From IMG/VR virus record IMGVR_UViG_2857251867_000002: a DNA stretch of 64,000 nt; one strand, given 5' to 3'. The translations under genes and the position numbers were made by a program. This stretch comes from an uncultured virus (IMG/VR IMGVR_UViG_2857251867_000002) (taxonomy: Duplodnaviria > Heunggongvirae > Uroviricota > Caudoviricetes). Below the pieces are notes generated by a model that was not told where the DNA came from, searched no databases, and saw only the letters and a program-made list of their open reading frames with translations. Of this stretch, positions 1 through 64,000 are shown piece by piece (positions within the stretch are counted from its first letter, which is position 1; every line of letters starts with the position of its first letter).

Positions 1-1131
1 TTAATACGATTTAATAACTAGCCAATCTTTTCCTCTGTCATCATGATATCTATCGGTTTGCTGTTGGTTTTTATGACCCAGCAAATCTTTAGTGTTTATA
101 CCTTGTGCTCTATATAACCTTTCAGATAAAGATCGTTGTTCATGAAATGTTGCAGGCGTTCCTTCTCCCCAATCAATATCTGTTTTATTTCTCGCCTTTT
201 TAAAGTTAGTCGTTAGCGTATTTGCTGTAACTTGATCACCACGTTTAGATTGTGAAGTGGTATGAAAATAATGAATAAGATAAGGGCTAATAACGCGATC
301 ACGACAACGGGAAACAACATCACGTAATGACATATTTAATTGTTCAGAGCGTAGTGATAATGGAATAGCTAATTTAGTACCCGTTTTCTCTTGAGTAATA
401 TGCAAATGATCATCCCAAATATCATTAAACTTCATTGCGGAAATATCACCTAATCGTTGGCCTGTAATAAGTGCAAGCAACATGGCATTCCCAACATAAC
501 GATGTTGTTTATCAGCAATCTCAAATATCTTTTTCCATTCATCAAAATTAAGGCGTTGGCGAGTTACTTTTCGTTTTGGCTGTTTAGTGGCAAGGGCAGG
601 GTTGTAACCAGGAGGAACTTCACCGGCATGTTGTGCTTCTTTAAACACATCAATTAAAACAGAGCGAATAACTTGAGCCATTCTGTGTTGGCCATTAGAT
701 TTATACTCATCAAGAATTTCAGCAATATCTCTGGCATCAACAGCGGGTAATGGTTTCATGGATAAGGCTTGCCTCATTAAATCTACCGGCTTCCTTTTTT
801 GTTTATAAGTATTCGGCTTTATATCACCTTCCTTTAAACGCTCTTCTTGAATAATCCAGTATTTATCCAACCAAGTATTAACCGTAATTTCTTTACCTTT
901 TATTTTTGCCACCCGATCACCAATAGCCATAACTTGTCGGCTACGTTGTTCCGCTAACCTTGTGTTAGCTTCAATGGCTATTGCTTTCGCCTCGGCTTCA
1001 TTGTCACCGAGGGCATGATATTTACCTGTTACAGGATGGCGGTAACGCCAATAAACCTTGTTAGCTTTACGACTAAATAAAGGGTAAAGATTAGGGATAT
1101 TGACGTTATTTTTACGAGGTCTGGCAGCCAT
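1..1131 (-). CDS. int: Phage tyrosine integrase (lambda/phage 21-like)
   Basis: N-terminal arm-binding domain; catalytic motifs TGQR, FHEQRSLS, LLGHK and RY. Confidence 0.95.
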   Translation of the reverse strand: MAARPRKNNVNIPNLYPLFSRKANKVYWRYRHPVTGKYHALGDNEAEAKAIAIEANTRLAEQRSRQVMAIGDRVAKIKGKEITVNTWLDKYWIIQEERLKEGDIKPNTYKQKRKPVDLMRQALSMKPLPAVDARDIAEILDEYKSNGQHRMAQVIRSVLIDVFKEAQHAGEVPPGYNPALATKQPKRKVTRQRLNFDEWKKIFEIADKQHRYVGNAMLLALITGQRLGDISAMKFNDIWDDHLHITQEKTGTKLAIPLSLRSEQLNMSLRDVVSRCRDRVISPYLIHYFHTTSQSKRGDQVTANTLTTNFKKARNKTDIDWGEGTPATFHEQRSLSERLYRAQGINTKDLLGHKNQQQTDRYHDDRGKDWLVIKSY

Positions 1132-1354
1132 CTTTGAGGATCCTTTGTAAAATAGGGTTATCGTTATTATTGATAACCGGTGATGTCAAATTACCGACAA
1201 GGTCGGCATCTTCTCTCACGCGCCAAATGCCACCTTCTTTCCTTGCTGGTGGATAGAACAGGCCACCACGAGCATATCGTTGTAGCGTTCCTAACTTTGG
1301 TGGACGACTTTTATATCTTTCTTGCGCCCACTCCTCTAAAGTCAACATTTGCAT
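1112..1354 (-). CDS. xis: Excisionase
   Basis: MLTLEEWA...PPARKEGGIWRV; overlaps int start; start moved to ATG behind GGAGAG. Confidence 0.85.
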   Translation of the reverse strand: MQMLTLEEWAQERYKSRPPKLGTLQRYARGGLFYPPARKEGGIWRVREDADLVGNLTSPVINNNDNPILQRILKDGCQTS

Positions 1355-1419
1355 ATTTTTCTCTCCACACTGTCCGTACACAGTTTAAATAGATATTAGT
1401 TGATGCTGGTGGTAATTAT

Positions 1420-1893
1420 TTACTGATTTTCTTTATAGAATGCCATCCAGTGGGTCTTGTCATTTTTCCCTACACGCTGAACAGCTGTTGGTTTTTCATT
1501 AGTTAAAGCTAATATTTGTTTAACGGGTATTTGAGTTTCGCACCACTTAAACAATAAGGTTCCATTTGGCTTTAACACACGAAATGCTTCAGTAAATCCT
1601 TTTTTTAAATCTTCTTTCCATGAGTCTTTATTTAACGAACCATATTTTTTAAACATCCAGCTGTTTTTACCAACTCTAATTAAATGAGGAGGATCAAATA
1701 GCACCTGATAAAATGAATTATCTTGGAAAGGAAGATTTTTAAAATCAGAAATAACATCAGGTGTTATATTTAAAATTCTTCCGTCACATAAAATATGTTC
1801 TTCTACTCTAATATCATTAAATAAAACACGGTCATCTTGTTTATCAAAATAAAACATACGAGAGCCACAACACATATCAAGTATCGGTTTCAC
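1420..1893 (-). CDS. SAM-dependent methyltransferase (probably DNA amino-methyltransferase)
   Basis: ILDMCCGS motif I and FDPPH catalytic-type motif. Confidence 0.8.
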   Translation of the reverse strand: MKPILDMCCGSRMFYFDKQDDRVLFNDIRVEEHILCDGRILNITPDVISDFKNLPFQDNSFYQVLFDPPHLIRVGKNSWMFKKYGSLNKDSWKEDLKKGFTEAFRVLKPNGTLLFKWCETQIPVKQILALTNEKPTAVQRVGKNDKTHWMAFYKENQ

Positions 1894-2098
1894 TCTTAAC
1901 CTCAAATTTAATATTTGAATCTTTATTTATCGATAATCTTAAACACGTCTTGTCATGATAATAAGATAATAGATCCTCTTCTTTTTGTAGATCTATTGAT
2001 GCTTCATTTCCCCAATATCTTAAATACCTAATTCGATACCAGCTATTACCAATTTTAATAACATCATTGGGATTTAATTGGTTTATTGATTTATCCAT
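1877..2098 (-). CDS. Hypothetical phage protein
   Basis: ORF tightly packed in left-arm operon. Confidence 0.6.
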   Translation of the reverse strand: MDKSINQLNPNDVIKIGNSWYRIRYLRYWGNEASIDLQKEEDLLSYYHDKTCLRLSINKDSNIKFEVKSETDT

Positions 2099-2100
2099 TA

Positions 2101-2745
2101 TTAAATCCTTTTAAACTCAATAACCCACACCCACGGATTAGATGACCAACTTCCATCTCCATATATTTCCTCCCATAAAGTAGGGAATTGATCACTAGGG
2201 GTAAGAGCCTTATCGGGAGTTCCACCTCCACGCCCATACCAACAGCCTTCAGATTTTGCATCATCGTTACTGATATCATTCAATCGTTCAACACGAACAT
2301 CAGTAATTTCTAATGTAATGCGTGAAGCCCAGCGAGGCATGTGAATAGATGGAGTCCAGCCAACCAATTCATCACCATCCCAAGATGCGCGATGAATACA
2401 ATATTCTGACTTACGGAAGTGTTCAGGTATCATGCTTAATTGCGAGTCTTTACATCCGTAAAACTCAACATCACCCCAAGTTCCATCGCGAGGTGCATCA
2501 GGCATCCATGTTTCACGAACCCAAAGGTGATCACCAGCTTTACCAAGGGGACATAAATTATATTTTGGAGCATCCAACACATGCGTAGTTGTGCCACTTC
2601 TTGTTTTGGTCGGTTTTTTTAGCCACATTCCATTATCAGGCATTACATTTTTAACGATGCGCCGTGTTTGAGTTTTACGCCCATCTAAAATGGCACGCAC
2701 CATTTCAGAATTAAAAATAATTCCACGCTCTTTCATATCACCCAC
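2101..2745 (-). CDS. Conserved phage protein (ASCH-like N-terminus)
   Basis: MKERGIIFNSEMVRAILDGRKTQTRR and WTPSIHMPRWASRI motifs. Confidence 0.75.
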   Translation of the reverse strand: MGDMKERGIIFNSEMVRAILDGRKTQTRRIVKNVMPDNGMWLKKPTKTRSGTTTHVLDAPKYNLCPLGKAGDHLWVRETWMPDAPRDGTWGDVEFYGCKDSQLSMIPEHFRKSEYCIHRASWDGDELVGWTPSIHMPRWASRITLEITDVRVERLNDISNDDAKSEGCWYGRGGGTPDKALTPSDQFPTLWEEIYGDGSWSSNPWVWVIEFKRI

Positions 2746-3193
2746 CTATGTATGTGGCTGTTCTAATACGCTGGTAGATTTCGTGTGCTTGAATTCTCTC
2801 TTCGCCGATATCGCAAGCACAGAAATATTCATAAGCTGTTTTTTCAGCTTCTCGATGGGCTTTTAAAAACTGTTCTTTTAATTGATATTTTGAAGAGCGT
2901 AACCAAAGGCAGACGGGTCCATCTTCACTTTCGTATATAGATCCAATAAACCAGCCTTCACCAGGAGGTTCCGTTGGCATCCAAGCTGATACATTAGGGT
3001 TACCGTGGGTGAAATAGTTTTGGAAAACAGGTGTATTCTCTCCGACATCTTCACTCATATAAATACAGCGTTGCTCTAATTGGTTATCCGTTACCCACTG
3101 CATAATTTCATTACTATCTTCGGAATATGGCAGTTCTGAATGAGCCCAATAACCATTTTCATCATATTCTACAAATTCTGGAGTAATTGACAT
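2738..3193 (-). CDS. Hypothetical phage protein
   Basis: ORF with GGAGG RBS in left-arm operon. Confidence 0.7.
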   Translation of the reverse strand: MSITPEFVEYDENGYWAHSELPYSEDSNEIMQWVTDNQLEQRCIYMSEDVGENTPVFQNYFTHGNPNVSAWMPTEPPGEGWFIGSIYESEDGPVCLWLRSSKYQLKEQFLKAHREAEKTAYEYFCACDIGEERIQAHEIYQRIRTATYIGG

Positions 3194-3201
3194 AAAGCCT
3201 C

Positions 3202-3699
3202 CTAAATCACATTAATTAAATGGCGTGGATACATAAGCCCAATCGGTGCGAAAGGGATATCATCTTCAAAATCCATTAGTGGCTGATTGTTTTTGACTTG
3301 AGGTTGAGCTGGTGGCTGATTTTGCTGTGCCGGTTGTGAACCTACTGATTTACTAGCACCACCTAGCATTTGCATCGAACCACCAACCTTTACAACAATT
3401 TCTGTTGTATAGCGTTTAACACCGTTATCATCCCATTCGCGGGTTTGTAATTGCCCCTCGATATAAACTTGAGAGCCTTTGCACAAATAGCCACTGGCGA
3501 TATCTGCGAGTTTTCCAAACAGAACGACACGGTGCCATTCTGTCTTTTCTCGGTTTTCACCCGTTTGTTTATCTCGCCACTTTTCTGATGTGGCCACAGC
3601 TAAATTGGCAACAGCACCACCAGAAGGCAGGTAGCGAATTTCAGGATCGCGCCCTAAATTGCCGATAAGAATTACTTTGTTTACTGATCCGTTAGCCAT
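3202..3699 (-). CDS. ssb: Single-stranded DNA-binding protein
   Basis: [16 protein letters not shown]-terminus and DDIPF tail motif. Confidence 0.95.
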
Positions 3700-3757
3700 T
3701 TTCAGTTATTCCTATTTGAGTAAAATCGCCACCAATAAGATGGCGATTAATTAATAA

Positions 3758-4585
3758 TTAAGCTGAAAACTTGCCAATGAATGTTTCGATTTCACTTTCA
3801 TCGAATTCATCACAAAGCAGACTGCGAAACTCTTGAGCAATTTGTTCTTCAAGGTTTTCAAGTTGAACAATACGGAGCACTAAAGTAGGAACATCACCGC
3901 CAGTAAGCACGCTATAACGCAATTTAATGCTACGTTCTTTTAATTCGTCATACGGAGTGCATGTGAACTGGAATGCAGTAGGCATAACATCTTTGCTTCT
4001 TGCTTCAACATTTTCTAATACTGAACGCTTGGCACTAAAATCGTGATCTTCATGTTCGGCAGAGCGTGTTGATTCAATCGTAATACGGCGAACAGCAGAA
4101 ATAGCTTGTTTGATATCTAAAACATTACCTTCTGCATCGAACGCCATTAAATAATCACGCCAGTCTTCTAACCATTCCGCTAATTCTTTTTGACGATGTT
4201 TAACACCATCAATTTTTAATAGTGCTGCGAATGGGGCTGTTTGTTTTAATTTCACAAGAGCCGTATTATCAGCATGACCAGGCTCACCAATTGTGCCGAT
4301 ATTAAAAATAGTTTTGGCACTCATTTCATCAGCATCAATAAAGCAGCTAACACCTTCATCAATTGCATTCTTGATTGAGTATTTAACAAAATCACTGATG
4401 CTTGTTGTTTTCATTTCACCACGGAAACGGAAGCGACCTTCTTGTAAGTTTTCTAAACTACTTACTTTAAAGTCATTAGGAAGGACAATGGCAGGGCAAA
4501 GAGACTTCTCTATTGCATCGAGACTTAATGAAGCCACCGCCATATTTTGAATTTGCGAAATAGCATTACCGTCTAATTGAGACAT
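3758..4585 (-). CDS. DUF2303 / YfdQ-like phage protein
   Basis: Sequence resembles the family; typical pairing with the upstream ~124 aa gene. Confidence 0.75.
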   Translation of the reverse strand: MSQLDGNAISQIQNMAVASLSLDAIEKSLCPAIVLPNDFKVSSLENLQEGRFRFRGEMKTTSISDFVKYSIKNAIDEGVSCFIDADEMSAKTIFNIGTIGEPGHADNTALVKLKQTAPFAALLKIDGVKHRQKELAEWLEDWRDYLMAFDAEGNVLDIKQAISAVRRITIESTRSAEHEDHDFSAKRSVLENVEARSKDVMPTAFQFTCTPYDELKERSIKLRYSVLTGGDVPTLVLRIVQLENLEEQIAQEFRSLLCDEFDESEIETFIGKFSA

Positions 4586-4650
4586 GAATAAACTCCTACT
4601 TATTTAAAAGCATTAAATTAAATGGATAGGTTTAATTAAAAATAAGGAAA

Positions 4651-5025
4651 CTAATTAACAGATTTTAATTTCCCGTCGGGCTGACCCTGCAAAGAAAATA
4701 ATTGACCTTGGTCTTCTTGCATAATGGTCAACTTACCACCTTTACCCACGTACATTGGCGTTTTGGTGGTGTCTTCTTCAGCCCGTTTTCCGCGTGGTGT
4801 TGGTGCAGAGAATTTAAGTTTATGAGTTATTTCAACTCGTTTTTCTTCCATTGAATTACTAAGGCGAGCAATATCTAATTCAATAGTGACCTTGCCTTTT
4901 CCACCATTATTTAAAACGCCTAAAGCCACATCATTTAAAACAGCAGAGACTTTATTTTCAAAAACGCCAGCGTCCAATTCAGAAAGAAAGTCGGGAACAT
5001 TTGTTTTGCGATCTTCTTGGCTCAT
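4651..5025 (-). CDS. Conserved phage protein (YfdP-like)
   Basis: TNVPDFLSELDAGVF...TPMYVGKGGKL; first gene of the left operon. Confidence 0.7.
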   Translation of the reverse strand: MSQEDRKTNVPDFLSELDAGVFENKVSAVLNDVALGVLNNGGKGKVTIELDIARLSNSMEEKRVEITHKLKFSAPTPRGKRAEEDTTKTPMYVGKGGKLTIMQEDQGQLFSLQGQPDGKLKSVN

Positions 5026-5208
5026 TTCTATAACCTCACGTTATCACTTCACTCTATAAAAATGGCTGACTGAGCAGAACATTATCACCACACCCCCGTT
5101 AATGGTTAAGACTCAGCCAGCCATTGTTTCTCTTCACACGTTCTCTTCACACATAAAAATCATTTACTTTGTATACAAACTTGCTTCTGAGATAACAATA
5201 ATGCAAAT

Positions 5209-5245
5209 TTGCACATTGCGCAATATCAATTTGCGAAATTCACAA
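5209..5245. promoter_or_regulatory. Putative OL operators of prophage 1 (TTGC-N7-GCAA)
   Basis: TTGCACATTGCGCAA at 5209 and TTGCGAAATTCACAA at 5231; same motif between cI and cro. Confidence 0.65.
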
Positions 5246-5255
5246 TTTAGTGGGC

Positions 5256-5283
5256 AAAAAAAAGCCTGAAATATGTTCAGGCT
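5256..5283 (-). terminator. Intrinsic terminator after cI
   Basis: AGCCTGAA/TTCAGGCT stem with T-run on minus strand. Confidence 0.7.
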
Positions 5284-5305
5284 GTTTATGCAAATGATAG
5301 TTTTG

Positions 5306-5995
5306 TTATGCGTGGCGTCTATATTCGTGGCTTTGGCTGATTAAAACCTTCCCATGAACACAAAATCTATGCTCATTTGAACTATTTATTTTCCACTGTG
5401 TATATTTAGGGTTATCAGAGAGAACAATTACTTCATCGGGAACTATCTGAAGGCGTTTTACGTGTATGTTTCCATCAAAAGAAAACACATAAATACCATC
5501 ACCATCAATATAATCTATCGAAATATCAACAAAAATAAGGTCGCCGGGTTCTATTGTACCCGACATGCTATCACCACGAACATTGATAACTTTTACTGAG
5601 TGCGCAGGGCGGGAACCAAATAGTAACCTAGCTTGCTCTGTATCATATTCAATGGAATGAATGACATCTATGACATCACTTGTTCTCACGCAACCTGGCC
5701 CTGCACTCGCGCTAATATCAAGTAGTTGCACTTTATAAAGATCCTCGTTTATTACGTCATGATTCAAATCACTGTGTTTATATACAGTATGATTATCACC
5801 ATCTGAAAATAAATCAAGTAAAGATATTGATAGTGCGTCAGCAATTTTTCTTAATTGTTGTTCAGTAAACGATTTTTGTTTGCCAGTTTCAAGACGAGAC
5901 ACATTGCCCGGATCGCTATCAATAGCGTTAGCCAGTTCAGCAATTGTCATATTCCGTTCTAAGCGGATTGATCTGATTTTTTTTCCTATTTCCAT
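5306..5995 (-). CDS. cI: CI-like repressor (HTH + S24 peptidase)
   Basis: N-terminal HTH; SAG cleavage site, GDSM and VKRL motifs. Confidence 0.92.
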   Translation of the reverse strand: MEIGKKIRSIRLERNMTIAELANAIDSDPGNVSRLETGKQKSFTEQQLRKIADALSISLLDLFSDGDNHTVYKHSDLNHDVINEDLYKVQLLDISASAGPGCVRTSDVIDVIHSIEYDTEQARLLFGSRPAHSVKVINVRGDSMSGTIEPGDLIFVDISIDYIDGDGIYVFSFDGNIHVKRLQIVPDEVIVLSDNPKYTQWKINSSNEHRFCVHGKVLISQSHEYRRHA

Positions 5996-6015
5996 GCCTT
6001 AATTACAAATCCTTT

Positions 6016-6078
6016 TTGCGTTATTTGCAAAGTAAATTGCGCAAATTGAATTGGTGTTATATTATGCTTAAAACGCAA
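6016..6078. promoter_or_regulatory. Putative OR operators of prophage 1
   Basis: Three TTGC-N7-GCAA-like 15-mers at 6016, 6037 and 6064 between divergent cI and cro. Confidence 0.65.
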
Positions 6079-6092
6079 ATTAAGGAGGCGTA

Positions 6093-6308
6093 ATGCAAAC
6101 ACCACTGAGAGCTTTGCGAATAAAGCAAAATCTTACATTAAGTAAAGTTGCTGAAGCTGTTCAAATTGATGTGGGAAATCTTAGCCGTATTGAACGAGGT
6201 GCCCAAAAAACCTCATTAGAGGTCGCAGAACGATTGGTTGCTTTTTTCAACGGTGAGTTAACAGAAATGCAAATTTTGTATCCGAAGAAGTTCAGCAATT
6301 ACAAATAA
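6093..6308 (+). CDS. cro: Cro-like HTH regulator
   Basis: Small HTH protein divergent from cI, GGAGG RBS. Confidence 0.85.
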   Translation: MQTPLRALRIKQNLTLSKVAEAVQIDVGNLSRIERGAQKTSLEVAERLVAFFNGELTEMQILYPKKFSNYK

Positions 6309-6381
6309 GCTACTTCTTATTTTTTAAATATGTAACTACAAAATATCTTCAGTAAGGGTAGGAATGAGTCACTCAATAAAA

Positions 6382-6813
6382 TTAACGGCGCTTAATAAAA
6401 ACCATAAGGTTATTGATATTGGGGATCATCTCTGCAGGGTTCCTAATAACAGGATAAATCCAATCGTTCTCATAAAGCTCATTGCTTTTAAGAGTATCAA
6501 AAAAGCTGTCTACGGCATGGTTATAGTTGTTGCATTGTCTTGTGGTCAAGTGAGGGCGCAAAGCTCTGAAGTCATCACGAGTGATACGAGGCATGTCTCT
6601 TTTCCCGTTTTTACAGTCGTCGAGGAATTTATCAAGAAGTAAGAACAACGGATCTGCAATGGTGTTGAATTCCTTTCTTTTGTCTCTTTTCCGTGCGAGG
6701 GAGTGACCAAGCCAAGTTCCCAAAAAAAAGGAAAAAATAGCCCAAAAGAAAGTAATAAGGCTGAGGCTAGTTTTGAGAAACAAGACCAGGTGACCCAAGA
6801 AGACATCGAGCAT
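6382..6813 (-). CDS. Putative membrane protein (moron) inserted between cro and cII-like gene
   Basis: 143 aa ORF with N-terminal hydrophobic helix followed by a basic patch. Confidence 0.6.
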   Translation of the reverse strand: MLDVFLGHLVLFLKTSLSLITFFWAIFSFFLGTWLGHSLARKRDKRKEFNTIADPLFLLLDKFLDDCKNGKRDMPRITRDDFRALRPHLTTRQCNNYNHAVDSFFDTLKSNELYENDWIYPVIRNPAEMIPNINNLMVFIKRR

Positions 6814-7041
6814 ATTAAATCATCCCTTATCGGTATGTTATTTGCGTCCTTAGTGATGATCCCACTAGGGATAATGTTTAGCGAGCGTATTAGTCCTCGA
6901 ATATTAGCAAAACGTAAGCGCTGGATGAAGCTTCATGAGTTAAAAGCAAAACGGTTTTATAGAAATAATCCAGAAAAGCTTTACATCATGCCACGCAAGA
7001 CTTTTTGCCAATGGCTGTGGTTTTAATAAAGAGAGGTATCT

Positions 7042-7500
7042 ATGAGTAACCAATCAATAAAACAGGTAGTGAAAGAAATGTGTGAGGCAACAGCTGGTGG
7101 GCGTGAGGCAATGGCTGGTGCGCTTGGTCTGTCTTTAACATCGTTCAACAACAAGCTTTATGAGAAAAACGGTTGTCGTTCGTTTGATTTAAACGAGCTG
7201 TTAGCAATGCAGGATATCTCTAAAACCGTTTTGTTTGCTGAGTTTGTTGCTCGTGAATCAAATCGCTTGTTGGTGGATAGAGTCAATCCAGCTGAACTAG
7301 ACACAACCGAGTTATTCACATTACGAAGCAATGTTGACGAAATGCAAGGGCGTTTAGCCTTATTGATGAAAGATAGTTTAGCTGATGGCGTTATTGATGG
7401 TGATGAAGAGCAAAAGATAAAAATGATGTTGGATGGATTAATTTCACAGACCCGCACATTTATGAATGCGTTTGTTTCGTTACATCAAAAGAGAAATTAA
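7042..7500 (+). CDS. YmfL-family / CII-like regulator
   Basis: GGREAMAGALG...FNNKLYEKNGCR; paralogue at 43953. Confidence 0.8.
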   Translation: MSNQSIKQVVKEMCEATAGGREAMAGALGLSLTSFNNKLYEKNGCRSFDLNELLAMQDISKTVLFAEFVARESNRLLVDRVNPAELDTTELFTLRSNVDEMQGRLALLMKDSLADGVIDGDEEQKIKMMLDGLISQTRTFMNAFVSLHQKRN

Positions 7501-7588
7501 AGATGGCTATATCCAGAAAGGGTGAAGCCAAAGGTGTACGGCCTCTGGCTTCGGTTTGCAAATTTCAATTGTGTGAAGAGAAATTAGC

Positions 7589-7798
7589 ATGAGTAGATTA
7601 GCGCATTTAATACCTAAAAAGCAATTCCGTTGTTTACCTGTCTCGGGTAGTCAGTCGTTCCGCTATGTAGAAATCATAGCCTCTGACGAACAACCAGACA
7701 ACTACCAACAAAAAACAGATTTGGTAGATAGACAGTCGCTTAAAAAGGCATGGGCTGATTTTTATTTTTCAAGTGGAGAGCGGGGCAATGAGCAATGA
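7589..7798 (+). CDS. Conserved small phage protein
   Basis: Paralogue at 44492 with identical N-terminus. Confidence 0.65.
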   Translation: MSRLAHLIPKKQFRCLPVSGSQSFRYVEIIASDEQPDNYQQKTDLVDRQSLKKAWADFYFSSGERGNEQ

Positions 7799-7967
7799 GA
7801 ACCCAAACCAACTTGATCGCTATTACAAAAATCACAGGGGTATCGTTGTTCATGTTGTCCGTTATGACAGAGAAAAACAGCGAGTTATTTTTATGCTCGA
7901 TGGTTGTGACGATCCGCAATGTGAACCCTTGCAACGATTTAAAGAGAAGTACACACGTATTAAGTAA
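7788..7967 (+). CDS. DUF4222-like phage protein
   Basis: RYYKNHRGIVVHVVRYD...F.EKYTR; paralogue at 44691. Confidence 0.7.
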   Translation: MSNENPNQLDRYYKNHRGIVVHVVRYDREKQRVIFMLDGCDDPQCEPLQRFKEKYTRIK

Positions 7968-7979
7968 TGAGGTGGCAAG

Positions 7980-9074
7980 ATGAGTTTATTATTACTAAAA
8001 AGTCGCCCTTTAGTCGTTATTCCTGAATTAGCGGTACGCCTTGGTTTAAATGAGGCGATGCTGTTACAGCAAATTCAATATTGGCTAACTGAAACTACTT
8101 CAGGTGTTGAATATGACGGCTCACGCTGGATTTATAACACCGTTGAAGAGTGGAAGAATCAATTTCCTTTTTTCTCTGAATCAACGATTAAACGTGCTTT
8201 TACTAATTTAAAAAAGCAGGGCGTTTTACGCATCGAGCAAATCAATAAATCTAACCATGACCGTACTAATTATTATGCGATTAACTACGGTCATCATCTG
8301 CTGACCGATGAGGTCAATATGACCCAATCGAATAGCGATAACTCATCTAATCGAACAGTTCAAAATGACCTTATCGATAAGCGCAAATTGAAACCTTCAA
8401 ACAGTTCAAAATGCGCTGTTCTGAACGGGTCAAAATGGCCTGTTCTTACAGAGAATACAACAGAGATTACTTCAGAGAGTACAACAGAAACAGATCATTC
8501 GTCGCAGAATTCTGGCGAATCCAGCGACCAGCCTAAAAATGATTTTTTAACTCGTTATCCCGAAGCCGTGATTTACAGCGCAAACTTCCAAAAATGGGGT
8601 GATGAAGGTGATTTGAAAACAGCAAAATGGATGTTTGGTCGTGTTAAAAAACTGAATTCATCCGCGCTAGAGCCTACTTGGTATGACTGGGCGAACGATA
8701 TTCGTTTGATGCGCCAAATTGATGGGCGTACTCATGAGCAAATTTGTGCATTATTCGACTGGGCTAACAAAGATTCATTCTGGCACCAAAACATTTTAAG
8801 CCCTCGTAAATTACGTAAACACTTTGATGAGCTGATCGTTCGTAGTCAAAAACCAAAGGATGAGCCAAAGGTTCAAGTTGATACCGTTAAACGTGACAGT
8901 GCATTCTCACGCTTAATTGGTTCTCGTTCTAAACCTCAAAACCGTATTGAAGAAATTGCGCTTGAACTAGCAGGTAAGACAGGTATTCGCCGTATGAGTG
9001 AGTTTTCTGGTCGCCAAGCATGGAACAGTATTTGGAAACAAGCGACTGAAATGTCACAGGAGGCTCAGCAATGA
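7980..9074 (+). CDS. Replication initiator (O-like)
   Basis: Phage rep N-terminus, internal iterons, WANDIRLMR...FWHQNILSP C-domain. Confidence 0.85.
   Translation: MSLLLLKSRPLVVIPELAVRLGLNEAMLLQQIQYWLTETTSGVEYDGSRWIYNTVEEWKNQFPFFSESTIKRAFTNLKKQGVLRIEQINKSNHDRTNYYAINYGHHLLTDEVNMTQSNSDNSSNRTVQNDLIDKRKLKPSNSSKCAVLNGSKWPVLTENTTEITSESTTETDHSSQNSGESSDQPKNDFLTRYPEAVIYSANFQKWGDEGDLKTAKWMFGRVKKLNSSALEPTWYDWANDIRLMRQIDGRTHEQICALFDWANKDSFWHQNILSPRKLRKHFDELIVRSQKPKDEPKVQVDTVKRDSAFSRLIGSRSKPQNRIEEIALELAGKTGIRRMSEFSGRQAWNSIWKQATEMSQEAQQ
8311..8446 (+). repeat. Putative replication origin iterons
   Basis: About five (GG/AG)TCAAAATG-like repeats inside the rep gene. Confidence 0.6.
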
Positions 9075-9709
9075 TTGATTACGCACTGAAATTACAGGAA
9101 TTAAAAAGTCAACCTGCTCATAAATTAAAAGAAATTGGTGACCAATGGCGATCACCAGATAACCTTTACTATGGCATTAACTCTAAATATGGACCATTTA
9201 CTTTAGATTTATTCACTGATGGTCAAAACAGTAAATGCCCACACTTCTACACAGCGGAAGATAATGCGCTCACTCAAGACTGGTCAGAAAAGCTGAAAGA
9301 AATCGGCGGTTCAGCATTTGGCAACCCTCCTTACTCACGTAGTTCATATCACGAAGATCAACCTTTAACAGGGGTTGGTCACATCATGAGTAAAGCATCA
9401 GCTATGCGTGAAAAATCCGGACGATATGTTTTTTTATTAAAAGCAGCTACGTCAGAAACATGGTGGCCAGAAGATGCAGATCATGTGTGCTTTATTCGTG
9501 GGCGTGTCGGCTTTGACGTTCCTGAGTGGTTTGTTCCAGCCGATGAAAAACAGAAACCTACAGGTGCATTCTTTGCTGGCGCGATCGTTTTATTTGATAA
9601 GACATGGACGGGTAAAAAATTCGATTACATTCATCGTGATGAATTAGAGCAAATCGGTAAAACATTTGTTGAACAGGCTAAATGGCTTGTATCGAGAGGT
9701 GTTGCATGA
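9071..9709 (+). CDS. Phage N6-adenine DNA methyltransferase
   Basis: DQWRSP, FTLDLF and GNPPYS motifs. Confidence 0.9.
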   Translation: MIDYALKLQELKSQPAHKLKEIGDQWRSPDNLYYGINSKYGPFTLDLFTDGQNSKCPHFYTAEDNALTQDWSEKLKEIGGSAFGNPPYSRSSYHEDQPLTGVGHIMSKASAMREKSGRYVFLLKAATSETWWPEDADHVCFIRGRVGFDVPEWFVPADEKQKPTGAFFAGAIVLFDKTWTGKKFDYIHRDELEQIGKTFVEQAKWLVSRGVA

Positions 9710-10098
9710 AAATCACAGAGCAAATCTTAGCGTTGTACAAAGTGGGTGAAGAAGTTAATCGCGACATTGTTATTCGTGATTTAGACACTAATTTAGCTGG
9801 CGCATCAAGAGCGTTGGCACACCTTTGGACTTTAGGTGCATTAGTCAGAATTAGCGAAGAACGTCCATTACGCTACAGAGTAACTAAAGAGGCAGAAAGA
9901 GTTTATTCAGTAATAACAGAATCACGTAAATCAGATGAGTCAGTCTACATTGAAAAGCTGAATACTCAGAAGGCTAAAAAATGCGCTTTGCCCACAATTA
10001 AATGGGTAAAACACGCCACCTCTAATTTTGCTCTCATGGGTAAATTACCAACCGAGCCGTATGACTCATTAGTGAGAGCTGTAAGAGGTAATCACTAA
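9706..10098 (+). CDS. Hypothetical (winged-helix-like) protein
   Basis: ATGA overlap with upstream gene. Confidence 0.6.
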   Translation: MKITEQILALYKVGEEVNRDIVIRDLDTNLAGASRALAHLWTLGALVRISEERPLRYRVTKEAERVYSVITESRKSDESVYIEKLNTQKAKKCALPTIKWVKHATSNFALMGKLPTEPYDSLVRAVRGNH

Positions 10099-10268
10099 TG
10101 AACAATAAAAGCTGTCCATTCTGTAACTCTAAAAAACTAGAAGTCATGCAAGTGATGATCAATACATTCACTCGCTGTCAGAAATGTGGAGCAAGAGGCC
10201 CTATTGCTAATAATGCGGATGAAGCTATGAAGGCTTGGGATAAAAGGAGTGTAAACGATGCTAACTAA
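10098..10268 (+). CDS. Lar-family restriction-alleviation-like zinc protein (not in ORF track)
   Basis: 56 aa MNNKSCPFCNS...RCQKCGARGP...EAMKAWDKR; two CxxC pairs. Confidence 0.75.
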   Translation: MNNKSCPFCNSKKLEVMQVMINTFTRCQKCGARGPIANNADEAMKAWDKRSVNDAN

Positions 10269-10338
10269 ATACATGTTGTTCGTTGGTTTTTGGTTCGTTG
10301 TGACATTACTGATTGGGTTGCGGGGTACTTATGCCTGA
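10258..10338 (+). CDS. 26 aa hydrophobic peptide
   Basis: MLTKYMLFVGFWFVVTLLIGLRGTYA with AGGAG RBS; overlaps both neighbours. Confidence 0.45.
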   Translation: MLTKYMLFVGFWFVVTLLIGLRGTYA

Positions 10339-10717
10339 ATTAACCCTAACACTACCATTTACACCTAGCGTGAACACCTATTGGCGAAACACAAAGAGAG
10401 GAACCTTAGTCAGTGCCAAAGGGCGGGTCTTTAGATCAAATGCTATTGCATCAGTCTATAAACAATTAAAGCGTAGACCTAAAGCCATTGAGAGTGATGT
10501 GGTTGTTTCAGTGAAATTATATCCACCAACTAAGCAGGCTAGAGATATTGATAATTTCTTAAAGGCACCTTTTGATGCGCTTACTCATGCGGGTGTATGG
10601 GTGGATGATAAACAGATTAAAAAAATGGATGTTGAATGGATGGACGTTATTAAAGGCGGGAAGCTTGAAATAACCATTCGTCAGCATAGTAAAAGCGTGA
10701 TGTACGGTCACGAGTAA
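10331..10717 (+). CDS. rusA: RusA-family Holliday junction resolvase
   Basis: PSVNTYWR, RDIDNFLK and DDKQI motifs. Confidence 0.9.
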   Translation: MPELTLTLPFTPSVNTYWRNTKRGTLVSAKGRVFRSNAIASVYKQLKRRPKAIESDVVVSVKLYPPTKQARDIDNFLKAPFDALTHAGVWVDDKQIKKMDVEWMDVIKGGKLEITIRQHSKSVMYGHE

Positions 10718-10735
10718 AACGTGGAGAGAAATAGC

Positions 10736-11443
10736 ATGATGCAAAGAACAATGGAAGTTTCAGTATTACCCGCAATGAATCGCGAATTAACCATGTCGAG
10801 CAGAGAGATTGCTAGTTTAACTGGCAGTAATCACTCAGATGTTAAGCGTTCTGCAGACAGGCTTTTTATTGCTCAAATTTTAACCCAGCCATTGGCTGAG
10901 TTCCCTTTTGAGCATAATGGCAATCAATATACTGAATACCGTTTTAATAAAAGAGACTCACTAGTGCTGGTGGCTCGATTATCACCTCAGTTCACAGCGA
11001 AAATTGTCGATCGCTGGCAGGAATTAGAGTCAAAAATGCAACCTATCATTCCTCAAACGTTACCAGAGGCATTGCGATTAGCTGCAGACTTAGCAGAAGA
11101 AAAACAAAAGCTGGAAAGTGAATTAGCGATTGCCACACCTAAGGCTCAGTTTGTTGATAATTATGTTTTATCCACGGGTTCTATGACGTTTCGCCAAGTG
11201 TGCAAATTACTGCAGGTGAAAGAAACGGATTTTCGCTGTTTTTTAATAGATAAGAAAATAATGTATCGCTTGAATAATACATTTACGCCTTATCAAACCC
11301 ACGTCGATCTTGGTCGCTTTGAGATAAAAACGGGCACTAATCAAACCAATAACCATGCATTTGCACAATCACGGTTTACCGCTAAAGGCGTGAAGTGGAT
11401 CGCAGGGTTATGGGCTGAATATAAAGTAGGGGATATCATTTAA
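10736..11443 (+). CDS. Rha/KilAC-type antirepressor
   Basis: TMSSREIA Rha-like N-terminus; PQTLPEALRLAADL...FTAKGVKWI C-terminus. Confidence 0.85.
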   Translation: MMQRTMEVSVLPAMNRELTMSSREIASLTGSNHSDVKRSADRLFIAQILTQPLAEFPFEHNGNQYTEYRFNKRDSLVLVARLSPQFTAKIVDRWQELESKMQPIIPQTLPEALRLAADLAEEKQKLESELAIATPKAQFVDNYVLSTGSMTFRQVCKLLQVKETDFRCFLIDKKIMYRLNNTFTPYQTHVDLGRFEIKTGTNQTNNHAFAQSRFTAKGVKWIAGLWAEYKVGDII

Positions 11444-12468
11444 TGAAATTACTGTTAACTCCCTACATTCAGCCAGAACTTGGTGTTGTACTGCTTAAGC
11501 CGGGTGCTGAATTACTCGAGCAATTTAAAAAGCACCGCCGTGTGATTATTAGTGATGTGCCAAAAAGTTTAGACGTGTTGCCCTCAGGTGCATTAACGGG
11601 TGATGAACAGCCGATTTTAAACAATAAGCACATCATTCAATTTCTCAATAGCAAAAAAGTGATCCACACCATTGATAAAGTGGCACCGATGGATTCGTGG
11701 GTTATTAGTAATATCAAATACTGTCAGATTGATAACGATGAAGATAATTATCATCACCACGAGTTAGTAACGACCTTTAATGAAGCGGGAGTTATTCGCA
11801 CTTGCTGGCATCACGATAATCATATTCGTCATTCATCAGCCGGTTGGGTTGCTGAATTAGCTCATAAAAATCGTATCAATTGGATGTTAGATACTATTCG
11901 TAGTCGCTTGAGATTAGATGATGGCCACCAGCTAACAATACCTGATTTTTTCTCATTTGCAGTAATGCATAGCTTGGTTGATGAATTACCCGAAGCGATA
12001 TTACGCCAGATTTTAAATTGGTCAGATAAACAAGAGGAACGCAAAGTTCATGGTGGTTTTCCTGAAGCTGACATTATTCCAAGTAATGTGACAGCGCTAT
12101 CAGCAATGAATGAACGTTTAGATGCGATAAAGCCAGTTATTAAAGTTGATATCGAACCAGAGCCACCAGCGTCATTTCTGCTGAAGCCTAAAATGCAACG
12201 TTGGGAAAATATCAAATGGTTGCAATGGGTAAAAACTCAACCGTGTTGCGTGTGTGGGCAACAGGCTGATGATCCGCACCACATCATAGGTCATGGCATG
12301 GGTGGTATGGGTACTAAGGCTCACGACTTATTCACTATTCCATTATGCCGCATTCACCATGACGAGTTACATCGTGACCCCAAACTATGGGAAGCCACTC
12401 ATGGCAATCAACTCGAATTGTTATTTAATTTTTTAAACCGTTCATTAGGCATCGGTGCATTTATTTAA
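11443..12468 (+). CDS. DUF968-family protein
   Basis: C-terminal CCVCG..ADDPHH..TIPLCR.HH; paralogue at 46768. Confidence 0.85.
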   Translation: MKLLLTPYIQPELGVVLLKPGAELLEQFKKHRRVIISDVPKSLDVLPSGALTGDEQPILNNKHIIQFLNSKKVIHTIDKVAPMDSWVISNIKYCQIDNDEDNYHHHELVTTFNEAGVIRTCWHHDNHIRHSSAGWVAELAHKNRINWMLDTIRSRLRLDDGHQLTIPDFFSFAVMHSLVDELPEAILRQILNWSDKQEERKVHGGFPEADIIPSNVTALSAMNERLDAIKPVIKVDIEPEPPASFLLKPKMQRWENIKWLQWVKTQPCCVCGQQADDPHHIIGHGMGGMGTKAHDLFTIPLCRIHHDELHRDPKLWEATHGNQLELLFNFLNRSLGIGAFI

Positions 12469-12495
12469 CGTGTGTACGGCACGAGTGGAGGAAAT

Positions 12496-13167
12496 ATGCC
12501 AATTTACGCGCATGACTTGGAATATTTAAGTGATATGGCATCGATAGCTACATCAAACTTAAGAGCTTCAACAAAAGGTCAGTTAGAAGCATTTGAAGAT
12601 TTTGGGTTAACAGACACGAGAACAACACCGAGAGTTAGAATGCGAGATTTAAAATTAAACGGCCGTTTTGTTTGTCGTGATACTGATCCAATCTATGTAT
12701 TAGAAACTCGCTGTCGTCGAACTCCAAAGCCGATGATAGAGCCTGTGGATTTTTTATTATGCTCATGGCGTAGGGCTATTAATGCATTAAGTGAAGAACA
12801 ACACTCATGGATAATGTATTGTTATGGATATAGTTTGAAATTTGAGCATCAAGTGAATATCAGTGTTCATGTATGGTCTGAATTTGAAAAACAGCATAAC
12901 GGTAAAAAGATAACTAAAAAGGTTAAAGAACGACTAAGATCATTAGTCTGGTTATCGGTTCAGACTTGCACTGGGCGTAATTATTCACAAACAGATCTGG
13001 CTCGCTTGGTGGGTGTTAAGCGTAATAATTGGAAAATGAATTATGATATATATTGGAATAGCCTTTTAGATATTTGTTGTGAGTTAGATAAGTCGGCATT
13101 ACTTTCTATGAAGCGAGTTAGAATCGAGTTGGTTAATAAAAATAATCACGACAACTTGCAAAAATGA
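12496..13167 (+). CDS. Q: Late antiterminator Q
   Basis: Position before PR' and lysis; SWRRAI..L motif and C-terminal HTH. Confidence 0.75.
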   Translation: MPIYAHDLEYLSDMASIATSNLRASTKGQLEAFEDFGLTDTRTTPRVRMRDLKLNGRFVCRDTDPIYVLETRCRRTPKPMIEPVDFLLCSWRRAINALSEEQHSWIMYCYGYSLKFEHQVNISVHVWSEFEKQHNGKKITKKVKERLRSLVWLSVQTCTGRNYSQTDLARLVGVKRNNWKMNYDIYWNSLLDICCELDKSALLSMKRVRIELVNKNNHDNLQK

Positions 13168-13184
13168 ACAAAATAGGTCATATT
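13156..13184 (+). promoter_or_regulatory. Putative late promoter PR'
   Basis: TTGCAA-N17-CATATT at Q 3' end, followed by a terminator. Confidence 0.6.
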
Positions 13185-13219
13185 TAAGTCTAATTTGGTA
13201 TATTGCCAAAATTGTTTAT

Positions 13220-13244
13220 AACCTCGCTTCGGCGGGGTTTTTTA
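13220..13244 (+). terminator. tR'-like terminator
   Basis: ACCTCGC-TTCG-GCGGGG followed by T-run. Confidence 0.85.
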
Positions 13245-13268
13245 TTATCTAAAATAAGGAACGAAATT

Positions 13269-13505
13269 ATGTACGCACTTAAATTAATTACTGAACGTGA
13301 AGGACGTAAAGTGGAAGAAGTCCACTGCTTAGGGGATATGTACCGCTTAGAGTTTTATCCTGAATCAGAAAATAAAGATATCGTGGCGCGGGTTGAACAC
13401 ACAAAGAAAGACGCAATCCCATCATTTGATATTAATAGAACAGATCGCGCTTACATTACGACAGTAACAGGTGATACTGTTCGGGTTATTTCTAGAGGTA
13501 AATAA
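13269..13505 (+). CDS. Hypothetical phage protein
   Basis: ORF with AAGGA RBS. Confidence 0.6.
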   Translation: MYALKLITEREGRKVEEVHCLGDMYRLEFYPESENKDIVARVEHTKKDAIPSFDINRTDRAYITTVTGDTVRVISRGK

Positions 13506-13555
13506 GTTTATCAACAAATCGCTCAGCATGGTTTTTTCGTATAAGAGAGGTAGTC

Positions 13556-13825
13556 ATGAAGATATTCACGGCTAACATTCATCCCAATGGTTTTTTTATC
13601 AATGCGGATTGGAAAGGTGATGAATTTTGGATTTATTTAAGTAGAGCGCTGGGGTGGGGTAAATTCACTTTAATTAGGCGCTCTACTACATATAGTATTA
13701 CTGGAGGAATTTTTGAATTATCTGAATTGCAACAGGAAGATTCATTACCCCCTTCACCAATAATTCATTCATCAAATGTGTTATGGCGTTTGCAGGAAGC
13801 TCACGAAGTTTTGATTTCAAGTTAG
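13556..13825 (+). CDS. Hypothetical protein
   Basis: ORF with GAGG RBS; 3' end overlaps convergent ORF. Confidence 0.5.
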   Translation: MKIFTANIHPNGFFINADWKGDEFWIYLSRALGWGKFTLIRRSTTYSITGGIFELSELQQEDSLPPSPIIHSSNVLWRLQEAHEVLISS

Positions 13826-14210
13826 CTTTTATGTCTGGTGATTCATTAGATGTTAAAATAATATCTTCTAACGCTTTAATTGAATCACTATGTATACGAA
13901 TCGTTTGTACTTTTAGTATTGCACTCAATCCACCATCATCTAATAAAAAATCAATTCCTTTTTCAGTAATGAAGCAGGTATAACTATTAAAAATATATTC
14001 AAGCCCATCAAATGTTGAGCTTTGAATAAATGGTTTTTCAATTAATCCATGCATCTCAAGATATAACATATTTGCTATGAGATGATCTTGGTTATTAAAT
14101 TTTTCACTAAGTTTTGTGTATTCATCATCTTCTAACGGATTTGGGAAGGAATCATATAAGGCAGTTAGAATATCTAATTGCAAAGCGCGATCATATTTAT
14201 TTATATCCAT
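13698..14210 (-). CDS. Hypothetical moron protein (winged-helix-like)
   Basis: ANMLYLEMHGLI...ITEKGIDFLLDDGGLSAIL; AT-rich, antisense to late operon. Confidence 0.7.
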   Translation of the reverse strand: MDINKYDRALQLDILTALYDSFPNPLEDDEYTKLSEKFNNQDHLIANMLYLEMHGLIEKPFIQSSTFDGLEYIFNSYTCFITEKGIDFLLDDGGLSAILKVQTIRIHSDSIKALEDIILTSNESPDIKANLKSKLRELPANAITHLMNELLVKGVMNLPVAIQIIQKFLQ

Positions 14211-14350
14211 ACAACACCCTACACCGAAGTAAGTCAGCCATTCCTTCGGCAAGTTTCTCTGGGCTGACCTATCAGTTTAACTTAAGTTTCATATTTTCAC
14301 GTTTAACTCACTCACATTAATCATCAACGGACACTCCGTAGGGGGTGTAT

Positions 14351-14620
14351 ATGCGCATGGAAAAATTGACCAATGCTACCTACGGAACAGCTGGCTTAAC
14401 TGCCTTTTTTGCAAGTCTTTCACTTTATGAATGGGGATTTGTAATAGGGATGGTATTCAGCATGCTCCTTGGATTAGCAACTTATTTTATGACACAGCGA
14501 GAACAGCGAAAACGAACAGCGTTATTTGCTGAATTAGTTCACCGTAATTGTTCTAGTGATCCGCAAGACATAGAAAAGATAGTTGGCGAGATGCTGACTA
14601 AAGCTAAAAAGGACATTTAA
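14351..14620 (+). CDS. Holin (two TM helices, Met-Arg-Met dual start)
   Basis: Hydrophobic segments; directly precedes endolysin. Confidence 0.85.
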   Translation: MRMEKLTNATYGTAGLTAFFASLSLYEWGFVIGMVFSMLLGLATYFMTQREQRKRTALFAELVHRNCSSDPQDIEKIVGEMLTKAKKDI

Positions 14621-15090
14621 TGAACCTAAAACAGAAAGTGACAGCAGTCGCGAGTGCTGGTGCGGTAAGCATTGCGCTAACAGTGATTGGTTATTTTGAG
14701 GGAGTGCGTTATGAGCCATACCATGATGTTGCTGGAATTCTGACGGTTTGTTATGGCCACACTGGAAATGACATCATTCAAGGTAAGACATATACACAGC
14801 AAGAGTGTGACGAATTACTGCAGAAAGACTTTATTAGAACGCAGCAGCAAGTTGATACCCTGATTAAAGTACCGCTGGATGATAAAACAAAAGCTTCTCT
14901 ATATTCCTTTGCTTTTAATGTCGGTACCACAGCATTTGTACGTTCTACGTTGCTAAAGAAATTAAATGCAGGTGATCAGTATGGCGCCTGTGAAGAAATG
15001 AAGCGTTGGGTTTATGCGGGTGGAAAGATATGGCGAGGGCTAGTCAGTCGTAGAGAGGCGGAGTCAGCATTATGTCGCGGAAGCCTTTAA
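14620..15090 (+). CDS. SAR endolysin (lysozyme)
   Basis: N-terminal Ala/Gly-rich anchor; E-X8-D-X5-T triad (FEGVRYEPYHDVAGILT). Confidence 0.92.
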   Translation: MNLKQKVTAVASAGAVSIALTVIGYFEGVRYEPYHDVAGILTVCYGHTGNDIIQGKTYTQQECDELLQKDFIRTQQQVDTLIKVPLDDKTKASLYSFAFNVGTTAFVRSTLLKKLNAGDQYGACEEMKRWVYAGGKIWRGLVSRREAESALCRGSL

Positions 15091-15230
15091 TCATCATCGT
15101 CGGTTTTATCCTTACTCTACTCATCACAGTCGCTGGTGGCATTTATATCTCAATTGATAATTCATGTGTTGATGATAAAGCCAGTTTAGAAAAGCGCTGT
15201 CAGATAGCCCTTTCACATCACAGGTATTAA
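15072..15230 (+). CDS. 52 aa single-pass membrane protein (not in ORF track)
   Basis: MSRKPLIIIVGFILTLLITVAGG...RCQIALSHHRY; near-identical ORF at 54480. Confidence 0.65.
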   Translation: MSRKPLIIIVGFILTLLITVAGGIYISIDNSCVDDKASLEKRCQIALSHHRY

Positions 15231-15232
15231 TC

Positions 15233-15763
15233 ATGAAGCAGTGGAAAATTTACATTGTCATTGTGATGGTAGGAGTTGTTACTGGTGGTTATATTGCCAA
15301 CATCATACAAGATATCATTACTCAAAGAGATAATTTAATAGTAGAGAATAAGCAATTAACAAAAGAAAATAATAGTTACTCAAAGCTGTTAAGTGATCAG
15401 ATATTTCAATTTAATAGATTTAATCAAATAGCGACTACAGCCTACCGCTATGGCATTCAGGCAGATGTAAAATCACAGGAGAAAATCATTGAATATAGAA
15501 CGATCCTTAAAAAAGAGCCGACTTGTGATTTGCTTGTTCCTCAACATATTACTGATGGGTTGCTCAAGCACACCTATGAGTTACGGTCAATGTATAGAGA
15601 TACCCAAGACATTGACTCAACCAGTGTTAGTGCCTCTACCGTCCGAACTTTAACATATTGCCAAGTGGTGTTATGGATACCTTCCTTGTTATCGACAATA
15701 GAAAAAGCTAATGAGCAATTAAAAGCAATACGGGAAATTGAAGCGAAGAAAGTAAAAAAATAG
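15233..15763 (+). CDS. i-spanin (Rz-like), C-terminus probably frameshift-fused
   Basis: N-terminal TM plus coiled coil after endolysin. Confidence 0.7.
   Translation: MKQWKIYIVIVMVGVVTGGYIANIIQDIITQRDNLIVENKQLTKENNSYSKLLSDQIFQFNRFNQIATTAYRYGIQADVKSQEKIIEYRTILKKEPTCDLLVPQHITDGLLKHTYELRSMYRDTQDIDSTSVSASTVRTLTYCQVVLWIPSLLSTIEKANEQLKAIREIEAKKVKK
15489..15653 (+). CDS. Embedded o-spanin (Rz1-like) lipoprotein, probably truncated
   Basis: +1 frame within Rz, AGGAG RBS, TTG start, lipobox LMGC, Pro-rich segment then early TAA. Confidence 0.65.
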   Translation: MNIERSLKKSRLVICLFLNILLMGCSSTPMSYGQCIEIPKTLTQPVLVPLPSEL

Positions 15764-16009
15764 ACCCGCGGGTTTAATGGGGGTCTGAATGTTTTAGATA
15801 ACATGGATCTTATTATTTTGCCCAAGTGAACAGGTCGCTCTTCACTGGAACATCAACCGTACTCTGTTGCTTAAATAATAGCCATTTTATATTTGTAAAG
15901 GTTCATAGCCACTAGTTAATAGCTGGTGTTTTTTGTATCTGCAGAAAGGATGGTTGATTTCATCAGGCTGACGGGGAAGCCGTAAGTAATTAAGGTAACG
16001 TAGTGATAC

Positions 16010-16140
16010 ATGATGATGCAACCGCAGTCAGACCTACTAACACCACAATCAGAAATTATTGGTTATTCTCAGAGCGAATTGCAGAGTTAGAGTCAGTGAT
16101 ATTAGAGTTACAAGATTACATTAGAATGGAGTGTTTGTGA
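16010..16140 (+). pseudogene. Remnant of a second Rz/Rz1 3' end
   Basis: Clear nucleotide similarity to 54970-55100. Confidence 0.7.
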
Positions 16141-16186
16141 TAATCCCCCTCAACAAGAGAAGGGGAATTAAACAAAATTGTAAAAA

Positions 16187-16462
16187 CTATTTTTTATTTA
16201 ATAGATAACCAATAACAAAACCGACACCTGCAGAAATGGCTACCGAAGTTAGTGGATTCTTTTTAATTCCGAGTTGTGTGTTTTTGACACATTCTTGTGC
16301 GGAATCGAGTAATTGCGATGTTACTTGTTTTCCAGCACCACAAATTTCTTTTGCCTCACCTTTTATTATGTGCTCAGGAGAATCGATTACTTCTCCATAT
16401 TTAATTTGTGCTTTACCTAGGGTTTCTGTGGCTTTACCTTCAGCTTTCTCAAAAAGTCCCAT
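16187..16462 (-). CDS. CsbD/ElaB(YqjD)-like stress protein
   Basis: CsbD-like N-terminus; KKNPLTSVAISAGVGFVIGYLL tail anchor. Confidence 0.75.
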   Translation of the reverse strand: MGLFEKAEGKATETLGKAQIKYGEVIDSPEHIIKGEAKEICGAGKQVTSQLLDSAQECVKNTQLGIKKNPLTSVAISAGVGFVIGYLLNKK

Positions 16463-17073
16463 AATGTTACTCCTATAGTTAATTTGTTTTGTGCAAAAAA
16501 ATATAATTATAAGTGGGTAGATAGTTTTAATATTAAATAATCGCCACTATAAGAAAGGTATATGTAAGGTTGGTAATTTCACCCGAATAGGAGTGAGCAG
16601 ATCAAAATAGGGAAACTAACTATAAACTGTTAAAAATATAATTATTCATGACTTTTATTGTCACTGAGTAATCGGGTTATTTTTATAATTTAAAAAATAG
16701 CTCATCAGAGATGAGCAACTATTACATTAAAAAATTATCAATTTTTATAGTTCAAGTGAAACACAATGAGTTAAATGACAGTACGCTATTGTTTAAATAA
16801 TAGCCACTTTATATTTGTAAAGTTTCATAGCCATCAGTTAATAGCTGGTGGATTTTTTAATGATAGGTAGTTGTGAATATTCAATAAAGAATAGAAATTC
16901 GTGCACTATAAGCATAAGTAGAACGACAAGGACAATAAATTACAGACTTACAAAAACAGCTCGATGATATGGAATCAACGAACTGTGAATCAAACGTTAT
17001 TAAAAAAGCGCTTTCACAAGCAATGGATAATATCATCAACCAACAACAGGCAACAAATGGAGAACCAAAGCGG

Positions 17074-17295
17074 TTACTTTCCGTATGAGTCTATTCTTGC
17101 AAGTAGTTCAGCTTCAGCTTGTTCATGTATTTCTTTGATAGTTTTATTTTTCACGTCATCAACGTAAAGATGTATGGTGAACTCCTCTGCACCATTATCC
17201 TTGTTAATTCCGTAGAGAGATACCCTTACATTAGATGTATTGGGATCTGATATTAATTCAGAAAATACTTTGACACTGTTAAATTCTAGTTTCAT
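17074..17295 (-). CDS. Hypothetical protein
   Basis: ORF with GAGG RBS. Confidence 0.5.
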   Translation of the reverse strand: MKLEFNSVKVFSELISDPNTSNVRVSLYGINKDNGAEEFTIHLYVDDVKNKTIKEIHEQAEAELLARIDSYGK

Positions 17296-17437
17296 GCAAA
17301 CCTCATACCGAAGTAAATCAGCCATTTCTTTAGTAAGTTTCTCAGGACTGAATACTTCAAATAATCTAATGGATATTTATTTATACCCTGATATTTGATC
17401 AGGGGGCATTGTACCGCTTTTTTTGTTGGAGAGCACT

Positions 17438-17848
17438 GTGTCAGATAAATTAAAAGTAACGGTAGATACAGCAAATCTAGATAAGTTAGAAGAGCAACTA
17501 ATCCGCATTAAGCAACTAATGCAAGATGTAGGAATCAAGGTCAGCGTTAAGCCTGAGCAAAGCAATGATTTCTTTATTGCAGGTTCAGGTAATTATTTTA
17601 TGAAAGATGCTGTTATTGATTTGGGAAAGCTAAAGTGCTGTGCATCAAGTGAGGCTGTATTCAGCGGTGTAATTACTGGCGGTAAGTTAGAACCAGACAT
17701 CAAGGCTTAAATGGCAGATTTACACATGCAAGCTAATCGACAAGATGTTGCTATCAATGAGTTAAAAAGAGTAATAGAAACTCGGCATCAAGCATTTTCG
17801 CAAGCCATAAGTGATTTAAATAACAGAACGTGGTGTAGTCAGAAGTAA
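17438..17848 (+). pseudogene. Hypothetical gene split by in-frame TAA at 17708
   Basis: GGAG RBS and GTG start; same frame stays open for 45 codons after the stop. Confidence 0.45.
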
Positions 17849-17913
17849 AGGTGAGAAATCCCACCTTTAAAATCAATGAGGATTATTCTCCTCTTTAGGT
17901 TATAGGAGATCAC

Positions 17914-18261
17914 ATGCCACCTCGTATACCTCGCGCGTGTCGTAAACAGGGATGCGCCAAGACAACAACAGAACGTAACGGTTACTGTGAAGATCATCAG
18001 AACTTAGGATGGGAAACCCACCAGCGTGGTAAGTCTCGTCATCAACGTGGTTATGGTACCCAATGGGATAAGTTACGAGCACGCATACTCAAACGTGATA
18101 AGTATCTGTGTCAAGAATGCTTAAGGTCAGGACGAGCCACCGAAGCGAAAACAGTTGACCACATCATTGCTAAAGCACATGGGGGTACCGATGCGGAAGA
18201 TAACCTACAAAGCCTGTGCTGGCCCTGTCATAGAACTAAGACCGCAAAGGAAGGGAAATAA
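17914..18261 (+). CDS. HNH endonuclease (terminase-associated)
   Basis: CQEC...VDHII...NLQSLCWPCH immediately before terS. Confidence 0.9.
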   Translation: MPPRIPRACRKQGCAKTTTERNGYCEDHQNLGWETHQRGKSRHQRGYGTQWDKLRARILKRDKYLCQECLRSGRATEAKTVDHIIAKAHGGTDAEDNLQSLCWPCHRTKTAKEGK

Positions 18262-18289
18262 TTCCGTAGCTTAAAGCAACCCTATTATT

Positions 18290-18400
18290 CATAGGGGAGG
18301 GGCGGGTAAAATCCCTACCACTCTCGCCACCTAGGACCGCCCCCTTACCTCTTTTCACATCACCGCAGGTTAGAAAACTTTTTTTGGGGAACCCCAAGCG
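18290..18400. other. Probable cos region
   Basis: GC-rich non-coding stretch between HNH and terS; similar stretch at 56615-56710. Confidence 0.5.
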
Positions 18401-18423
18401 ATTATTGATAGGAGATTTCTATT

Positions 18424-18894
18424 ATGGCTGGACCGCCTAAAACCCCGTCACATCTGCAATTGGTGAGGGGGAACCCATCAAAACGACCGATTAATAAAAA
18501 AGAGCCAAAACCGCCAAAAGGGGTACCCCCAACTCCGAAGCATTTCACTAAGCAAGGTAAGTATTGGTTTAAGCGTATTGCTGAAGAACTTGATGCAATG
18601 GGTGTCATGAGTCAGATGGATGCTAAGGCATTGGAGTTACTCGTCGAAGCTTACACTGAATATCGACATCATTGTGATGTTCTCGATAAAGAAGGCTATA
18701 CCTACAAAAACAATACAGAAAGTGGATTGATGATAAAGGCGCATCCATCTGCTGCAATGAAGGCCGATGCATGGAAACGTATTCGCGCCATGTTAAGTGA
18801 ATTTGGTATGACTCCCGCTTCTCGAACAAAAGTCACCATGAAGACTCCAGCAGAAGAGGATCCATTTACAGCATTTTTAAAAGCGAGAGATTAA
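18424..18894 (+). CDS. terS: Terminase small subunit (P27 family)
   Basis: GNPSKR...EFGMTPASR. Confidence 0.9.
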   Translation: MAGPPKTPSHLQLVRGNPSKRPINKKEPKPPKGVPPTPKHFTKQGKYWFKRIAEELDAMGVMSQMDAKALELLVEAYTEYRHHCDVLDKEGYTYKNNTESGLMIKAHPSAAMKADAWKRIRAMLSEFGMTPASRTKVTMKTPAEEDPFTAFLKARD

Positions 18895-18896
18895 AG

Positions 18897-20636
18897 ATGG
18901 CAAAGGTTATTGATGGCATTCGTTATGCTGAGAAAGTAGTGACAGGGAAAATTGTTGCAGGTGAATTGGTTAGGCTTGCTTGTCAGCGGTTTCTCGATGA
19001 TTTAAAGGAAGGTGAGAAACGAGGAATAACGTTTAGTGAACCTCGTGCTCAGCATATTTTGAATTTCTATAAGTTCGTTCCTCACGTCAAAGGTGCATTG
19101 GCGGGCAAACCCATAGACCTGATGGATTGGCATATTTTTATTCTCATCAATATCTTTGGGTTTGTTCGTCCATTAATTGATGAAAGTACGGGTGAAGTAG
19201 TCCTTCGTAACGATGGTAGCGGACGTCCTGTTATGGTTCGTCGATATCGAACAGCTTATAACGAGGTGGCGAGGAAAAATGCAAAATCCACATTGTCATC
19301 AGGTATTGGGCTTTATATGACCGGTGCTGATGGTGAAGGTGGTGCCGAAGTTTACTCAGCAGCTACAACGCGTGATCAGGCTCGTATTGTGTTTGAAGAT
19401 GCGAAGAACATGTTGAAAAAGTCCAAAGCGACATTGGGTCGTTTATTTGAATTTAATAAACTCGCTATCTATCAAGAAGAAACTGCCTCTAAGTTTGAAC
19501 CGCTTTCCAGTGATGCTAATAATCTTGATGGTTTAAACATTCACTGCGGTATTGTTGATGAATTGCATGCGCACAAAACTCGTGATGTGTGGGACGTATT
19601 AGAAACCGCTACCGGTGCGCGTCTGCAGTCTCTTCTTTTTGGGATCACTACGGCGGGTTTTAATAAAGAGGGGATTTGTTACGAGTTACGGGATTACGCG
19701 ATTAAGGTTCTCCGTGGTCAAGTGGATGATGATTCTTTCTTTGGCATTATCTATACGCTAGATAAAGACGATGATCCCTTTGATGAAACAGTGTGGCAAA
19801 AGGCAAATCCGGGTCTCGGTATTTGTAAGCGCTGGGATGATTTACGCCGCTTAGCCAAGAAAGCCAAAGAGCAGGTTTCCGCACGAATTAACTTCTTCAC
19901 AAAACACATGAATATTTGGGTCACAGCCGAATCGTCATGGATGGACATGATGAAGTGGGATGATGCACCAGAACTCGCACCTCAACATGAATTAAAAACC
20001 TATCCATTATGGGTGGGCGTTGACCTCGCTAATAAGATTGATATTTGTGCCGCGGTAAAAGTGTGGCAACAGCCTACTAATGGGCATGTTCATGCTGATT
20101 TTAAATTCTGGTTACCTGAGGAGAGGTTAGAACGCTGTTCTCGCCAAATGGCTGAACTTTACCGAAAATGGGCAGATATGGGGTATCTCGAATTAACTGA
20201 TGGCGAAGTCGTCGATCATGCTCAAATTAAAGAAGAAATCATCGCATGGGTGGATGGTGAAAACTTAAAAGAGCTGGGTTTTGATCCGTGGAGTGCCACT
20301 CAGTTTAGTTTAGCACTGGCAGAAGAAGGGTTACCCCTTGTAGAAGTCGCTCAAACGGTGCGTAATTTTTCTGAATCCATGAAAGAGATTGAAGCACTGG
20401 TTTATGCGGGTAAGTTTCATCATGGCCAACACCCTGTTATGAACTGGATGATGTCGAACGTCACGGTTAAACCGGATAAAAACGACAATATTTTCCCTAA
20501 TAAATCTACACCCGAGGCAAAAATTGACGGCCCTGTTGCACTATTTACAGGCATGAGTCGATTATTGGTGAATGGGGGGAGTGATAAACCCGATATCTCA
20601 GGATTTATAAATAACCCAATCATAGTAGGTATCTAA
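18897..20636 (+). CDS. terL: Terminase large subunit
   Basis: ARKNAKST Walker A, IVDELH Walker B, KIDG nuclease motif. Confidence 0.95.
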   Translation: MAKVIDGIRYAEKVVTGKIVAGELVRLACQRFLDDLKEGEKRGITFSEPRAQHILNFYKFVPHVKGALAGKPIDLMDWHIFILINIFGFVRPLIDESTGEVVLRNDGSGRPVMVRRYRTAYNEVARKNAKSTLSSGIGLYMTGADGEGGAEVYSAATTRDQARIVFEDAKNMLKKSKATLGRLFEFNKLAIYQEETASKFEPLSSDANNLDGLNIHCGIVDELHAHKTRDVWDVLETATGARLQSLLFGITTAGFNKEGICYELRDYAIKVLRGQVDDDSFFGIIYTLDKDDDPFDETVWQKANPGLGICKRWDDLRRLAKKAKEQVSARINFFTKHMNIWVTAESSWMDMMKWDDAPELAPQHELKTYPLWVGVDLANKIDICAAVKVWQQPTNGHVHADFKFWLPEERLERCSRQMAELYRKWADMGYLELTDGEVVDHAQIKEEIIAWVDGENLKELGFDPWSATQFSLALAEEGLPLVEVAQTVRNFSESMKEIEALVYAGKFHHGQHPVMNWMMSNVTVKPDKNDNIFPNKSTPEAKIDGPVALFTGMSRLLVNGGSDKPDISGFINNPIIVGI

Positions 20637-21967
20637 TGCAACACAATAAAAAACCAGGGCGCATTAAAAGTGCGCTTCTTAATTGGTTGGGCGTACCTAT
20701 TTCGCTGACCAGTGGAGAGTTTTGGCAAGAATGGAGTGGCACAAGCAGTAGTGGAAAAGTTGTAACAGCAGATAAAGCAATGCAACTTTCTGCGGTTTGG
20801 GCATGTGTAAGATTGCTTAGTGAATCAATATCGACATTACCGATCAAGATTTATAAAAGTGAAAGTGATGGCTCAAGAAGCTTAGCGAAAGAGCACCCTA
20901 TTTATAGATTACTCTGTAAGCAACCTAACCTTGAAATGACGCCTTCCCGTTTTATGTTAATGGTTGTTGCTAGCCTTTGTTTGCGTGGCAATAGTTTTAT
21001 TGAGAAAAAGTATATTGGTTCAAAATTGGTTGCTTTAGAGCCTTTATTGCCACAAAACATGACGGTTAAGCGCAGTGAGCAAACGGGTATGCTCGAATAT
21101 AAATACACTGATCCGTTAGGGCAAAAAATACGAACTATCCCTATTAATAACATTATGCACATTCGAGGGTTTGGCATGGATGGCATTTGCGGAATGATCC
21201 CCGTAAAGATAGGGCGTGATGTTATTGGTGCTGCATTATCTGTTGAAGAGTCAGCTGCTAAGATATTTGAAAATGGATTGCAAAGTTCGGGTTTTTTATC
21301 TGCTGAACAACCGCTTAATGAAGAACAAAGAGAGCGCATTAGAAGTTATTTATTAAGCTTTGTGGGTTCAAAAAATGCGGGAAAAATGATGGTGCTTGAA
21401 GGGGGGATGAAATACAACAATGTCACCATGAATCCTGAAGCAGCTCAAATGTTAGAAAGTAGAACTTTCAGTATTGAAGAAATTTGTCGATGGTTTCGTG
21501 TTCCACCCTTTATGGTGGGGCATATGGACAAACAAAGTAGTTGGGCATCAAGCGTCGAAGGTATGAATATGCAGTTTCTTACTAATACGCTAAGACCTCT
21601 TTTAGTCAATATAGAGCAAGAAATTAGCCGATGCTTATTGAATGGCGACGATGATTATTATGCTGAATTCTCTGTTGAAGGTTTATTACGGGCTGACAGT
21701 GCAGGGCGCTCTGCTTACTACACAACGGCATTACAAAATGGCTGGATGAGTCGAAATGATGTGAGACGACTAGAGAATTTACCGCCGATTGAGGGTGGTG
21801 ATATTTACACTGTTCAGCTTAATTTAACGCCACTTGATCAGCTTGGGCAAGAAGCTTCTAGCAATGAAGCTGAAAAACTTAAAGCGCAGATCACCAACTG
21901 GTTATTTCCTGAAGGCAATCCCGTAGCCCGGCATTCTCAAGCCAATCAACCTCACTCTGAGGAGTAA
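20636..21967 (+). CDS. Portal protein (HK97 family)
   Basis: SAVWACVRLLS...EEICRWFRVPP; follows terL. Confidence 0.95.
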   Translation: MQHNKKPGRIKSALLNWLGVPISLTSGEFWQEWSGTSSSGKVVTADKAMQLSAVWACVRLLSESISTLPIKIYKSESDGSRSLAKEHPIYRLLCKQPNLEMTPSRFMLMVVASLCLRGNSFIEKKYIGSKLVALEPLLPQNMTVKRSEQTGMLEYKYTDPLGQKIRTIPINNIMHIRGFGMDGICGMIPVKIGRDVIGAALSVEESAAKIFENGLQSSGFLSAEQPLNEEQRERIRSYLLSFVGSKNAGKMMVLEGGMKYNNVTMNPEAAQMLESRTFSIEEICRWFRVPPFMVGHMDKQSSWASSVEGMNMQFLTNTLRPLLVNIEQEISRCLLNGDDDYYAEFSVEGLLRADSAGRSAYYTTALQNGWMSRNDVRRLENLPPIEGGDIYTVQLNLTPLDQLGQEASSNEAEKLKAQITNWLFPEGNPVARHSQANQPHSEE

Positions 21968-21971
21968 ATTT

Positions 21972-22823
21972 ATGAAAAAAAGTCATTTGCCAGTTGCGCT
22001 GGAGGATCGCCCCTGCGCATCGATTAGCTATGAGCTGAAATCTAAAGCACTGGATAAATGGAATAGCAGTATTCGTGCATCAAGTACAGATAACACCATC
22101 TCAATATTAGATGTGATTGGTGAAGATTATTGGGGAGAGGGGGTTACCGCAAAACGTATTTCTGCCGCACTTCACGCCATTGGAAATAATGATGTGGTTG
22201 TCAATATCAATAGTCCAGGTGGCGATATGTTTGAAGGATTAGCCATTTATAACCTACTTCGCTCTCACAGTGGAAAAGTGACCGTCAATATTTTAGGTAT
22301 TGCCGCTTCAGCTGCGTCCATTATTGCAATGGCTGGTGATGAAGTTCAAATGGGTCGCGGTGCCTTTTTGATGATCCATAACTGTTGGGCTGTCGGTGTG
22401 GGTAATCGGCATGACTTTGCAAAATTAGCTAATGATCTCGCCCCTTTTGATACGTCGATGGCAGATATCTATGTGGCACGTAGTGGGCAATCTAATGAAG
22501 TCGTGAGTCAGATGATGGACGACGAGACCTATATTGGTGCGAGCGAAGCGATTGAAAAAGGGTTTGCTGATAATTTGCTTACTGCAGATATCGTTGATGA
22601 TGGTGATGAAAGCCCACAAGCCGCCATTCGTAAATTAGATGCGTTACTTGCTAAGGCGAACACCTCTCGCTCTGAGCGTAGAAAACTTATTAGTGCTTTA
22701 ACACGAAGTATGCCGAGCGCTACTTCCAACCCTCATGGTACGCCAAGCGCTACCTCTGAAATTAATCCTGAAACTCTTTCTGAATTGGAAAAGGCGGTAA
22801 ATGCCTTTGCCACAGCTAACTAA
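21972..22823 (+). CDS. ClpP-like head maturation protease
   Basis: INSPGG, AASAAS and MIHN motifs. Confidence 0.92.
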   Translation: MKKSHLPVALEDRPCASISYELKSKALDKWNSSIRASSTDNTISILDVIGEDYWGEGVTAKRISAALHAIGNNDVVVNINSPGGDMFEGLAIYNLLRSHSGKVTVNILGIAASAASIIAMAGDEVQMGRGAFLMIHNCWAVGVGNRHDFAKLANDLAPFDTSMADIYVARSGQSNEVVSQMMDDETYIGASEAIEKGFADNLLTADIVDDGDESPQAAIRKLDALLAKANTSRSERRKLISALTRSMPSATSNPHGTPSATSEINPETLSELEKAVNAFATAN

Positions 22824-22834
22824 TTGGAGACATT

Positions 22835-24049
22835 ATGTCTGATACAAATGAATTATTAAAAAATCTATCGGCAAAAATTGAAGAAGCCAATGGCAAATTT
22901 AATGCTAAAGCCGAAGAAGCCTTAAAAGAAGCGCAAAAGGTTGGTAGTTTAAGCACTGAAACTAAAGCTGCAGTAGATAAGATGGCAACCGAACTGAATG
23001 CATTGCGTGAATCTGAAAAAACACTCAAAGCTTCATTAGGTGAATTAGAGCAACATGTAGCACAAATGCCACTGAATAATGCGGTTCAGGCAGCCAAAAC
23101 AATTGGTCAACAAGTCATTTCTGCAGATGTACTGAAAGAAATTAACTCTAGTATTCAATCAAGTAAGCGCATTTCTATTCCAGTGCAAGCCGCATTAACT
23201 TCAACCGGTGTGGCTGAAGGTGTTGTTGAACCTCAGCGCTTACCTGGTATTGATGTTGCGCCAAAACAGCGTTTATTTATCCGTGATCTGATTGCACCAG
23301 GCAAAACTACTTCACCAGCTATTTTCTGGGTTCAGCAGACGGGCTTTACGAATAAAGCTTCTGTGGTACCAGAAAATACCACTAAGCCTTACAGTGACAT
23401 TGAGTTTGCAACCAAAATCACACCTGTAACCACTATTGCTCATATGTTCAAGGCCTCTAAACAAATCCTAGATGATTTTGCACAACTGCAGTCTTTAGTC
23501 GATGCTGAAATGCGTTATGGCTTGAAGTTTGTTGAAGAGCAAGAAATCTTGTTTGGTGACGGTTCTGGCGCTCATTTACATGGCATCATTCCTCAAGCCT
23601 CTAAATACAAACCTGAATTTAGTGTCGAAAAGCAAAGCGGCATTGATGATTTACGCCTGGCAATGCTACAAGCTCAATTAGCTCGACTACCTGCCACAGG
23701 GCATGTTTTGCATTTTATTGATTGGGCGAAAATTGAATTAACCAAAGACTCATTAGGGCGTTACATTCTGGCCAACCCATCTGCATTAATTGGTCCAACT
23801 TTATGGGGTCTGCCTGTTGTTGCTACTGAATCAACAGCGTTTAAAGGTAAATTCTTAACAGGGGCATTTAACGCGGGTGCGCAGTTATTCGATCGTGAAG
23901 AAACCAATGTAGTGATTTCTACTGAAAACACCGACGATTTTGAGAAAAACATGATCTCAATTCGTTGCGAGGAGCGTTTAGCGTTAGCAGTAAAACGTCC
24001 TGAAGCCTTTGTTTACGGTGACTTCACCGTACCTACATCAGGGGAATAA
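22835..24049 (+). CDS. Major capsid protein (HK97 fold)
   Basis: Coiled-coil delta domain; LWGLPVV...CEERLAL. Confidence 0.95.
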   Translation: MSDTNELLKNLSAKIEEANGKFNAKAEEALKEAQKVGSLSTETKAAVDKMATELNALRESEKTLKASLGELEQHVAQMPLNNAVQAAKTIGQQVISADVLKEINSSIQSSKRISIPVQAALTSTGVAEGVVEPQRLPGIDVAPKQRLFIRDLIAPGKTTSPAIFWVQQTGFTNKASVVPENTTKPYSDIEFATKITPVTTIAHMFKASKQILDDFAQLQSLVDAEMRYGLKFVEEQEILFGDGSGAHLHGIIPQASKYKPEFSVEKQSGIDDLRLAMLQAQLARLPATGHVLHFIDWAKIELTKDSLGRYILANPSALIGPTLWGLPVVATESTAFKGKFLTGAFNAGAQLFDREETNVVISTENTDDFEKNMISIRCEERLALAVKRPEAFVYGDFTVPTSGE

Positions 24050-24102
24050 CCAATAGGGAGAATGGGGCGGTCTTTATGACCGCCTTTTCTTTGGGGGGCA
24101 AT

Positions 24103-24285
24103 ATGAAGTTAATCGTATTACGTGCCATTTACTTTGGCAGTGTCGTTGTTACTGAGGGAAAAGAGATTGAAACCTTAGAACAACATGGGCGTGAGTTAAT
24201 TCAAAAAGGCTATGCAAAAGAAAAGGAAGTTGTACATCCTGAGCCTGAGCCTAAAAAAAACACCAAGGCTAAAAAGGAGAAATAA
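24103..24285 (+). CDS. Small head-region protein
   Basis: ORF between capsid and adaptor. Confidence 0.6.
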   Translation: MKLIVLRAIYFGSVVVTEGKEIETLEQHGRELIQKGYAKEKEVVHPEPEPKKNTKAKKEK

Positions 24286-24611
24286 TGCTTTCTCTGGAAT
24301 TAGTAAAACAACATTGCAATATTGATCCTGATTTTACGGATGATGATAAATTGCTCGCTCTTTATACCAACTCTGCAGTGAAGTTTGTCGAGAACCACAC
24401 TCGCAGGACGCTTTATGAAAAGGAAGTATCGGAAGGATATCAAGAAGATGCCGATCATCTATTACTGACAGATGATGTTTCAGCAGCCATGTTACTACTG
24501 ATTGGGCAGTGGTATGACAATCGAGAAGGTGTGATTACGGGAAGCTCGTTTTCAACTCAACCATTTGCAGTGGAAGCGTTATTGCAGCCTTATCGAATTT
24601 ACGGTGTGTAG
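24285..24611 (+). CDS. Head-tail connector (gp6-like)
   Basis: VKQHC.ID...AMLLLIGQWYDNRE. Confidence 0.9.
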   Translation: MLSLELVKQHCNIDPDFTDDDKLLALYTNSAVKFVENHTRRTLYEKEVSEGYQEDADHLLLTDDVSAAMLLLIGQWYDNREGVITGSSFSTQPFAVEALLQPYRIYGV

Positions 24612-24619
24612 GAGGTTGT

Positions 24620-24943
24620 ATGCAAGCTGGTCGCCTAAGGCACAAGGTTAAATTTCAGCGTAACGCACCCATTAAATTACCTTCAGGGCAACTTAAAAAA
24701 GAGTGGGTTGATATCGCTTCAGTGCGATGCGAAGTAAAACATCTTTCTGGTCGTGAGTTGATATCCGCTAATGCTGAAATGTCAGAGGTTACTGTGAGAG
24801 TGTGGATGCGTTATCGACCCGACATTAACAGTACCTGCAGAATGGTTTGGCGTGAGCAAATTTATGATATTCAGTCAGTCATCCCTGATGAGAAATTGAC
24901 TCGATTAGAATTGTTATGCAAACAAGGAGTAAAACAATCATGA
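24620..24943 (+). CDS. Head closure protein
   Basis: MQAGRLRH N-terminus; synteny. Confidence 0.88.
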   Translation: MQAGRLRHKVKFQRNAPIKLPSGQLKKEWVDIASVRCEVKHLSGRELISANAEMSEVTVRVWMRYRPDINSTCRMVWREQIYDIQSVIPDEKLTRLELLCKQGVKQS

Positions 24944-25380
24944 ATTTGGATTTCTCCGATCTACTCGACTTATCAAGAGAGTTAGATGTTTTAAGCCGAG
25001 CTGAAAGTCATCAAGCGATGCGAAAGGCAACCAATGCGGCCGCAACGTTATTACGTGATGAAATCAGAACGTCCGCACCACGAAAGACGGGAAAATTAGC
25101 ACGAAATATAGTGACCCGTAATCACAGAATGCGCAATAAAGATGAGGTTTCTTCGGGCGTTTATGTTCGAGGAAGTAACGCTTCAGGCACAAACAGCGAT
25201 ACATCCATGAAGAGTGATCATCCTAACAATGCCTTTTATTGGCGCTTTCTTGAAGAGGGCACTTCTAAAATGGCGCCAAGGCCTTTTATACGTCCCACTT
25301 TTGATCGTGAATCGGATAAGGCAGCCAATTTAGCCATTAGCGAATTAAATAGAGCGATTGATGAGGCGCTAGGAAAATGA
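24940..25380 (+). CDS. HK97 gp10-like tail component
   Basis: FYWRFLEEGTSKMAPRPFIRP. Confidence 0.88.
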   Translation: MNLDFSDLLDLSRELDVLSRAESHQAMRKATNAAATLLRDEIRTSAPRKTGKLARNIVTRNHRMRNKDEVSSGVYVRGSNASGTNSDTSMKSDHPNNAFYWRFLEEGTSKMAPRPFIRPTFDRESDKAANLAISELNRAIDEALGK

Positions 25381-25712
25381 CAGAAGCGGATATCTACGTA
25401 ATTTTATCACCCGTATTACCTGATAAAGTTTTTCCGTATGTTGCTCCACAATCAAGCCCTGCAATAACAGCGCCTTGGTGTGTCTTCTCTTTGTACGATG
25501 TCAAAGGCGATGTACTGAAGGGGCAAGCCGAAACGATGACAAATATTCAGGTTGATGTTTATGCCGATACGATTGATGAAGCGAGAACGCTTCGCTTGTT
25601 ATTTGCTAAAGCATTAACAAAATTAAGCCCTGTTGGAATTTCAGAAAAACAAGGCTACGAGCCTGATACAGGATTGTTTAGAGCAACATTTGAATGCCAA
25701 GTTTGGCAATAA
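25377..25712 (+). CDS. Tail terminator-like protein (DUF3168-like)
   Basis: IQVDVYA motif; synteny. Confidence 0.8.
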   Translation: MTEADIYVILSPVLPDKVFPYVAPQSSPAITAPWCVFSLYDVKGDVLKGQAETMTNIQVDVYADTIDEARTLRLLFAKALTKLSPVGISEKQGYEPDTGLFRATFECQVWQ

Positions 25713-25734
25713 TATCGCCTTTTTATTCACACTA

Positions 25735-25758
25735 AAGCCACCTTCGGGTGGTTTTTTT
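25735..25758 (+). terminator. Intrinsic terminator
   Basis: GCCACC-TTCG-GGTGGT followed by T-run. Confidence 0.8.
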
Positions 25759-25771
25759 ATGCCAATAGGAA

Positions 25772-26245
25772 ATGATCATGTCTAGTAAATATGAAAAAAC
25801 ACAAGGCACTAAAATCAGTGTCTCAAAATTACCCGCAACTGAAGTTAACCCTGCTGATGCGGTATTTTTAGGGATTTCTTGTTCAACAAAAGAGATCAGT
25901 TATACCGGTGGGCAGAAATCAGATATTGATGTCACCACGCTCTGTTCTGAGGAGCAAGAAGTTACCAATGGATTATCCGCACCTGCAGAGCTCACCATTA
26001 ATGGTAATTTCACCGATGATGAAGGCCAAGAAACATTACGTACCGCGTATGAAAATGATGAAGTTCATGCCTTTAAAGTGGAGTTCCCTTCGGGGATTGG
26101 CTATGCCTTTTTAGCCGAAGTGCGTCAAAACAGTTGGAGTGTTTCTACTTCGGGTGTGGTTTCTGCTTCATTTACCCTACGTTTAAAAGGTAAATCTAAG
26201 CCGATTAAAAACGGGACTGTTAATTTAAATAAAGGTAGCGAATAA
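25772..26245 (+). CDS. Major tail tube protein
   Basis: SDIDVTTLCS motif; synteny. Confidence 0.85.
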   Translation: MIMSSKYEKTQGTKISVSKLPATEVNPADAVFLGISCSTKEISYTGGQKSDIDVTTLCSEEQEVTNGLSAPAELTINGNFTDDEGQETLRTAYENDEVHAFKVEFPSGIGYAFLAEVRQNSWSVSTSGVVSASFTLRLKGKSKPIKNGTVNLNKGSE

Positions 26246-26247
26246 CC

Positions 26248-26628
26248 ATGAAAAAACCGTCATTAAAATCACTGGCTTTAAGTGAAAAGAATGCCTTTCG
26301 CACAAAGAAAGTGAATGTTGCTGAATGGGAAAACGCGGTTGTTATGCTTCGTGAACCGTCATCACCTGCATGGATGAAGTGGCGTGAAATTATTCATCAT
26401 GATAATGCTGAAGATGAACATTCGTTATCTGACATTGAAATTGCACAACGTAATTTACGTGCCGATGTTGTGATGTTTATTGATGTGTTGCGTGATGAAA
26501 ACGGGGATGTCGTTTTTGATGAATCAGACATCAACGATGTGATGGCTATTTATGGCCCAGTACATTCTCGTTTATTAAAACAAGCGCTCGATTTAACTAT
26601 TTCGGTTGATGATGCAGAAAAAAAGTAG
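26248..26628 (+). CDS. Tail assembly chaperone (gpG-like)
   Basis: Ends in slippery AAAAAAAG-TAG. Confidence 0.85.
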   Translation: MKKPSLKSLALSEKNAFRTKKVNVAEWENAVVMLREPSSPAWMKWREIIHHDNAEDEHSLSDIEIAQRNLRADVVMFIDVLRDENGDVVFDESDINDVMAIYGPVHSRLLKQALDLTISVDDAEKK

Positions 26629-26933
26629 CACAGCCTGATACTTTCTTTTTAATGACATTGGCGCTCCGTATGGGGCGCACTCTTGATGAACTCACTCGCC
26701 AAATGAGCTTGAGTGAACTTCGGATGTGGATGGCTTTTGATCGCATTAATCCCATCGGTGATATTCGTAGTGATATTCAAACCGCACATCTCGTTTCTTC
26801 TATTTATCACTCTCAAGGCGGTAAATGCACGCTTTCTGATGTGCTTTTACGGTGGGATCCCAAAGCAACCCAAGAAAGTGATGATAGTTCTAATGGGTTA
26901 GAGAATTTCTTTCAGTCTATTTCAGAAAATTAA
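26617..26933 (+). CDS. Tail chaperone gpT part, reached by programmed -1 frameshift
   Basis: A-AAA-AAG heptamer; -1 frame open into LALRMGRTLDEL; precedes tape measure. Confidence 0.75.
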
Positions 26934-26952
26934 TTATTTTTGCGAGGATAAA

Positions 26953-29900
26953 ATGGCAAAACTACGTGAACTAATTATTAAAATTTCTGCTAATTCTTCC
27001 TCGTTTCAATCTGAAATAGCGCGGGCTTCGCGTATGGGAGAAAACTATTATCGGATCATTGAGCAAGGCGGGCGACGCGCCAGTGGTGCATCTCGTGAAA
27101 TGCAACGCGCTATCCATGATCTAAATGGTGAATTATCGTCCATTAAAAATACCGTATCAGGCGTTGCGGGTGCATTTGCAGGGGCTTTTGCAACACAGCA
27201 ACTTATCAATTATGCAGACATATGGAGTCAACTCAGTGGTCGATTAAAATTAGCGTCTACGTCGATGGAAGATTTTAAACAAGCACAGCAAGAGTTAATG
27301 ACGCTGAGCCAAAGAACAGGCACATCCATTGCAGCGAATACGAATCTATACAGCCGTGTTGCACAATCCATGCGTGATGCGGGTTATGCCTCAAGTGATG
27401 TTGCGAAAGTCACCGAAACCATTGCAACGTCATTAAAACTCTCTGGCACCAGCGCTCAAGAAGCGAGTTCTGTTATTACACAATTGAGCCAAGCTTTGGC
27501 ATCAGGCTTGCTTCGTGGCGAAGAATTTAATGCTGTGATGGAAAATGGTGGGCGATTAGCAAAAATGCTCGCTGATGGGCTTGGAACGACAATTGGTGGT
27601 CTGCGTGAGATGTCGCAAAATGGACTGCTCACGATGGATAAAATTGTTCCCATCCTGACGAATACGCAACAGTTACGTGCTGAATTTGCGCAGTTGCCTA
27701 CAACGGTTAGTGGTTCGGCTCAGAAGATTGAAAATGCGTTCATGGCATGGATCGGCAATGTTAATGAAACATCGGGTGCTACTCGCACACTATCAACCGC
27801 AATGGAAGGGATCGCTAACAATATTGATGGGATAGCCTCTGTTTCTGGTGTGTTAATTGGTCTAGGTCTGGCGCGTTATTTTGGCGGGCTGACAACGAGT
27901 GTGGCGAATGCAACCATTGGGGTTGCGCGTGCAACTAAAAGTGAAATAGCACATGCTCAAGCTCAATTGCAAGGTATCAAAATATCAACGGCTAGAGCAA
28001 GAGCAGCAGTCTATCGGGCTCAACAAGCAAGGTTAGCAGCACAAAGTGTTGAGCAACAAGCATTGGCTGAACGCCGATTAGCGTCCGCACAAGGAACATT
28101 AAACCGGAATATTTCAGCTAGACGCACAGCACAAGAAAACCTTAATAGAGTAACTTCGATTGGAACACGTCTTCTTGGTGGTGCCATGGGGCTAATAGGT
28201 GGAGTTCCTGGTCTCGTGATGGCGGGAGCGACTGCTTGGTATATTATGCATCAGCGCCAGCAAGAGGCGAGAAGATCTGCCCTTGAGTATGCTAATACGC
28301 TAGATACTCTCAAAGAACGCATGCCTAACATGACTTTATCGCAGTCGCATGATGAGTCAAAAAATATAAAGAAAACGCTTGAAGTTCAAATTGAAGAATA
28401 CGAAAAGCAAATTGCTAAAATCAAAAACATGGAGCGTGGCATAGTAAGTGCTCAACGTGAAGCGGATAACTTGCCGGAAGGTGTAGCAAGAGAAAGATTG
28501 CAATGGCGTATAAAAGAAACCGTATCTGCATTAGCCGTTGAAACTCAACGGTTGTCTCAAATGGAACAAGAGAAAGAAAGAACAACAAGCGCATTAAATG
28601 CGGTAGACAGTCAACGGAATTTTCTTATACGTCAGCAGGACTTAGAACAAAATAAAACCCATCAATCACTACTATTAATGAATGCCGAGCAAACTAAATT
28701 CAATCAAATCATGAACATTGGTAATAGCGTCTTAGCAACTCGACAGGCATTAGTTAATATTCCAATGCGCATTCCCAATGCAACATTAACTGATAAACAG
28801 CAAGCGTTAATAGATAATTCAGAAAGAAATAAGACTCTATCTTCATTGTCAGGTGAGGACAAAATAGTCAAACAAGCAGAGTTTTCTGCTGATGATGCCG
28901 GGTTATTAAATACACCAGAATTTGCTGATGCTAGAAGAAAATATATTGAAAATCAGGTCGAAGCATACAGGAGTCAGCAAAAGCTAAATGAATCTCTTCA
29001 AACAGGAAAGGCAACACAAAGCGCCTATGAAAAGGCGCAAAAAGAAGCTGAAAGAACCGCAGAGCAATATGAGCGGAAGATAGCAGATTTAAGTGTGGCA
29101 ACAGAGGTTCAGAAGGTTAGAGCTTCACAAGGCGAAAAAGCTGCTTCTCTTTATGCAGCATCACATGAAAATGGAGCTAAATGGACTGATAAGCAAAGAG
29201 AAGCGATTGAACGTTCATCTGTCGCTCTCGCAGAATGGACGCAAAAAGCTGATGATGCCGTGAAAAAGCATCGTGATATGGAAGAGGCTCGTAAAAAACT
29301 GCAAGAAGCCACAGTCAAATTTAACGATGAAGCTACGTTAGCGACTCAAACCAATAGCATGAGTTCAAGAGAAAAAAGCTACTTTGAAGAAAGCCAGCAA
29401 ATAGACCGTATCTACAATGAATCTGCGAAGAAAACAGAAGATATTGAAGCCAGATCTAAAGCATTAGATGCATTAGATCTTAAGTATCGAAATATAGCGC
29501 TCGCTGAATCTGACTGGACCGCAGGTATAACGCGAGGAATGAAAGATTGGGTTCAAGAAAGCGGTAACTACGCTGCTCAAACAGCCTCTGTCGTGCAAAA
29601 TGCGATGGGAGGAATGGTTGACACGATCAGCGATAAATTAAATGGTAATAAAGCCAGTTGGAAAGATTGGTCTGTTAGTGTGTTGAAATCTATTCAAAAT
29701 GTACTCATTAATGCGGCAATCGTGAATAGCCTGAATACAATGGCCGGTGCTGGTGGTTGGATGGGCGCTGTTGGTGGATTTTTAGGTGGTGTTGCTCATG
29801 CTAAAGGTGGGGTACATAGTTCAGAAAGCCTTGGTTCTTATAGTAATCAAATCGTTAGCTCACCCACGTATTTTGCCTTTGCTAAGGGGGGCGCGCCTAA

Positions 29901-30192
29901 TCTCGGACTCATGGGCGAGGCAGGGAGTGAGGCTATAATGCCATTAACTCGAACTGCAGATGGCAACTTAGGGGTTAGAGTTGTTGGTGGTAATAATCAA
30001 GGCGCTCCTTCAGCACCACAGGTTTACATTACCATTGACGGTAACGGTAATTCAGAAACGCAATCAACGAATGGATTCGAGCAGTTTGGTGCGGAGATTG
30101 GCCGATTTGTTGATAGTCGTTACCGAGAGTTAATGTCTAAAGATATTAGGCCGGGTGGTTTAATTTGGAATGCAACTCGAGGAGGCCGTTAA
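26953..30192 (+). CDS. Tail tape measure protein
   Basis: 1079 aa, Ala-rich; LRGEEFNAV and GLMGEAGSEAIMPL motifs. Confidence 0.95.
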   Translation: MAKLRELIIKISANSSSFQSEIARASRMGENYYRIIEQGGRRASGASREMQRAIHDLNGELSSIKNTVSGVAGAFAGAFATQQLINYADIWSQLSGRLKLASTSMEDFKQAQQELMTLSQRTGTSIAANTNLYSRVAQSMRDAGYASSDVAKVTETIATSLKLSGTSAQEASSVITQLSQALASGLLRGEEFNAVMENGGRLAKMLADGLGTTIGGLREMSQNGLLTMDKIVPILTNTQQLRAEFAQLPTTVSGSAQKIENAFMAWIGNVNETSGATRTLSTAMEGIANNIDGIASVSGVLIGLGLARYFGGLTTSVANATIGVARATKSEIAHAQAQLQGIKISTARARAAVYRAQQARLAAQSVEQQALAERRLASAQGTLNRNISARRTAQENLNRVTSIGTRLLGGAMGLIGGVPGLVMAGATAWYIMHQRQQEARRSALEYANTLDTLKERMPNMTLSQSHDESKNIKKTLEVQIEEYEKQIAKIKNMERGIVSAQREADNLPEGVARERLQWRIKETVSALAVETQRLSQMEQEKERTTSALNAVDSQRNFLIRQQDLEQNKTHQSLLLMNAEQTKFNQIMNIGNSVLATRQALVNIPMRIPNATLTDKQQALIDNSERNKTLSSLSGEDKIVKQAEFSADDAGLLNTPEFADARRKYIENQVEAYRSQQKLNESLQTGKATQSAYEKAQKEAERTAEQYERKIADLSVATEVQKVRASQGEKAASLYAASHENGAKWTDKQREAIERSSVALAEWTQKADDAVKKHRDMEEARKKLQEATVKFNDEATLATQTNSMSSREKSYFEESQQIDRIYNESAKKTEDIEARSKALDALDLKYRNIALAESDWTAGITRGMKDWVQESGNYAAQTASVVQNAMGGMVDTISDKLNGNKASWKDWSVSVLKSIQNVLINAAIVNSLNTMAGAGGWMGAVGGFLGGVAHAKGGVHSSESLGSYSNQIVSSPTYFAFAKGGAPNLGLMGEAGSEAIMPLTRTADGNLGVRVVGGNNQGAPSAPQVYITIDGNGNSETQSTNGFEQFGAEIGRFVDSRYRELMSKDIRPGGLIWNATRGGR

Positions 30193-30194
30193 AA

Positions 30195-30527
30195 ATGGAA
30201 ACATTCACTTGGTGTCCGCGTGTAAACCCGACTGAAGATGTCTCTTACAACACAAGGAAAGTCAAGTTTGGGGATGGTTATGAACAAGTTTCTGGTAATG
30301 GTTTAAATTCACGTAGTCAGAAATGGGCAATGGAGTTTGTGGGTGATGATAATTACATTTCAGCTATCCGTCACTTTATTGATAAACACGCAGGAATAAA
30401 GTCATTTTTCTGGAAACCGCCTCTTGAGCCACTTGGATTGTATCGTTGTGATGAACACAAACTCATTCCAAATGGCGCAGGAAATTACACCCTTTCTTTG
30501 GTTTTTATTCAGGCATTTAAATCATGA
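30195..30527 (+). CDS. Minor tail protein M-like
   Basis: FGDGYEQ...GLN motif. Confidence 0.9.
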   Translation: METFTWCPRVNPTEDVSYNTRKVKFGDGYEQVSGNGLNSRSQKWAMEFVGDDNYISAIRHFIDKHAGIKSFFWKPPLEPLGLYRCDEHKLIPNGAGNYTLSLVFIQAFKS

Positions 30528-31273
30528 TTACAGCTGATTATCAAAAATTAGAGCCGGGCAATACTGTCCGGCTTTTTGAAGTTGATGGTACAGAATTTGG
30601 AGTTCCTAATATTCTGAGATTCCATGCATACAATATTCCCATCACGGAAGAGGAAATACAAAATGCCAAAGGAGAAATAGAGGCTAAGTCCATTTGGTGG
30701 CAAGGGAATGAATATGGAGCATGGCCAGTTCAAATAGAAGGGTTAGAGTCCTCTACAACGGGCTCTAGTGCTAATCCTAAATTATCAGTGGCTAACCTAG
30801 ATAGCTCAATAACTGCATTATGCCTGCATTATGATGATATGTTGAAAGCGAAAGTGATTATTCACGATACCCTTTCTCATTATCTCGATGCAGATAATTT
30901 TAGTGATGGGAATACTTCTGCTGATCCCACCCAAGAGCGAGTATCTGTCTTTTATATTGATAGCAAAAGCGCAGAAACAAATGAATTTGTTGAATTTACA
31001 CTGGCGAGTCCAATGGATTTACAAGGTGTGATGATACCTACTCGGCAACTACATTCAATGTGTACGTGGTGTTTAAGAGGGCAATATAAATCGGGAGATG
31101 GGTGTGATTATGCAGGGCAAAATGGTTATTTTGATAAACAAGGTAATCCTGTTGACGATCCATCACTAGATAAGTGCAGTGGTTTATTGAAAACGGGGTG
31201 TGTGCCTCGATTCGGTAAAAATAATCCTCTTCCTTTTGGTGGTTTTGTCGGAACCTCATTGTTACGGAAATAA
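30524..31273 (+). CDS. Minor tail protein L-like
   Basis: C-terminal Cys cluster; LPFGGF. Confidence 0.9.
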   Translation: MITADYQKLEPGNTVRLFEVDGTEFGVPNILRFHAYNIPITEEEIQNAKGEIEAKSIWWQGNEYGAWPVQIEGLESSTTGSSANPKLSVANLDSSITALCLHYDDMLKAKVIIHDTLSHYLDADNFSDGNTSADPTQERVSVFYIDSKSAETNEFVEFTLASPMDLQGVMIPTRQLHSMCTWCLRGQYKSGDGCDYAGQNGYFDKQGNPVDDPSLDKCSGLLKTGCVPRFGKNNPLPFGGFVGTSLLRK

Positions 31274-31275
31274 TA

Positions 31276-32001
31276 ATGATGCAAAAGAAAATACGAGAGG
31301 CGATATTTTCTCATGCAAAAAAGGAATATCCCAAAGAAGCATGTGGCGTTATCGTACAAAAATCCAGAGTAAAGACGTATTTACCTTGCGTAAATGTAGC
31401 TAAAACACCTCAAGAACACTTCGTTATTTCTCCCCAAGAATATGCATTATGTGAAGACCAAGGCGTCGTTATTGGTATTGTTCATAGTCATCCAGATGCT
31501 ACGACTCAGCCTTCTGAGTTAGATCAGGCTCAATGTGATGCGCTGGGTATCCCTTGGTATATTGTCAGTTACCCCGAGGGGGATTTTCGTGAAATTCTTC
31601 CTCGAGGCGATCTTCCCCTTATTGGCCGTCCATTTGTGCTTGGTTTTACGGATTGTTGGGGCCTAATAATGAGTTATTTCAAGCAAACACATAATATTGT
31701 ATTACCTGATTATCGTGTTGATTATCCGTGGTGGGAGCAAGGTGAAGATCGCTATATGGATAATTGGCAAGAAGCAGGGTTTGTGAAAGTAGAAGGTGAA
31801 CCACAAGCAGGTGATATGGTTGTTATGCAGGTTCAATCCAATGTTGCAAATCATGCCGGTATTATTCTGGATGATGGTATGTTGTTACATCACCTTTATG
31901 GGCGATTAAGCCAGCGAGTTCCTTATGGTGGTTATTGGCGAGATAGAACTGTTATTATTTTAAGAATTAATAAAAGTCCACATGAAGAGGGTTTATCGTG
32001 A
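31276..32001 (+). CDS. Tail protein K-like (JAB + NlpC/P60)
   Basis: EACG, HSHPD and DCWGL motifs. Confidence 0.9.
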   Translation: MMQKKIREAIFSHAKKEYPKEACGVIVQKSRVKTYLPCVNVAKTPQEHFVISPQEYALCEDQGVVIGIVHSHPDATTQPSELDQAQCDALGIPWYIVSYPEGDFREILPRGDLPLIGRPFVLGFTDCWGLIMSYFKQTHNIVLPDYRVDYPWWEQGEDRYMDNWQEAGFVKVEGEPQAGDMVVMQVQSNVANHAGIILDDGMLLHHLYGRLSQRVPYGGYWRDRTVIILRINKSPHEEGLS

Positions 32002-32474
32002 AAAATCTATTATCGTTTTTAATTATGACATTATTAGCACTACCTAGCTTTGTGTATGCACAAAAACAATCTGATGATAAAAAAATTGATTATCGTCCAT
32101 TAACTCAAGAAGAAGAAATAACAATCAAAGCATGGGTATCTAATGGGTTAAAAGATGGGGAAAGCGCGAAATTCAAATTAAGCGAAAGAGTCATTTCTAT
32201 TAATAATGAGCCTGAATATATATATTGCGGGTTAGTTAACGCAAAAAATTCTTATGGAGCATATTCTGGTTGGGTTGTTTTTAAGAGTTTTGTAACTAAA
32301 AATGCTTACAATAAATTAATTGCACTTACGGACGTAGGGCAAAAAACGGGCGTAGAACCAGCTATGCAAATAGGTGATGGTAAATTTTATGAACAGGTAT
32401 TATTTGACACCTGTACATCTAAAGGATATTTCAAAGGAAACTATTTAAACGAAGATTTAATAGGAAGAAAGTAA
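31998..32474 (+). CDS. Secreted moron protein
   Basis: Signal peptide; YCGLVNAKNSYGAYSG; AT-rich; own terminator. Confidence 0.75.
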   Translation: MKNLLSFLIMTLLALPSFVYAQKQSDDKKIDYRPLTQEEEITIKAWVSNGLKDGESAKFKLSERVISINNEPEYIYCGLVNAKNSYGAYSGWVVFKSFVTKNAYNKLIALTDVGQKTGVEPAMQIGDGKFYEQVLFDTCTSKGYFKGNYLNEDLIGRK

Positions 32475-32504
32475 GAAAGATATAACCTTATATCTCTTAT
32501 GTCT

Positions 32505-32528
32505 ACCCGCCAAGTGCGGGTTTTTTTA
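32505..32528 (+). terminator. Intrinsic terminator
   Basis: ACCCGC/GCGGGT followed by T-run. Confidence 0.8.
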
Positions 32529-32538
32529 TGGAGTTTTT

Positions 32539-33132
32539 ATGCAAGAAGAAAAAATGGTAACAATAGAGTTAAGCGGAATATTAGGCAAAACATTTGGTAA
32601 AACTCATCAGCGCATAATTACGACAACATCAGAAGCAATCAGATCACTTTGTTGTACCTTAAATGGATTTGAACAGTATTTAAATACCAGTAAATCACGA
32701 GGATTAACATACGCTGTATTTAAAGGGAAAAAGAATATCGGTGTTGATGATCTTAATTTTCCAATATCAGAAGAAATTATTCGTATCGTTCCCATTGTGA
32801 TGGGGAGCAAAAGAGGGGGTGTTTTTCAGACTATTTTTGGTGCGGTCCTTGTTGCTGCCGCTATATGGCTACCTTGGGGATCAGCATTATGGGCTAGTAA
32901 CCTTTTGTTTGCTGTTGGCGCATCAGTCGCTATCGGCGGTGTTATCCAAATGCTTTCACCTCAACCGAAAGGTCTTGCAATGCAAGATCAGGGTGAAAAC
33001 AAACCTTCGTATGCGTTTGGCTCTCCTACTAATACCGTTTCTCAAGGTTACCCTGTGCCGGTGCTTTATGGCGAAAGAACTATTGGTGGTGCCATCATTT
33101 CCGCAGGTATTTATGTAGAAGATCAGCAATAA
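32539..33132 (+). CDS. Tail assembly protein I-like
   Basis: QGYPVPVLYGE..IGGAIIS. Confidence 0.9.
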   Translation: MQEEKMVTIELSGILGKTFGKTHQRIITTTSEAIRSLCCTLNGFEQYLNTSKSRGLTYAVFKGKKNIGVDDLNFPISEEIIRIVPIVMGSKRGGVFQTIFGAVLVAAAIWLPWGSALWASNLLFAVGASVAIGGVIQMLSPQPKGLAMQDQGENKPSYAFGSPTNTVSQGYPVPVLYGERTIGGAIISAGIYVEDQQ

Positions 33133-33151
33133 ATCTATTTGGAATAATCTA

Positions 33152-36100
33152 ATGAGAAAAACAATTCACGGTCAAAAAGGGGGCGGTGGTAGTCCTCGTG
33201 TGCCTGTTGAGCAACCTGATGATTTGCAATCTATTGCTAAAGCAAAGTTACTCATTGCCTTGGGGGAGGGAGAATTTGCTGGAGAGTTAACGGCACAAAA
33301 TATCTTCCTTGATGGTGCGCCGTTAGAAGACACTGAAGGAAATGCAAATTTTAGTGGTGTAACGTGGGATTTTAGACCAGGCACACAAGCACAGACTTAT
33401 ATTCAAGGATTACCTAGCGCTGAAAATGAGATCAATGTTGGTTCAACGATTTCGAGTAAAACACCGTGGGTTCACACATTTACCAATTCACAATTATCAG
33501 CTATTCGAGTTCGTCTAAAGTGGCCTTCATTATTCAAGCAAGAAGATAATGGGGATTTGGTGGGTAATGAAGTTAAATACGCCATTGATTTACAAACTGA
33601 TGGTGGTAGCTGGAAAACCGTTATTGATAGTGCAGTAAAAGGGAAAACAACTTCAGGTTATGAGCGAGCTCATCGAATTGATTTACCTGAATCGACAACA
33701 TCATGGTCACTACGTGTTAGAAAAGTCTCTAATGATGCTAATAGCAGTAAAATCGGTGATACGGTTGTTTTGCAAAGTTACACTGAAGTCATTGATGCTA
33801 AATTCACCTATCCTCATACAGCGTTACTTTATATCGAATTCGACTCTAAACAATTCAACGGCTCTATTCCGCAAATAACGTGCAAACCGAAAGGGCGCAT
33901 AATCCGAATACCCTCAAATTACAATCCTATTGATCGCACCTATACGGGGGTGTGGGATGGTTCCTTTAAATGGGCATGGACCAATAATCCCGCATGGGTT
34001 TTCTACGATATTGTCATCTCCGATAGATTTGGTCTTGGACAACGAATAAATCAACAACAGATAGATAAATGGGAGTTATACCGTATAGCACAGTATTGTG
34101 ATCAATTGGTACCCGATGGAAAAGGTGGTGACGGCACAGAACCTCGTTATGTCTGTGATGTTTATGTGCAAGATAGAAATGAAGCGTATAACGTGTTACG
34201 TGACTTTGCCGCCATCTTTCGAGGAATGACCTATTGGGGGGGCGGTCAGATTGTGACATTAGCGGATATGCCTCGTGATATTGATTATAGCTATACCCGA
34301 GCTAATGTGATTGATGGAAAATTTATTTATTCAAGCAGTAGCAGTAAAGAAAAGTATTCCACAGCATTGGTTTCGTATTCAGATCCGCAAAATGGATATG
34401 CTGATGCAATGGAGCCAGTGTTTGAACCTGATTTAGTTTCTCGGTTTGGGTTTAATCAATTAGAAGTTACCGCAATTGGTTGCACCCGACAAAGTGAGGC
34501 AAACAGAAAAGGGCGTTGGGGAATACTGACAAACAATAAAGACAGAATGGTGACATTTTCTGTTGGGTTAGATGGAAACATTCCGCAACCTGGTTACATT
34601 ATTGCTGTTGCTGATGAACTGTTGTCAGGAAAAGTCACTGGCGGTCGAGTGAGTGCTATCGATGGCAGAAATATCACGTTAGATCGCGTTTCAAGTGCTG
34701 TAAGTGGTGATCGCTTAATTCTCAATCTTCCTTCAGGGCAATCGCAAGCAAGAACGATACAAACAGTATCCGGGAAAGAGATCACGGTTACAACGGAATA
34801 CAGTGAGACACCAGAGACAGAATGTGTGTGGGTTGTAGAGTCAGAAGAGCTGTATGCGCAACAATATCGGGTTGTCAGTGTCACTGAAAATGAATCTAAT
34901 CAATTTACTATTACCGCCATTCAGCATGATCCCAATAAATATGAACATGTTGATTCTGGTGCGTTGATTGATGAAAGGCCTATTAGCGTTATTCCTCCTA
35001 ATAATCAGCAAGCTCCGAAAAACATTATCATTGATTCTTACTCAATGGTCAGTCAAGGCGTTAGCTTTGAAACAATGCGAGCACAGTGGCCACAAGTTGA
35101 AAACGCAATCTCTTATGAAGCGCAATGGCGTAGAAACGAAGGTAATTGGGTCAATATGCCTCGTAGCTCCATTAACTCTATTGAAGTTCCTAATGTTTAT
35201 TCTGGTCGATATTTAGTCCGTGCTCGAGCTATCAATGCTTCTGAGATCTCCAGCGGGTGGGGATATTCTGAAGAAAAAACGTTAACAGGCAAAATGGGTA
35301 ACCCACCAAAACCGGTTAACTTTAGAACGTCACCATTAGTATTTGGCATTAAGTTAGATTGGGGATTTGGTGAAAATACTAGTGATACGTTAAAAACTGA
35401 AATCCAGTACAGCAAGACGAATGATGGTGAAGGTTTGATGCTGCTATCTGATGTTCCATATCCATCTAAAACGTATGAAATGGCAGGTTTGTCAGCAGGT
35501 GTGGCATTTTATTTTAGAGCACGGCTGGTGGATAAAACGGGTAATCAATCTGAGTGGACTGAGTTTATTCGCGGGGAATCGGAGTTTGATGTAGGAACGA
35601 TATTGCCAGAGCTTGATGAGCATTTCATGTCATCGGAAGCTGGTCAACAACTTAGTAAACGCTTGGATTGGAATGCTGAGACAGCGCTTATTCTTAGTAA
35701 CGCTGACTCTCAACTATCACGTAGTTTGTTAGTGAAACACGGTCAATCTCAAGCTGGAATTAAAGAACTATGGCAAGTTCGTGCAACGGATAACGAAGCA
35801 TGGGCACAGGAAGTTAAAGAAATTTACTCTGCGGTTGGTGATAACACGTCTGCAATTAAAGAGACTCAAACTTCAATTACTGAGCTAAATAAGGCGTTCG
35901 GTCAAACAACTACGGAGATCCGTACTGAGTTAAAAACAACTAATGATGCAACAAATAAACGCATTGATGGTACCAATCAAGATTTAGCTAATACTAATCA
36001 GAAGTTAGGCAATACAGATAAGGAAATGGGGCGTATTGCTGCGGATGTTGTGACAAATAAGGAGGCTATTAGTAAAACAAATGAGGCAATGGCTAAATCT

Positions 36101-37075
36101 GAAGAGCAGGTACAAGCTCAATTCGGTGAACAGCAGGGCATGATTAACCAGAAAATGCAGGCTGAGTTTAGTCAGACAGGCGATGGTGTTGTCACGCACT
36201 CAATTAATATCACGATTGTTCATGACAAGGTTAAATATAACGCAGCAGGGCAAGTGATTAGCGCCCAAGTTAAGAATGGTAAATTGGAATCATTCTTTGG
36301 TTATAACGCGAATAACTTTGCTTGGTATAACCCAGCAAATGGCAAGATGGAATTATTCATGTATGCCAAAAATGGGCAATTGTTTATTCGAGATTTATTT
36401 ATTGAAGATGGTTCTATTACAAACGCAAAAATAGGGAATGTTATTCAATCAAATAATTATTTAAATGGGAGGCCGAGCTGGATAATTAATAAAAATGGGT
36501 TTGCTGAATTTCAGAATATAAAAGCAAGAGGAGAAATAGAGGCAATTTCTGGACGTTTAAAAAATGTTGTTATTGAGGAAAGTTGTGAAATCCTCGGAAC
36601 GTTAAATGTTGAAAACTTGGAAGGGAATATAGTTACAGTTACTCAAGATGTTTATCGTAGTCTCTCTTTCCCTCATAGTGAAATTGTTGAATTATTTAAA
36701 GTTAAACGAAGAACTCAAAAGTGTTTTATATGGGTGCAAGGCGCATTAAATCCATACGAAAGAATACCAAATAATGGTGTCAGGGTAGAGAACAGAGCGG
36801 CATTTGCATACCGTGCACCTGGTTACGGTCATAATGGAGGAGAAGCCGATATCTATATTGATGGGGTTATTCAGCCCAAACCTAACACCTACAACATGGA
36901 GGGGTTAGCAACGCCTGATTTTTATGCTGTAAATGAGTTTGTGTTGGAATTAAGTCCAGGTGAAGGTGTTGCCAGCATCGGCATAAAAATCCCTCGACTC
37001 GACAATCAAACGACACGTTTTATTATGCGAGCCAGAATAATCGTATTTCCAGATAATCAAGATGTTATTTTTTAA
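33152..37075 (+). CDS. Host specificity / tail tip protein J-like
   Basis: 1307 aa; WTNNPAW, Fn3-like repeats, coiled coil, ITNAKIG. Confidence 0.92.
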   Translation: MRKTIHGQKGGGGSPRVPVEQPDDLQSIAKAKLLIALGEGEFAGELTAQNIFLDGAPLEDTEGNANFSGVTWDFRPGTQAQTYIQGLPSAENEINVGSTISSKTPWVHTFTNSQLSAIRVRLKWPSLFKQEDNGDLVGNEVKYAIDLQTDGGSWKTVIDSAVKGKTTSGYERAHRIDLPESTTSWSLRVRKVSNDANSSKIGDTVVLQSYTEVIDAKFTYPHTALLYIEFDSKQFNGSIPQITCKPKGRIIRIPSNYNPIDRTYTGVWDGSFKWAWTNNPAWVFYDIVISDRFGLGQRINQQQIDKWELYRIAQYCDQLVPDGKGGDGTEPRYVCDVYVQDRNEAYNVLRDFAAIFRGMTYWGGGQIVTLADMPRDIDYSYTRANVIDGKFIYSSSSSKEKYSTALVSYSDPQNGYADAMEPVFEPDLVSRFGFNQLEVTAIGCTRQSEANRKGRWGILTNNKDRMVTFSVGLDGNIPQPGYIIAVADELLSGKVTGGRVSAIDGRNITLDRVSSAVSGDRLILNLPSGQSQARTIQTVSGKEITVTTEYSETPETECVWVVESEELYAQQYRVVSVTENESNQFTITAIQHDPNKYEHVDSGALIDERPISVIPPNNQQAPKNIIIDSYSMVSQGVSFETMRAQWPQVENAISYEAQWRRNEGNWVNMPRSSINSIEVPNVYSGRYLVRARAINASEISSGWGYSEEKTLTGKMGNPPKPVNFRTSPLVFGIKLDWGFGENTSDTLKTEIQYSKTNDGEGLMLLSDVPYPSKTYEMAGLSAGVAFYFRARLVDKTGNQSEWTEFIRGESEFDVGTILPELDEHFMSSEAGQQLSKRLDWNAETALILSNADSQLSRSLLVKHGQSQAGIKELWQVRATDNEAWAQEVKEIYSAVGDNTSAIKETQTSITELNKAFGQTTTEIRTELKTTNDATNKRIDGTNQDLANTNQKLGNTDKEMGRIAADVVTNKEAISKTNEAMAKSEEQVQAQFGEQQGMINQKMQAEFSQTGDGVVTHSINITIVHDKVKYNAAGQVISAQVKNGKLESFFGYNANNFAWYNPANGKMELFMYAKNGQLFIRDLFIEDGSITNAKIGNVIQSNNYLNGRPSWIINKNGFAEFQNIKARGEIEAISGRLKNVVIEESCEILGTLNVENLEGNIVTVTQDVYRSLSFPHSEIVELFKVKRRTQKCFIWVQGALNPYERIPNNGVRVENRAAFAYRAPGYGHNGGEADIYIDGVIQPKPNTYNMEGLATPDFYAVNEFVLELSPGEGVASIGIKIPRLDNQTTRFIMRARIIVFPDNQDVIF

Positions 37076-37098
37076 TTAAACCATGGAATAAATCAATT

Positions 37099-38466
37099 AT
37101 GATATACACAACAGGCACTGTTAACACGGTGTCAGGGTCTGCTATTGTTAAAGGCACTGGCACTAAATTTAAAAATAATAATCCCGCCATTAATATTGGA
37201 ATGACGATTTTAATTAAATCGGGAAATACGAATATTCCGTATATGATTAAATCCGTTAATTCCGATACTGAATTAGTATTAGCACAACCTGCATTAGCCA
37301 CCGCAACGAACACCACATTCTCAATTCATATTACTGAGCCAGATAATAATAGTGATGCAGCAAGAACGATGGTTGCAATAAATGCATACACACAATATTT
37401 CCTTGATGCAATGAATACATGGATGAGTGAAACAGGGCAGACAAAAATTGAGATGCCAAATGGTGAAGTTATCACACTCGATAGCATTAAGAAGATGCAG
37501 GGGGATATTAGTGGAAAAGTGAATAAAACTGGTGATGTAATTTCTGGTAATCTGATCACAAGTGGCTATTTTAAAAGTGAAGGTGGGGAAGTTAATGTGG
37601 CAGGTAATGGAGCCACTGCAAGTATAATGGTTCAAGATGGATTACCACAATTAGTTAGTCGTATTGGTAGCGGAAAGTGGGTACGAAATCAGTTACCAAC
37701 TGAGGCTGGTAAAATAATGGTTGTTGGTGATTATGGGATTGGTATGGCAGGGCTTAGAGAGCCATCTGGGGTGTCTTGCTTTTATGGTGTAGCGTCAGGC
37801 GGTGTTGCGGGTTTTTCATCAAATGGCGCTGGATTCCAATCCACATACCAACAAAACAGACGAGCGATGCTATTTGTAAATACTATCGGTGATTTACAAG
37901 TAAGATTTAGTTTGTCAGATTCCATCGTAGATACAACAACACCATGGCGTACAGTATGGAGTTCAAATAATACAACGGTAGACAGTAACGGTTTTATTAA
38001 ACGCGCCTCTCCAATCATCGACATCAACCCTGACGGCACATTCACTACTAACGACGAATCTGAGGGCGCAACTGTTACTCGAGTAGCTCAGGGCGAATAC
38101 CTTATCGAGGGTGTATTAGGTTTTAATGCTGATGCAGGCTGGGGCGGTGTCGATGGTGGTATTGAAATTCCGCTAGATGTCAATAAACAACCACTGATAT
38201 GGGTTAACTCTAAAATCAACAAAGACGGCTCTATTCTCGTTAAAACGTATCATCGCACTCACCCTAACGCACCTGAGTTTGCTAATAATGAAATTAACGG
38301 TTTCAATGATGGTGATCCAATTGATATCCCTGATGGTCGTTTTATTTCCGTTCGTGTACAGATGCCAGAGCAATCAATCTATAACGTGAGAATGCGTGAG
38401 ATGGAAGAAGCGCAGAAAGAGGAGGAGGAAGAAAATCAGAGTGCTAATGAAGATACTACATGTTGA
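37099..38466 (+). CDS. Tail fibre protein
   Basis: YTTGTV..GTGT N-terminus; NTTVDSNGFIKRASP C-domain. Confidence 0.85.
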   Translation: MIYTTGTVNTVSGSAIVKGTGTKFKNNNPAINIGMTILIKSGNTNIPYMIKSVNSDTELVLAQPALATATNTTFSIHITEPDNNSDAARTMVAINAYTQYFLDAMNTWMSETGQTKIEMPNGEVITLDSIKKMQGDISGKVNKTGDVISGNLITSGYFKSEGGEVNVAGNGATASIMVQDGLPQLVSRIGSGKWVRNQLPTEAGKIMVVGDYGIGMAGLREPSGVSCFYGVASGGVAGFSSNGAGFQSTYQQNRRAMLFVNTIGDLQVRFSLSDSIVDTTTPWRTVWSSNNTTVDSNGFIKRASPIIDINPDGTFTTNDESEGATVTRVAQGEYLIEGVLGFNADAGWGGVDGGIEIPLDVNKQPLIWVNSKINKDGSILVKTYHRTHPNAPEFANNEINGFNDGDPIDIPDGRFISVRVQMPEQSIYNVRMREMEEAQKEEEEENQSANEDTTC

Positions 38467-38527
38467 AATCTAAATTAAATCGTGTGTTATTATAGTTATT
38501 AATTCAATAGACATAAAGATATTCAAG

Positions 38528-39058
38528 ATGGATGAATTTGTAAAAATAAGAAGAGCATCTTTAAGTGATGCAGAATCTTTGGGGGTAATTGGCCCTGCAG
38601 CTTATTCCGCTATATATCATTACCTGTGGGATGATTGTGTAGCGTTAGCTCATCAACTTAATACTTTTAGCACACAGTCATTTTTAACGTTACTACAAAA
38701 GGCTGATACGAAGGTTTGGGTTGCTGAAGCTCAAGGGGTTATCATTGGTTTCTTAATTATGATAATACATTCAAAAAATCCAATTACATATGAGAATGCT
38801 GGCGCAGAAATATCAAGAATTTATCTTCTTCCTGGTAGTCAGAAGATGGGTATAGGCTTTCAACTGATGAGCATGGCAAGAGAATATGCGAATAAACTTA
38901 ATTTGACACATATGTGGCTGGATGTAATGTCATCTGCTAAACATGCAAGAAAAGCTTATAGCAAGTGGGGATTTATAGAGATAGGAACTAAAGTTTTTCC
39001 ACGTAGTGTTAAATTTGAATATTCTCAAATGGCTGTACTAAGAATGTCTCTTGTATAA
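38528..39058 (+). CDS. GNAT-family N-acetyltransferase (moron)
   Basis: IYLLPGSQKMGIG and WLDV...ARKAYSKWGF. Confidence 0.85.
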   Translation: MDEFVKIRRASLSDAESLGVIGPAAYSAIYHYLWDDCVALAHQLNTFSTQSFLTLLQKADTKVWVAEAQGVIIGFLIMIIHSKNPITYENAGAEISRIYLLPGSQKMGIGFQLMSMAREYANKLNLTHMWLDVMSSAKHARKAYSKWGFIEIGTKVFPRSVKFEYSQMAVLRMSLV

Positions 39059-39086
39059 GATAATAAATATAATTTTTATTATCTTA

Positions 39087-39240
39087 TTAAGACCACTCTG
39101 TTTTCAAATACTGCACCGAATTTCCATCAGGCAACTTCTTACTCCTCTCACGATAAAACGCTAGTCGTTCATTAAAGTACGCTCTCAAATGTGCTGGTTG
39201 TTGTCGTTAAACTTCTACGGCAACAACTGGCATATTGAGT
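39087..39240 (-). pseudogene. holE: DNA polymerase III theta (holE/hot-like) remnant
   Basis: Translates as LNMPVVAVEV*RQQPAHLRAYFNERLAFYR; 5' end missing, internal stop. Confidence 0.7.
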
Positions 39241-39569
39241 TGTGTTTATATTTTATTGAAATAAAACATGTAGCCACAATTTGGGCATAATAAGATTAGG
39301 TTTTTCTTAAGCTTGTGTTTATTTTGTTTAGCAACATAGGAACAACTTGGGCAGGTAACTTCTACTAGTGCGTCTTGAAACATTCTTATCACATTAAAAG
39401 CTTTCATATCTTTCACCCATTATAGGGATATCGTGATTCAGTGTACGCTACTTTGTATTTTATTGCTTAATTTTTGTTCTTTTATTTGTGGTGACAAGTT
39501 TTATTACACCACATGATAAAGCACAGCAAGTACGTTTGAGTATTTAAGGTGCCAGAAACTGCCTGTTGG

Positions 39570-39943
39570 TTAGCCAACTACCATACACTCACCTTCAATA
39601 AAATTCTCTCCGTCATCTTCGCATTTCACAAGACGACACTTTCCACATAAGCCATACCGACTAATGACGCATCGAACACCAGGAGAACTGCTTGAGCCTT
39701 GGTGTTTGTTTTGTCGTCGCTCATAACTGGATGCTTTTTCCAACAAACCATCCTTAACCATGCTATCTAATGTTCTACGGGTAGATTCGAGAATGCTTTT
39801 CTTGTCAAAAGAACCCATCCCTTTAAGCATATAGGCTACACCTGAAACATCGAAGGTGGTGCGCCAATTTCACCCGTTACCCATTCAAGATTGTTAGGAT
39901 TAAATAATTCCATTATCTCTTTTTTGCGTGAGGTCATTCTCAT
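39570..39943 (-). pseudogene. Frameshifted hypothetical phage gene
   Basis: MRMTSRKKEI...GEIGAPP frame stops early; adjacent frame continues FDVSGVAYMLKG... Confidence 0.6.
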
Positions 39944-40231
39944 TTTTAATATTCCTTATTGTGGGTTACATATATCCTACAATAAGGAATTTAAATAACA
40001 TATAAATACTATGCTTCTTTTAGCGACGAAAGTTTTTCACACCATGTATCAAGCGTTTCTCGTTTTTCTCTTAAATAATCATATCTATCATAATGCTTCT
40101 GAGAAACCACTAGTCTTTTATGGATTTGTACCACATTCTTTAACTCAGAACTTATTTCCATTTCCCAGCTAATGTTTTGAATATTTATAGTCCTAATGTG
40201 TGGTTATCAAAACCAATAAAAGTATTATGGT

Positions 40232-40244
40232 AATCAACTAGTTA
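40232..40244 (+). promoter_or_regulatory. IHF-type site in att arm
   Basis: AATCAACTAGTTA matches WATCAANNNNTTR, ~90 bp from the att core. Confidence 0.5.
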
Positions 40245-40330
40245 TAAAAAGGCATAACCACCATTTTTTAGGTCTATCAAGATTGAATATACCTTAATAA
40301 ACAAATAGTTAACGATAGCAGGTTTATATA

Positions 40331-40495
40331 ATGCTACGCCACATGGGTTGGACAGAAGCTGCTGACTTAATCATTAAAGGTATGGAAGGCGCGATTGCCG
40401 CTAAGACTGTCACTTATGATTTCGAACGTCAGTTAGAAGGCGCTAAATTGCTGAAATGTAGCGAGTTTGGTGACGCGATTATCAAGCATATGTAA
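40331..40495 (+). pseudogene. icd: Duplicated 3' end of isocitrate dehydrogenase; att junction
   Basis: [54 protein letters not shown]. Confidence 0.95.
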
Positions 40496-40515
40496 TTGTT
40501 GATTTGATAAATAGT

Positions 40516-40548
40516 TAACGGGAGCTTATTAGTTCCCGTTTATTTTTT
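40516..40548 (+). terminator. Terminator after icd fragment
   Basis: AACGGGA/TCCCGTT stem followed by T-rich run. Confidence 0.7.
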
Positions 40549-40561
40549 GTACTATAAAATT

Positions 40562-40597
40562 CTTCCCCAAAATATCCCCAAAACTCTTCCCCAAAAC
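40562..40597 (+). repeat. Three TCCCCAAAA repeats, probable integrase arm-type sites
   Basis: Tandem repeats between att core and int stop. Confidence 0.6.
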
Positions 40598-40604
40598 TGT
40601 TCAA

Positions 40605-41738
40605 TTAAACAGCAATAACTTGCCATTCTTTGCCTCTATCGTCGTGGTATTTATCAGTCATATTTTGTGTTTTATGCCCCAATAATTTTTGTGTATTAAT
40701 TCCTTGCTCACGATAAAGTCGTTCTGATAAAGAACGTTGTTCATGGAAAGTAGGTGCTGTGCCTTTTTCCCAAGTTAACCCACATTTATCTCGTGCTTTT
40801 TTAAATGTTGTGGTTAACGTATTTGGCGTGACTTGTTCACCTCGTTTCGCTTGTGCGGTGGTATGCCGATAATGCACGAGATATTTACTTACAACAGCAT
40901 CACGACATTGAGCAACAACCTCCCTTAATGAGAGGTTGATAGCCTCACATTTAAGCGAGAGAGGGATGGCTAACTTACTGCCCGTTTTTTCTTGCTGTAC
41001 ATGTAACATGTCATCCCAAATATCAGAGAATTTCATTTTACAGATATCACCGATCCGCTGACCTGTGGTTAAGGCGAGCAACATTCCACATTGCAAATAA
41101 GGAGGGTGATTTTTAGCTTGCTGATAAATAGTGCGCCATTCGTCCAATGTCATGCGTTCTCTTTTCACTCTGTTCCGTGGCTGTTTAGTTGCTTTCGCGG
41201 GATTGTAACCAGGCGGAACATAGCCTGCATGTTGAGCTTCTTTAAATACATCAATAAGCACCATGCGAACGACCTGAGCCATTCTTGAATGTCCTAATAC
41301 TTTGACGGAATCTATTATTTCAGCAATATCTAATGCGGTTATCTCTTTTAATATTTTCGTACCACAATACTGACGGAATAAATTAATAGGTTTCATCTTT
41401 TGTCGATAAGAATTAATTTTTAATTCACCGATATCTAATCTTTCTTTTTGAATATCTAAATATTTATCTATCCATATATCGACAGATATTTCAGACTTGC
41501 TTGTCTTAATTTTTGATAACCGTTCATTAATACTTAATAACTGTCGAGTATGTTGTTCAGCAATAATTGTATTGGCCTGAATGGCAGTTTCTCTCGCTTC
41601 CTGCTCGTCAGTGCCTAAGCTATGAAATTTACCAGTGATGGGGTGTTTATATTGCCAATAAATTTTGCCGTTACGTTTATCTAACTTTCGATATAGATTA
41701 GGGATGATAATTTTATGGGTTCGTGGTCGGGCAGCCAT
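40605..41738 (-). CDS. int: Phage tyrosine integrase
   Basis: Paralogue of 1..1131 with all catalytic motifs. Confidence 0.95.
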   Translation of the reverse strand: MAARPRTHKIIIPNLYRKLDKRNGKIYWQYKHPITGKFHSLGTDEQEARETAIQANTIIAEQHTRQLLSINERLSKIKTSKSEISVDIWIDKYLDIQKERLDIGELKINSYRQKMKPINLFRQYCGTKILKEITALDIAEIIDSVKVLGHSRMAQVVRMVLIDVFKEAQHAGYVPPGYNPAKATKQPRNRVKRERMTLDEWRTIYQQAKNHPPYLQCGMLLALTTGQRIGDICKMKFSDIWDDMLHVQQEKTGSKLAIPLSLKCEAINLSLREVVAQCRDAVVSKYLVHYRHTTAQAKRGEQVTPNTLTTTFKKARDKCGLTWEKGTAPTFHEQRSLSERLYREQGINTQKLLGHKTQNMTDKYHDDRGKEWQVIAV

Positions 41739-41964
41739 CTGTAATTATCCTCTTAAGTCGTTCCGTTGATTTAGTAGGAGTTTGGGGGAGAGATAGATAA
41801 CCCACATAACGAGCTTCTCTATCAACCATCCACTTGCGGCCAACTTTCATTGCGGGTGGTGCAATAAGGTTATTCTTTGCGTATTTTTGTAATACCGTCA
41901 TGCAAGGAGAGGCATCTCCAAATTCCAACCTTGCCCACGCTTCAAGAGTCACCATTCTTGACAT
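41713..41964 (-). CDS. xis: Excisionase
   Basis: MVTLEAWA...PPAMKVGRKWMV; overlaps int. Confidence 0.85.
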   Translation of the reverse strand: MSRMVTLEAWARLEFGDASPCMTVLQKYAKNNLIAPPAMKVGRKWMVDREARYVGYLSLPQTPTKSTERLKRIITDGCPTTNP

Positions 41965-42049
41965 ATTTTCTCTCCATACTGCCGTATACAGTTTAAATAG
42001 ACGTTAATTATGCTGGTGGTATTTATTTAAACTTTTTAGAACTGTTTAT

Positions 42050-42574
42050 TTAGCTCCTTTTACTTAATTCATTAAATCTACGTAAAAATAAAACTTTGGC
42101 TTGTAGTGGGGTTAATGGATTAACAATAAAATCACTCGTAGGAATACCTTCAAGCATTAGCCAATTACTACCCACATCAATTTCTAAATCTCGTTTTTCG
42201 GTTGCTAACATCATTAAGTCGGCTAAATGAACGGCGTTCGATATAACGGGTGGCAAGTTATATTTTTGACGAATAACAGCATCAATGCTTTTTTCTATCT
42301 CCTTATATTCAGGTAATAGCTTTTTAAGCGGTGATGGCAGATCTTTTACATAGGCCTCACTGGCATCATGAAGTAAGGCTTCTAAAGCATATTCAGGAGC
42401 AACTAAATAGCTGACATATACCGAGTGTTGAGCAACAGAATAGAAATTATCAATCTGCCCATTAAAGCGACATTCATTAGCTAAACCCGTCGCAATGTCT
42501 TGAATATCTATATCCTCGATCCGTACATCGAGGTAATAGAAGTGCTTATTCGTTGCAGTTGCAATATAAGACAT
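42050..42574 (-). CDS. HD-domain phosphohydrolase (YfdR/YfbR-like)
   Basis: YSVAQHS and ALLHDASEAY motifs. Confidence 0.88.
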   Translation of the reverse strand: MSYIATATNKHFYYLDVRIEDIDIQDIATGLANECRFNGQIDNFYSVAQHSVYVSYLVAPEYALEALLHDASEAYVKDLPSPLKKLLPEYKEIEKSIDAVIRQKYNLPPVISNAVHLADLMMLATEKRDLEIDVGSNWLMLEGIPTSDFIVNPLTPLQAKVLFLRRFNELSKRS

Positions 42575-42825
42575 TATTCTCTCCACATAATTTAAGTAAT
42601 AAAGATCCATCTCGAATTAATCGAGATTAAATTTCCCTGATATTGGTTAATGGTAAATTCAAATAAAGACTTATTTTTTATGTTTCAATTATTGAACTTG
42701 ATTATTGCTTACCTCAAGTTGTGGCGGTTTCTACTGTTTCCCAACAGACAGAAACTATTTCTCTTCACATGAAAATTTTTATTAAGGTGTTTTCACACAC
42801 ATAATTGAATTAGATATTAATCATA

Positions 42826-42908
42826 ATGTAACTCATCCTACACCGCACATTTAAAATGTAGGATAACCAACATTGGTGTGTCAAGTGTTTTTGTAGGAAA
42901 TCTTACAT
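42826..42908. promoter_or_regulatory. OL operators of prophage 2 (ATGTAGG-N4-CCTACAT)
   Basis: Three 18-bp imperfect palindromes at 42826, 42856 and 42891. Confidence 0.75.
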
Positions 42909-42969
42909 AGATATGTGATGGTAATAAAAAATCCTCCGAAGAGGATCCTTTTATCAATGAGATAGGAAA

Positions 42970-43617
42970 TTATGGTAAATGAGCTATTTTGGCATCCACA
43001 ACAACACCCACAATTTTACAATTTCCATTGATTGGTATTAAGCGGTATTGAGGGTTTAATGGTTTTAAGTAATGGTTGCCTGCATCCACAATGTACTGCT
43101 TAAATGTAACTTCATTTTCAGATTCTAATTTAGCGACAACTAGCTTGCCACTAACAACCTCTACTGCGGGATCTACTAATATAATCATCCCTTCAGGAAT
43201 ACTTAGTCCAGAAGGAGAGGTCATAGAATCTCCTTTTACTTCTAGCCAAAATGATTCTTCGGAACAATGCACAGTTGTCTCATACCATGTATCGATTGAT
43301 TTTCTATGATATGGCTCTACGGCCTCAGACCAATTCCCAGCGCTTACCCAGCTAATTAAAGGGTATTCACCACTAGATCTATTAAATTTTAAAAACGAAA
43401 CATTAGAAATAGGATCTTCTTTTCCATCAACAAGCCAAATAGGGCTTGTTTCAAGAGCACTCGCTAATGCTTGAAGATTAGCGCCATTGGGTTGATAGTC
43501 ACCTTTTTCCCAACCAGTAACAGTCACACGATTGACTCCAGCTTTTTTAGCTAGAGCCTGCTGTGTCATTTTCAGCTCAAGGCGTCTTTGTTTAATTCGT
43601 TCGCTCATTTCTTTCAT
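42970..43617 (-). CDS. cI: CI-like repressor (P22 c2-like)
   Basis: HTH; YPLISWVSAG and VKGDSM; start moved to MKEMSER. Confidence 0.92.
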   Translation of the reverse strand: MKEMSERIKQRRLELKMTQQALAKKAGVNRVTVTGWEKGDYQPNGANLQALASALETSPIWLVDGKEDPISNVSFLKFNRSSGEYPLISWVSAGNWSEAVEPYHRKSIDTWYETTVHCSEESFWLEVKGDSMTSPSGLSIPEGMIILVDPAVEVVSGKLVVAKLESENEVTFKQYIVDAGNHYLKPLNPQYRLIPINGNCKIVGVVVDAKIAHLP

Positions 43618-43681
43618 GTAGGAAAGCCTACCACATTCCAAATGTAAGAATCTTGACATTTAAATGTAAGATATCCTACAT
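43616..43681. promoter_or_regulatory. OR operators and PR of prophage 2
   Basis: Three 18-mers at 43616, 43642 and 43664; TTGACA at 43653. Confidence 0.75.
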
Positions 43682-43720
43682 TATATGCGTGTGAATTATT
43701 CACTTACCAAAGGATTACAA

Positions 43721-43915
43721 ATGAAGAAAAAAGATGTAATCACGTTTTTTGGTGGTACGTGTAAAACAGCAAAAGCCCTCGGTATTAAACATCCTTCGGT
43801 GTGTGGTTGGGGATATATCATTCCTAAAGTAAGGGCGTATGAAATAGAAAAAATCACCAAGGGAAAACTTAAATATAACCCTGAACTTTATAGAAAAAAT
43901 ACCAAAACAGCATAA
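43721..43915 (+). CDS. cro: Cro
   Basis: MKKKDVITFFGG..KTAKALGI...IP..RAYEIE.IT.GKLK. Confidence 0.88.
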   Translation: MKKKDVITFFGGTCKTAKALGIKHPSVCGWGYIIPKVRAYEIEKITKGKLKYNPELYRKNTKTA

Positions 43916-43952
43916 GGCAATTAACTACCAATAAAAGATAGAGCAGGTAGAT

Positions 43953-44429
43953 ATGAGCAAACATTCAATTAAAGAAGTTATTAAAGAAATGTGCAAAGCA
44001 CTGCCGGGTGGACGTTCTGCTATGGCAGGGGCTCTAGGTATGTCACTCGAGACGTTTAATAACAAGTTATACGAAAAAAATGGCTGTCGTTTCTTTGATA
44101 TTGATGAACAAGAAGCCATGGAAGATATTTCGGGCACTAAGTTGCTGGTGGAATATCACCTAGAACGTCATGGCATGAGTGCATTACCAAAAATAGAAGC
44201 AGAAAAGATAGATCAAGTAGAGCTATTTGATATGCGAATGACATTGGCTGCTATGCAAGGATCACTCGCCGTTTTAATTCAAGAAAGCCTTGTTGATGGT
44301 GTTTTAACGGATGAAGAAATAGGGCGTATTTATCGAAAAACAGGGAAAGTTTTTGCGTATGCAATTGGGTTCTTGGATTCACTGAAAGTGTTATACGGTG
44401 AAAAACAGGAAGCGACTAAGAAAGGGTGA
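43953..44429 (+). CDS. YmfL-family / CII-like regulator
   Basis: Paralogue of 7042. Confidence 0.8.
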   Translation: MSKHSIKEVIKEMCKALPGGRSAMAGALGMSLETFNNKLYEKNGCRFFDIDEQEAMEDISGTKLLVEYHLERHGMSALPKIEAEKIDQVELFDMRMTLAAMQGSLAVLIQESLVDGVLTDEEIGRIYRKTGKVFAYAIGFLDSLKVLYGEKQEATKKG

Positions 44430-44491
44430 AGCCAAAGGTATACGGCCTCTGGCTTCGGTTGCCAATTTCAATGATGTGAAGAGAAATAAGC

Positions 44492-44701
44492 ATGAGTAGA
44501 TTAGCGCATCTAATACCTAAAAAGCAATTTCGCTGTTTACCCTTAACTAAAGAGGGAACATTTCGCTATGTAGAAAGCATACCGAGTGACAATCGATCAC
44601 ACAACTACCGAAAAAATATCGATTTGGTAGATAAGAGGACACTGAAAAAGTCATGGGCTGATTTCTATTTCTTGAGTGGAGGAAAATGCAATGCGAAATG
44701 A
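44492..44701 (+). CDS. Conserved small phage protein
   Basis: Paralogue of 7589. Confidence 0.65.
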   Translation: MSRLAHLIPKKQFRCLPLTKEGTFRYVESIPSDNRSHNYRKNIDLVDKRTLKKSWADFYFLSGGKCNAK

Positions 44702-44870
44702 AGATCCCAATCGTCTTGATCGCTATTACAGAAACCCTCGAGGGCTCCTTGTTCATGTCATTCGTTATGATCGAGAAAAACAGCGCGTTATTTTTATGAT
44801 TGATGGTTGTGAATACGAACAATGCGAGCCAGTTCAAAGATTTAAAGAGAGATATACTCGAGTTAAGTGA
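44691..44870 (+). CDS. DUF4222-like protein
   Basis: Paralogue of 7788. Confidence 0.7.
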   Translation: MRNEDPNRLDRYYRNPRGLLVHVIRYDREKQRVIFMIDGCEYEQCEPVQRFKERYTRVK

Positions 44871-44878
44871 GGCCTCTT

Positions 44879-45943
44879 ATGAGTGTTAAATTATCTAGTT
44901 ATGTTTGGGATGGTTGCGCCCATGCAGGTTTAAAACTCACATCAGTCGCTATCATGGCAAGATTAGCTGATTTTTCTAATGATGAAGGCATTTGTTGGCC
45001 TTCTGTTGTGACAATTGCTCGTCAAATTGGTGCGGGTGAAAGCACGGTGCGCACAGCAATAAAACAGTTGGAAAAAGAAGGGTGGTTAACCAGCGAAAAG
45101 CGTAGAAAAGGCAATCGCAACGCAAGCAATATCTATCAGCTGAATGTAGAGAAACTATACCAATCAGCAAAGAAAGCACTTTCTCAACCAATAAAATCTG
45201 ACGCGTCAAAATCTGATGCATCAGGAGTTGACCCATCAAAATTTGTTGCATCAAATTCTGTTCCCTCAAAATCGAGCAAAAATAGGGATTTTGACCCGCC
45301 AGCTCCTGAGGGCGATCCATCAGTAACTTCAAAATATGATCCATCAATAAATCATTCTTCGTCGCAGAATTCTGGCGAATCCAGCGACCAGCCCAAAAAT
45401 GATTTTTTAACTCGTTATCCTGAAGCTGTGATTTACAGCGCCAACTTTCAAAAATGGGGCTCCGCTGACGATTTGAAGTGCGCTAAATGGTTATTCAGCC
45501 GTAAATGCGAAGTGTTTCAAGAGATGGGATTAAAAACGCCTAAAGAGCCAAATTTCACTGATTGGGCTAATGATATTCGCTTAATGGCAACGATTGATGG
45601 GCATACTCACAAAGAAATTTGTCAGTTCTATAAACGAATTACGCAAGATGATTTTTGGAAAAAGAATGTTCAGTGTCCTCGTACACTTAGGGCTCAATGG
45701 GATGATTTAACCTTACGTTTGGCGGGTAAGAAAAAAATCACCATCGACTCCGTAGAGCGTGATGAAACATTCCGGCTTATCTGGGGTACGGGTTGGAAAC
45801 CTAAAAATAAAATCCAAGAATTAGCCGCTATTCAGGCAAAGAAAAATGGTCTAGGCCGAATGAATGAGGTTGCAGGTTTAGCTGCGTGGCGAGGTATTTG
45901 GCAACAAGTTGCAGAACAAGTTGCTCAGGAAGTTTTGCTATAA
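44879..45943 (+). CDS. Replication initiator with N-terminal HTH
   Basis: ARLADFSNDEG.CWPSV HTH; internal iterons. Confidence 0.85.
   Translation: MSVKLSSYVWDGCAHAGLKLTSVAIMARLADFSNDEGICWPSVVTIARQIGAGESTVRTAIKQLEKEGWLTSEKRRKGNRNASNIYQLNVEKLYQSAKKALSQPIKSDASKSDASGVDPSKFVASNSVPSKSSKNRDFDPPAPEGDPSVTSKYDPSINHSSSQNSGESSDQPKNDFLTRYPEAVIYSANFQKWGSADDLKCAKWLFSRKCEVFQEMGLKTPKEPNFTDWANDIRLMATIDGHTHKEICQFYKRITQDDFWKKNVQCPRTLRAQWDDLTLRLAGKKKITIDSVERDETFRLIWGTGWKPKNKIQELAAIQAKKNGLGRMNEVAGLAAWRGIWQQVAEQVAQEVLL
45193..45346 (+). repeat. Putative origin iterons (15-bp period TCAAAATCTGA-like)
   Basis: Tandem imperfect repeats inside rep. Confidence 0.65.
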
Positions 45944-45964
45944 ACGAGAGTGGAGAAAAATAAC

Positions 45965-46771
45965 ATGAATGGACTAATTGTTATTGATGGTGTTCAAATT
46001 CGTCGAGATACCGCAGGGCGTTATTGTTTAAATGACCTTCATCGAGTCTCAGGTGGTGAAAAACGGCATCAACCTTCGAATTGGAGTGCTTTAACCCAAA
46101 CTAAAGAATTGATTGATGAAATTTCAACCGCTCCTGAGATCACAGGAGCGGTTCCCATTATGACCATTGTTGGTGGGCTTAACCAAGGAACGTATGTTTG
46201 CAAAGAATTAGTGTATGCCTATGCAATGTGGATAAGCCCATCATTTCATTTAAAAGTGATCCGTACTTTTGATGCATTGATAACACAGCAACACGACGAA
46301 AAGTTAGCCGATAAAGTTCAAGCTGGGGTTATATTGCTTGAATCGATGGCTAAGAGCCTAAATTTCTCAAACTCTTCAAAATTAGGGGCGTATCAAAAAT
46401 TACAAGCCATGGCAGGCTTACCCGAATTAGCCCCTGTGTATGCGATTGATGCGCCAAGTGGATCAATGGATGGTTCAAGTCGTCCAACAGTAGCTTTATC
46501 AACACTGATTAGAAAACACCAATTACCTGTTTCAGCGCAACAAGCTTATAAGCGGTTGGCTGATCTCAGTATTGTTGAACGTTTATCTCGTCCAAGTACG
46601 AAAACTGCCAACAAAATGAAAGAGTTCTGGTCAGTGACTGCCCGAGGCTGTCAGTTTGGGAAGAACATGACCAGCCCTAATAATCCTCGTGAAACCCAAC
46701 CCCATTTCTTTGAAAGTAAAACGGATGAATTGATCCGTATGGTGATGCTGAATAAGCAGGTGAGTGCATGA
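45965..46771 (+). CDS. KilA-N domain protein (antirepressor-like)
   Basis: GRYCLNDLH...GTYVCKELVYAYAMWISP. Confidence 0.88.
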   Translation: MNGLIVIDGVQIRRDTAGRYCLNDLHRVSGGEKRHQPSNWSALTQTKELIDEISTAPEITGAVPIMTIVGGLNQGTYVCKELVYAYAMWISPSFHLKVIRTFDALITQQHDEKLADKVQAGVILLESMAKSLNFSNSSKLGAYQKLQAMAGLPELAPVYAIDAPSGSMDGSSRPTVALSTLIRKHQLPVSAQQAYKRLADLSIVERLSRPSTKTANKMKEFWSVTARGCQFGKNMTSPNNPRETQPHFFESKTDELIRMVMLNKQVSA

Positions 46772-47793
46772 AATTATTGTTAACACCCTATATTCAGTCC
46801 GATCTTGGTGTTGTTTTATTGAAGCCTGAAGCGGAGTTGTTTGAGCAACTTAAACAACATTCTCGTGTGATTATTAGTGATGTACCAAAGAGTTTAAATA
46901 AATGGCCTTCTGGTGAATTAACAGGGAACGAACAGCCATTATTGAATAACAAGAGCATTGTTGATTTTTTGAATAATGAAAAAGTGATCCAAGCTATGGG
47001 CGGGCTGGTATCGATGAATATGTGGATAGGCAGGAATATCCATTGCTGCCAGATTAACGATAAGCATGACAGTTATCATCATCATGAATTAACAACCACA
47101 TGGCATAAAGACGGTGTGATACGAACCTGTTGGTACCATGATAATCATATTCGTAATTCATCGGCGGGGTGGGTTGCTGAGTTAGCGTATAAAAATCGTA
47201 TTGCTTGGATGATAGATACTATTCGCAGTCGTTTGAGATTAGATGATAGCCATTCGCTGACGATACCTGACTTTTTTGCTTTTGCCGTGATGCATAAACT
47301 GGTTAATGAATTACCTGATGCTATATTACGTCGTATTCTAAATTGGTCTGATAAACCTAAAGATCGTAGAGTGCATGGCGGTTTTCCTGAAGCTGATATT
47401 GTTCCCAATGAAGTAACAGCACTATCAGCAATGAATGCGCGTTTAGATGCCATAAAACCCGTTATTAATGTGACTGTCGATCCTGAACCTCCAGCCTCAT
47501 TTCTTCTTAAACCTAAAATGTGCCGTTGGGAGAATTCTCAATGGCTTCAATGGGTAAAAACACAGCCTTGTTGTGTTTGCGGACAACAAGCTGATGATCC
47601 GCATCATATTATCGGACATGGTATGGGAGGCATGGGAACGAAAGCTCATGATTTATTCACTATTCCATTATGTCGGCAACATCATGATGAGTTGCATCGT
47701 GATCCGAAATTGTGGGAAGCCAATTATGGTAACCAAATCGAATTGTTATTTTCTTTTTTAAACCGTTCATTAGGAATGGGGGCATTGGTTTAA
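46768..47793 (+). CDS. DUF968-family protein
   Basis: Paralogue of 11443. Confidence 0.85.
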   Translation: MKLLLTPYIQSDLGVVLLKPEAELFEQLKQHSRVIISDVPKSLNKWPSGELTGNEQPLLNNKSIVDFLNNEKVIQAMGGLVSMNMWIGRNIHCCQINDKHDSYHHHELTTTWHKDGVIRTCWYHDNHIRNSSAGWVAELAYKNRIAWMIDTIRSRLRLDDSHSLTIPDFFAFAVMHKLVNELPDAILRRILNWSDKPKDRRVHGGFPEADIVPNEVTALSAMNARLDAIKPVINVTVDPEPPASFLLKPKMCRWENSQWLQWVKTQPCCVCGQQADDPHHIIGHGMGGMGTKAHDLFTIPLCRQHHDELHRDPKLWEANYGNQIELLFSFLNRSLGMGALV

Positions 47794-47820
47794 CGTGTAT
47801 ACGGCACGGGGAGTATTAGT

Positions 47821-48219
47821 ATGAGAGATATGCAGGAAGTTTTATCACGTTGGGGTGCGTGGTCAGCTAATGAGGGAAATAGTATCGATTACTCATCAAT
47901 CGCTGCTGGTTTTAAAGGATTAATTCCAAGTTCAAGACGAAGCCGAGAGCAATGTTCAGATGATGATGGCTTGAAAATAAATAAAGCGGTATTACATTTA
48001 AAGGTAAATAATAGTTACTTGTTTCAATTGGTTATTATGTACTATGTGAAGAATTATCCTTTGCGTTCAATGGCTTCAAAACTTGGTATTTCGCATAATG
48101 AAGTGGCTAAGCGATTGCAGACAGCGGAAGGATTTATTGAAGGGTGTTTATCGGTTGATAACGTAAAATTAGATATGGATAAAATAATTAGAAAACACCA
48201 TATTTATAGTCTTGCGTAA
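47821..48219 (+). CDS. Q: Late antiterminator Q (short family)
   Basis: MRDMQEVLSRWGAW...CSDDDG...AEGFIEGCL. Confidence 0.9.
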   Translation: MRDMQEVLSRWGAWSANEGNSIDYSSIAAGFKGLIPSSRRSREQCSDDDGLKINKAVLHLKVNNSYLFQLVIMYYVKNYPLRSMASKLGISHNEVAKRLQTAEGFIEGCLSVDNVKLDMDKIIRKHHIYSLA

Positions 48220-48240
48220 TTACAAAACACAATATATTGT
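48212..48240 (+). promoter_or_regulatory. Putative late promoter PR'
   Basis: TTGCGT-N17-TATTGT at Q 3' end; hairpin plus T-run at ~48280-48312. Confidence 0.6.
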
Positions 48241-48559
48241 GTTAATAATGGTTTTGATGTTACACCTCTTATCAATTAAAAACCTCGTGAGTATAGTGGG
48301 GTTATGTTTTTTAGAGGCACACTTAAGCTGATTTATCGCTAAAAAATAAAGTTTGCTATCTGCATTTTTCTATGGCTTAATAGCGTCACTGGTTTGGAAG
48401 TACAGACCTATTTATGTTAATAAGTTTAAAGTTGTTCTCGTTTAGCGTTATCCTCGATACCTCTTCATTGTGAATTCCTTCTAATTAATACCCATAAGTA
48501 AAAATACAAAACAAACCGCATATGCCTTATGGCAAATTAAATAAATTAAAGGAAATTCT

Positions 48560-48772
48560 ATGTCTAATACAATGACTGGTACAGTAAAATGGTTCGATGA
48601 AGGTAAAGGTTTTGGTTTTATTACTCCAGCTGATGGCAGCAAAGATGTCTTCGTACATTTCTCTGCAATCCAAAGTGATAGCTTCAAAACATTAGCTGAA
48701 GGGCAACAAGTTTCATTCACCATGGAAAATGGTATGAAAGGCCCAGCAGCAGGCAACGTGGTGGCTCTCTAA
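48560..48772 (+). CDS. CspA-family cold shock protein
   Basis: GTVKWF..KGFGFI and DVFVHFSAI; long leader and cspA-like TTGCTA...GGCTTAAT promoter at ~48353-48381. Confidence 0.95.
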
Positions 48773-48779
48773 AGGCGCT

Positions 48780-48920
48780 ATTACTATTCGCCTCTATTTT
48801 AAATGCCCTTGTTGTAGCGGTTCACAATATAGAACATCACAATTCGATGTCACAGTGAACAATCCACACGGCGCAAAATGTATCTTTTGCAAAAGTGTGA
48901 TGACAGCTCAAATGAGTTAA
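48780..48920 (+). CDS. YmcF/YnfQ-like small cold-shock protein with ATT start (not in ORF track)
   Basis: FKCPCCSGSQYRTSQFDV..NPHGAKCIFCKS directly after csp. Confidence 0.75.
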   Translation: MTIRLYFKCPCCSGSQYRTSQFDVTVNNPHGAKCIFCKSVMTAQMS

Positions 48921-48941
48921 GCATTAAATAGTTGAATATAC

Positions 48942-48968
48942 AAAACCTCGCTTCGGCGGGGTTTTTTG
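48942..48968 (+). terminator. Intrinsic terminator
   Basis: Same hairpin as 13220. Confidence 0.85.
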
Positions 48969-49103
48969 CTATCTACAATCTCATATTGGTTAAAGATAAA
49001 AAATTTAGATTTTAGGGCTTGAAAAATACTTGCTCGTTCATATTTATATTTTGGGTAAATAAGATACCGCCCATAATTCACTAAATACTGAAGGAGGAGT
49101 TAT

Positions 49104-49562
49104 ATGCCTAACATTAAACCTTTTTCATTATTCCCAACATTATCTGACAACTTACTTTCAAATCGTTTTGATCAGATAGATCGCCTGTTTAGTCAGTTAA
49201 CAGGCAGTAAGCCAATAGCATCACCTATACAGACTTATAACCTGAAACAGATTGATGATAACCATTATGAACTGACAGTGAGTGTGCCTGGATATCAAGA
49301 AAATGACTTATCGGTTTCATTGAAAGGAAGTCGTTTATTGATTGAAGGGAAAAAAGAAGAAAAATCAGAAGAAGACAATGATAAATGGATCCACCGAGGC
49401 ATATCTCAAGGGCAATTTACATTGCAATTTGACCTCGGTAAAAATGTTAAAATAGAAAAAGCCGATTTATCAAGTGGACTTCTGACTATTGCTATTGAGT
49501 ATGAGTTACCGGAAGAAGAAAAACGGCAAACAATAGCGATAGAGAATAAAGACAAAAAATAA
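49104..49562 (+). CDS. Hsp20 small heat shock protein
   Basis: Alpha-crystallin domain (VPGY, WIHRGI, GLLTI); sigma32-like CTTGAAA at 49018. Confidence 0.92.
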   Translation: MPNIKPFSLFPTLSDNLLSNRFDQIDRLFSQLTGSKPIASPIQTYNLKQIDDNHYELTVSVPGYQENDLSVSLKGSRLLIEGKKEEKSEEDNDKWIHRGISQGQFTLQFDLGKNVKIEKADLSSGLLTIAIEYELPEEEKRQTIAIENKDKK

Positions 49563-49844
49563 TTGAGTTAGATAATGTGAATAAGATTAAGGCTACGCAT
49601 TGTGTGTAGCCTTAATTGTTTTTGTCTGAGGTTCTAAATTGTATTTGGCTAAATTTGAGTTAACAGGGTTAGTAGATAAAACACAATTAGATCTGAGTGA
49701 GGGTGGATATGTCAAGTATTAACACGAGCAGTAATACTCTTCGACTCTTGTCATATCACTTGTCATAATAGCTTCACGAAACCCAATAATTTAGGGGTCG
49801 AAATATTTCAATGTTATTAGATTTCATTATTTAAAGGACAAGTT

Positions 49845-50381
49845 ATGCTAATCATCTTCAGTGGTTTGCCTGGAAGCGGGAAAAGTACTATCGCTCAGGC
49901 TTTGGCAAAGCGGTTAAACGCTTTTTATTTGCGAATCGACACGATTGAGCAAGCCATACGCAAAGCCGATGAAGATGATCGCGAAATGGGTCCTGCTGGT
50001 TATTTTGTCGCTTACTCACTTGCCAGAGAGAATCTGCAATTAGGGGCGACAGTAATTGCTGACTCAGTGAATCCATTGGCGTTAACCCGTGATGCCTATC
50101 GAGATATAGCTTTATTTGCAAAAACTGGTTTTTTAGAAATTGAGATCGTGTGTTCCGATATAATTGAGCATCGTAAACGAGTTGAAACCAGAGTGTCTGA
50201 AGTCGAGGGATTAACCTTGCCTGACTGGAGAAATGTCACAAACTTGACTTATGAACCATGGAACAGAGAACACCTTATTTTAGACTCATACAGTTTATCC
50301 AGTGATGAATGTGTCTCACGGATCATCGAAATTCTTTCCCAATATCCGATACTTGATAAACTCTCCAACGGAAAAAGTTAG
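49845..50381 (+). CDS. P-loop kinase / AAA_33-like ATPase
   Basis: GLPGSGKST Walker A; VIADSVN. Confidence 0.85.
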   Translation: MLIIFSGLPGSGKSTIAQALAKRLNAFYLRIDTIEQAIRKADEDDREMGPAGYFVAYSLARENLQLGATVIADSVNPLALTRDAYRDIALFAKTGFLEIEIVCSDIIEHRKRVETRVSEVEGLTLPDWRNVTNLTYEPWNREHLILDSYSLSSDECVSRIIEILSQYPILDKLSNGKS

Positions 50382-50532
50382 TAACTCTACTTCAGGCACA
50401 AAGCTGCTTTAGGAAAGATCCAGTGGCAGCAATGAGCGAAGAGCTGACGTCATGGTTTTTATTGATTACAAACAAGATTCTTTAGTAACCTAAATTATAA
50501 TTATCAGTATTGATTACATTGGAAATGGAAGA

Positions 50533-51447
50533 ATGAAAAGCAATTTATTTATCTCTTATGCATGGACGTCTGAAAGCCATCGGGCATGGGTTCGTTTGTT
50601 AGCAAGTCATCTCCATCTAGCTGGTTATGCTATCAAAATTGATGAAGCTGTTGAATATGGCTCCAGCTTGAATGGATTTATGAGAGAGGTTACTGAAGCC
50701 GCACATGTGCTTTTAATTGTTGATGATAACTATGTACATAGAGCAAATAACATGCCAAATTCAGGGGTAGGAATTGAGACTAAATGGATAAGTGAGGCTT
50801 TTTTGCACAAGCCTAATGCTTGGTTATCAGTTATCTTTGTTCAAAATCCCGAACGAAAGTTGCCAGCTTGGTTAGTTGAGCATAATCCAAAAGGCTTTGA
50901 CTTCAATTGCTGCCCAGATAAAGATGATTTTCCTGGAGTAGCTCAGATTGAGGATGTTTGGCGTTGGATTGAAGGCTTACCAGCCGACAAAAGTCATGCT
51001 ATCCATCAACTAATGCTTCGTGAACGTGCTGCTCGGCTTGAGTGCATAAGTAATATGCGTGACCCTGCATACTATACTAATCCAGCCCTCAATGGTCGCG
51101 TGACCTTTTGTTACAATGATAATCCTTTCTACCGAGTAGGTTATGGTGAGTATCACTTTGATATAATGATCGACGAAGTAAATAATGAGACAATTAGGAT
51201 CTATAAAGATTATGGACTCGAGGCTGTTTGGTTTCTTCCTGAATCGTGTTCCGAACCATTAGATTACAAGCCGTTAATCAGGACTATTCGAACTGTCCAA
51301 CTCGAAGTTAGGCAAAAAGCAGTTCTCATGAATTCCGCGGGCATTCTTTGTGTAATCACCATTGAACAAATACAACCTGTAGTAAAGGATAAAGAATTTG
51401 TTCGTGAACACGTTACATTCTCGTATGATATTCTTCATGAACATTGA
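50533..51447 (+). CDS. TIR/SEFIR-domain protein
   Basis: LFISYAW..E.H..WV..LA..L and GVGIE (putative catalytic Glu). Confidence 0.85.
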   Translation: MKSNLFISYAWTSESHRAWVRLLASHLHLAGYAIKIDEAVEYGSSLNGFMREVTEAAHVLLIVDDNYVHRANNMPNSGVGIETKWISEAFLHKPNAWLSVIFVQNPERKLPAWLVEHNPKGFDFNCCPDKDDFPGVAQIEDVWRWIEGLPADKSHAIHQLMLRERAARLECISNMRDPAYYTNPALNGRVTFCYNDNPFYRVGYGEYHFDIMIDEVNNETIRIYKDYGLEAVWFLPESCSEPLDYKPLIRTIRTVQLEVRQKAVLMNSAGILCVITIEQIQPVVKDKEFVREHVTFSYDILHEH

Positions 51448-51559
51448 TATTGAACGGGTTAAAGTCAAGAATAGTGTGATTTTCAGGGTGCCTATGACTG
51501 CTCTTGGCACTGAACAGAATATCTAAATTATAAGTATGAAAGAATTACCCAAAACAAAA

Positions 51560-51666
51560 TAAAAAAATGCCGATACGCTAGGAGTCATATCGGCATATAA
51601 AATAAACGCAAGAAGCAATGTAAGTCATGTCGTACTAATTCGTATCAAACCTGTCAATTTGATACA
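51560..51666 (-). ncRNA. ryhB: RyhB-like sRNA
   Basis: Core AGUACGACAUGACUUACAUUGCUUC, 5' hairpin, terminator and Fur-boxed promoter. Confidence 0.8.
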
Positions 51667-51670
51667 TATT

Positions 51671-51701
51671 TAATGATAATTATTCTCATCATTATATTCA
51701 A
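51671..51701 (-). promoter_or_regulatory. Sigma70 promoter overlapped by Fur box
   Basis: TTGAAT-N17-TATCAT; ATGAGAATAATTATCATT. Confidence 0.8.
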
Positions 51702-51811
51702 CCCTAAATTAAATAAGGTTACTTTGTAGCCTTTTCGTCTACGCCGACCACAGAATCAACACCCACTTATACCGTTCACACAAGAGCTGTGAGTCGGCAC
51801 CTTATTAACTA

Positions 51812-52050
51812 AAATAAATCGGTAAATGTTATGGCGGATTATAGTTTTAGTTTACAGTATGTCTTAGAAATAGATGGTGAAATGAACCTCTGTCATTAAA
51901 AGGAAGTCGTTTGTTGATTGAAGGGAAAAAGAAGAAAAACCAGAAGAAGACAATGATAAATGGATCCACTGATGCATATCCCAAGGGCAATTTACGTTAC
52001 AATTTGACCTCAGTAAAAATGTAAAAATAGACAAAACCGATTTATTAAGT
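51812..52050 (+). pseudogene. Chimeric remnant: 5' end of the 53283 gene fused to an internal hsp20 fragment
   Basis: 51812-51897 resembles 53263-53363; 51894-52050 resembles 49317-49474. Confidence 0.75.
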
Positions 52051-52062
52051 AAATAATCCAAT

Positions 52063-53250
52063 AAAAAAAGCCCCCAAGATGAGTTGGGGGAAGTGGGTTA
52101 TATAGTTATAATAAGAAAAAGATTATGAATTTTCTTTATATTATAAAATAATTTAAATTTCCATGGTTTTTATTTTTTTATTAAGATGAGATAAAAAAAT
52201 ATCAAAGTATTATAAAAATAATCGTATCTTTTTTATGGGTAAGGATTTTTAAGGATAAAAAAAATCCATCAGGAGAAGATGGATTAAAAGTACAACTAGT
52301 ACCAATCATATAATGAAGAGAACATATCTACAAAAAAGAGGACAATTAAATGAAATAAATATTTAAATGAGATCTAATGCATTAACAACATTATTAATAA
52401 AATAAACAAAATAAAAATGCAATAACTATATGGTAATAAAGATGGGTTGTAATAAAAAAATATCAAAAAATCACAAAAACAAAAATAATAAAAAAATCCA
52501 TCTGAGTGAGATGGATTTAAAAAAACAAATAAAATATGCAGTAGGAAGGAATTTAAATACTTGTTTTAAATAAGTATTTTTGAAATCAATGATTACACAT
52601 TTTGTATAAATAATTAATTTCGATATTATTAATAAATTATTTTTTTATAATGGTCAATATTGGTTGTTAATGATTTTATTGATTTTGATCACAAATTTAT
52701 ATTTTTAATTTACTAATTTTAAATGTAAAGAATCATTAATAAAGATGGCTTGAATAATAAAAAATAAAACGTTGATAAATAAAAAAACCACCTACGGCAA
52801 GTAGGTGGGAAAAGGAAGAATTAATGTGAGTTGTAATGTACATTATTGAAAATAACACGAAGTAAGTAAAAAACAACAAAAAGAATGAAAATTATCATTT
52901 GGAATTATTAATTTATCATTTTTAGTTTGAGTGTGATTTAACAAATAAGCTTATAATTTCTAGAATGTATTTTTATTAGACTTTGTTTAATTTAATCCTT
53001 TCATATTTCATGAGGATATTTTCATTATGTAAGGATAAAAAAAATCCATCTGGGATAGATGGATTAAACGAATTAAACGGAAAATCATGCTGATTTATGT
53101 AACATATAAAAAAGAGATCATATTAACTAAATGAACAAATTAGAATATATAAATCTACAGCATTAATGACATTATTATTAATAAACAAAATAAAATGAAA
53201 ATTCAATAACTATATTGCAAAAATAATTAATTGTAATATAAAAATATCAA
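52063..53250 (-). ncRNA. Candidate array of five small RNAs
   Basis: Five hairpin+U-tract terminators on minus strand with no ORF of 60 aa or more. Confidence 0.55.
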
Positions 53251-53282
53251 TATGTTTCATCTAAATAAATCGGTAAATATTT

Positions 53283-53705
53283 ATGTCAAAAGAGATAAGC
53301 GAATTACAGTTTAGTCTTCACTATGCATCAGAAACAGACAGTGAAAAGAATACCTCCGTCATTTTAACGGCGAATATCCATACGGCTGATGGAGAAACTC
53401 AACAACTCACACAACTAATTTGCACGACATCTCCCGCAGGTAAAAAGCAATATCGAATCGGCACACAAAAGATTAATGATGCTGGTGACCCATTGCTGGT
53501 GGCGATTGAATCTTATTGGCGCAAAAACACGCAAGAGAGTTGTATTTATTTGTTAGAGAAAGCGAAGCAATTTATTCAAGGGCACTTACAACAAACGAAT
53601 ACTTGGATATCCATGTACGGCCTTGTGATTGTTTCTAATGCGTCACTTGAAGAGCAGTTGCCTGAAAGTTTATTAAAGGCACTTAAAGTATTAATACCCG
53701 CCTAA
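53283..53705 (+). CDS. Hypothetical protein upstream of holin
   Basis: 140 aa ORF. Confidence 0.7.
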   Translation: MSKEISELQFSLHYASETDSEKNTSVILTANIHTADGETQQLTQLICTTSPAGKKQYRIGTQKINDAGDPLLVAIESYWRKNTQESCIYLLEKAKQFIQGHLQQTNTWISMYGLVIVSNASLEEQLPESLLKALKVLIPA

Positions 53706-53758
53706 TTTTTTTAACTCTCTCTCACTAATCATCAACGGACACTCCTCAGGGGGTGACT

Positions 53759-54028
53759 ATGCGTATGGAAAAATTAACCAATGTAACTTATGGAACCGCA
53801 GGCTTAACGGCCTTTTTTGCCAGTCTTTCGTTATATGAATGGGGATTTGTTATCGGGATGGCGTTCAGCATGGTTCTGGGTTTAGCTACTTATTTTATGA
53901 CTCGTCGAGAACAACGAAAACGCACTCAATTATTTGAAGAGCTTGTTCGTCATGTTGACCCGCAAAACCCGACCGAAACGTTAAAAAGGCTTGCTGAATT
54001 AATGGTAAAAGCGCCAAAGGATATTTAA
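53759..54028 (+). CDS. Holin (dual start)
   Basis: Paralogue of 14351. Confidence 0.85.
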   Translation: MRMEKLTNVTYGTAGLTAFFASLSLYEWGFVIGMAFSMVLGLATYFMTRREQRKRTQLFEELVRHVDPQNPTETLKRLAELMVKAPKDI

Positions 54029-54498
54029 TGTCTCTCAAACAGAAAATAGCGGCGATAACAACTGCGGGAGCAACAGCAATTGCGCTAGTAGTGATAGCCC
54101 ATTTTGAAGGGGTGCGTTATGAACCTTATCGTGATGTGGCAGGTGTTTTGACGGTTTGTTATGGGCACACAGGCAAAGACATTATTCAAGGTAAGAGATA
54201 CACACAACAAGAATGTGATGCGTTATTACAAAACGATTTTATTAAGACACAACAGCAAGTCGATGCATTAATCAAAGTACCACTCGATGACTACACCAAA
54301 GCTGCTTTATATTCCTTTGCTTTTAATGTGGGTACAACCGCATTTGCTCGCTCAACATTACTTAAGAAACTAAACGCTGGTGATAGTGCGGGTGCCTGTG
54401 AAGAAATAAAACGTTGGGTTTATGCAGAAGGAAAGGTTTGGCGAGGGCTTGTCAGTCGTCGAGAGGCGGAGTCAGCACTATGTCATGGAAACCTTTAA
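54028..54498 (+). CDS. SAR endolysin
   Basis: Paralogue of 14620. Confidence 0.92.
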   Translation: MSLKQKIAAITTAGATAIALVVIAHFEGVRYEPYRDVAGVLTVCYGHTGKDIIQGKRYTQQECDALLQNDFIKTQQQVDALIKVPLDDYTKAALYSFAFNVGTTAFARSTLLKKLNAGDSAGACEEIKRWVYAEGKVWRGLVSRREAESALCHGNL

Positions 54499-54638
54499 TC
54501 ATCATTATCAGCTTTATCCTTGCATTACTCATTACAGTCGCTGGTGGCATTTATCTCTCAATTGATAATTCATGTATTAACGACAAAGTCAGTTTAGAAA
54601 AACGCTGTCAAATTGCACTCTCACATCATCGGTACTAA
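54480..54638 (+). CDS. 52 aa membrane protein
   Basis: Paralogue of 15072. Confidence 0.65.
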   Translation: MSWKPLIIIISFILALLITVAGGIYLSIDNSCINDKVSLEKRCQIALSHHRY

Positions 54639-54640
54639 TC

Positions 54641-55102
54641 ATGAAATATGGGAAACTCTATGCCGTCATTGTGATGGTAGGTGTCATTGTGGGTGGCTAT
54701 TGGGTGATTAACAGGCAAGCTAACAGAATTACCACGCTGATAGATACCAACAAAGAACTAACGATTGCTCTCGAAGAACAGAAGTCTATTAATACTGACT
54801 ATCAAGCACGCATAATGCGATTAAATCAGTTGGATATTCAATATATGCAGGAGTTAGCGAATGCTAAGAATGAAATTAGTCGCTTGCGTGATATTAGTGA
54901 GCATCATCCTGAGCGGGTGTATATCAAAGCCGAGTGCCCAAAAAACAAAACCACTCCCGCCACCCGCTTGGCTTATGCAACCACCGCCCGACCTACTGAC
55001 ACCGCTATCAGAAATTATTGGTTACTCAGAGAGCGAATTGCAGAGTCAGAACAGATGATTAAAGGGTTGCAGGATTACATTAGAGTGGAGTGTATGAACT
55101 AA
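54641..55102 (+). CDS. Rz: i-spanin Rz
   Basis: TM plus coiled coil; LRERI...IKGLQDYIR.EC. Confidence 0.88.
   Translation: MKYGKLYAVIVMVGVIVGGYWVINRQANRITTLIDTNKELTIALEEQKSINTDYQARIMRLNQLDIQYMQELANAKNEISRLRDISEHHPERVYIKAECPKNKTTPATRLAYATTARPTDTAIRNYWLLRERIAESEQMIKGLQDYIRVECMN
54861..55058 (+). CDS. Rz1: o-spanin Rz1
   Basis: Embedded ORF; lipobox LSGC; PPPAWLMQPPP. Confidence 0.85.
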   Translation: MLRMKLVACVILVSIILSGCISKPSAQKTKPLPPPAWLMQPPPDLLTPLSEIIGYSESELQSQNR

Positions 55103-55373
55103 AAAAAAGCCCTACGTAGAGTACGAGGGCAAAATTGAAATTTGTCGAAAAACATCAATCTTTAATAAAGATAGCACTTATAAGTGAATATACCTATAGT
55201 GCGGCAAAAATATTATTTTAATAAGTGGTTGCAATACACTTAATATTAATTTGCTAAATAATTTCAATAATTTAGGTGGGTGGTTCTTATTTGTGTATTT
55301 GTTTTCTTTAAAAAAAGATACTTTTTGTGATAAAAATAAGAGTAATAATATTTAATGGTAACTATAAGGTTAT

Positions 55374-55577
55374 TTAACTATAAGGGTATTTATATTCAAT
55401 CATGGCATAAAAAAATTTTTCTTTAGAATTTGATGCCATTAAACCTTGGTAAATACTGAATGGTACCTCCTTATATCGATATTGTTCTCCATATTTACAG
55501 TCGATATCCAGCGTTTTAGTTTGATAATCGTAAGCAACAGAAATAATTTCAGATGATGCAATGTAAATTTTGTCCAT
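55374..55577 (-). CDS. KTSC-domain protein
   Basis: SSEIISVAYD...Y.Y.EVP..IYQGLM.S.SK.KFF. Confidence 0.8.
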   Translation of the reverse strand: MDKIYIASSEIISVAYDYQTKTLDIDCKYGEQYRYKEVPFSIYQGLMASNSKEKFFYAMIEYKYPYS

Positions 55578-56199
55578 TAGACTAATCACTATTAATAAAA
55601 ATAAAATGAGATAAAATAAGAGTAAATAATTTTTTACTTTAGTAACCTTTAATAGTAGTAAAAATATTCAACTTATTTTTATATAAAGAAGAAATATGAG
55701 TTAAATTTATTATTTGTGTGAAGCTTCTCACATTAGTGATGAAAAATAAGTTCCAGCATCACGCATGGACAAACTTAAATAAAGAACTTCTCAAAAGGAA
55801 TATAGTGATATTAATTCAGTATCGCTTTATTAAGCAAATAAGCTAACTGAATACTTTCAATTGTTTTTTTTAATTAACTATCGAATACAAATAAAATAAT
55901 CCTGCGAGTTTGAGTTTACCGTGGGGCTAAATTTAAGCGAAAAATAAATACCTATAAATCATAACGCTACTCTTATTTCAATGCCAATAGAAAGCGTCGC
56001 GTTGTCGCCGTCTCCTATGTTAGCCATGACCTATTTTATTTCTCGATAGAGAGCGCATAGTGAGAGCCAAAAACAACGAATACCACCGTTTTGTTATTTT
56101 TTGGTCATTATCAGCAACGTCAGCTGTAGGTAGAAGAAGGGGCGTGACGATGGAGAGACATCATCTACAAACGTCATTCATTGAGTGGTATATACAGAT

Positions 56200-56230
56200 A
56201 GCCATCAGTTAACCGCTGGTGGCTTTTTTA
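56200..56230 (+). terminator. Intrinsic terminator
   Basis: AGCCATCAG/CTGGTGGCT followed by T-run. Confidence 0.75.
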
Positions 56231-56261
56231 TTGGGGAAAATTTGTGATGGAATAAAAAAAC

Positions 56262-56600
56262 ATGAAAAAACGTAATGTTTATGGTGGGCGCTGGGCTAAA
56301 GTGCGATTAGCGTTTCTTAATGAACATCCGCTCTGTGTCATGTGCCAAGAGCAAGGACGCATTACTGCTGCCACAGTGGTTGACCACATTATTCCGCATC
56401 GTCTTAAAGAGGCACTTGAGTCAGGTGATAAAGAACGTATCGCAAAAGCCCAAGCCTTATTTTGGGATACAAAGAACTTTCAAAGCTTATGCGAACTGCA
56501 TCATAACTCAACCAAACAACGCATCGAAAAGAGTGGCAAAGTCATTGGTTGTAATGCGGATGGCATTCCACTCGATCCCAATTCTCATTGGCATCAATAA
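56262..56600 (+). CDS. HNH endonuclease
   Basis: PLCVMC...VVDHI...QSLCELHH. Confidence 0.9.
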   Translation: MKKRNVYGGRWAKVRLAFLNEHPLCVMCQEQGRITAATVVDHIIPHRLKEALESGDKERIAKAQALFWDTKNFQSLCELHHNSTKQRIEKSGKVIGCNADGIPLDPNSHWHQ

Positions 56601-56717
56601 CACCATGAATACAGGGTGGGGGCGGGGTAAAAGTTCAAACACTTTTGCCCTGATTACCTAGCGCCCTCATTTGTGTGCACAACCGCGAAATGAAAAGTTT
56701 TTTTCTGGGAGGTTCCG

Positions 56718-57185
56718 ATGGCAGGAAGACGCCCGAAACCGACCCACTTGAAGGTGGTCACCGGTAATCCGGGAAAACGAAAACTCAACGATAAAGAACC
56801 CCAACCCAAACGTGAAATACCAAGCCCACCCGAACATTTAACGGATTGGGGGAAAATGGCGTGGGCAAAATTAACCTTATTACTCGATGGAATGGGTGTT
56901 TTAACCGTGGCTGACACACTGGCATTAGAACGGCTGTGTGATATCTACGCGGATATTCTTCAATTGCGAGACACCATTGCCATTGAGGGTCGGACATACA
57001 CCACAAAAACGCAATTAGGGGATTTTTTAATTAAAGCGAATCCTGCCGTAGCCATGTTAGCTGATGCAGATCGCCGTTTTAAAAGTTATTTAGTCGAGTT
57101 TGGTTTAACCCCCGCCGCTCGTTCGAAGGTGAAGATGGATGGTGGAGAAGAAGAGGAAGATCCGCTCAACCAATATTTCGGTTGA
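56718..57185 (+). CDS. terS: Terminase small subunit (P27 family)
   Basis: GNPGKR...EFGLTPAAR. Confidence 0.9.
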   Translation: MAGRRPKPTHLKVVTGNPGKRKLNDKEPQPKREIPSPPEHLTDWGKMAWAKLTLLLDGMGVLTVADTLALERLCDIYADILQLRDTIAIEGRTYTTKTQLGDFLIKANPAVAMLADADRRFKSYLVEFGLTPAARSKVKMDGGEEEEDPLNQYFG

Positions 57186-58872
57186 TCCCGCAACGCAATA
57201 CGCGCAAGACGTGCATCAAGGCAAAATCTTAGCGGGGCCTGATATTCGCTATGCATGTGCACGTCATCTCAAAGACTTAAACGAAGCCGAGCAACGAGGA
57301 TTAGTCTGGGATGTCGAGGCTGTCAAAAGAGTGATCGACTTTTTCGCGAAAGTCTTAAAACTTAATGGCGGTGAGCATGAAGGAAAACCGTTTATTTTAT
57401 TGCCTTGGCAATGCTTTGTGATTGGCTCCATTTTTGGCTGGAAAATGACTGACGGTACACGGCGATTTCGCATGGTGTACGTTGAATCAGGCAAAGGCTC
57501 AGGAAAATCACCGATGGCGGGTGGCGTTGGGCTGTATTGTTTAGTCGCCGACAGTGAACCGCGTGCCGAAGTGTATGCGGCAGCCACGAAAAAAGACCAA
57601 GCCATGATTTTGTTTCGTGATGCGGTGGCAATGGTTGATCAATCTCCCGCATTAAGTCAGCGGATCACCAAATCAGGCGGAACAGGCAAAGAGTGGAACT
57701 TGGCTTATTTGAAAACGAGTTCATTCTTTCGCCCGATTAGTTCGGATGATGGGCAATCAGGACCTCGTCCCCATTGTGCGCTGATTGATGAAATTCATGA
57801 GCATAAAAATAATACCGCCGTCGAGATGATGCGAGCGGGCACAAAAGGTCGGCGGCAAGCCTTGATATTTATGATCACCAACAGTGGCCATGATAAAACC
57901 AGTGTGTGTTATGACTACCATGAATACGGTCGAAAAGTCGCCGAAGGCACTATCGAAGACGACAGTTTCTTTTCCTATATTTGCTCACTGGATGAGGGCG
58001 ATGATCCCTTTAAGGATGAATCTTGCTGGGGGAAAGCCAATCCGTCACTGGGTTACACCTTTTCTGAACGCTACTTACGCGAGCAAGTGACACAAGCCCG
58101 AGGTATGCCCGCGAAAGAAAGCATTGTGCGTCGGCTTAATTTTTGTCAGTGGGTGGATGCTGATAATCCGTGGATTAACAGTGAAACATGGATGCAGTGT
58201 GAAAACACGTTCACATTTGATGATCTTCAAGGTGAAGAGTGTTATGGCGGATTGGATTTATCAGGAACCAAAGATTTAACCGCATTAGCCTTGTATTTTC
58301 CTCGTCTCAAACGTCTTTATGTCGAATTTTGGACACCCAAGGACACCTTATTGGATAGAGCGAAAACCGACCGAGTGCCTTACGACTTATGGGTAAGGCA
58401 AGGTTTTATGCATACCACGCCAGGGAATGCAGTGAGGTATGAATTTGTGGCAGAACGCATTGCTGAAATGGCGATGCACGTCAGCATGAGAGCCATTGCC
58501 TTTGACCCTTATCGCATTAAATACCTTGAACCCAAACTCGATGAAGCGGGTGTGACGGTTCCTTTAACTCCGCATGGACAAGGATATTACAAAGCCAAAG
58601 ATTCAGGGCTATGGATGCCACACTCTATCGAACTGTTTGAACAGCTAATTGATGACAAGAAGATTGAGATCCACACCAATCCTTGTTTGAGATGGAATGC
58701 CGCATCTGCTGTGCTTGAGGCTGACCAAAAAGATAACCGCGTCTTTGCCAAGAAAAAAAGCACTGGTCGAATTGATGGTGTGGTGGCATCAGCAATGGCG
58801 ATTGGGGCTGCGGAAGGTGAGGTTGATGATGGCAACCTTGATGATTTTTTCTCTAACCCATTGAGTATGTGA
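57139..58872 (+). CDS. terL: Terminase large subunit
   Basis: GKGSGKS, LIDEIH and RIDG motifs. Confidence 0.95.
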   Translation: MVEKKRKIRSTNISVDPATQYAQDVHQGKILAGPDIRYACARHLKDLNEAEQRGLVWDVEAVKRVIDFFAKVLKLNGGEHEGKPFILLPWQCFVIGSIFGWKMTDGTRRFRMVYVESGKGSGKSPMAGGVGLYCLVADSEPRAEVYAAATKKDQAMILFRDAVAMVDQSPALSQRITKSGGTGKEWNLAYLKTSSFFRPISSDDGQSGPRPHCALIDEIHEHKNNTAVEMMRAGTKGRRQALIFMITNSGHDKTSVCYDYHEYGRKVAEGTIEDDSFFSYICSLDEGDDPFKDESCWGKANPSLGYTFSERYLREQVTQARGMPAKESIVRRLNFCQWVDADNPWINSETWMQCENTFTFDDLQGEECYGGLDLSGTKDLTALALYFPRLKRLYVEFWTPKDTLLDRAKTDRVPYDLWVRQGFMHTTPGNAVRYEFVAERIAEMAMHVSMRAIAFDPYRIKYLEPKLDEAGVTVPLTPHGQGYYKAKDSGLWMPHSIELFEQLIDDKKIEIHTNPCLRWNAASAVLEADQKDNRVFAKKKSTGRIDGVVASAMAIGAAEGEVDDGNLDDFFSNPLSM

Positions 58873-60140
58873 TGACAGATAAACAATATTCAATCGATTT
58901 GCGCACTAATCATAGTTGGTTTGCGCGTCTGGCTTCCTTCTTTGTTGGGGGAAGACTTGTGACACCTGAACAAGGTTCACAATCAGGCGCTATCTCAGCG
59001 CAAGGCTCGCTTGGTGATTCTTCTGTAAATGATGAGCGAATACTACAAATATCCACGGTTTGGCGTTGTGTTAGCTTAATTTCGACGTTAACGGCTTGTT
59101 TGCCACTGGATGTGTTCGAAACGGATAAACAGGGAAATAGAACCAAAGTTGATTTAAGTAACCCATTGGCTCGATTACTGCGATATTCGCCCAATCAATA
59201 TATGACCGCTCAAGAATTCCGAGAGGCAATGACTATGCAGCTTTGCTTTTATGGTAATGCTTTCGCGTTGATTGAGCGAAATAAAGTGGGTGATGTGATT
59301 AGCTTGCTTCCTCTGTTGTCTGCCAATATGGATGTACGCATGGAGGGGAAGAATATTATCTATAAATATCAGCGTGATCATGAGTTTGCGAAATTTAAAC
59401 AACATGAAATTTTTCATTTAAAAGGGTTTGGTTTTAATGGGTTAGTCGGATTGTCGCCTATTGCTTATGCGTGTAAGACAGCAAGCACGGCCGTTGCGAT
59501 GGAAGATCAACAACGTGAGTTTTACGCTAATGGGGCTAAGTCTCCTAAAATTCTGACAACGGGCGATAAGGTATTGAATAAAGAGCAACGTAGCCAACTT
59601 GAAGAGAATTTCAAAGAAATTGCGGGTGGTCCCGTTAAAAAACGATTGTGGATCTTAGAAGGGGGATTTCAAGCACAAGATATTGGTGTTAGTCCTCAAG
59701 ATGCAGAAACAATGTCTTCCCGCAAATTTCAAGTCAGTGAATTAGCCCGTTTCTTTGGTGTTCCCCCGCATTTAGTCGGTGATGTTGAAAAATCAACAAG
59801 TTGGGGAACAGGTATTGAGCAACAAAACTTAGGTTTTCTTCAATATACCTTACAACCCTATATCTCCCGATGGGAAAACTGCATTGCACGTTGGCTTCTA
59901 AAACCCCCCGAAGTGAGAAAATACCATGCTGAACATAACCTTGATGGATTATTGCGAGGCGATTCTACTTCACGCGCCGCGTTTATGAAAGCGATGGGAG
60001 AATCGGGGCTAAGAACTATTAATGAAATGCGACGGCTCGATAATTATCCTCCTCTTGAAGGTGGAGATGTCGCTTACCGGCAAGCACAATATTTACCGAT
60101 TAACCAACTCAATAAAGAGCCTCACGAAAGTGGGGCTTAA
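58869..60140 (+). CDS. Portal protein (HK97 gp3-like)
   Basis: STVWRCVSLIS...ELARFFGVPP. Confidence 0.95.
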   Translation: MMTDKQYSIDLRTNHSWFARLASFFVGGRLVTPEQGSQSGAISAQGSLGDSSVNDERILQISTVWRCVSLISTLTACLPLDVFETDKQGNRTKVDLSNPLARLLRYSPNQYMTAQEFREAMTMQLCFYGNAFALIERNKVGDVISLLPLLSANMDVRMEGKNIIYKYQRDHEFAKFKQHEIFHLKGFGFNGLVGLSPIAYACKTASTAVAMEDQQREFYANGAKSPKILTTGDKVLNKEQRSQLEENFKEIAGGPVKKRLWILEGGFQAQDIGVSPQDAETMSSRKFQVSELARFFGVPPHLVGDVEKSTSWGTGIEQQNLGFLQYTLQPYISRWENCIARWLLKPPEVRKYHAEHNLDGLLRGDSTSRAAFMKAMGESGLRTINEMRRLDNYPPLEGGDVAYRQAQYLPINQLNKEPHESGA

Positions 60141-60157
60141 TTATTTATGGGGGTTCA

Positions 60158-60826
60158 ATGCCTGATATTAGAAAAACACTGAATTTTGATGAAGCGGAAA
60201 TCAAATTTACGGGTGATGGCACACAAGGCGTTTTCGAAGGTTATGCCTCTGTATTTAGTCATCAAGATTCAGATGGTGACATTATTTTACCCGGTGCGTT
60301 TAAGCATGTTTTAGATAAGCAAAAACAAAAAGTCGCTATGTTTTATAACCATCGAGTCTGGGAGCTTCCTGTGGGGAAATGGGAGTACATGGAGGAAGAT
60401 CAAAAGGGATTACGAGTGAGAGGACAACTGACACCCGGTCATAGTGCAGCTCAAGATCTAAAAGCGGCAATGAAGCATGGCACGGTTGACGGGCTTTCTA
60501 TCGGATTCGGGTGTCTGCGTAATGATTTTGAGCGAACACCTTCAGGCCGTATTTTTAAAAATATCTCCCTGTTACGTGAAATTAGTATTTGTACATTTCC
60601 CGCTAATGACCAAGCACAGGTTTCATCACTCAAGAGCATCGATGGGTTATTAACGATCCGAGATATTGAGGATTGGCTGAGAGAGTCAGCCGGTTTATCA
60701 AAATCAGAAGCAGTCGGTTTTATTTCCCGCTTCAAATCCGCTATTCGGAGTGAGTCCGATGACACTCAACAATCCCTAGTCGCATCCATTGTTAACCAAA
60801 TTAATGCATTTAATCTGAAAGGATAG
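60158..60826 (+). CDS. HK97 gp4-like prohead protease
   Basis: FEGYASVF, GLSIGF and EISICTFPAN. Confidence 0.93.
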   Translation: MPDIRKTLNFDEAEIKFTGDGTQGVFEGYASVFSHQDSDGDIILPGAFKHVLDKQKQKVAMFYNHRVWELPVGKWEYMEEDQKGLRVRGQLTPGHSAAQDLKAAMKHGTVDGLSIGFGCLRNDFERTPSGRIFKNISLLREISICTFPANDQAQVSSLKSIDGLLTIRDIEDWLRESAGLSKSEAVGFISRFKSAIRSESDDTQQSLVASIVNQINAFNLKG

Positions 60827-60829
60827 AAT

Positions 60830-61996
60830 ATGTCTGACTTAGCTATTATCCAAGAAGCCATCGAAGGATCACAAAAAAAGGTGCAAGAGCTCTTCGATGC
60901 ACAGAAGAAAGAAATTGAAGCTACTGGCGCAGTTTCAAAGCAATTACAAACAGATTTAGTCTTAGTTCAAGAGGAATTAAAAAAAGCCGGTGAACGTCTG
61001 TTTGATTTAGAGCAGAAAGGGGCAACGAGCGCTGATGATCCTAATGTGAAAAAAGATTTTTCTGAGCGAGCAGCAGAAGCGCTGACAAAATCATGGAATG
61101 GGAGTCAGGCTTCTTATGAAGTGAAAACTTTTAATAAATCATTAGGCAGTGATGCGAGTTCAGCCGGTGTTCTCATTCAGCCGATGCAAGTACCGGGTAT
61201 TATTATGCCGGGTATGCGTCGTTTAGTTATCCGCGATTTATTAGCACAAGGTCGTATTTCCAGTAACTCACTGGAATATGTACGCGAAAAATTGTTTACC
61301 AATAGCGCGGCACCTGTGAAAGAAAAGGCACAAAAACCAGAATCTAATCTGACGTTTGAAAAACAAACGGCAAATGTGATCACTATTGCTCATTGGATCC
61401 AAGCGTCTCGCCAAGTGATGGATGATGCTGTGCAGTTACAGTCTTACGTTAATAATCGCTTATTGTATGGCTTAGCATTAGTGGAAGAGGAGCAATTACT
61501 CAATGGTGACGGTACTGCGGATAATTTGACAGGAATTAACCATGTTGCCACTGCCTATGATACCACATTGAGTGCTACGGGCGACACGCATGCTGACCTG
61601 ATTGCTCATGCCATTTATCAGGTGACAGAATCTGAATTTAGCGCCTCTGGTATTATTTTAAATCCTCGTGATTGGCATGCCATTGCGTTAATGAAAGACA
61701 AAGAAGGGCGTTATATTTTTGGGGGCCCACAAGCGTTTACTTCAAATGTAATGTGGGGATTACCTGCTGTTCCAACGAAAGCACAAAAACAAGGTGAGTT
61801 TACTGTTGGTGCATTTGATTTGGCGTCTCAAGTATGGGATCGAATGAATGCGGTTATCGAAGTGAGTCGAGAAGATCGTGATAATTTCGTGAAGAATATG
61901 CTGACCATTTTGTGTGAAGAACGTTTAGCCTTAGCCCATTATCGCCCTCAAGCCTTAATTAAAGGAACTTTCCCAACGTCTGGAAGAAGTGCTTAA
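60830..61996 (+). CDS. Major capsid protein, close to HK97 gp5
   Basis: TFNKSLGSDA..AG.LIQPMQ.PGIIMPG; RDNFVKNMLTILCEERLAL. Confidence 0.95.
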   Translation: MSDLAIIQEAIEGSQKKVQELFDAQKKEIEATGAVSKQLQTDLVLVQEELKKAGERLFDLEQKGATSADDPNVKKDFSERAAEALTKSWNGSQASYEVKTFNKSLGSDASSAGVLIQPMQVPGIIMPGMRRLVIRDLLAQGRISSNSLEYVREKLFTNSAAPVKEKAQKPESNLTFEKQTANVITIAHWIQASRQVMDDAVQLQSYVNNRLLYGLALVEEEQLLNGDGTADNLTGINHVATAYDTTLSATGDTHADLIAHAIYQVTESEFSASGIILNPRDWHAIALMKDKEGRYIFGGPQAFTSNVMWGLPAVPTKAQKQGEFTVGAFDLASQVWDRMNAVIEVSREDRDNFVKNMLTILCEERLALAHYRPQALIKGTFPTSGRSA

Positions 61997-62034
61997 GTAA
62001 TAGGTCGGGGTAGGTAACTATCCCGTATTACATC

Positions 62035-62334
62035 ATGAATATCTTAGATGTCATTCCTCTTTCTTTATTAAAACAGCATCTCGAATACAGCGGTGATGAT
62101 CGTGATGAGCAGATTATATTTTATGCTCAAAGCGCATTAAATTATTGTTTGAGATGGTGTGATGAACCCACATGGAAATCACCTGATGATATCCCTTATG
62201 AAGTGAAATCCGCCATGCTTTTGGTGCTGGGGGATATGTTTGAACATCGAACTAGTCAAAGTGAAATTCCGTTATATGAAAATAAAGCAGTAGAACGATT
62301 GTTACTGCTTTGTCGAAATTGGCGAGGTAGTTAA
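62035..62334 (+). CDS. Head-tail connector (gp6-like)
   Basis: AMLLVLGDMFEHR. Confidence 0.88.
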   Translation: MNILDVIPLSLLKQHLEYSGDDRDEQIIFYAQSALNYCLRWCDEPTWKSPDDIPYEVKSAMLLVLGDMFEHRTSQSEIPLYENKAVERLLLLCRNWRGS

Positions 62335-62663
62335 TGGATCCGGGACGATTACGCCACACCATTAATATTCAAAAATCAGTATTAGCGCCCGATGCCATCA
62401 GTGGCAGTGATGTGATTTGGACGGATCATGCGACGAAAGTACGTGCAGCGATCATGCCTTATCAAGGACGGGAATATTTTCAAGCCCAGCAAGTACAAAG
62501 CGAGGCCACAACGCGAATTCTTATTCGCTATATCGCTGATATTGATACTTCGATGCGTATTGTATGGGGTAAGCGAATATTTAATATTATTTCGATTATT
62601 GACCCTTATGAGCGCCATCGTGAGCTTCAATTAATGTGCAAAGAGGGCGTGAATAATGGGTGA
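62334..62663 (+). CDS. Head closure protein
   Basis: MDPGRLRH N-terminus. Confidence 0.88.
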   Translation: MDPGRLRHTINIQKSVLAPDAISGSDVIWTDHATKVRAAIMPYQGREYFQAQQVQSEATTRILIRYIADIDTSMRIVWGKRIFNIISIIDPYERHRELQLMCKEGVNNG

Positions 62664-63126
62664 GATTAAAATCAGTGGACTGTCTGAACTTGCTCAACGA
62701 ATGCAAGACATTGCCCGTAAAACCAGAAATCAAAGTGCGCGTAAGGCGATGAATGCAGGTGCTTCGGCGTTAAAAGAAGAAATCAAACATCGAGTGCCTA
62801 TCCTTAAGGAAACGGTACCCCATCGACGCAAAGGCACCATCAAGCGCAATATTCGTTCTAAAACGAAAGTGCAGCGCAATGGACAAGTCAAAACGCGCAT
62901 TTGGGTGAAATCATTATCGGGTAAAAAGGTGTCTGCCTTTAAACAAGCAACGGGAAAAAGTGCAGCATTGAACCCGAATGATCCGTTTTATTGGTGGTTT
63001 GTCGAATTTGGTACCGCCAAGATGCCCGCACAACCGTTTATGCGCCCCAGCTTTGAAGCGAAAAAGGAAGCGACGGCTAAAGTGATAGTTCAAATACTCA
63101 AAGAGGACATTGAAAAAGCAAGGTAG
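62656..63126 (+). CDS. HK97 gp10-like protein
   Basis: FYWWFVEFGTAKMPAQPFMRP. Confidence 0.88.
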   Translation: MGEIKISGLSELAQRMQDIARKTRNQSARKAMNAGASALKEEIKHRVPILKETVPHRRKGTIKRNIRSKTKVQRNGQVKTRIWVKSLSGKKVSAFKQATGKSAALNPNDPFYWWFVEFGTAKMPAQPFMRPSFEAKKEATAKVIVQILKEDIEKAR

Positions 63127-63131
63127 AGATC

Positions 63132-63473
63132 ATGATACAGCAATTAAAAGAGACCCTTTCACCGCTTGTCGATGGAAGGGTTTTTTTTCAGGTATTACCT
63201 GAAGGCAAAGGGCATTATCCCGCCATAGTGATCCAGTTTGCCAGCATCACGCCTAACAGTGCGCTGGAGGATATGGATTTAGATAACTATCGCGTGCAAC
63301 TTGATGTGTATGCGCCACAGCCACAGCCCCTGATGGTCTTGCGTAAAAAAATCGAGGCTCAGATTGTTGCGACAATCCCATTTGCACAACGGGGGAATGC
63401 AGTCTTTGGGTATGAAGCGGATGTCAAATTGCATCGGCTTGTTCTTGAATTAATGATTTCATCAGATAAATAA
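63132..63473 (+). CDS. Tail terminator-like protein
   Basis: RVQLDVYA; synteny. Confidence 0.8.
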   Translation: MIQQLKETLSPLVDGRVFFQVLPEGKGHYPAIVIQFASITPNSALEDMDLDNYRVQLDVYAPQPQPLMVLRKKIEAQIVATIPFAQRGNAVFGYEADVKLHRLVLELMISSDK

Positions 63474-63482
63474 GGAATGGAT

Positions 63483-64000
63483 ATGGCAAAGTCAAAAAAT
63501 CATAAAGCGACGCCTTTCCTCGGCACGAAGATCTTTGTGCAAACCGGCTTAGGAGAGGCGATGACCGTGACGGAAGCCACGTTATCACCGGCAACTATTA
63601 CCATCGCCAATAATAAGCTGAAAGCCGATGACATGATTATGTTATCGGGACTCGGGGAGTTAGATGGGCGTTTTCCTGTTGCACAGGTTGATGGCAACAA
63701 AGTGACCCTGTGCGACGAAGTGGATTGGAGTGATAAAACGCTACCCACTGATTTTTCAAGCGCTAAGGCACAACGTATTCAATGGTCTAATAACTTTTGT
63801 GCGGTAAAAAGTTTCAGCAAAGACGGTTCGACAACCGAACAAATTGATGTCACTACCATTTGCAGTGATGGCAAGGAATATGAATCTGGCGATACGGAAT
63901 ACGGCTCAATTAAATTGACCTTTTTCTTACGGTATAGCTCCAGTGAGGTGCAGCGACTCTTGCGTAAATATGAAAACAGCAAAGAAAAATTTGCGGTGAA
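63483..64000 (+). CDS. Major tail tube protein (partial)
   Basis: Open frame MAKSKNHKATPFLGTK...EQIDVTTICS runs off the window end. Confidence 0.8.
   Translation, partial: MAKSKNHKATPFLGTKIFVQTGLGEAMTVTEATLSPATITIANNKLKADDMIMLSGLGELDGRFPVAQVDGNKVTLCDEVDWSDKTLPTDFSSAKAQRIQWSNNFCAVKSFSKDGSTTEQIDVTTICSDGKEYESGDTEYGSIKLTFFLRYSSSEVQRLLRKYENSKEKFAV

What the first reader, a model, noticed from the sequence alone, without database searches (positions are those of the whole stretch)
1355..47820. Recurring hairpin with conserved T(G/A)TACGG loop before key decision genes of both prophages
Seen: seven hairpins whose stems differ but stay complementary around the same loop. They are ACTGT-GTACGG-ACAGT (1369-1384, minus) and ACTG-TATACGG-CAGT (41978-41992, minus), both before xis; GAAGCCAAAGG-TRTACGG-CCTCTGGCTTC (7524-7552 and 44428-44456), after the cII-like gene; CGTGA-TGTACGG-TCACG (10696-10712), before the antirepressor; and CGTG-TRTACGG-CACG (12469-12483 and 47794-47808), before two unrelated Q genes. 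All are in the sense orientation of their operon. Most are followed by GTG(G/A)AGAG or a close variant at the next RBS, and GTGAAGAGA also occurs in both left-operon leaders (5129-5152 twice, 42760). No N-like gene is recognisable in either phage. Inference: a phage-wide cis RNA element, either a protein-bound translational or antitermination switch or a target of a C4/CI-type antisense RNA, that co-regulates excision, antirepression and late transcription and could allow cross-talk between the two prophages.
Basis: partly seen in the sequence, partly recalled or inferred. Interest (0 to 1): 0.78.

Follow-up and report, generated by a model that had tools for sequence, protein, structure and literature searches.

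The report
Hairpin address tags for phage antisense RNA
The recurring hairpins are real and most likely mark the messages for excision, antirepressor and late-gene activator as targets of one small antisense RNA that each prophage encodes just after its cII gene, an RNA-based lock on the lysis-lysogeny decision.

Summary
The window has 13 TRTACGG. Eight are loops of short complementary stems, all sense to their operon (0.27 such hairpins expected). I add an eighth site, 42515-42535(-), and a possible ninth inside a tail gene.

Stems covary while the loop stays fixed, within Proteus phages and in Morganella and Providencia phages.

The new point concerns the two hairpins after cII. Read on the minus strand, they look like the terminator of a ~73-nt sar-like antisense RNA: A 7588->7516, B 44491->44420. 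Support comes from reciprocal sub-threshold matches to P22 sar and a promoter at the same position. In addition, 99.2% of cells pair on the antisense strand, and 13% of cells are G.U pairs that would be A.C on the sense strand.

The RNA's terminator loop, CCGUAYA, complements every URUACGG loop. Its 5' loop, UCUCUUCAC, complements GUGRAGAGA, found 8 times against 0.57 expected, always at early-gene ribosome sites or pL leaders.

Four diverged homologues in other genera carry other loops (UAUGCGG, GUGCAG, UUGCAG). Their prophages repeat that same loop and their own ribosome-site motif before xis, Q and other genes.

Best reading (0.6): a trans-acting, two-site antisense regulator. No transcript has been shown. 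This is a new variant of a known kind.

The parts
7516..7588 (-). Predicted sar-like antisense sRNA of prophage A (~73 nt). It has a 5' hairpin whose 13-14 nt loop holds the anti-SD UCUCUUCAC, and an 11-bp terminator hairpin (7524-7552) with loop CCGUACA.
   Evidence: Rfam sar RF00262 matches full length at 18.2 bits, below the gathering score of 43. Model R1 scores 99.7 bits here (by construction) and also finds annotated P22 sar. Fold. Covariation.
7595..7624 (-). Inferred promoter of sRNA A: -35 TTGCTT (7619-7624), an 18-nt spacer, -10 TAATCT (7595-7600). It lies inside the first codons (MSRL...) of the small gene 7589-7798.
   Evidence: It sits at the same place relative to the start codon as the annotated Psar -10 TATACT of P22. 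TAATCT and TTGC are invariant in Proteus, Morganella and Providencia while the spacer diverges. The same geometry appears in 4 other genera. The simple consensus scan did not call it.
7573..7581 (+). Cis target: GTGAAGAGA at the ribosome site of small gene 7589-7798 (phrog_26022), fully complementary to sRNA A.
44420..44491 (-). Predicted sar-like antisense sRNA of prophage B. The terminator hairpin is 44428-44456 with loop CCGUAUA, and it overlaps the cII stop codon.
   Evidence: Rfam sar matches full length at 23.8 bits (E 0.0071 in 181 nt, 0.11 in 2.8 kb). The terminator-like call is on the minus strand. R1 scores 95.3 bits.
44498..44527 (-). Inferred promoter of sRNA B: -10 TAATCT at 44498-44503 and -35 TTGCTT at 44522-44527.
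44476..44484 (+). Cis target GTGAAGAGA at the ribosome site of small gene 44492-44701.
1352..1384 (-). xis-A target. Hairpin ACTGT-GTACGG-ACAGT (1369-1384), then GTGGAGAGA (1360-1368), then ATG at 1354.
   Evidence: A 13-nt run GTGTGGAGAGAAA is complementary to the sRNA 5' region when G.U is allowed.
5056..5153 (-). pL leader of prophage A. It has two tandem GTGTGAAGAGAA copies (5127-5153) complementary to the sRNA 5' loop, a 3-codon mini-ORF (ATG GCT GGC TGA, 5124-5113) and a 15-bp terminator-like hairpin (5125-5061) followed by a U run.
   Evidence: Fold: -32.5 kcal/mol, z -2.51.
10696..10741 (+). Antirepressor target. Hairpin CGTGA-TGTACGG-TCACG (10696-10712, overlapping the rusA stop), GTGGAGAGAAATAGCATG (10721-10738), ATG at 10736/10739.
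   Evidence: It is the best trans mRNA in the cofold ranking, after the pL-A leader. Complementary run of 12-14 nt.
12469..12498 (+). Q-A target. Hairpin CGTG-TGTACGG-CACG directly after the TAA of the DUF968 gene, then AGTGGAGGAAAT and ATG at 12496.
   Evidence: Complementarity to the anti-SD is weak here (run of 7, within background).
41962..41992 (-). xis-B target. Hairpin ACTG-TATACGG-CAGT (41978-41992), ATGGAGAGA (41969-41977), ATG at 41964.
42515..42586 (-). HD-phosphohydrolase target of prophage B, with the order reversed. GTGGAGAGA (42578-42586) comes first, then ATG at 42574, then hairpin CCTCGAT-GTACGG-ATCGAGG (42515-42535) inside the coding sequence.
   Evidence: The hairpin forms in the MFE fold. 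The outer pair covaries C-G/T-A at synonymous sites.
42755..42770 (-). pL leader of prophage B. ATGTGAAGAGAAATAG has 16 nt of perfect complementarity to sRNA B.
47794..47823 (+). Q-B target. Hairpin CGTG-TATACGG-CACG directly after the TAA of the DUF968 gene, then GGGAG and ATG at 47821.
   Evidence: Only the loop is complementary; the anti-SD match is at background level.

Best explanation
Each prophage encodes a ~73-nt antisense RNA opposite the gap between its cII-like gene and the next small gene (A: 7588->7516; B: 44491->44420).

It is built like P22 sar. Its promoter lies inside the first codons of the downstream gene. A 5' hairpin displays an anti-Shine-Dalgarno sequence (UCUCUUCAC) in its loop, and a terminator hairpin follows. 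The terminator's 7-nt loop, CCGUAYA, is the exact complement of the URUACGG loops.

The short hairpins before xis, the antirepressor and Q, and inside the HD gene, are therefore address tags. The sRNA terminator loop kisses the mRNA loop. The sRNA 5' loop pairs with the nearby GUGRAGAGA ribosome site. Translation is blocked, and the pL leaders, which carry 12-16 nt matches, are bound as well.

The expected net effect is to hold down excision, antirepression and late transcription. The lock would work in trans on any co-resident or incoming phage that carries the same tags.

What the sequence shows: the hairpins, their covariation, the two complementarities, their lineage-specific co-variation, and the stronger pairing of the cis element on the antisense strand.

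What is inferred: that the RNA is made, that pairing occurs, and that the effect is repression.
For: (1) The hairpins are real. There are 9 stemmed TRTACGG sites in the window against 0.27 expected. In about 200 related loci, 402 of 902 loop occurrences carry stems of at least 4 bp, in 35 distinct stem variants.

(2) At the four homologous positions, Morganella phage IME1369_02 and Providencia phage PSTRCR_117lys keep the loop but use quite different stems. Examples are GCGCAG/CTGCGC against CGTGA/TCACG, ATCG/CGAT against ACTG/CAGT, and GCGCT/AGCGC against CGTG/CACG.

(3) An antisense RNA gene is supported in several ways. Rfam sar matches full length at 23.8 and 18.2 bits. My model R1 finds annotated P22 sar at its annotated coordinates, at 22 bits and E 0.0034 in 68 kb. 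The layout matches P22, and our invariant TAATCT lies where P22's -10 TATACT lies. Across 36 variants, 99.2% of 648 cells pair (shuffled 82.1%, 0 of 500 reach it) and 10 of 18 pairs change on both sides. Of those cells, 85 are G.U, which would be A.C on the sense strand.

(4) Strand test. Read on the sense strand, the cis hairpin has 15 A.C against 2 G.U. The trans hairpins have 11 G.U against 6 A.C.

(5) Second complementarity. GTGRAGAGA occurs 8 times against 0.57 expected, and all 8 are at early ribosome sites or pL leaders. Matches extend to 16 nt in pL-B and to 17-18 nt at two left-operon genes of the Morganella phage.

(6) Lineage-specific co-variation. R1 homologues in four other genera have terminator loops whose sense forms are TATGCGG, TGTGCAG (twice) and TTGCAG. 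Their prophages carry hairpins with that same loop, and their own ribosome-site motif, before xis, Q and other genes. In a cross table, stemmed loops make up 28/132 occurrences for a phage's own allele, 7/269 for other alleles and 21/332 for reversed controls.

(7) One lineage has cis loop TGCACGG with trans loops TGTACGG. For RNA pairing, that is an A-U to G.U change.
Against: No transcript has been shown. The one RNA-seq attempt said nothing: contigs carry no strand, and the two raw-read strains lack the region.

Both Rfam matches are below the gathering score.

The promoter hexamers are weak, and the simple consensus scan did not call them. The terminator U-tract is poor; in A it did not pass the scan.

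A cofold ranking over 236 ORF starts, which cannot model kissing, put only the pL-A leader and ant just behind the cis sites. Q-B ranked 9. xis-A, Q-A and xis-B were within background.

The two Q sites have only background anti-SD complementarity. The G.U-tolerant run measure has a heavy background; several unrelated 13-14 nt runs appear.

The predicted asymmetry at loop position 2 failed. Eight distinct loci have cis G (C in the sRNA) together with a target A.

Because the cis site carries the same loop on its sense strand, any reader of sense loops would also explain why loops match within a phage.

The 4-bp hairpins are weak on their own, and at the ant site the MFE fold prefers an alternative hairpin.
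Confidence: 0.6

Rival explanations
1. The loops are read on the sense strand by a phage protein. The leading candidate is the 69-aa product of the gene just downstream of the cis hairpin (7589-7798 / 44492-44701, phrog_26022, no Pfam family). It would act as a translational repressor that also regulates itself. The sar-like RNA would then act only in cis on that gene.
For: All sites, the cis one included, present the same loop on the sense strand just upstream of a ribosome site. The small gene is conserved next to the cis hairpin in every lineage seen. A loop that stays fixed while stems vary is the classic signature of a protein operator (recalled examples: MS2/PP7 coat protein, lambda N-boxB).
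Against: The cis hairpin pairs worse on the sense strand (15 A.C against 2 G.U). Its stem length (11 bp) and its 24-nt distance to the ribosome site differ from all other sites. Islands of 13-18 nt identical to the cis ribosome-site region, lineage-specific and with unrelated flanks, are far more than a small protein would read. Spacing of 0-24 nt and the reversed order of motif and hairpin (HD gene, pL leaders of L365/L366) suit two independent RNA contacts better than one protein footprint. The protein has no recognisable RNA-binding family.
Confidence: 0.17
2. The hairpins are boxB-like parts of nut sites for an unrecognised N-type factor, or a put-like RNA that acts on RNA polymerase. Either would let transcription run through terminators into xis, ant and Q.
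For: The form is a short stem with a fixed loop, like boxB. A TTTAA/TCTATT stretch upstream of several sites loosely recalls boxA (boxA recalled, not tested). These phages have terminator-like hairpins in their leaders.
Against: PHROGs and Pfam found no N-like gene in either prophage. The left operon of prophage B holds only an HD hydrolase, xis and int. There are 3-4 sites per phage, and apart from the HD-gene hairpin (inside coding sequence) each sits within 0-24 nt of a ribosome site rather than near a promoter. The sites are tied to a ribosome-site motif that co-varies with the antisense RNA. Rfam gave no put or related hit.
Confidence: 0.04
3. No specific reader exists. The hairpin plus ribosome-site module would be a passive intercistronic element for mRNA stability, insulation of translation starts or ribosome standby. 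It would have spread as a linker at mosaic junctions, and its complementarity to the antisense RNA would be a by-product.
For: Sites lie exactly at module boundaries. The same hairpin is joined to different upstream or downstream genes, for example two unrelated Q genes and two different genes before the ant hairpin. Apart from the HD-gene hairpin (inside coding sequence), sites start at or within 36 nt after a stop codon.
Against: Copying by recombination would carry the stems along, yet within one phage the stems differ and only the loop is shared. A passive hairpin needs no fixed loop. It also would not switch all its loops together to another sequence in other lineages.
Confidence: 0.1
4. 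A host RNA-binding protein or RNase of these bacteria reads the loop.
For: The same loop is shared by phages of three host genera. TRTACGG is under-represented in the nearest host genome: 302 in 4.0 Mb against 751 for the reversed control. Avoidance of a recognised signal could produce that.
Against: The loop alleles track the phage's own antisense RNA gene. Two genera share GTGCAG, and three share RUACGG. The ribosome-site motif co-varies too, which a host loop reader would not require.
Confidence: 0.07

Closest known systems
sar RNA of Salmonella phage P22 (Rfam RF00262)
   Same: Same layout: the upstream gene's stop, a terminator hairpin, the ribosome site and ATG of the downstream gene, and the promoter inside the first ~35 nt of that gene with transcription starting right after the complement of the ATG. 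The length is about 70 nt. The first hairpin carries an anti-SD UUUCUC in its loop. The flank and stem ACCGAAGCC...GGCUUCA are shared. Sub-threshold matches run both ways.
   Different: Scores are below Rfam's gathering score. The RNA lies after cII in the early right operon, where lambda and P22 have oop, not between arc and ant in immI. The downstream gene encodes a 69-aa protein, not Ant. In the part of P22 that I read (13000-41724), the sense form of the sar terminator loop (CGGTAA) does not recur in hairpins before regulatory genes. sar is described as pairing with ant mRNA only (review PMC12197685, passages seen).
oop RNA of lambda and P22
   Same: It is an antisense RNA immediately downstream of cII, with its terminator at the cII 3' end and its promoter in the start of the next ORF (P22 annotation).
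   Different: Model R1 finds no similarity to the P22 oop region. oop overlaps the cII coding end, whereas here the overlap is 0 nt (A) to a few nt (B). The RNA covers the ribosome site of the downstream gene instead. Lambda oop itself was not compared.
c4 RNA of phages P1/P7 and CI RNA of P4 (recalled; c4 is also in review PMC12197685)
   Same: A small phage RNA with two short recognition segments pairs with matching segments in front of an antirepressor operon. Allele-specific sequences define heteroimmunity.
   Different: There is no Rfam match to C4 families. The RNA here is not processed from the operon it controls. The targets are four or more separate ribosome sites in both early operons, and each has its own hairpin tag.
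OxyS-fhlA two-site kissing complex (recalled, not tested)
   Same: Two loops of one sRNA contact two separate sites of a target, one at the ribosome site and one in a hairpin loop. This includes a site inside the coding region, as at the HD gene here.
   Different: OxyS is a host stress sRNA with one such target. Here a phage sRNA appears to have a family of tagged targets.
lambda N-boxB nut sites
   Same: A short stem with a fixed loop, repeated in both early operons.
   Different: No N gene was found. The sites are at ribosome sites rather than near promoters, and the loop co-varies with an antisense RNA gene.

Membership tests
Rfam RF00262 sar | Score at or above the curated gathering score (43 bits) | tested here: not met
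   23.8 bits at 44491->44424 and 18.2 bits at 7589->7520. Both matches are full length, model positions 1-68. Nothing appeared at the gathering threshold.
Rfam RF00262 sar | Antisense to the ribosome site of the downstream gene, with the promoter inside that gene's first codons and a terminator at the upstream gene's end | tested here: met
   The geometry is identical to the annotated P22 sar, Psar and terminator (against 40, 74). The promoter is inferred from sequence only.
Rfam RF00262 sar | Two hairpins, with the anti-SD in the first loop | tested here: met
   Folds. The consensus structure has 99.2% of cells paired and 10 of 18 pairs covary.
Rfam RF00262 sar | Location in an immI region between arc and ant | tested here: not met
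   It lies between a cII-like gene (Pfam Phage_CP76) and a 69-aa ORF.
Rfam RF00262 sar | A ~69-nt transcript is made and represses the downstream gene | not testable with these tools
   RNA-seq contigs carry no strand, and the raw-read strains lack the region.
oop RNA | Antisense RNA downstream of cII with its terminator at the cII 3' end | tested here: met
   The position matches the P22 oop annotation. The B terminator overlaps the cII stop codon.
oop RNA | Sequence or structure similarity to a known oop | tested here: not met
   R1 with filters off finds nothing at the P22 oop locus. Lambda oop was not tested.
C4 / c4-a1b1 antisense RNA (P1/P7) | Match to the Rfam C4 families | tested here: not met
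   No such hit at gathering over the window, nor at E<=10 over 7400-12600 and 41800-44600.
nut site (boxA-boxB with N) | An N-type antiterminator gene as the first gene of pL | tested here: not met
   PHROGs and Pfam give no N-like hit. The pL operon of prophage B holds only the HD hydrolase, xis and int. A very divergent N cannot be excluded.
nut site (boxA-boxB with N) | Promoter-proximal position, upstream of terminators, one per early operon | tested here: not met
   There are 3-4 sites per phage; apart from the HD-gene hairpin (inside coding sequence), each lies 0-24 nt before a ribosome site.

The most novel reading that the evidence does not exclude
These lambdoid prophages run an RNA address-code immunity.

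One constitutive sar-like sRNA would recognise a lineage-specific pair of tags, a kissing loop plus a ribosome-site motif, placed on every decision gene: xis, antirepressor, Q and the first pL gene. It would also recognise the pL leader. In prophage A, that leader carries the tag as the ribosome site of a 3-codon mini-ORF buried in a terminator stem. The sRNA would then also decide whether pL transcription terminates.

Loop alleles (RUACGG, AUGCGG, GUGCAG, UUGCAG) would define RNA immunity groups. Within a group, co-resident prophages such as the two here would be locked and released together, and incoming phages of the same group would be blocked.
Probability: 0.3. Interest if true: 0.85.

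Novelty: new variant of a known kind. Interest (0 to 1): 0.72.

Why it matters
Antisense control in temperate phages is known as one RNA acting on one neighbouring gene (sar-ant, oop-cII, aQ-Q), or on one operon (c4, CI). Here a single small RNA appears to reach excision, antirepression and late-gene activation at once, through short hairpin tags whose sequence changes in step with the RNA between phage lineages.

If true, three things follow:
- It would explain how phages without a recognisable N or extra repressors keep Xis, Ant and Q silent.
- It predicts RNA-defined immunity groups and coupled behaviour of tandem prophages.
- It gives a compact, fully testable system of 7-nt and 9-nt codes open to compensatory mutation.

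It also shows that a sub-threshold Rfam family member can sit at a different genomic position with a wider job.

Tried and rejected
(1) Own genome. It is not held, so I used the nearest genome G001 and provirus G002.

(3) RNA-seq. X1 and X3 are unstranded contigs and cover the whole stretch. The raw-read runs X21 and X24 have zero depth over 42181-44450, so their strains lack the region. This says nothing about the sRNA.

(4) duplexfold scan of the window. The first run timed out. The smaller run gave noisy energies; the ant site reached z of about -3, at rank 13. I did not use it as evidence.

(5) cofold ddG ranking. This gave partial support only, as described in the Against line.

(6) Asymmetry test at loop position 2. 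No violation appeared in 61 loci under a strict classifier. With G.U stems allowed, 8 distinct loci out of 151 contexts violate it. I rejected this as evidence.

(7) Order-wide search for the exact CGTG-type hairpin. It was found in 20 of 401 genomes: five copies in G001 and one or two copies in each of the other 19, which is near the level of the reversed control. The exact stems are therefore confined to Proteus-type phages.

(8) Co-occurrence test with the pattern TACGG..GTGGAGAGA in viral contigs. The pattern was too loose, giving mostly chance hits. Of 124 new loci, 26 hairpin hits remained. Every family hairpin with enough flank had the cis module, so there was no counterexample, but this is a weak test.

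(9) P22 check for trans hairpins with the sar loop complement. None was found before regulatory genes in positions 13000-41724. The first 13 kb were not read.

(10) Literature (search listings only). In review PMC12197685 I saw passages only, and 'kissing', 'excision' and 'Proteus' each occur 0 times. I found no description of this network. Subscription-journal papers are not in the library.

Full report
**Setting.** The window holds two lambdoid prophages in tandem. Prophage A runs from 1 to about 39.3 kb. Prophage B runs from 40605 to the window's end. Each has int, xis, a CI-type repressor, cro, a cII-like gene (Pfam Phage_CP76), an O-like replication gene, a DUF968 gene, Q, and lysis genes. 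G+C is about 39%. The nearest phage record is the Proteus phage Pm34, so the host is probably Proteus. The window's own genome is not held.

**The observation.** The heptamer TRTACGG is not itself rare: 13 matches against 7.5 expected. What stands out is that most copies are flanked by complementary arms. Nine of the 13 qualify under a relaxed rule, against 0.27 expected (maximum 3 in 300 simulations).

- Eight are convincing, and all are sense to their operon.
It lies about 40 nt inside the HD-phosphohydrolase gene, the first gene of the pL operon of prophage B.
- A ninth, inside a tail gene (about 33935-33955), may be chance.
- Three pairs of sites are homologous between the two prophages, so there are five independent positions.
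- In the nearest host genome the heptamer is depleted: 302 copies in 4.0 Mb against 751 for the reversed control.

**The hairpin is a selected structure.**

- In 83 related Proteus-phage loci, 161 of 275 loop copies have contiguous stems of at least 4 bp, and 58 more are of the cII type with one mismatch.
- In the larger set, 402 of 902 copies have stems, in 35 distinct stem versions.
- Morganella phage IME1369_02 and Providencia phage PSTRCR_117lys have the same loop at the same four positions (before xis, before the antirepressor-like gene, between the DUF968/YdfU gene and Q, and after cII). Their stems are entirely different.
- The loop is fixed and the stems are free but complementary. Something therefore reads the loop.

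**What sits after cII.** On the minus strand, the long hairpin after cII looks like a terminator. Rfam's sar model (the antisense RNA of P22) aligns full length to 44491->44424 at 23.8 bits and to 7589->7520 at 18.2 bits. Both are below the gathering score of 43.

The annotated P22 record shows the same layout as here: the stop of the upstream gene, the terminator, the ribosome site and ATG of the downstream gene. The sar promoter lies inside the first codons, and transcription starts right after the complement of the ATG. Three further points support an RNA gene:

- *Promoter.* Where P22 has its -10 TATACT, these phages have an invariant TAATCT (the AGA TTA codons of MSRL...). An invariant TTGC lies 18 nt upstream. 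Everything between diverges across three genera.
- *Structure.* I collected 36 distinct versions of the 75-nt unit. Their consensus is a 7-bp 5' hairpin with a 13-14 nt loop, plus the 11-bp terminator. Of 648 cells, 99.2% pair (82.1% after shuffling, 0 of 500 reach it), and 10 of 18 pairs change on both sides.
- *Reciprocal match.* A covariance model of these 36 versions finds the annotated P22 sar at its own coordinates, at 22 bits and E 0.0034. It finds nothing at P22's oop.

So this is a sar-like RNA sitting where lambda and P22 have oop.

**Which strand works.** Eighty-five of the 648 paired cells are G.U. On the sense strand these would be A.C mismatches. Counting non-Watson-Crick pairs directly gives the same picture. 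Read on the sense strand, the cII-type hairpin has 15 A.C against 2 G.U in 29 variants. The other hairpins have 11 G.U against 6 A.C in 65 variants, which include a few likely chance hairpins. The cis element therefore folds best as antisense RNA and the others as sense mRNA.

**Two complementarities.**

- *Loop to loop.* The terminator loop of the predicted RNA is CCGUAYA, the complement of URUACGG.
- *Anti-SD to ribosome site.* The 5' loop holds UCUCUUCAC, the complement of GUGRAGAGA (G.U at R=G). GTGRAGAGA occurs 8 times in the window against 0.57 expected, reached by 0 of 100 shuffles. All 8 are in early regions and all are sense. They are the ribosome sites of xis-A, ant, the HD gene and the two cis genes, plus three copies in the two pL leaders.
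- *Longer matches.* These reach 16 nt in the pL leader of B, 12-14 nt at ant and 13 nt at xis-A. Two left-operon genes of the Morganella phage have 17-18 nt.
- *Weak spot.* The two Q sites have the loop but only background anti-SD complementarity.

**Co-variation between lineages.** Model R1 found homologues in 6 of 151 genomes, one genome per genus of the family, in 5 of 150 genera. The four diverged homologues keep the promoter geometry and a homologous small downstream gene. Their terminator loops differ.

In each, the surrounding prophage carries hairpins with that lineage's own loop, next to that lineage's own ribosome-site motif:

| Lineage | Loop (sense) | Ribosome-site motif | Where seen |
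|---|---|---|---|
| G414 | TATGCGG | GTGTGAGRG | before xis, before Q, one more site |
| G516 | GTGCAG | GTGGAGRAA | several sites |
| G470 | GTGCAG | GTGGAGAR | several sites, including before an xis-like gene |
| G503 | TTGCAG | GTGGAGAAA | several sites |

In a cross table of eight phages by four loop alleles, stemmed loops make up 28/132 occurrences for the phage's own allele, 7/269 for other alleles and 21/332 for reversed controls.

In two of these phages a left-operon site has 13-16 nt identical to the cis ribosome-site region, followed directly by a hairpin with the GTGCAG loop (G516) or with TTGCAG, one letter off its cis loop (G470). One Proteus lineage has cis loop TGCACGG with trans loops TGTACGG, which for RNA pairing is only A-U to G.U.

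**Mechanism.** The best reading is a trans-acting antisense RNA that binds each tagged message at two points: loop-loop kissing, and anti-SD to ribosome site. It would block translation, as sar does for ant. That account of sar comes from review PMC12197685, of which I saw passages only. Because both prophages share both tags, each RNA should act on the other prophage too. The direction of the effect and the conditions of expression are inferred.

**Evidence against.**

- No transcript has been shown.
- The Rfam scores are sub-threshold.
- The promoter and the terminator U-tract are weak.
- A cofold ranking that cannot model kissing singled out only the pL-A leader and ant.
- The predicted asymmetry at loop position 2 fails in 8 loci.
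- The 4-bp hairpins are marginal on their own, and at ant the MFE fold prefers an alternative hairpin.
- Any reader of sense-strand loops, above all the small protein encoded next to the cis site, would also explain why loops agree within a phage.

I weigh that rival at 0.17. The reasons for ranking it lower are the sense-strand mismatches of the cis hairpin, the 13-18 nt identity islands, and the variable spacing and order of the two motifs. All three fit two RNA contacts better than one protein footprint. Nut-type antitermination has little support. No N was found, and apart from the HD-gene hairpin (inside coding sequence) the sites are at ribosome sites.

**Comparison and novelty.** The unit works like sar, sits like oop, and resembles c4/CI in using short allele-specific segments. 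Its two-site geometry recalls OxyS-fhlA (recalled, not tested). It fails Rfam's score test for sar and is not in immI, so I call it sar-like rather than a member of that family.

I found no description of a sar- or oop-type RNA with tagged targets at xis, ant and Q. Five searches gave listings only, and I read passages of one review. Subscription-journal literature is not covered. In P22 itself, within positions 13000-41724, the sar loop complement does not recur before regulatory genes.

**Verdict.** The RNA gene has now been located, and the system is a new variant of a known kind. Interest is 0.72.

Noticed in passing
window 5056-5153 (-): The pL leader of prophage A has two tandem GTGTGAAGAGAA copies and a 3-codon mini-ORF (ATG GCT GGC TGA) whose codons form the 5' arm of a 15-bp terminator-like hairpin followed by UUUUU. 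It looks like a leader-peptide attenuator whose ribosome site is complementary to the sRNA.
   Followed up: partly
window 42569-42636 (+): Model R1 gives a weak hit (15.2 bits, E 0.15) antisense to the ribosome site of the HD gene. It includes the palindromic hairpin 42609-42627. This may be a second, degenerate sar-like unit, or chance.
   Followed up: no
window 48388-48814 (+): A full-length Rfam cspA thermoregulator (228.6 bits) spans 48388-48814 and encloses the cold-shock protein gene (48560-48772) in the accessory region of prophage B. An Hsp20 gene (49104-49562) and a kinase/ATPase-like gene lie next to it.
   Followed up: no
window 10696-10729 (+): At the antirepressor site, the 3' arm of the tag hairpin (TCACG) can instead pair with the CGTG of CGTGGAGAGA. 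This gives two mutually exclusive hairpins, and the MFE fold takes the second. It could be a switch.
   Followed up: no
window ~33935-33955 (+): A ninth hairpin, with loop ATACGG and a 7-bp stem that includes G.U pairs, lies inside the large tail gene 33152-37075. It may be chance, given 0.27 expected per window.
   Followed up: no
window 12469-12483 and 47794-47808; L001-L083: The tag hairpins lie exactly at mosaic junctions. The same DUF968 gene end and hairpin are joined to unrelated Q genes, and the ant hairpin follows two different upstream genes in related phages.
   Followed up: partly
window 1420-1385 and 42049-41993 (-): A ~35-nt stretch upstream of the xis hairpin (..TTACCACCAGCAT..TCTATTTAA) is conserved between the two prophages, although the upstream genes differ (a methyltransferase against an HD hydrolase). 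Its function is unknown; it could be a promoter or part of the target.
   Followed up: no
G001 (nearest genome): G001 holds 4 copies of the sRNA unit on three contigs at 89-100 bits, so several prophages of this regulatory group can share one host.
   Followed up: no

Follow-up and report, generated by a model that had tools for sequence, protein, structure and literature searches.

Five co-oriented intrinsic terminators lie between positions 52063 and 53250 of the window, the 64,000-nucleotide stretch of viral DNA analyzed here, and form an array that is a real, non-random feature of this sequence. The array is probably a battery of uncatalogued small RNA (sRNA) genes. We consider it fairly probable that these genes are non-coding and were acquired as a moron cassette and, by analogy with known systems, that they are independently transcribed and of the Hfq type and that their RNAs act by base pairing.

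A five-terminator array in a moron interval

The minus-strand hairpins, each with an adjoining T-run, have stems at 52071–52090, 52263–52285, 52495–52517, 52788–52808 and 53043–53065. All five were found where a first-pass annotation of this DNA had placed them, and the distances between them (195, 232, 291 and 257 bp) agree with its estimate of ~190–290 bp. The extreme AT-richness it described is also evident, with a GC content of 0.206 (20.6%) for 52051–53262. This region contains five terminators on the minus strand and none on the plus strand, compared with a mean of 0.00 and a maximum of 1 in 300 dinucleotide shuffles. Six of the nine minus-strand terminators of the 64-kb window are located within 51596–53065, and the rest of the window has at most two co-oriented terminators per 1.1 kb. 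The highest count in 80 related phage loci is three, reached in one locus. When a folding-based detector was applied to the 1.5 kb upstream of a conserved 140-aa open reading frame (ORF) in 72 of these loci (the 80 minus eight with short flanks), 26 had no minus-strand terminator, 44 had one and 2 had two, as against five in the window.

The stem AATCCATC/GATGGATT is common to three of the five units, with differing loops, as the annotation had recognized. These three AATCCATC stems contain only three G-C pairs and have energies of -9.4 to -10.7 kcal/mol. The unit 4 terminator is possibly a variant of the same scaffold, and unit 1 is a separate family. Each terminator combines a U-tail with a preceding U-rich single-stranded stretch, again as described earlier. 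The hairpins have no U-run on the plus strand, and all are oriented against the late operon.

Other elements of the initial description carry less weight. The array was called ORF-free, and its longest ORF is indeed only 47 aa, but an ORF of 60 aa is likewise missing from 72% of shuffles, and the absence is therefore uninformative as evidence. Sites resembling -10 elements are present as claimed, but promoter-like sites are not enriched (25 versus 20.6 ± 5.1), and the proposed transcript range of 60–120 nt is too narrow for the predicted RNAs, which span about 44–165 nt. What argues for the putative promoters is solely their conservation across homologues.

The array occupies the moron interval downstream of the antiterminator gene Q in a lambdoid prophage (Table 1), the location that characterizes AgvB and AsxR. 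Following Q are the morons cspA, HSP20, an AAA kinase and a TIR protein, and then the 140-aa ORF, holin, lysozyme and Rz. Phage vB_BPM-V3 has the same ORF and lysis genes about 450 bp after Q, which identifies the Q-to-ORF segment as a moron interval. Because the closest phage records are mostly Proteus phages, and because 5 of 29 genome matches to the terminator pattern fall in two Proteus records, we infer that the host is Proteus. The window also includes two tandem prophages at the icd site (1–39058 and 40327–41738). Beyond the tail genes of the first, which stop near 38466, lie a copy of the 3' end of icd and then a second integrase. A hairpin-forming linker, at 51732–51813 in the window, is conserved in dozens of related lambdoid phages, where it directly precedes the 140-aa ORF or holin; it is present several times per genome and has no Rfam match, and may be a site of processing or a linker for recombination within the moron interval.

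Table 1. Positions of the array units and of neighboring features in the window
Feature	Position	Strand	Details
Integrase of lambdoid prophage	40605–41738		
Antiterminator Q	47821–48219	plus	PF06530, E 1.5e-43; start of the moron interval from Q to holin
TIR-domain moron	50533–51447		Pfam TIR_2, E 7.7e-8; candidate anti-phage defense gene
RyhB-like sRNA gene	51560–51701	minus	Fur box over promoter; sixth co-oriented unit, outside the insert
Decayed duplicate of 140-aa ORF start	51810–51897	plus	Left border of insert
Insert carrying the array	51829–53280		1,452 bp; empty site in other isolates
HSP20 (ibp-like) moron gene fragment	51893–52050	plus	Frameshifted middle fragment; about 90% identical to 49317–49475
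Unit 1	52063–52163	minus	-35/-10 pair at 52158–52163 and 52135–52140, spacer 17 bp; predicted RNA about 68 nt; G-free single-stranded body of ~40 nt; CCCCCAA/TTGGGGG terminator; five homologues compared
Unit 2 (type A)	52257–52470	minus	Promoter-like pairs: distal 52425–52453, proximal 52305–52333 (-10 TATGAT); predicted RNA about 44 nt from the proximal pair, about 160 nt from the distal pair; AATCCATC terminator
Unit 3	52488–52693	minus	CRP/FNR-like site 52678–52693; TTGACC 52652–52657; predicted RNA about 135 nt; structured 5' part (fold z -5.3); 26-nt pyrimidine-rich block 52528–52553; AATCCATC terminator
Unit 4	52781–52857	minus	Extended -10-like site near 52850; predicted RNA about 61 nt; single-stranded body of 33 nt from 52841, with RyhB-like seed and 5' end complementary to GcvB R1; CCACCTAC/GTAGGTGG terminator
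Unit 5 (type A)	53036–53255	minus	Distal promoter-like pair 53209–53237; predicted RNA about 65 or about 165 nt; AATCCATC terminator
140-aa conserved phage ORF (phrog_2473)	53283–53705	plus	Precedes holin and lysozyme; right border of insert
Holin	53759–54028		
Lysozyme	54028–54498		

Contigs from three RNA runs join 51813–51829 straight to 53281–53282 and thus display the empty site, and run X19 contains 51804–53278 within a single 1,494-nt contig that differs by 16 substitutions and 5 gap letters. The insert is therefore real and occurs independently. At its start, the two gene relics listed in Table 1 are fused at a short shared sequence, and this fusion of the ORF-start relic to the HSP20 fragment points to recombination between two moron regions and subsequent deletion. 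RNA run X1 yields one 274-nt contig from the array (52794–53067, depth 5), whose strand and ends are not readable from contigs and which may represent DNA. The insert is absent from X2 and X3, two of the three RNA runs, and the lack of array coverage in them consequently says nothing.

Architecture, conservation and reshuffling of the units

Promoter-like elements recur at defined positions among homologous units. The elements T(T/G)G and TAYAAA are present 16–17 bp apart in all five copies of unit 1, at a fixed distance from the stem. Units 2 and 5 are paralogues located 784 bp apart and, like other type A copies, have a distal promoter-like pair. A proximal TAYGAT lies 23–30 nt ahead of the stem in five of six type A copies, and is degraded in unit 5 (TATGTT, 53101–53106). 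With both pairs available, the type A RNA would be either 42–50 nt long with a variable 5' end, or ~160 nt long with a conserved core. The start of unit 4 was placed by eye from solo family members and falls outside the four best-scoring promoter sites. Matches to Fur, FNR and CRP consensus motifs are at chance level relative to shuffles inside the array, and the CRP/FNR-like site of unit 3 is by itself not beyond chance in the same kind of comparison.

Folding predicts that the bodies of units 1 and 4 are unpaired. Across 14 unit copies, neither strand has an ORF that keeps its start, length or sequence. The plus strand does contain a few short ORFs whose ribosome-binding sites are weak, such as one of 15 aa opposite unit 5.

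Array sequence is present in genomes G018 (two places), G009, G021 and G016 among the 61 searched, with only five candidates scored per genome. Comparing unit number and order across related prophages, a check suggested by the first-pass annotation, reveals that both vary among the homologous clusters. Along the RNA strand, the window reads A-4-3-A-1, the two G018 clusters read A-3-1 and A-1, G009 reads A-D-1, and G021 reads A-1; only a promoter-side fragment, the upstream part of type A, is left in G016. In G018 the upstream part of unit 4 is kept and its body is missing, and the unit 4 body has no homologue in 21 genomes of the genus. The terminator pattern itself occurs at eight sites in 3 of 21 Proteus-genus genomes, two solo copies included, and a backwards control gave none.

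The clusters of G018, G009 and G016 sit among moron and integrase remnants beside copies of the icd 3' end. In G021 the cluster lies at the start of a contig, accompanied by the same morons. Of the four clusters of rearranged homologous units, three trace to prophage remnants at the same icd site. The loci in question (L137 and L138 in G018, L140 in G009 and L141 in G016) are piles of prophage remnants at one site, with integrase and icd fragments. Morons kept in such piles include cspA, HSP20, a YagU-like gene, the RyhB-like gene and the array.

Conservation follows the borders of the units. Between unit 1 and four homologues, the stem and loop are 90–100% identical, the body 61–93% and the promoter region 70–97%, whereas the spacers are 54–62% (upstream) and 33–75% (downstream) identical, values that are lowered partly by indels and depend on segment borders drawn by hand. 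For unit 3 and G018, identity is 96–100% in the 26-nt block and 100% in the terminator, compared with 39% in the downstream spacer. Neighboring morons are about 90% identical at four-fold sites. The earlier notion of a modular array with a conserved 3' scaffold and variable upstream sequence is upheld by this unit-wise conservation, but only three of the five units have the scaffold in common. When 12 terminators are aligned, 97% of stem cells pair, and the loops vary in sequence and length. Just three two-sided changes are seen, which come from two sequences, the misaligned unit 4 and unit D (see below), and these provide weak evidence of covariation.

Some family members stand apart from the clusters. 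A solo intergenic member of the AATCCATC family is found at L265 (G018) and L266 (G021), with a predicted RNA length of about 63 nt. Both copies have a TTGATT-17-TAGATT promoter pair, with spacers that are unrelated. Their first 7 nt are the same as those of unit 4; the bodies show no significant similarity to it (p 0.16 and 0.77). Unit D (L140:7767–7910, G009), which is absent from the window, has a CRP-like site upstream that matches at 9 of 10 positions (2% of shuffles reach this) and a weak score with the RyhB model (E 0.91). The stem form of unit D also serves as a common terminator at gene ends in other genera. AAACCATC stems occur in 27 of 401 family genomes and are mostly ordinary gene-end terminators.

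Searches of broader collections returned little. A unit 1 model of low sensitivity found nothing in 141 family genomes (17 candidates scored in each) and recovered within the genus its four training sites only. Array sequence is present in none of the 80 IMG/VR loci, and GenBank phages and plasmids gave matches to flanking or low-complexity sequence only. The terminator pattern matched 36 viral and 27 metagenome stretches; of the 36 viral ones only four aligned, in the hairpin alone. Corresponding searches with the patterns of unit 1 and unit 3 matched nine stretches and none, respectively.

Candidate pairing partners and the neighboring RyhB-like gene

A RyhB-like gene in the same orientation as the array had been reported in the first-pass annotation, and its identity is borne out by an Rfam RyhB score of 30.1 bits (E=0.0049; cut-off 55 bits) and by z values of 8.7–9.6 against host RyhB copies. 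Its Fur box matches at 15 of 19 positions, which none of 200 shuffles equals. The gene is common in related phages, with an identical or near-identical terminator in 29 of 72 loci. A second Fur-boxed minus-strand family uses the terminator of the RyhB-like gene with different bodies, and is located about 80–230 nt upstream of the 140-aa ORF in L026, L052, L054, L062, L078 and L080. Two Fur-boxed units stand in tandem at L060/L074, the first with its RyhB seed partly deleted. Genomes G001, G018, G009 and G021 (L219–L229) have four RyhB-family matches each, and outgroup G023 has two. Three or four of these copies are of chromosomal type, and G018 also has the phage type.

Among the array units, unit 4 is the best candidate for a sponge of the host sRNA GcvB. 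Its 5' end is predicted to form 14 bp with one bulge with R1 of the G001 GcvB (p 0.0023, 3,000 shuffles). Against a panel of 10 sRNAs, the pairing has a p value of 0.0075 (800 shuffles), which becomes about 0.05 when corrected for the seven bodies tested; the other six bodies give p values of 0.12–0.91 against the host panel. Host RyhB scores nearly as well as unit 4 in GcvB pairing (-19.4 versus -21.0), and the complementarity may thus be a by-product of RyhB-like ancestry. The four best of 40 ungapped comparisons of unit 4 with host sRNAs, a set obtained by Rfam searches, are all to RyhB-family members in the same sense (z 3.1–4.8), and a gapped local test against RyhB gives p 0.07. Nonetheless, assignment of unit 4 to the RyhB family was rejected. 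The sixth unit is RyhB-like (RF00057) and has a Fur box, whereas unit 4 has no RF00057 match, an altered seed, a different terminator and no Fur box beyond chance, the best Fur match in the array (13 of 19) being reached by 73% of shuffles.

Several other pairings were tried and set aside. Unit 1 as a GcvB sponge gives p 0.04 in the window and 0.09–0.46 in four homologues. Mimicry of Spot 42 by type A and of FnrS by unit 3, proposed by eye, did not reach significance in comparisons with 19 host sRNA copies, each taken in either orientation. Pairing of G009 unit D with FnrS reached p 0.01 in one test and failed a stricter helix test. An anti-RBS anatomy of the bodies does not exceed what composition predicts (1 of 12 below p 0.05). 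Exact-pattern searches, which have little sensitivity for imperfect pairing, gave no conserved translation start with complementarity to units 1, 3, 4 or 5. Conserved pattern matches for units 1, 4 and 5 are mostly away from gene starts, and those that recur lie at the starts of ORFs of 21, 37 and 7 codons. Matches at the starts of long ORFs occur in single genomes only, and the exact match of unit 3 is to itself alone.

Possible functions and relation to known prophage sRNAs

If the array is an sRNA battery, each unit would begin with a sigma-70 promoter of the host type, continue into a short single-stranded region for pairing and end in an intrinsic terminator. Host RNA polymerase would transcribe the units against the phage late transcript, and since this does not depend on Q, the RNAs could be made in the lysogen. 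The terminator U-tails would recruit Hfq, as in known systems, and the exposed bodies would base-pair in trans with mRNAs or sRNAs of the host, with unit 4 perhaps acting as a GcvB sponge. The array may have grown through duplication, as in units 2 and 5, and through recombination events in which units are gained, lost and rearranged. Decay is also under way, because gene relics flank the insert, the proximal -10 element of unit 5 is degraded, and the G016 unit is broken.

Such decay could have gone further, leaving relics with no present function: either the promoter–terminator shells of deleted morons, or former sRNA genes mostly silenced in AT-rich DNA. The fused gene relics at the start of the insert, the placement of homologues in prophage-remnant piles, the fragmentary units of G016 and G018, and the patchy spread (3 of 21 genomes) all fit this explanation. 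We nevertheless judge it unlikely, since five divergent copies preserve bodies, hexamers and stems better than spacers, the gene-less architecture recurs in paralogues and solo copies, and the promoters are not followed by any ribosome-binding site that has a conserved ORF. Alternatively, the hairpins might merely stop spurious antisense transcription from entering the moron genes and the Q region. This would account for their single direction against the late operon and the lack of plus-strand U-runs, and chance promoters are abundant at this GC content. A single terminator would suffice for insulation, however, no minus-strand gene lies upstream, and neither the conserved hexamers at fixed distances nor the invariant 26-nt block of unit 3 would be needed, making this role quite improbable.

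We give little credence to the idea that, instead of pairing specifically with host RNAs, the RNAs damp the Q-dependent late transcript as cis-antisense RNAs or sequester a protein or Hfq. Their position does provide perfect complementarity to any late transcript, some clusters contain repeats of the word ACUCAY on the RNA strand (p 0.02–0.34), and no trans target was found by our searches. Yet antisense action in cis requires no conserved sequence, the units persist in remnant piles beside integrase fragments rather than in intact late operons, and ACUCAY is not significant in the window (p 0.11). Type I toxin-antitoxin systems such as Ibs/Sib and Ldr/Rdl occur as tandem repeats, and the few short plus-strand ORFs might be viewed as small-peptide or toxin genes of this kind. 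The lack of a conserved ORF on either strand in the 14 unit copies, of any antitoxin family match in Rfam at E values up to 10, and of a plus-strand terminator in the array makes this highly improbable.

A battery of base-pairing sRNAs would have precedents at the same genomic site. Lambdoid prophages of EHEC carry moron-site sRNAs of 51–60 nt whose 3' parts are conserved and whose 5' parts vary; one of them, AgvB, blocks GcvB R1 (PMC4104026). AgvB (EcOnc01, RF02702), AsxR (EcOnc02, RF02703) and EcOnc03 lie, like the array, between Q/PR' and a conserved hypothetical ORF, and the array matches these validated sRNAs in site, orientation and design (PMC4104026). The earlier proposal of an undescribed system is therefore overstated. 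Units 2, 3 and 5 join a shared scaffold to variable upstream sequence, which may parallel the EHEC design; the predicted sizes are about 61 nt for unit 4 and 44–165 nt for the others. Unit 4 is predicted to pair with GcvB R1 as AgvB does (PMC4104026), although the exact CACAACA motif is missing from it. The EHEC prophages have convergent pairs (PMC4104026), whereas the array has five co-oriented units plus the RyhB-like gene. In Rfam searches, the best AsxR score is 19.7 bits on unit 1 (cut-off 63, E 7.5), no AgvB match appears at E values up to 10, and the AgvB model exceeds its cut-off in none of five genus genomes. More generally, the array units reach no cut-off for the Rfam families of EHEC- or Pas-type sRNAs, and STnc100 has no match in the Rfam scan of the array region.

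Other reports describe further sRNAs of prophage late regions. HnrS is a 66-nt, Hfq-associated, intrinsically terminated RNA with one copy per prophage (PMC13502914), and PasA-D/STnc100 are Hfq-associated RNAs of 80–240 nt (bioRxiv 10.64898/2026.05.13.724894; PMC8550237). These resemble the array in their location near Q or holin, in having related scaffolds with different seeds, and in their spread by recombination (PMC13502914; bioRxiv 10.64898/2026.05.13.724894; PMC8550237). HnrS and Pas are E. coli/Shigella families, unlike the array (PMC13502914; bioRxiv 10.64898/2026.05.13.724894), and HnrS copies increase through acquisition of more prophages, whereas the array stacks units in one locus (PMC13502914). 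By contrast, svsR lies at cI (PMC12803456). Listeria LhrC1-4 also comprise several sRNA genes per locus, each with its own promoter, but these copies are described as almost identical, additive and chromosomal (PMC4132741), whereas the array units are phage-borne, differ in their bodies and belong to at least two scaffold families. A search of mostly freely accessible literature found neither a description of prophage sRNAs arranged in a tandem array or of the Proteus RNAs considered here, nor any study of prophage sRNAs in the genus Proteus. The accessible part of a review of prophage effects likewise mentions no such array (PMC13492144).

What is new is the number of units, compared with 0–2 in relatives, and the families they represent; the concept itself is already known. 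Five packed, probably independent sRNA genes may let the phage adjust several host pathways together. If expressed, the array would be an unusually dense phage-borne sRNA locus, and would add two uncatalogued RNA families. Because its paralogues share a scaffold and differ in the pairing region, and because isolates with and without the insert exist, the origin of new sRNA specificity and the tuning of multiple regulons could be tested directly. A sponge for GcvB that arose separately from AgvB would, if true, imply convergent phage targeting of amino-acid uptake control. More tentatively, and with considerable doubt, lambdoid phages of Proteus might maintain a swappable RNA cassette at the moron site, where scaffolds are reused, seeds are re-targeted (from RyhB-derived to GcvB sponge), and batteries of five or six units under different host signals are kept by hosts after the prophage decays. 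If that were so, the birth, duplication, re-targeting and domestication of sRNAs would be visible at one locus.
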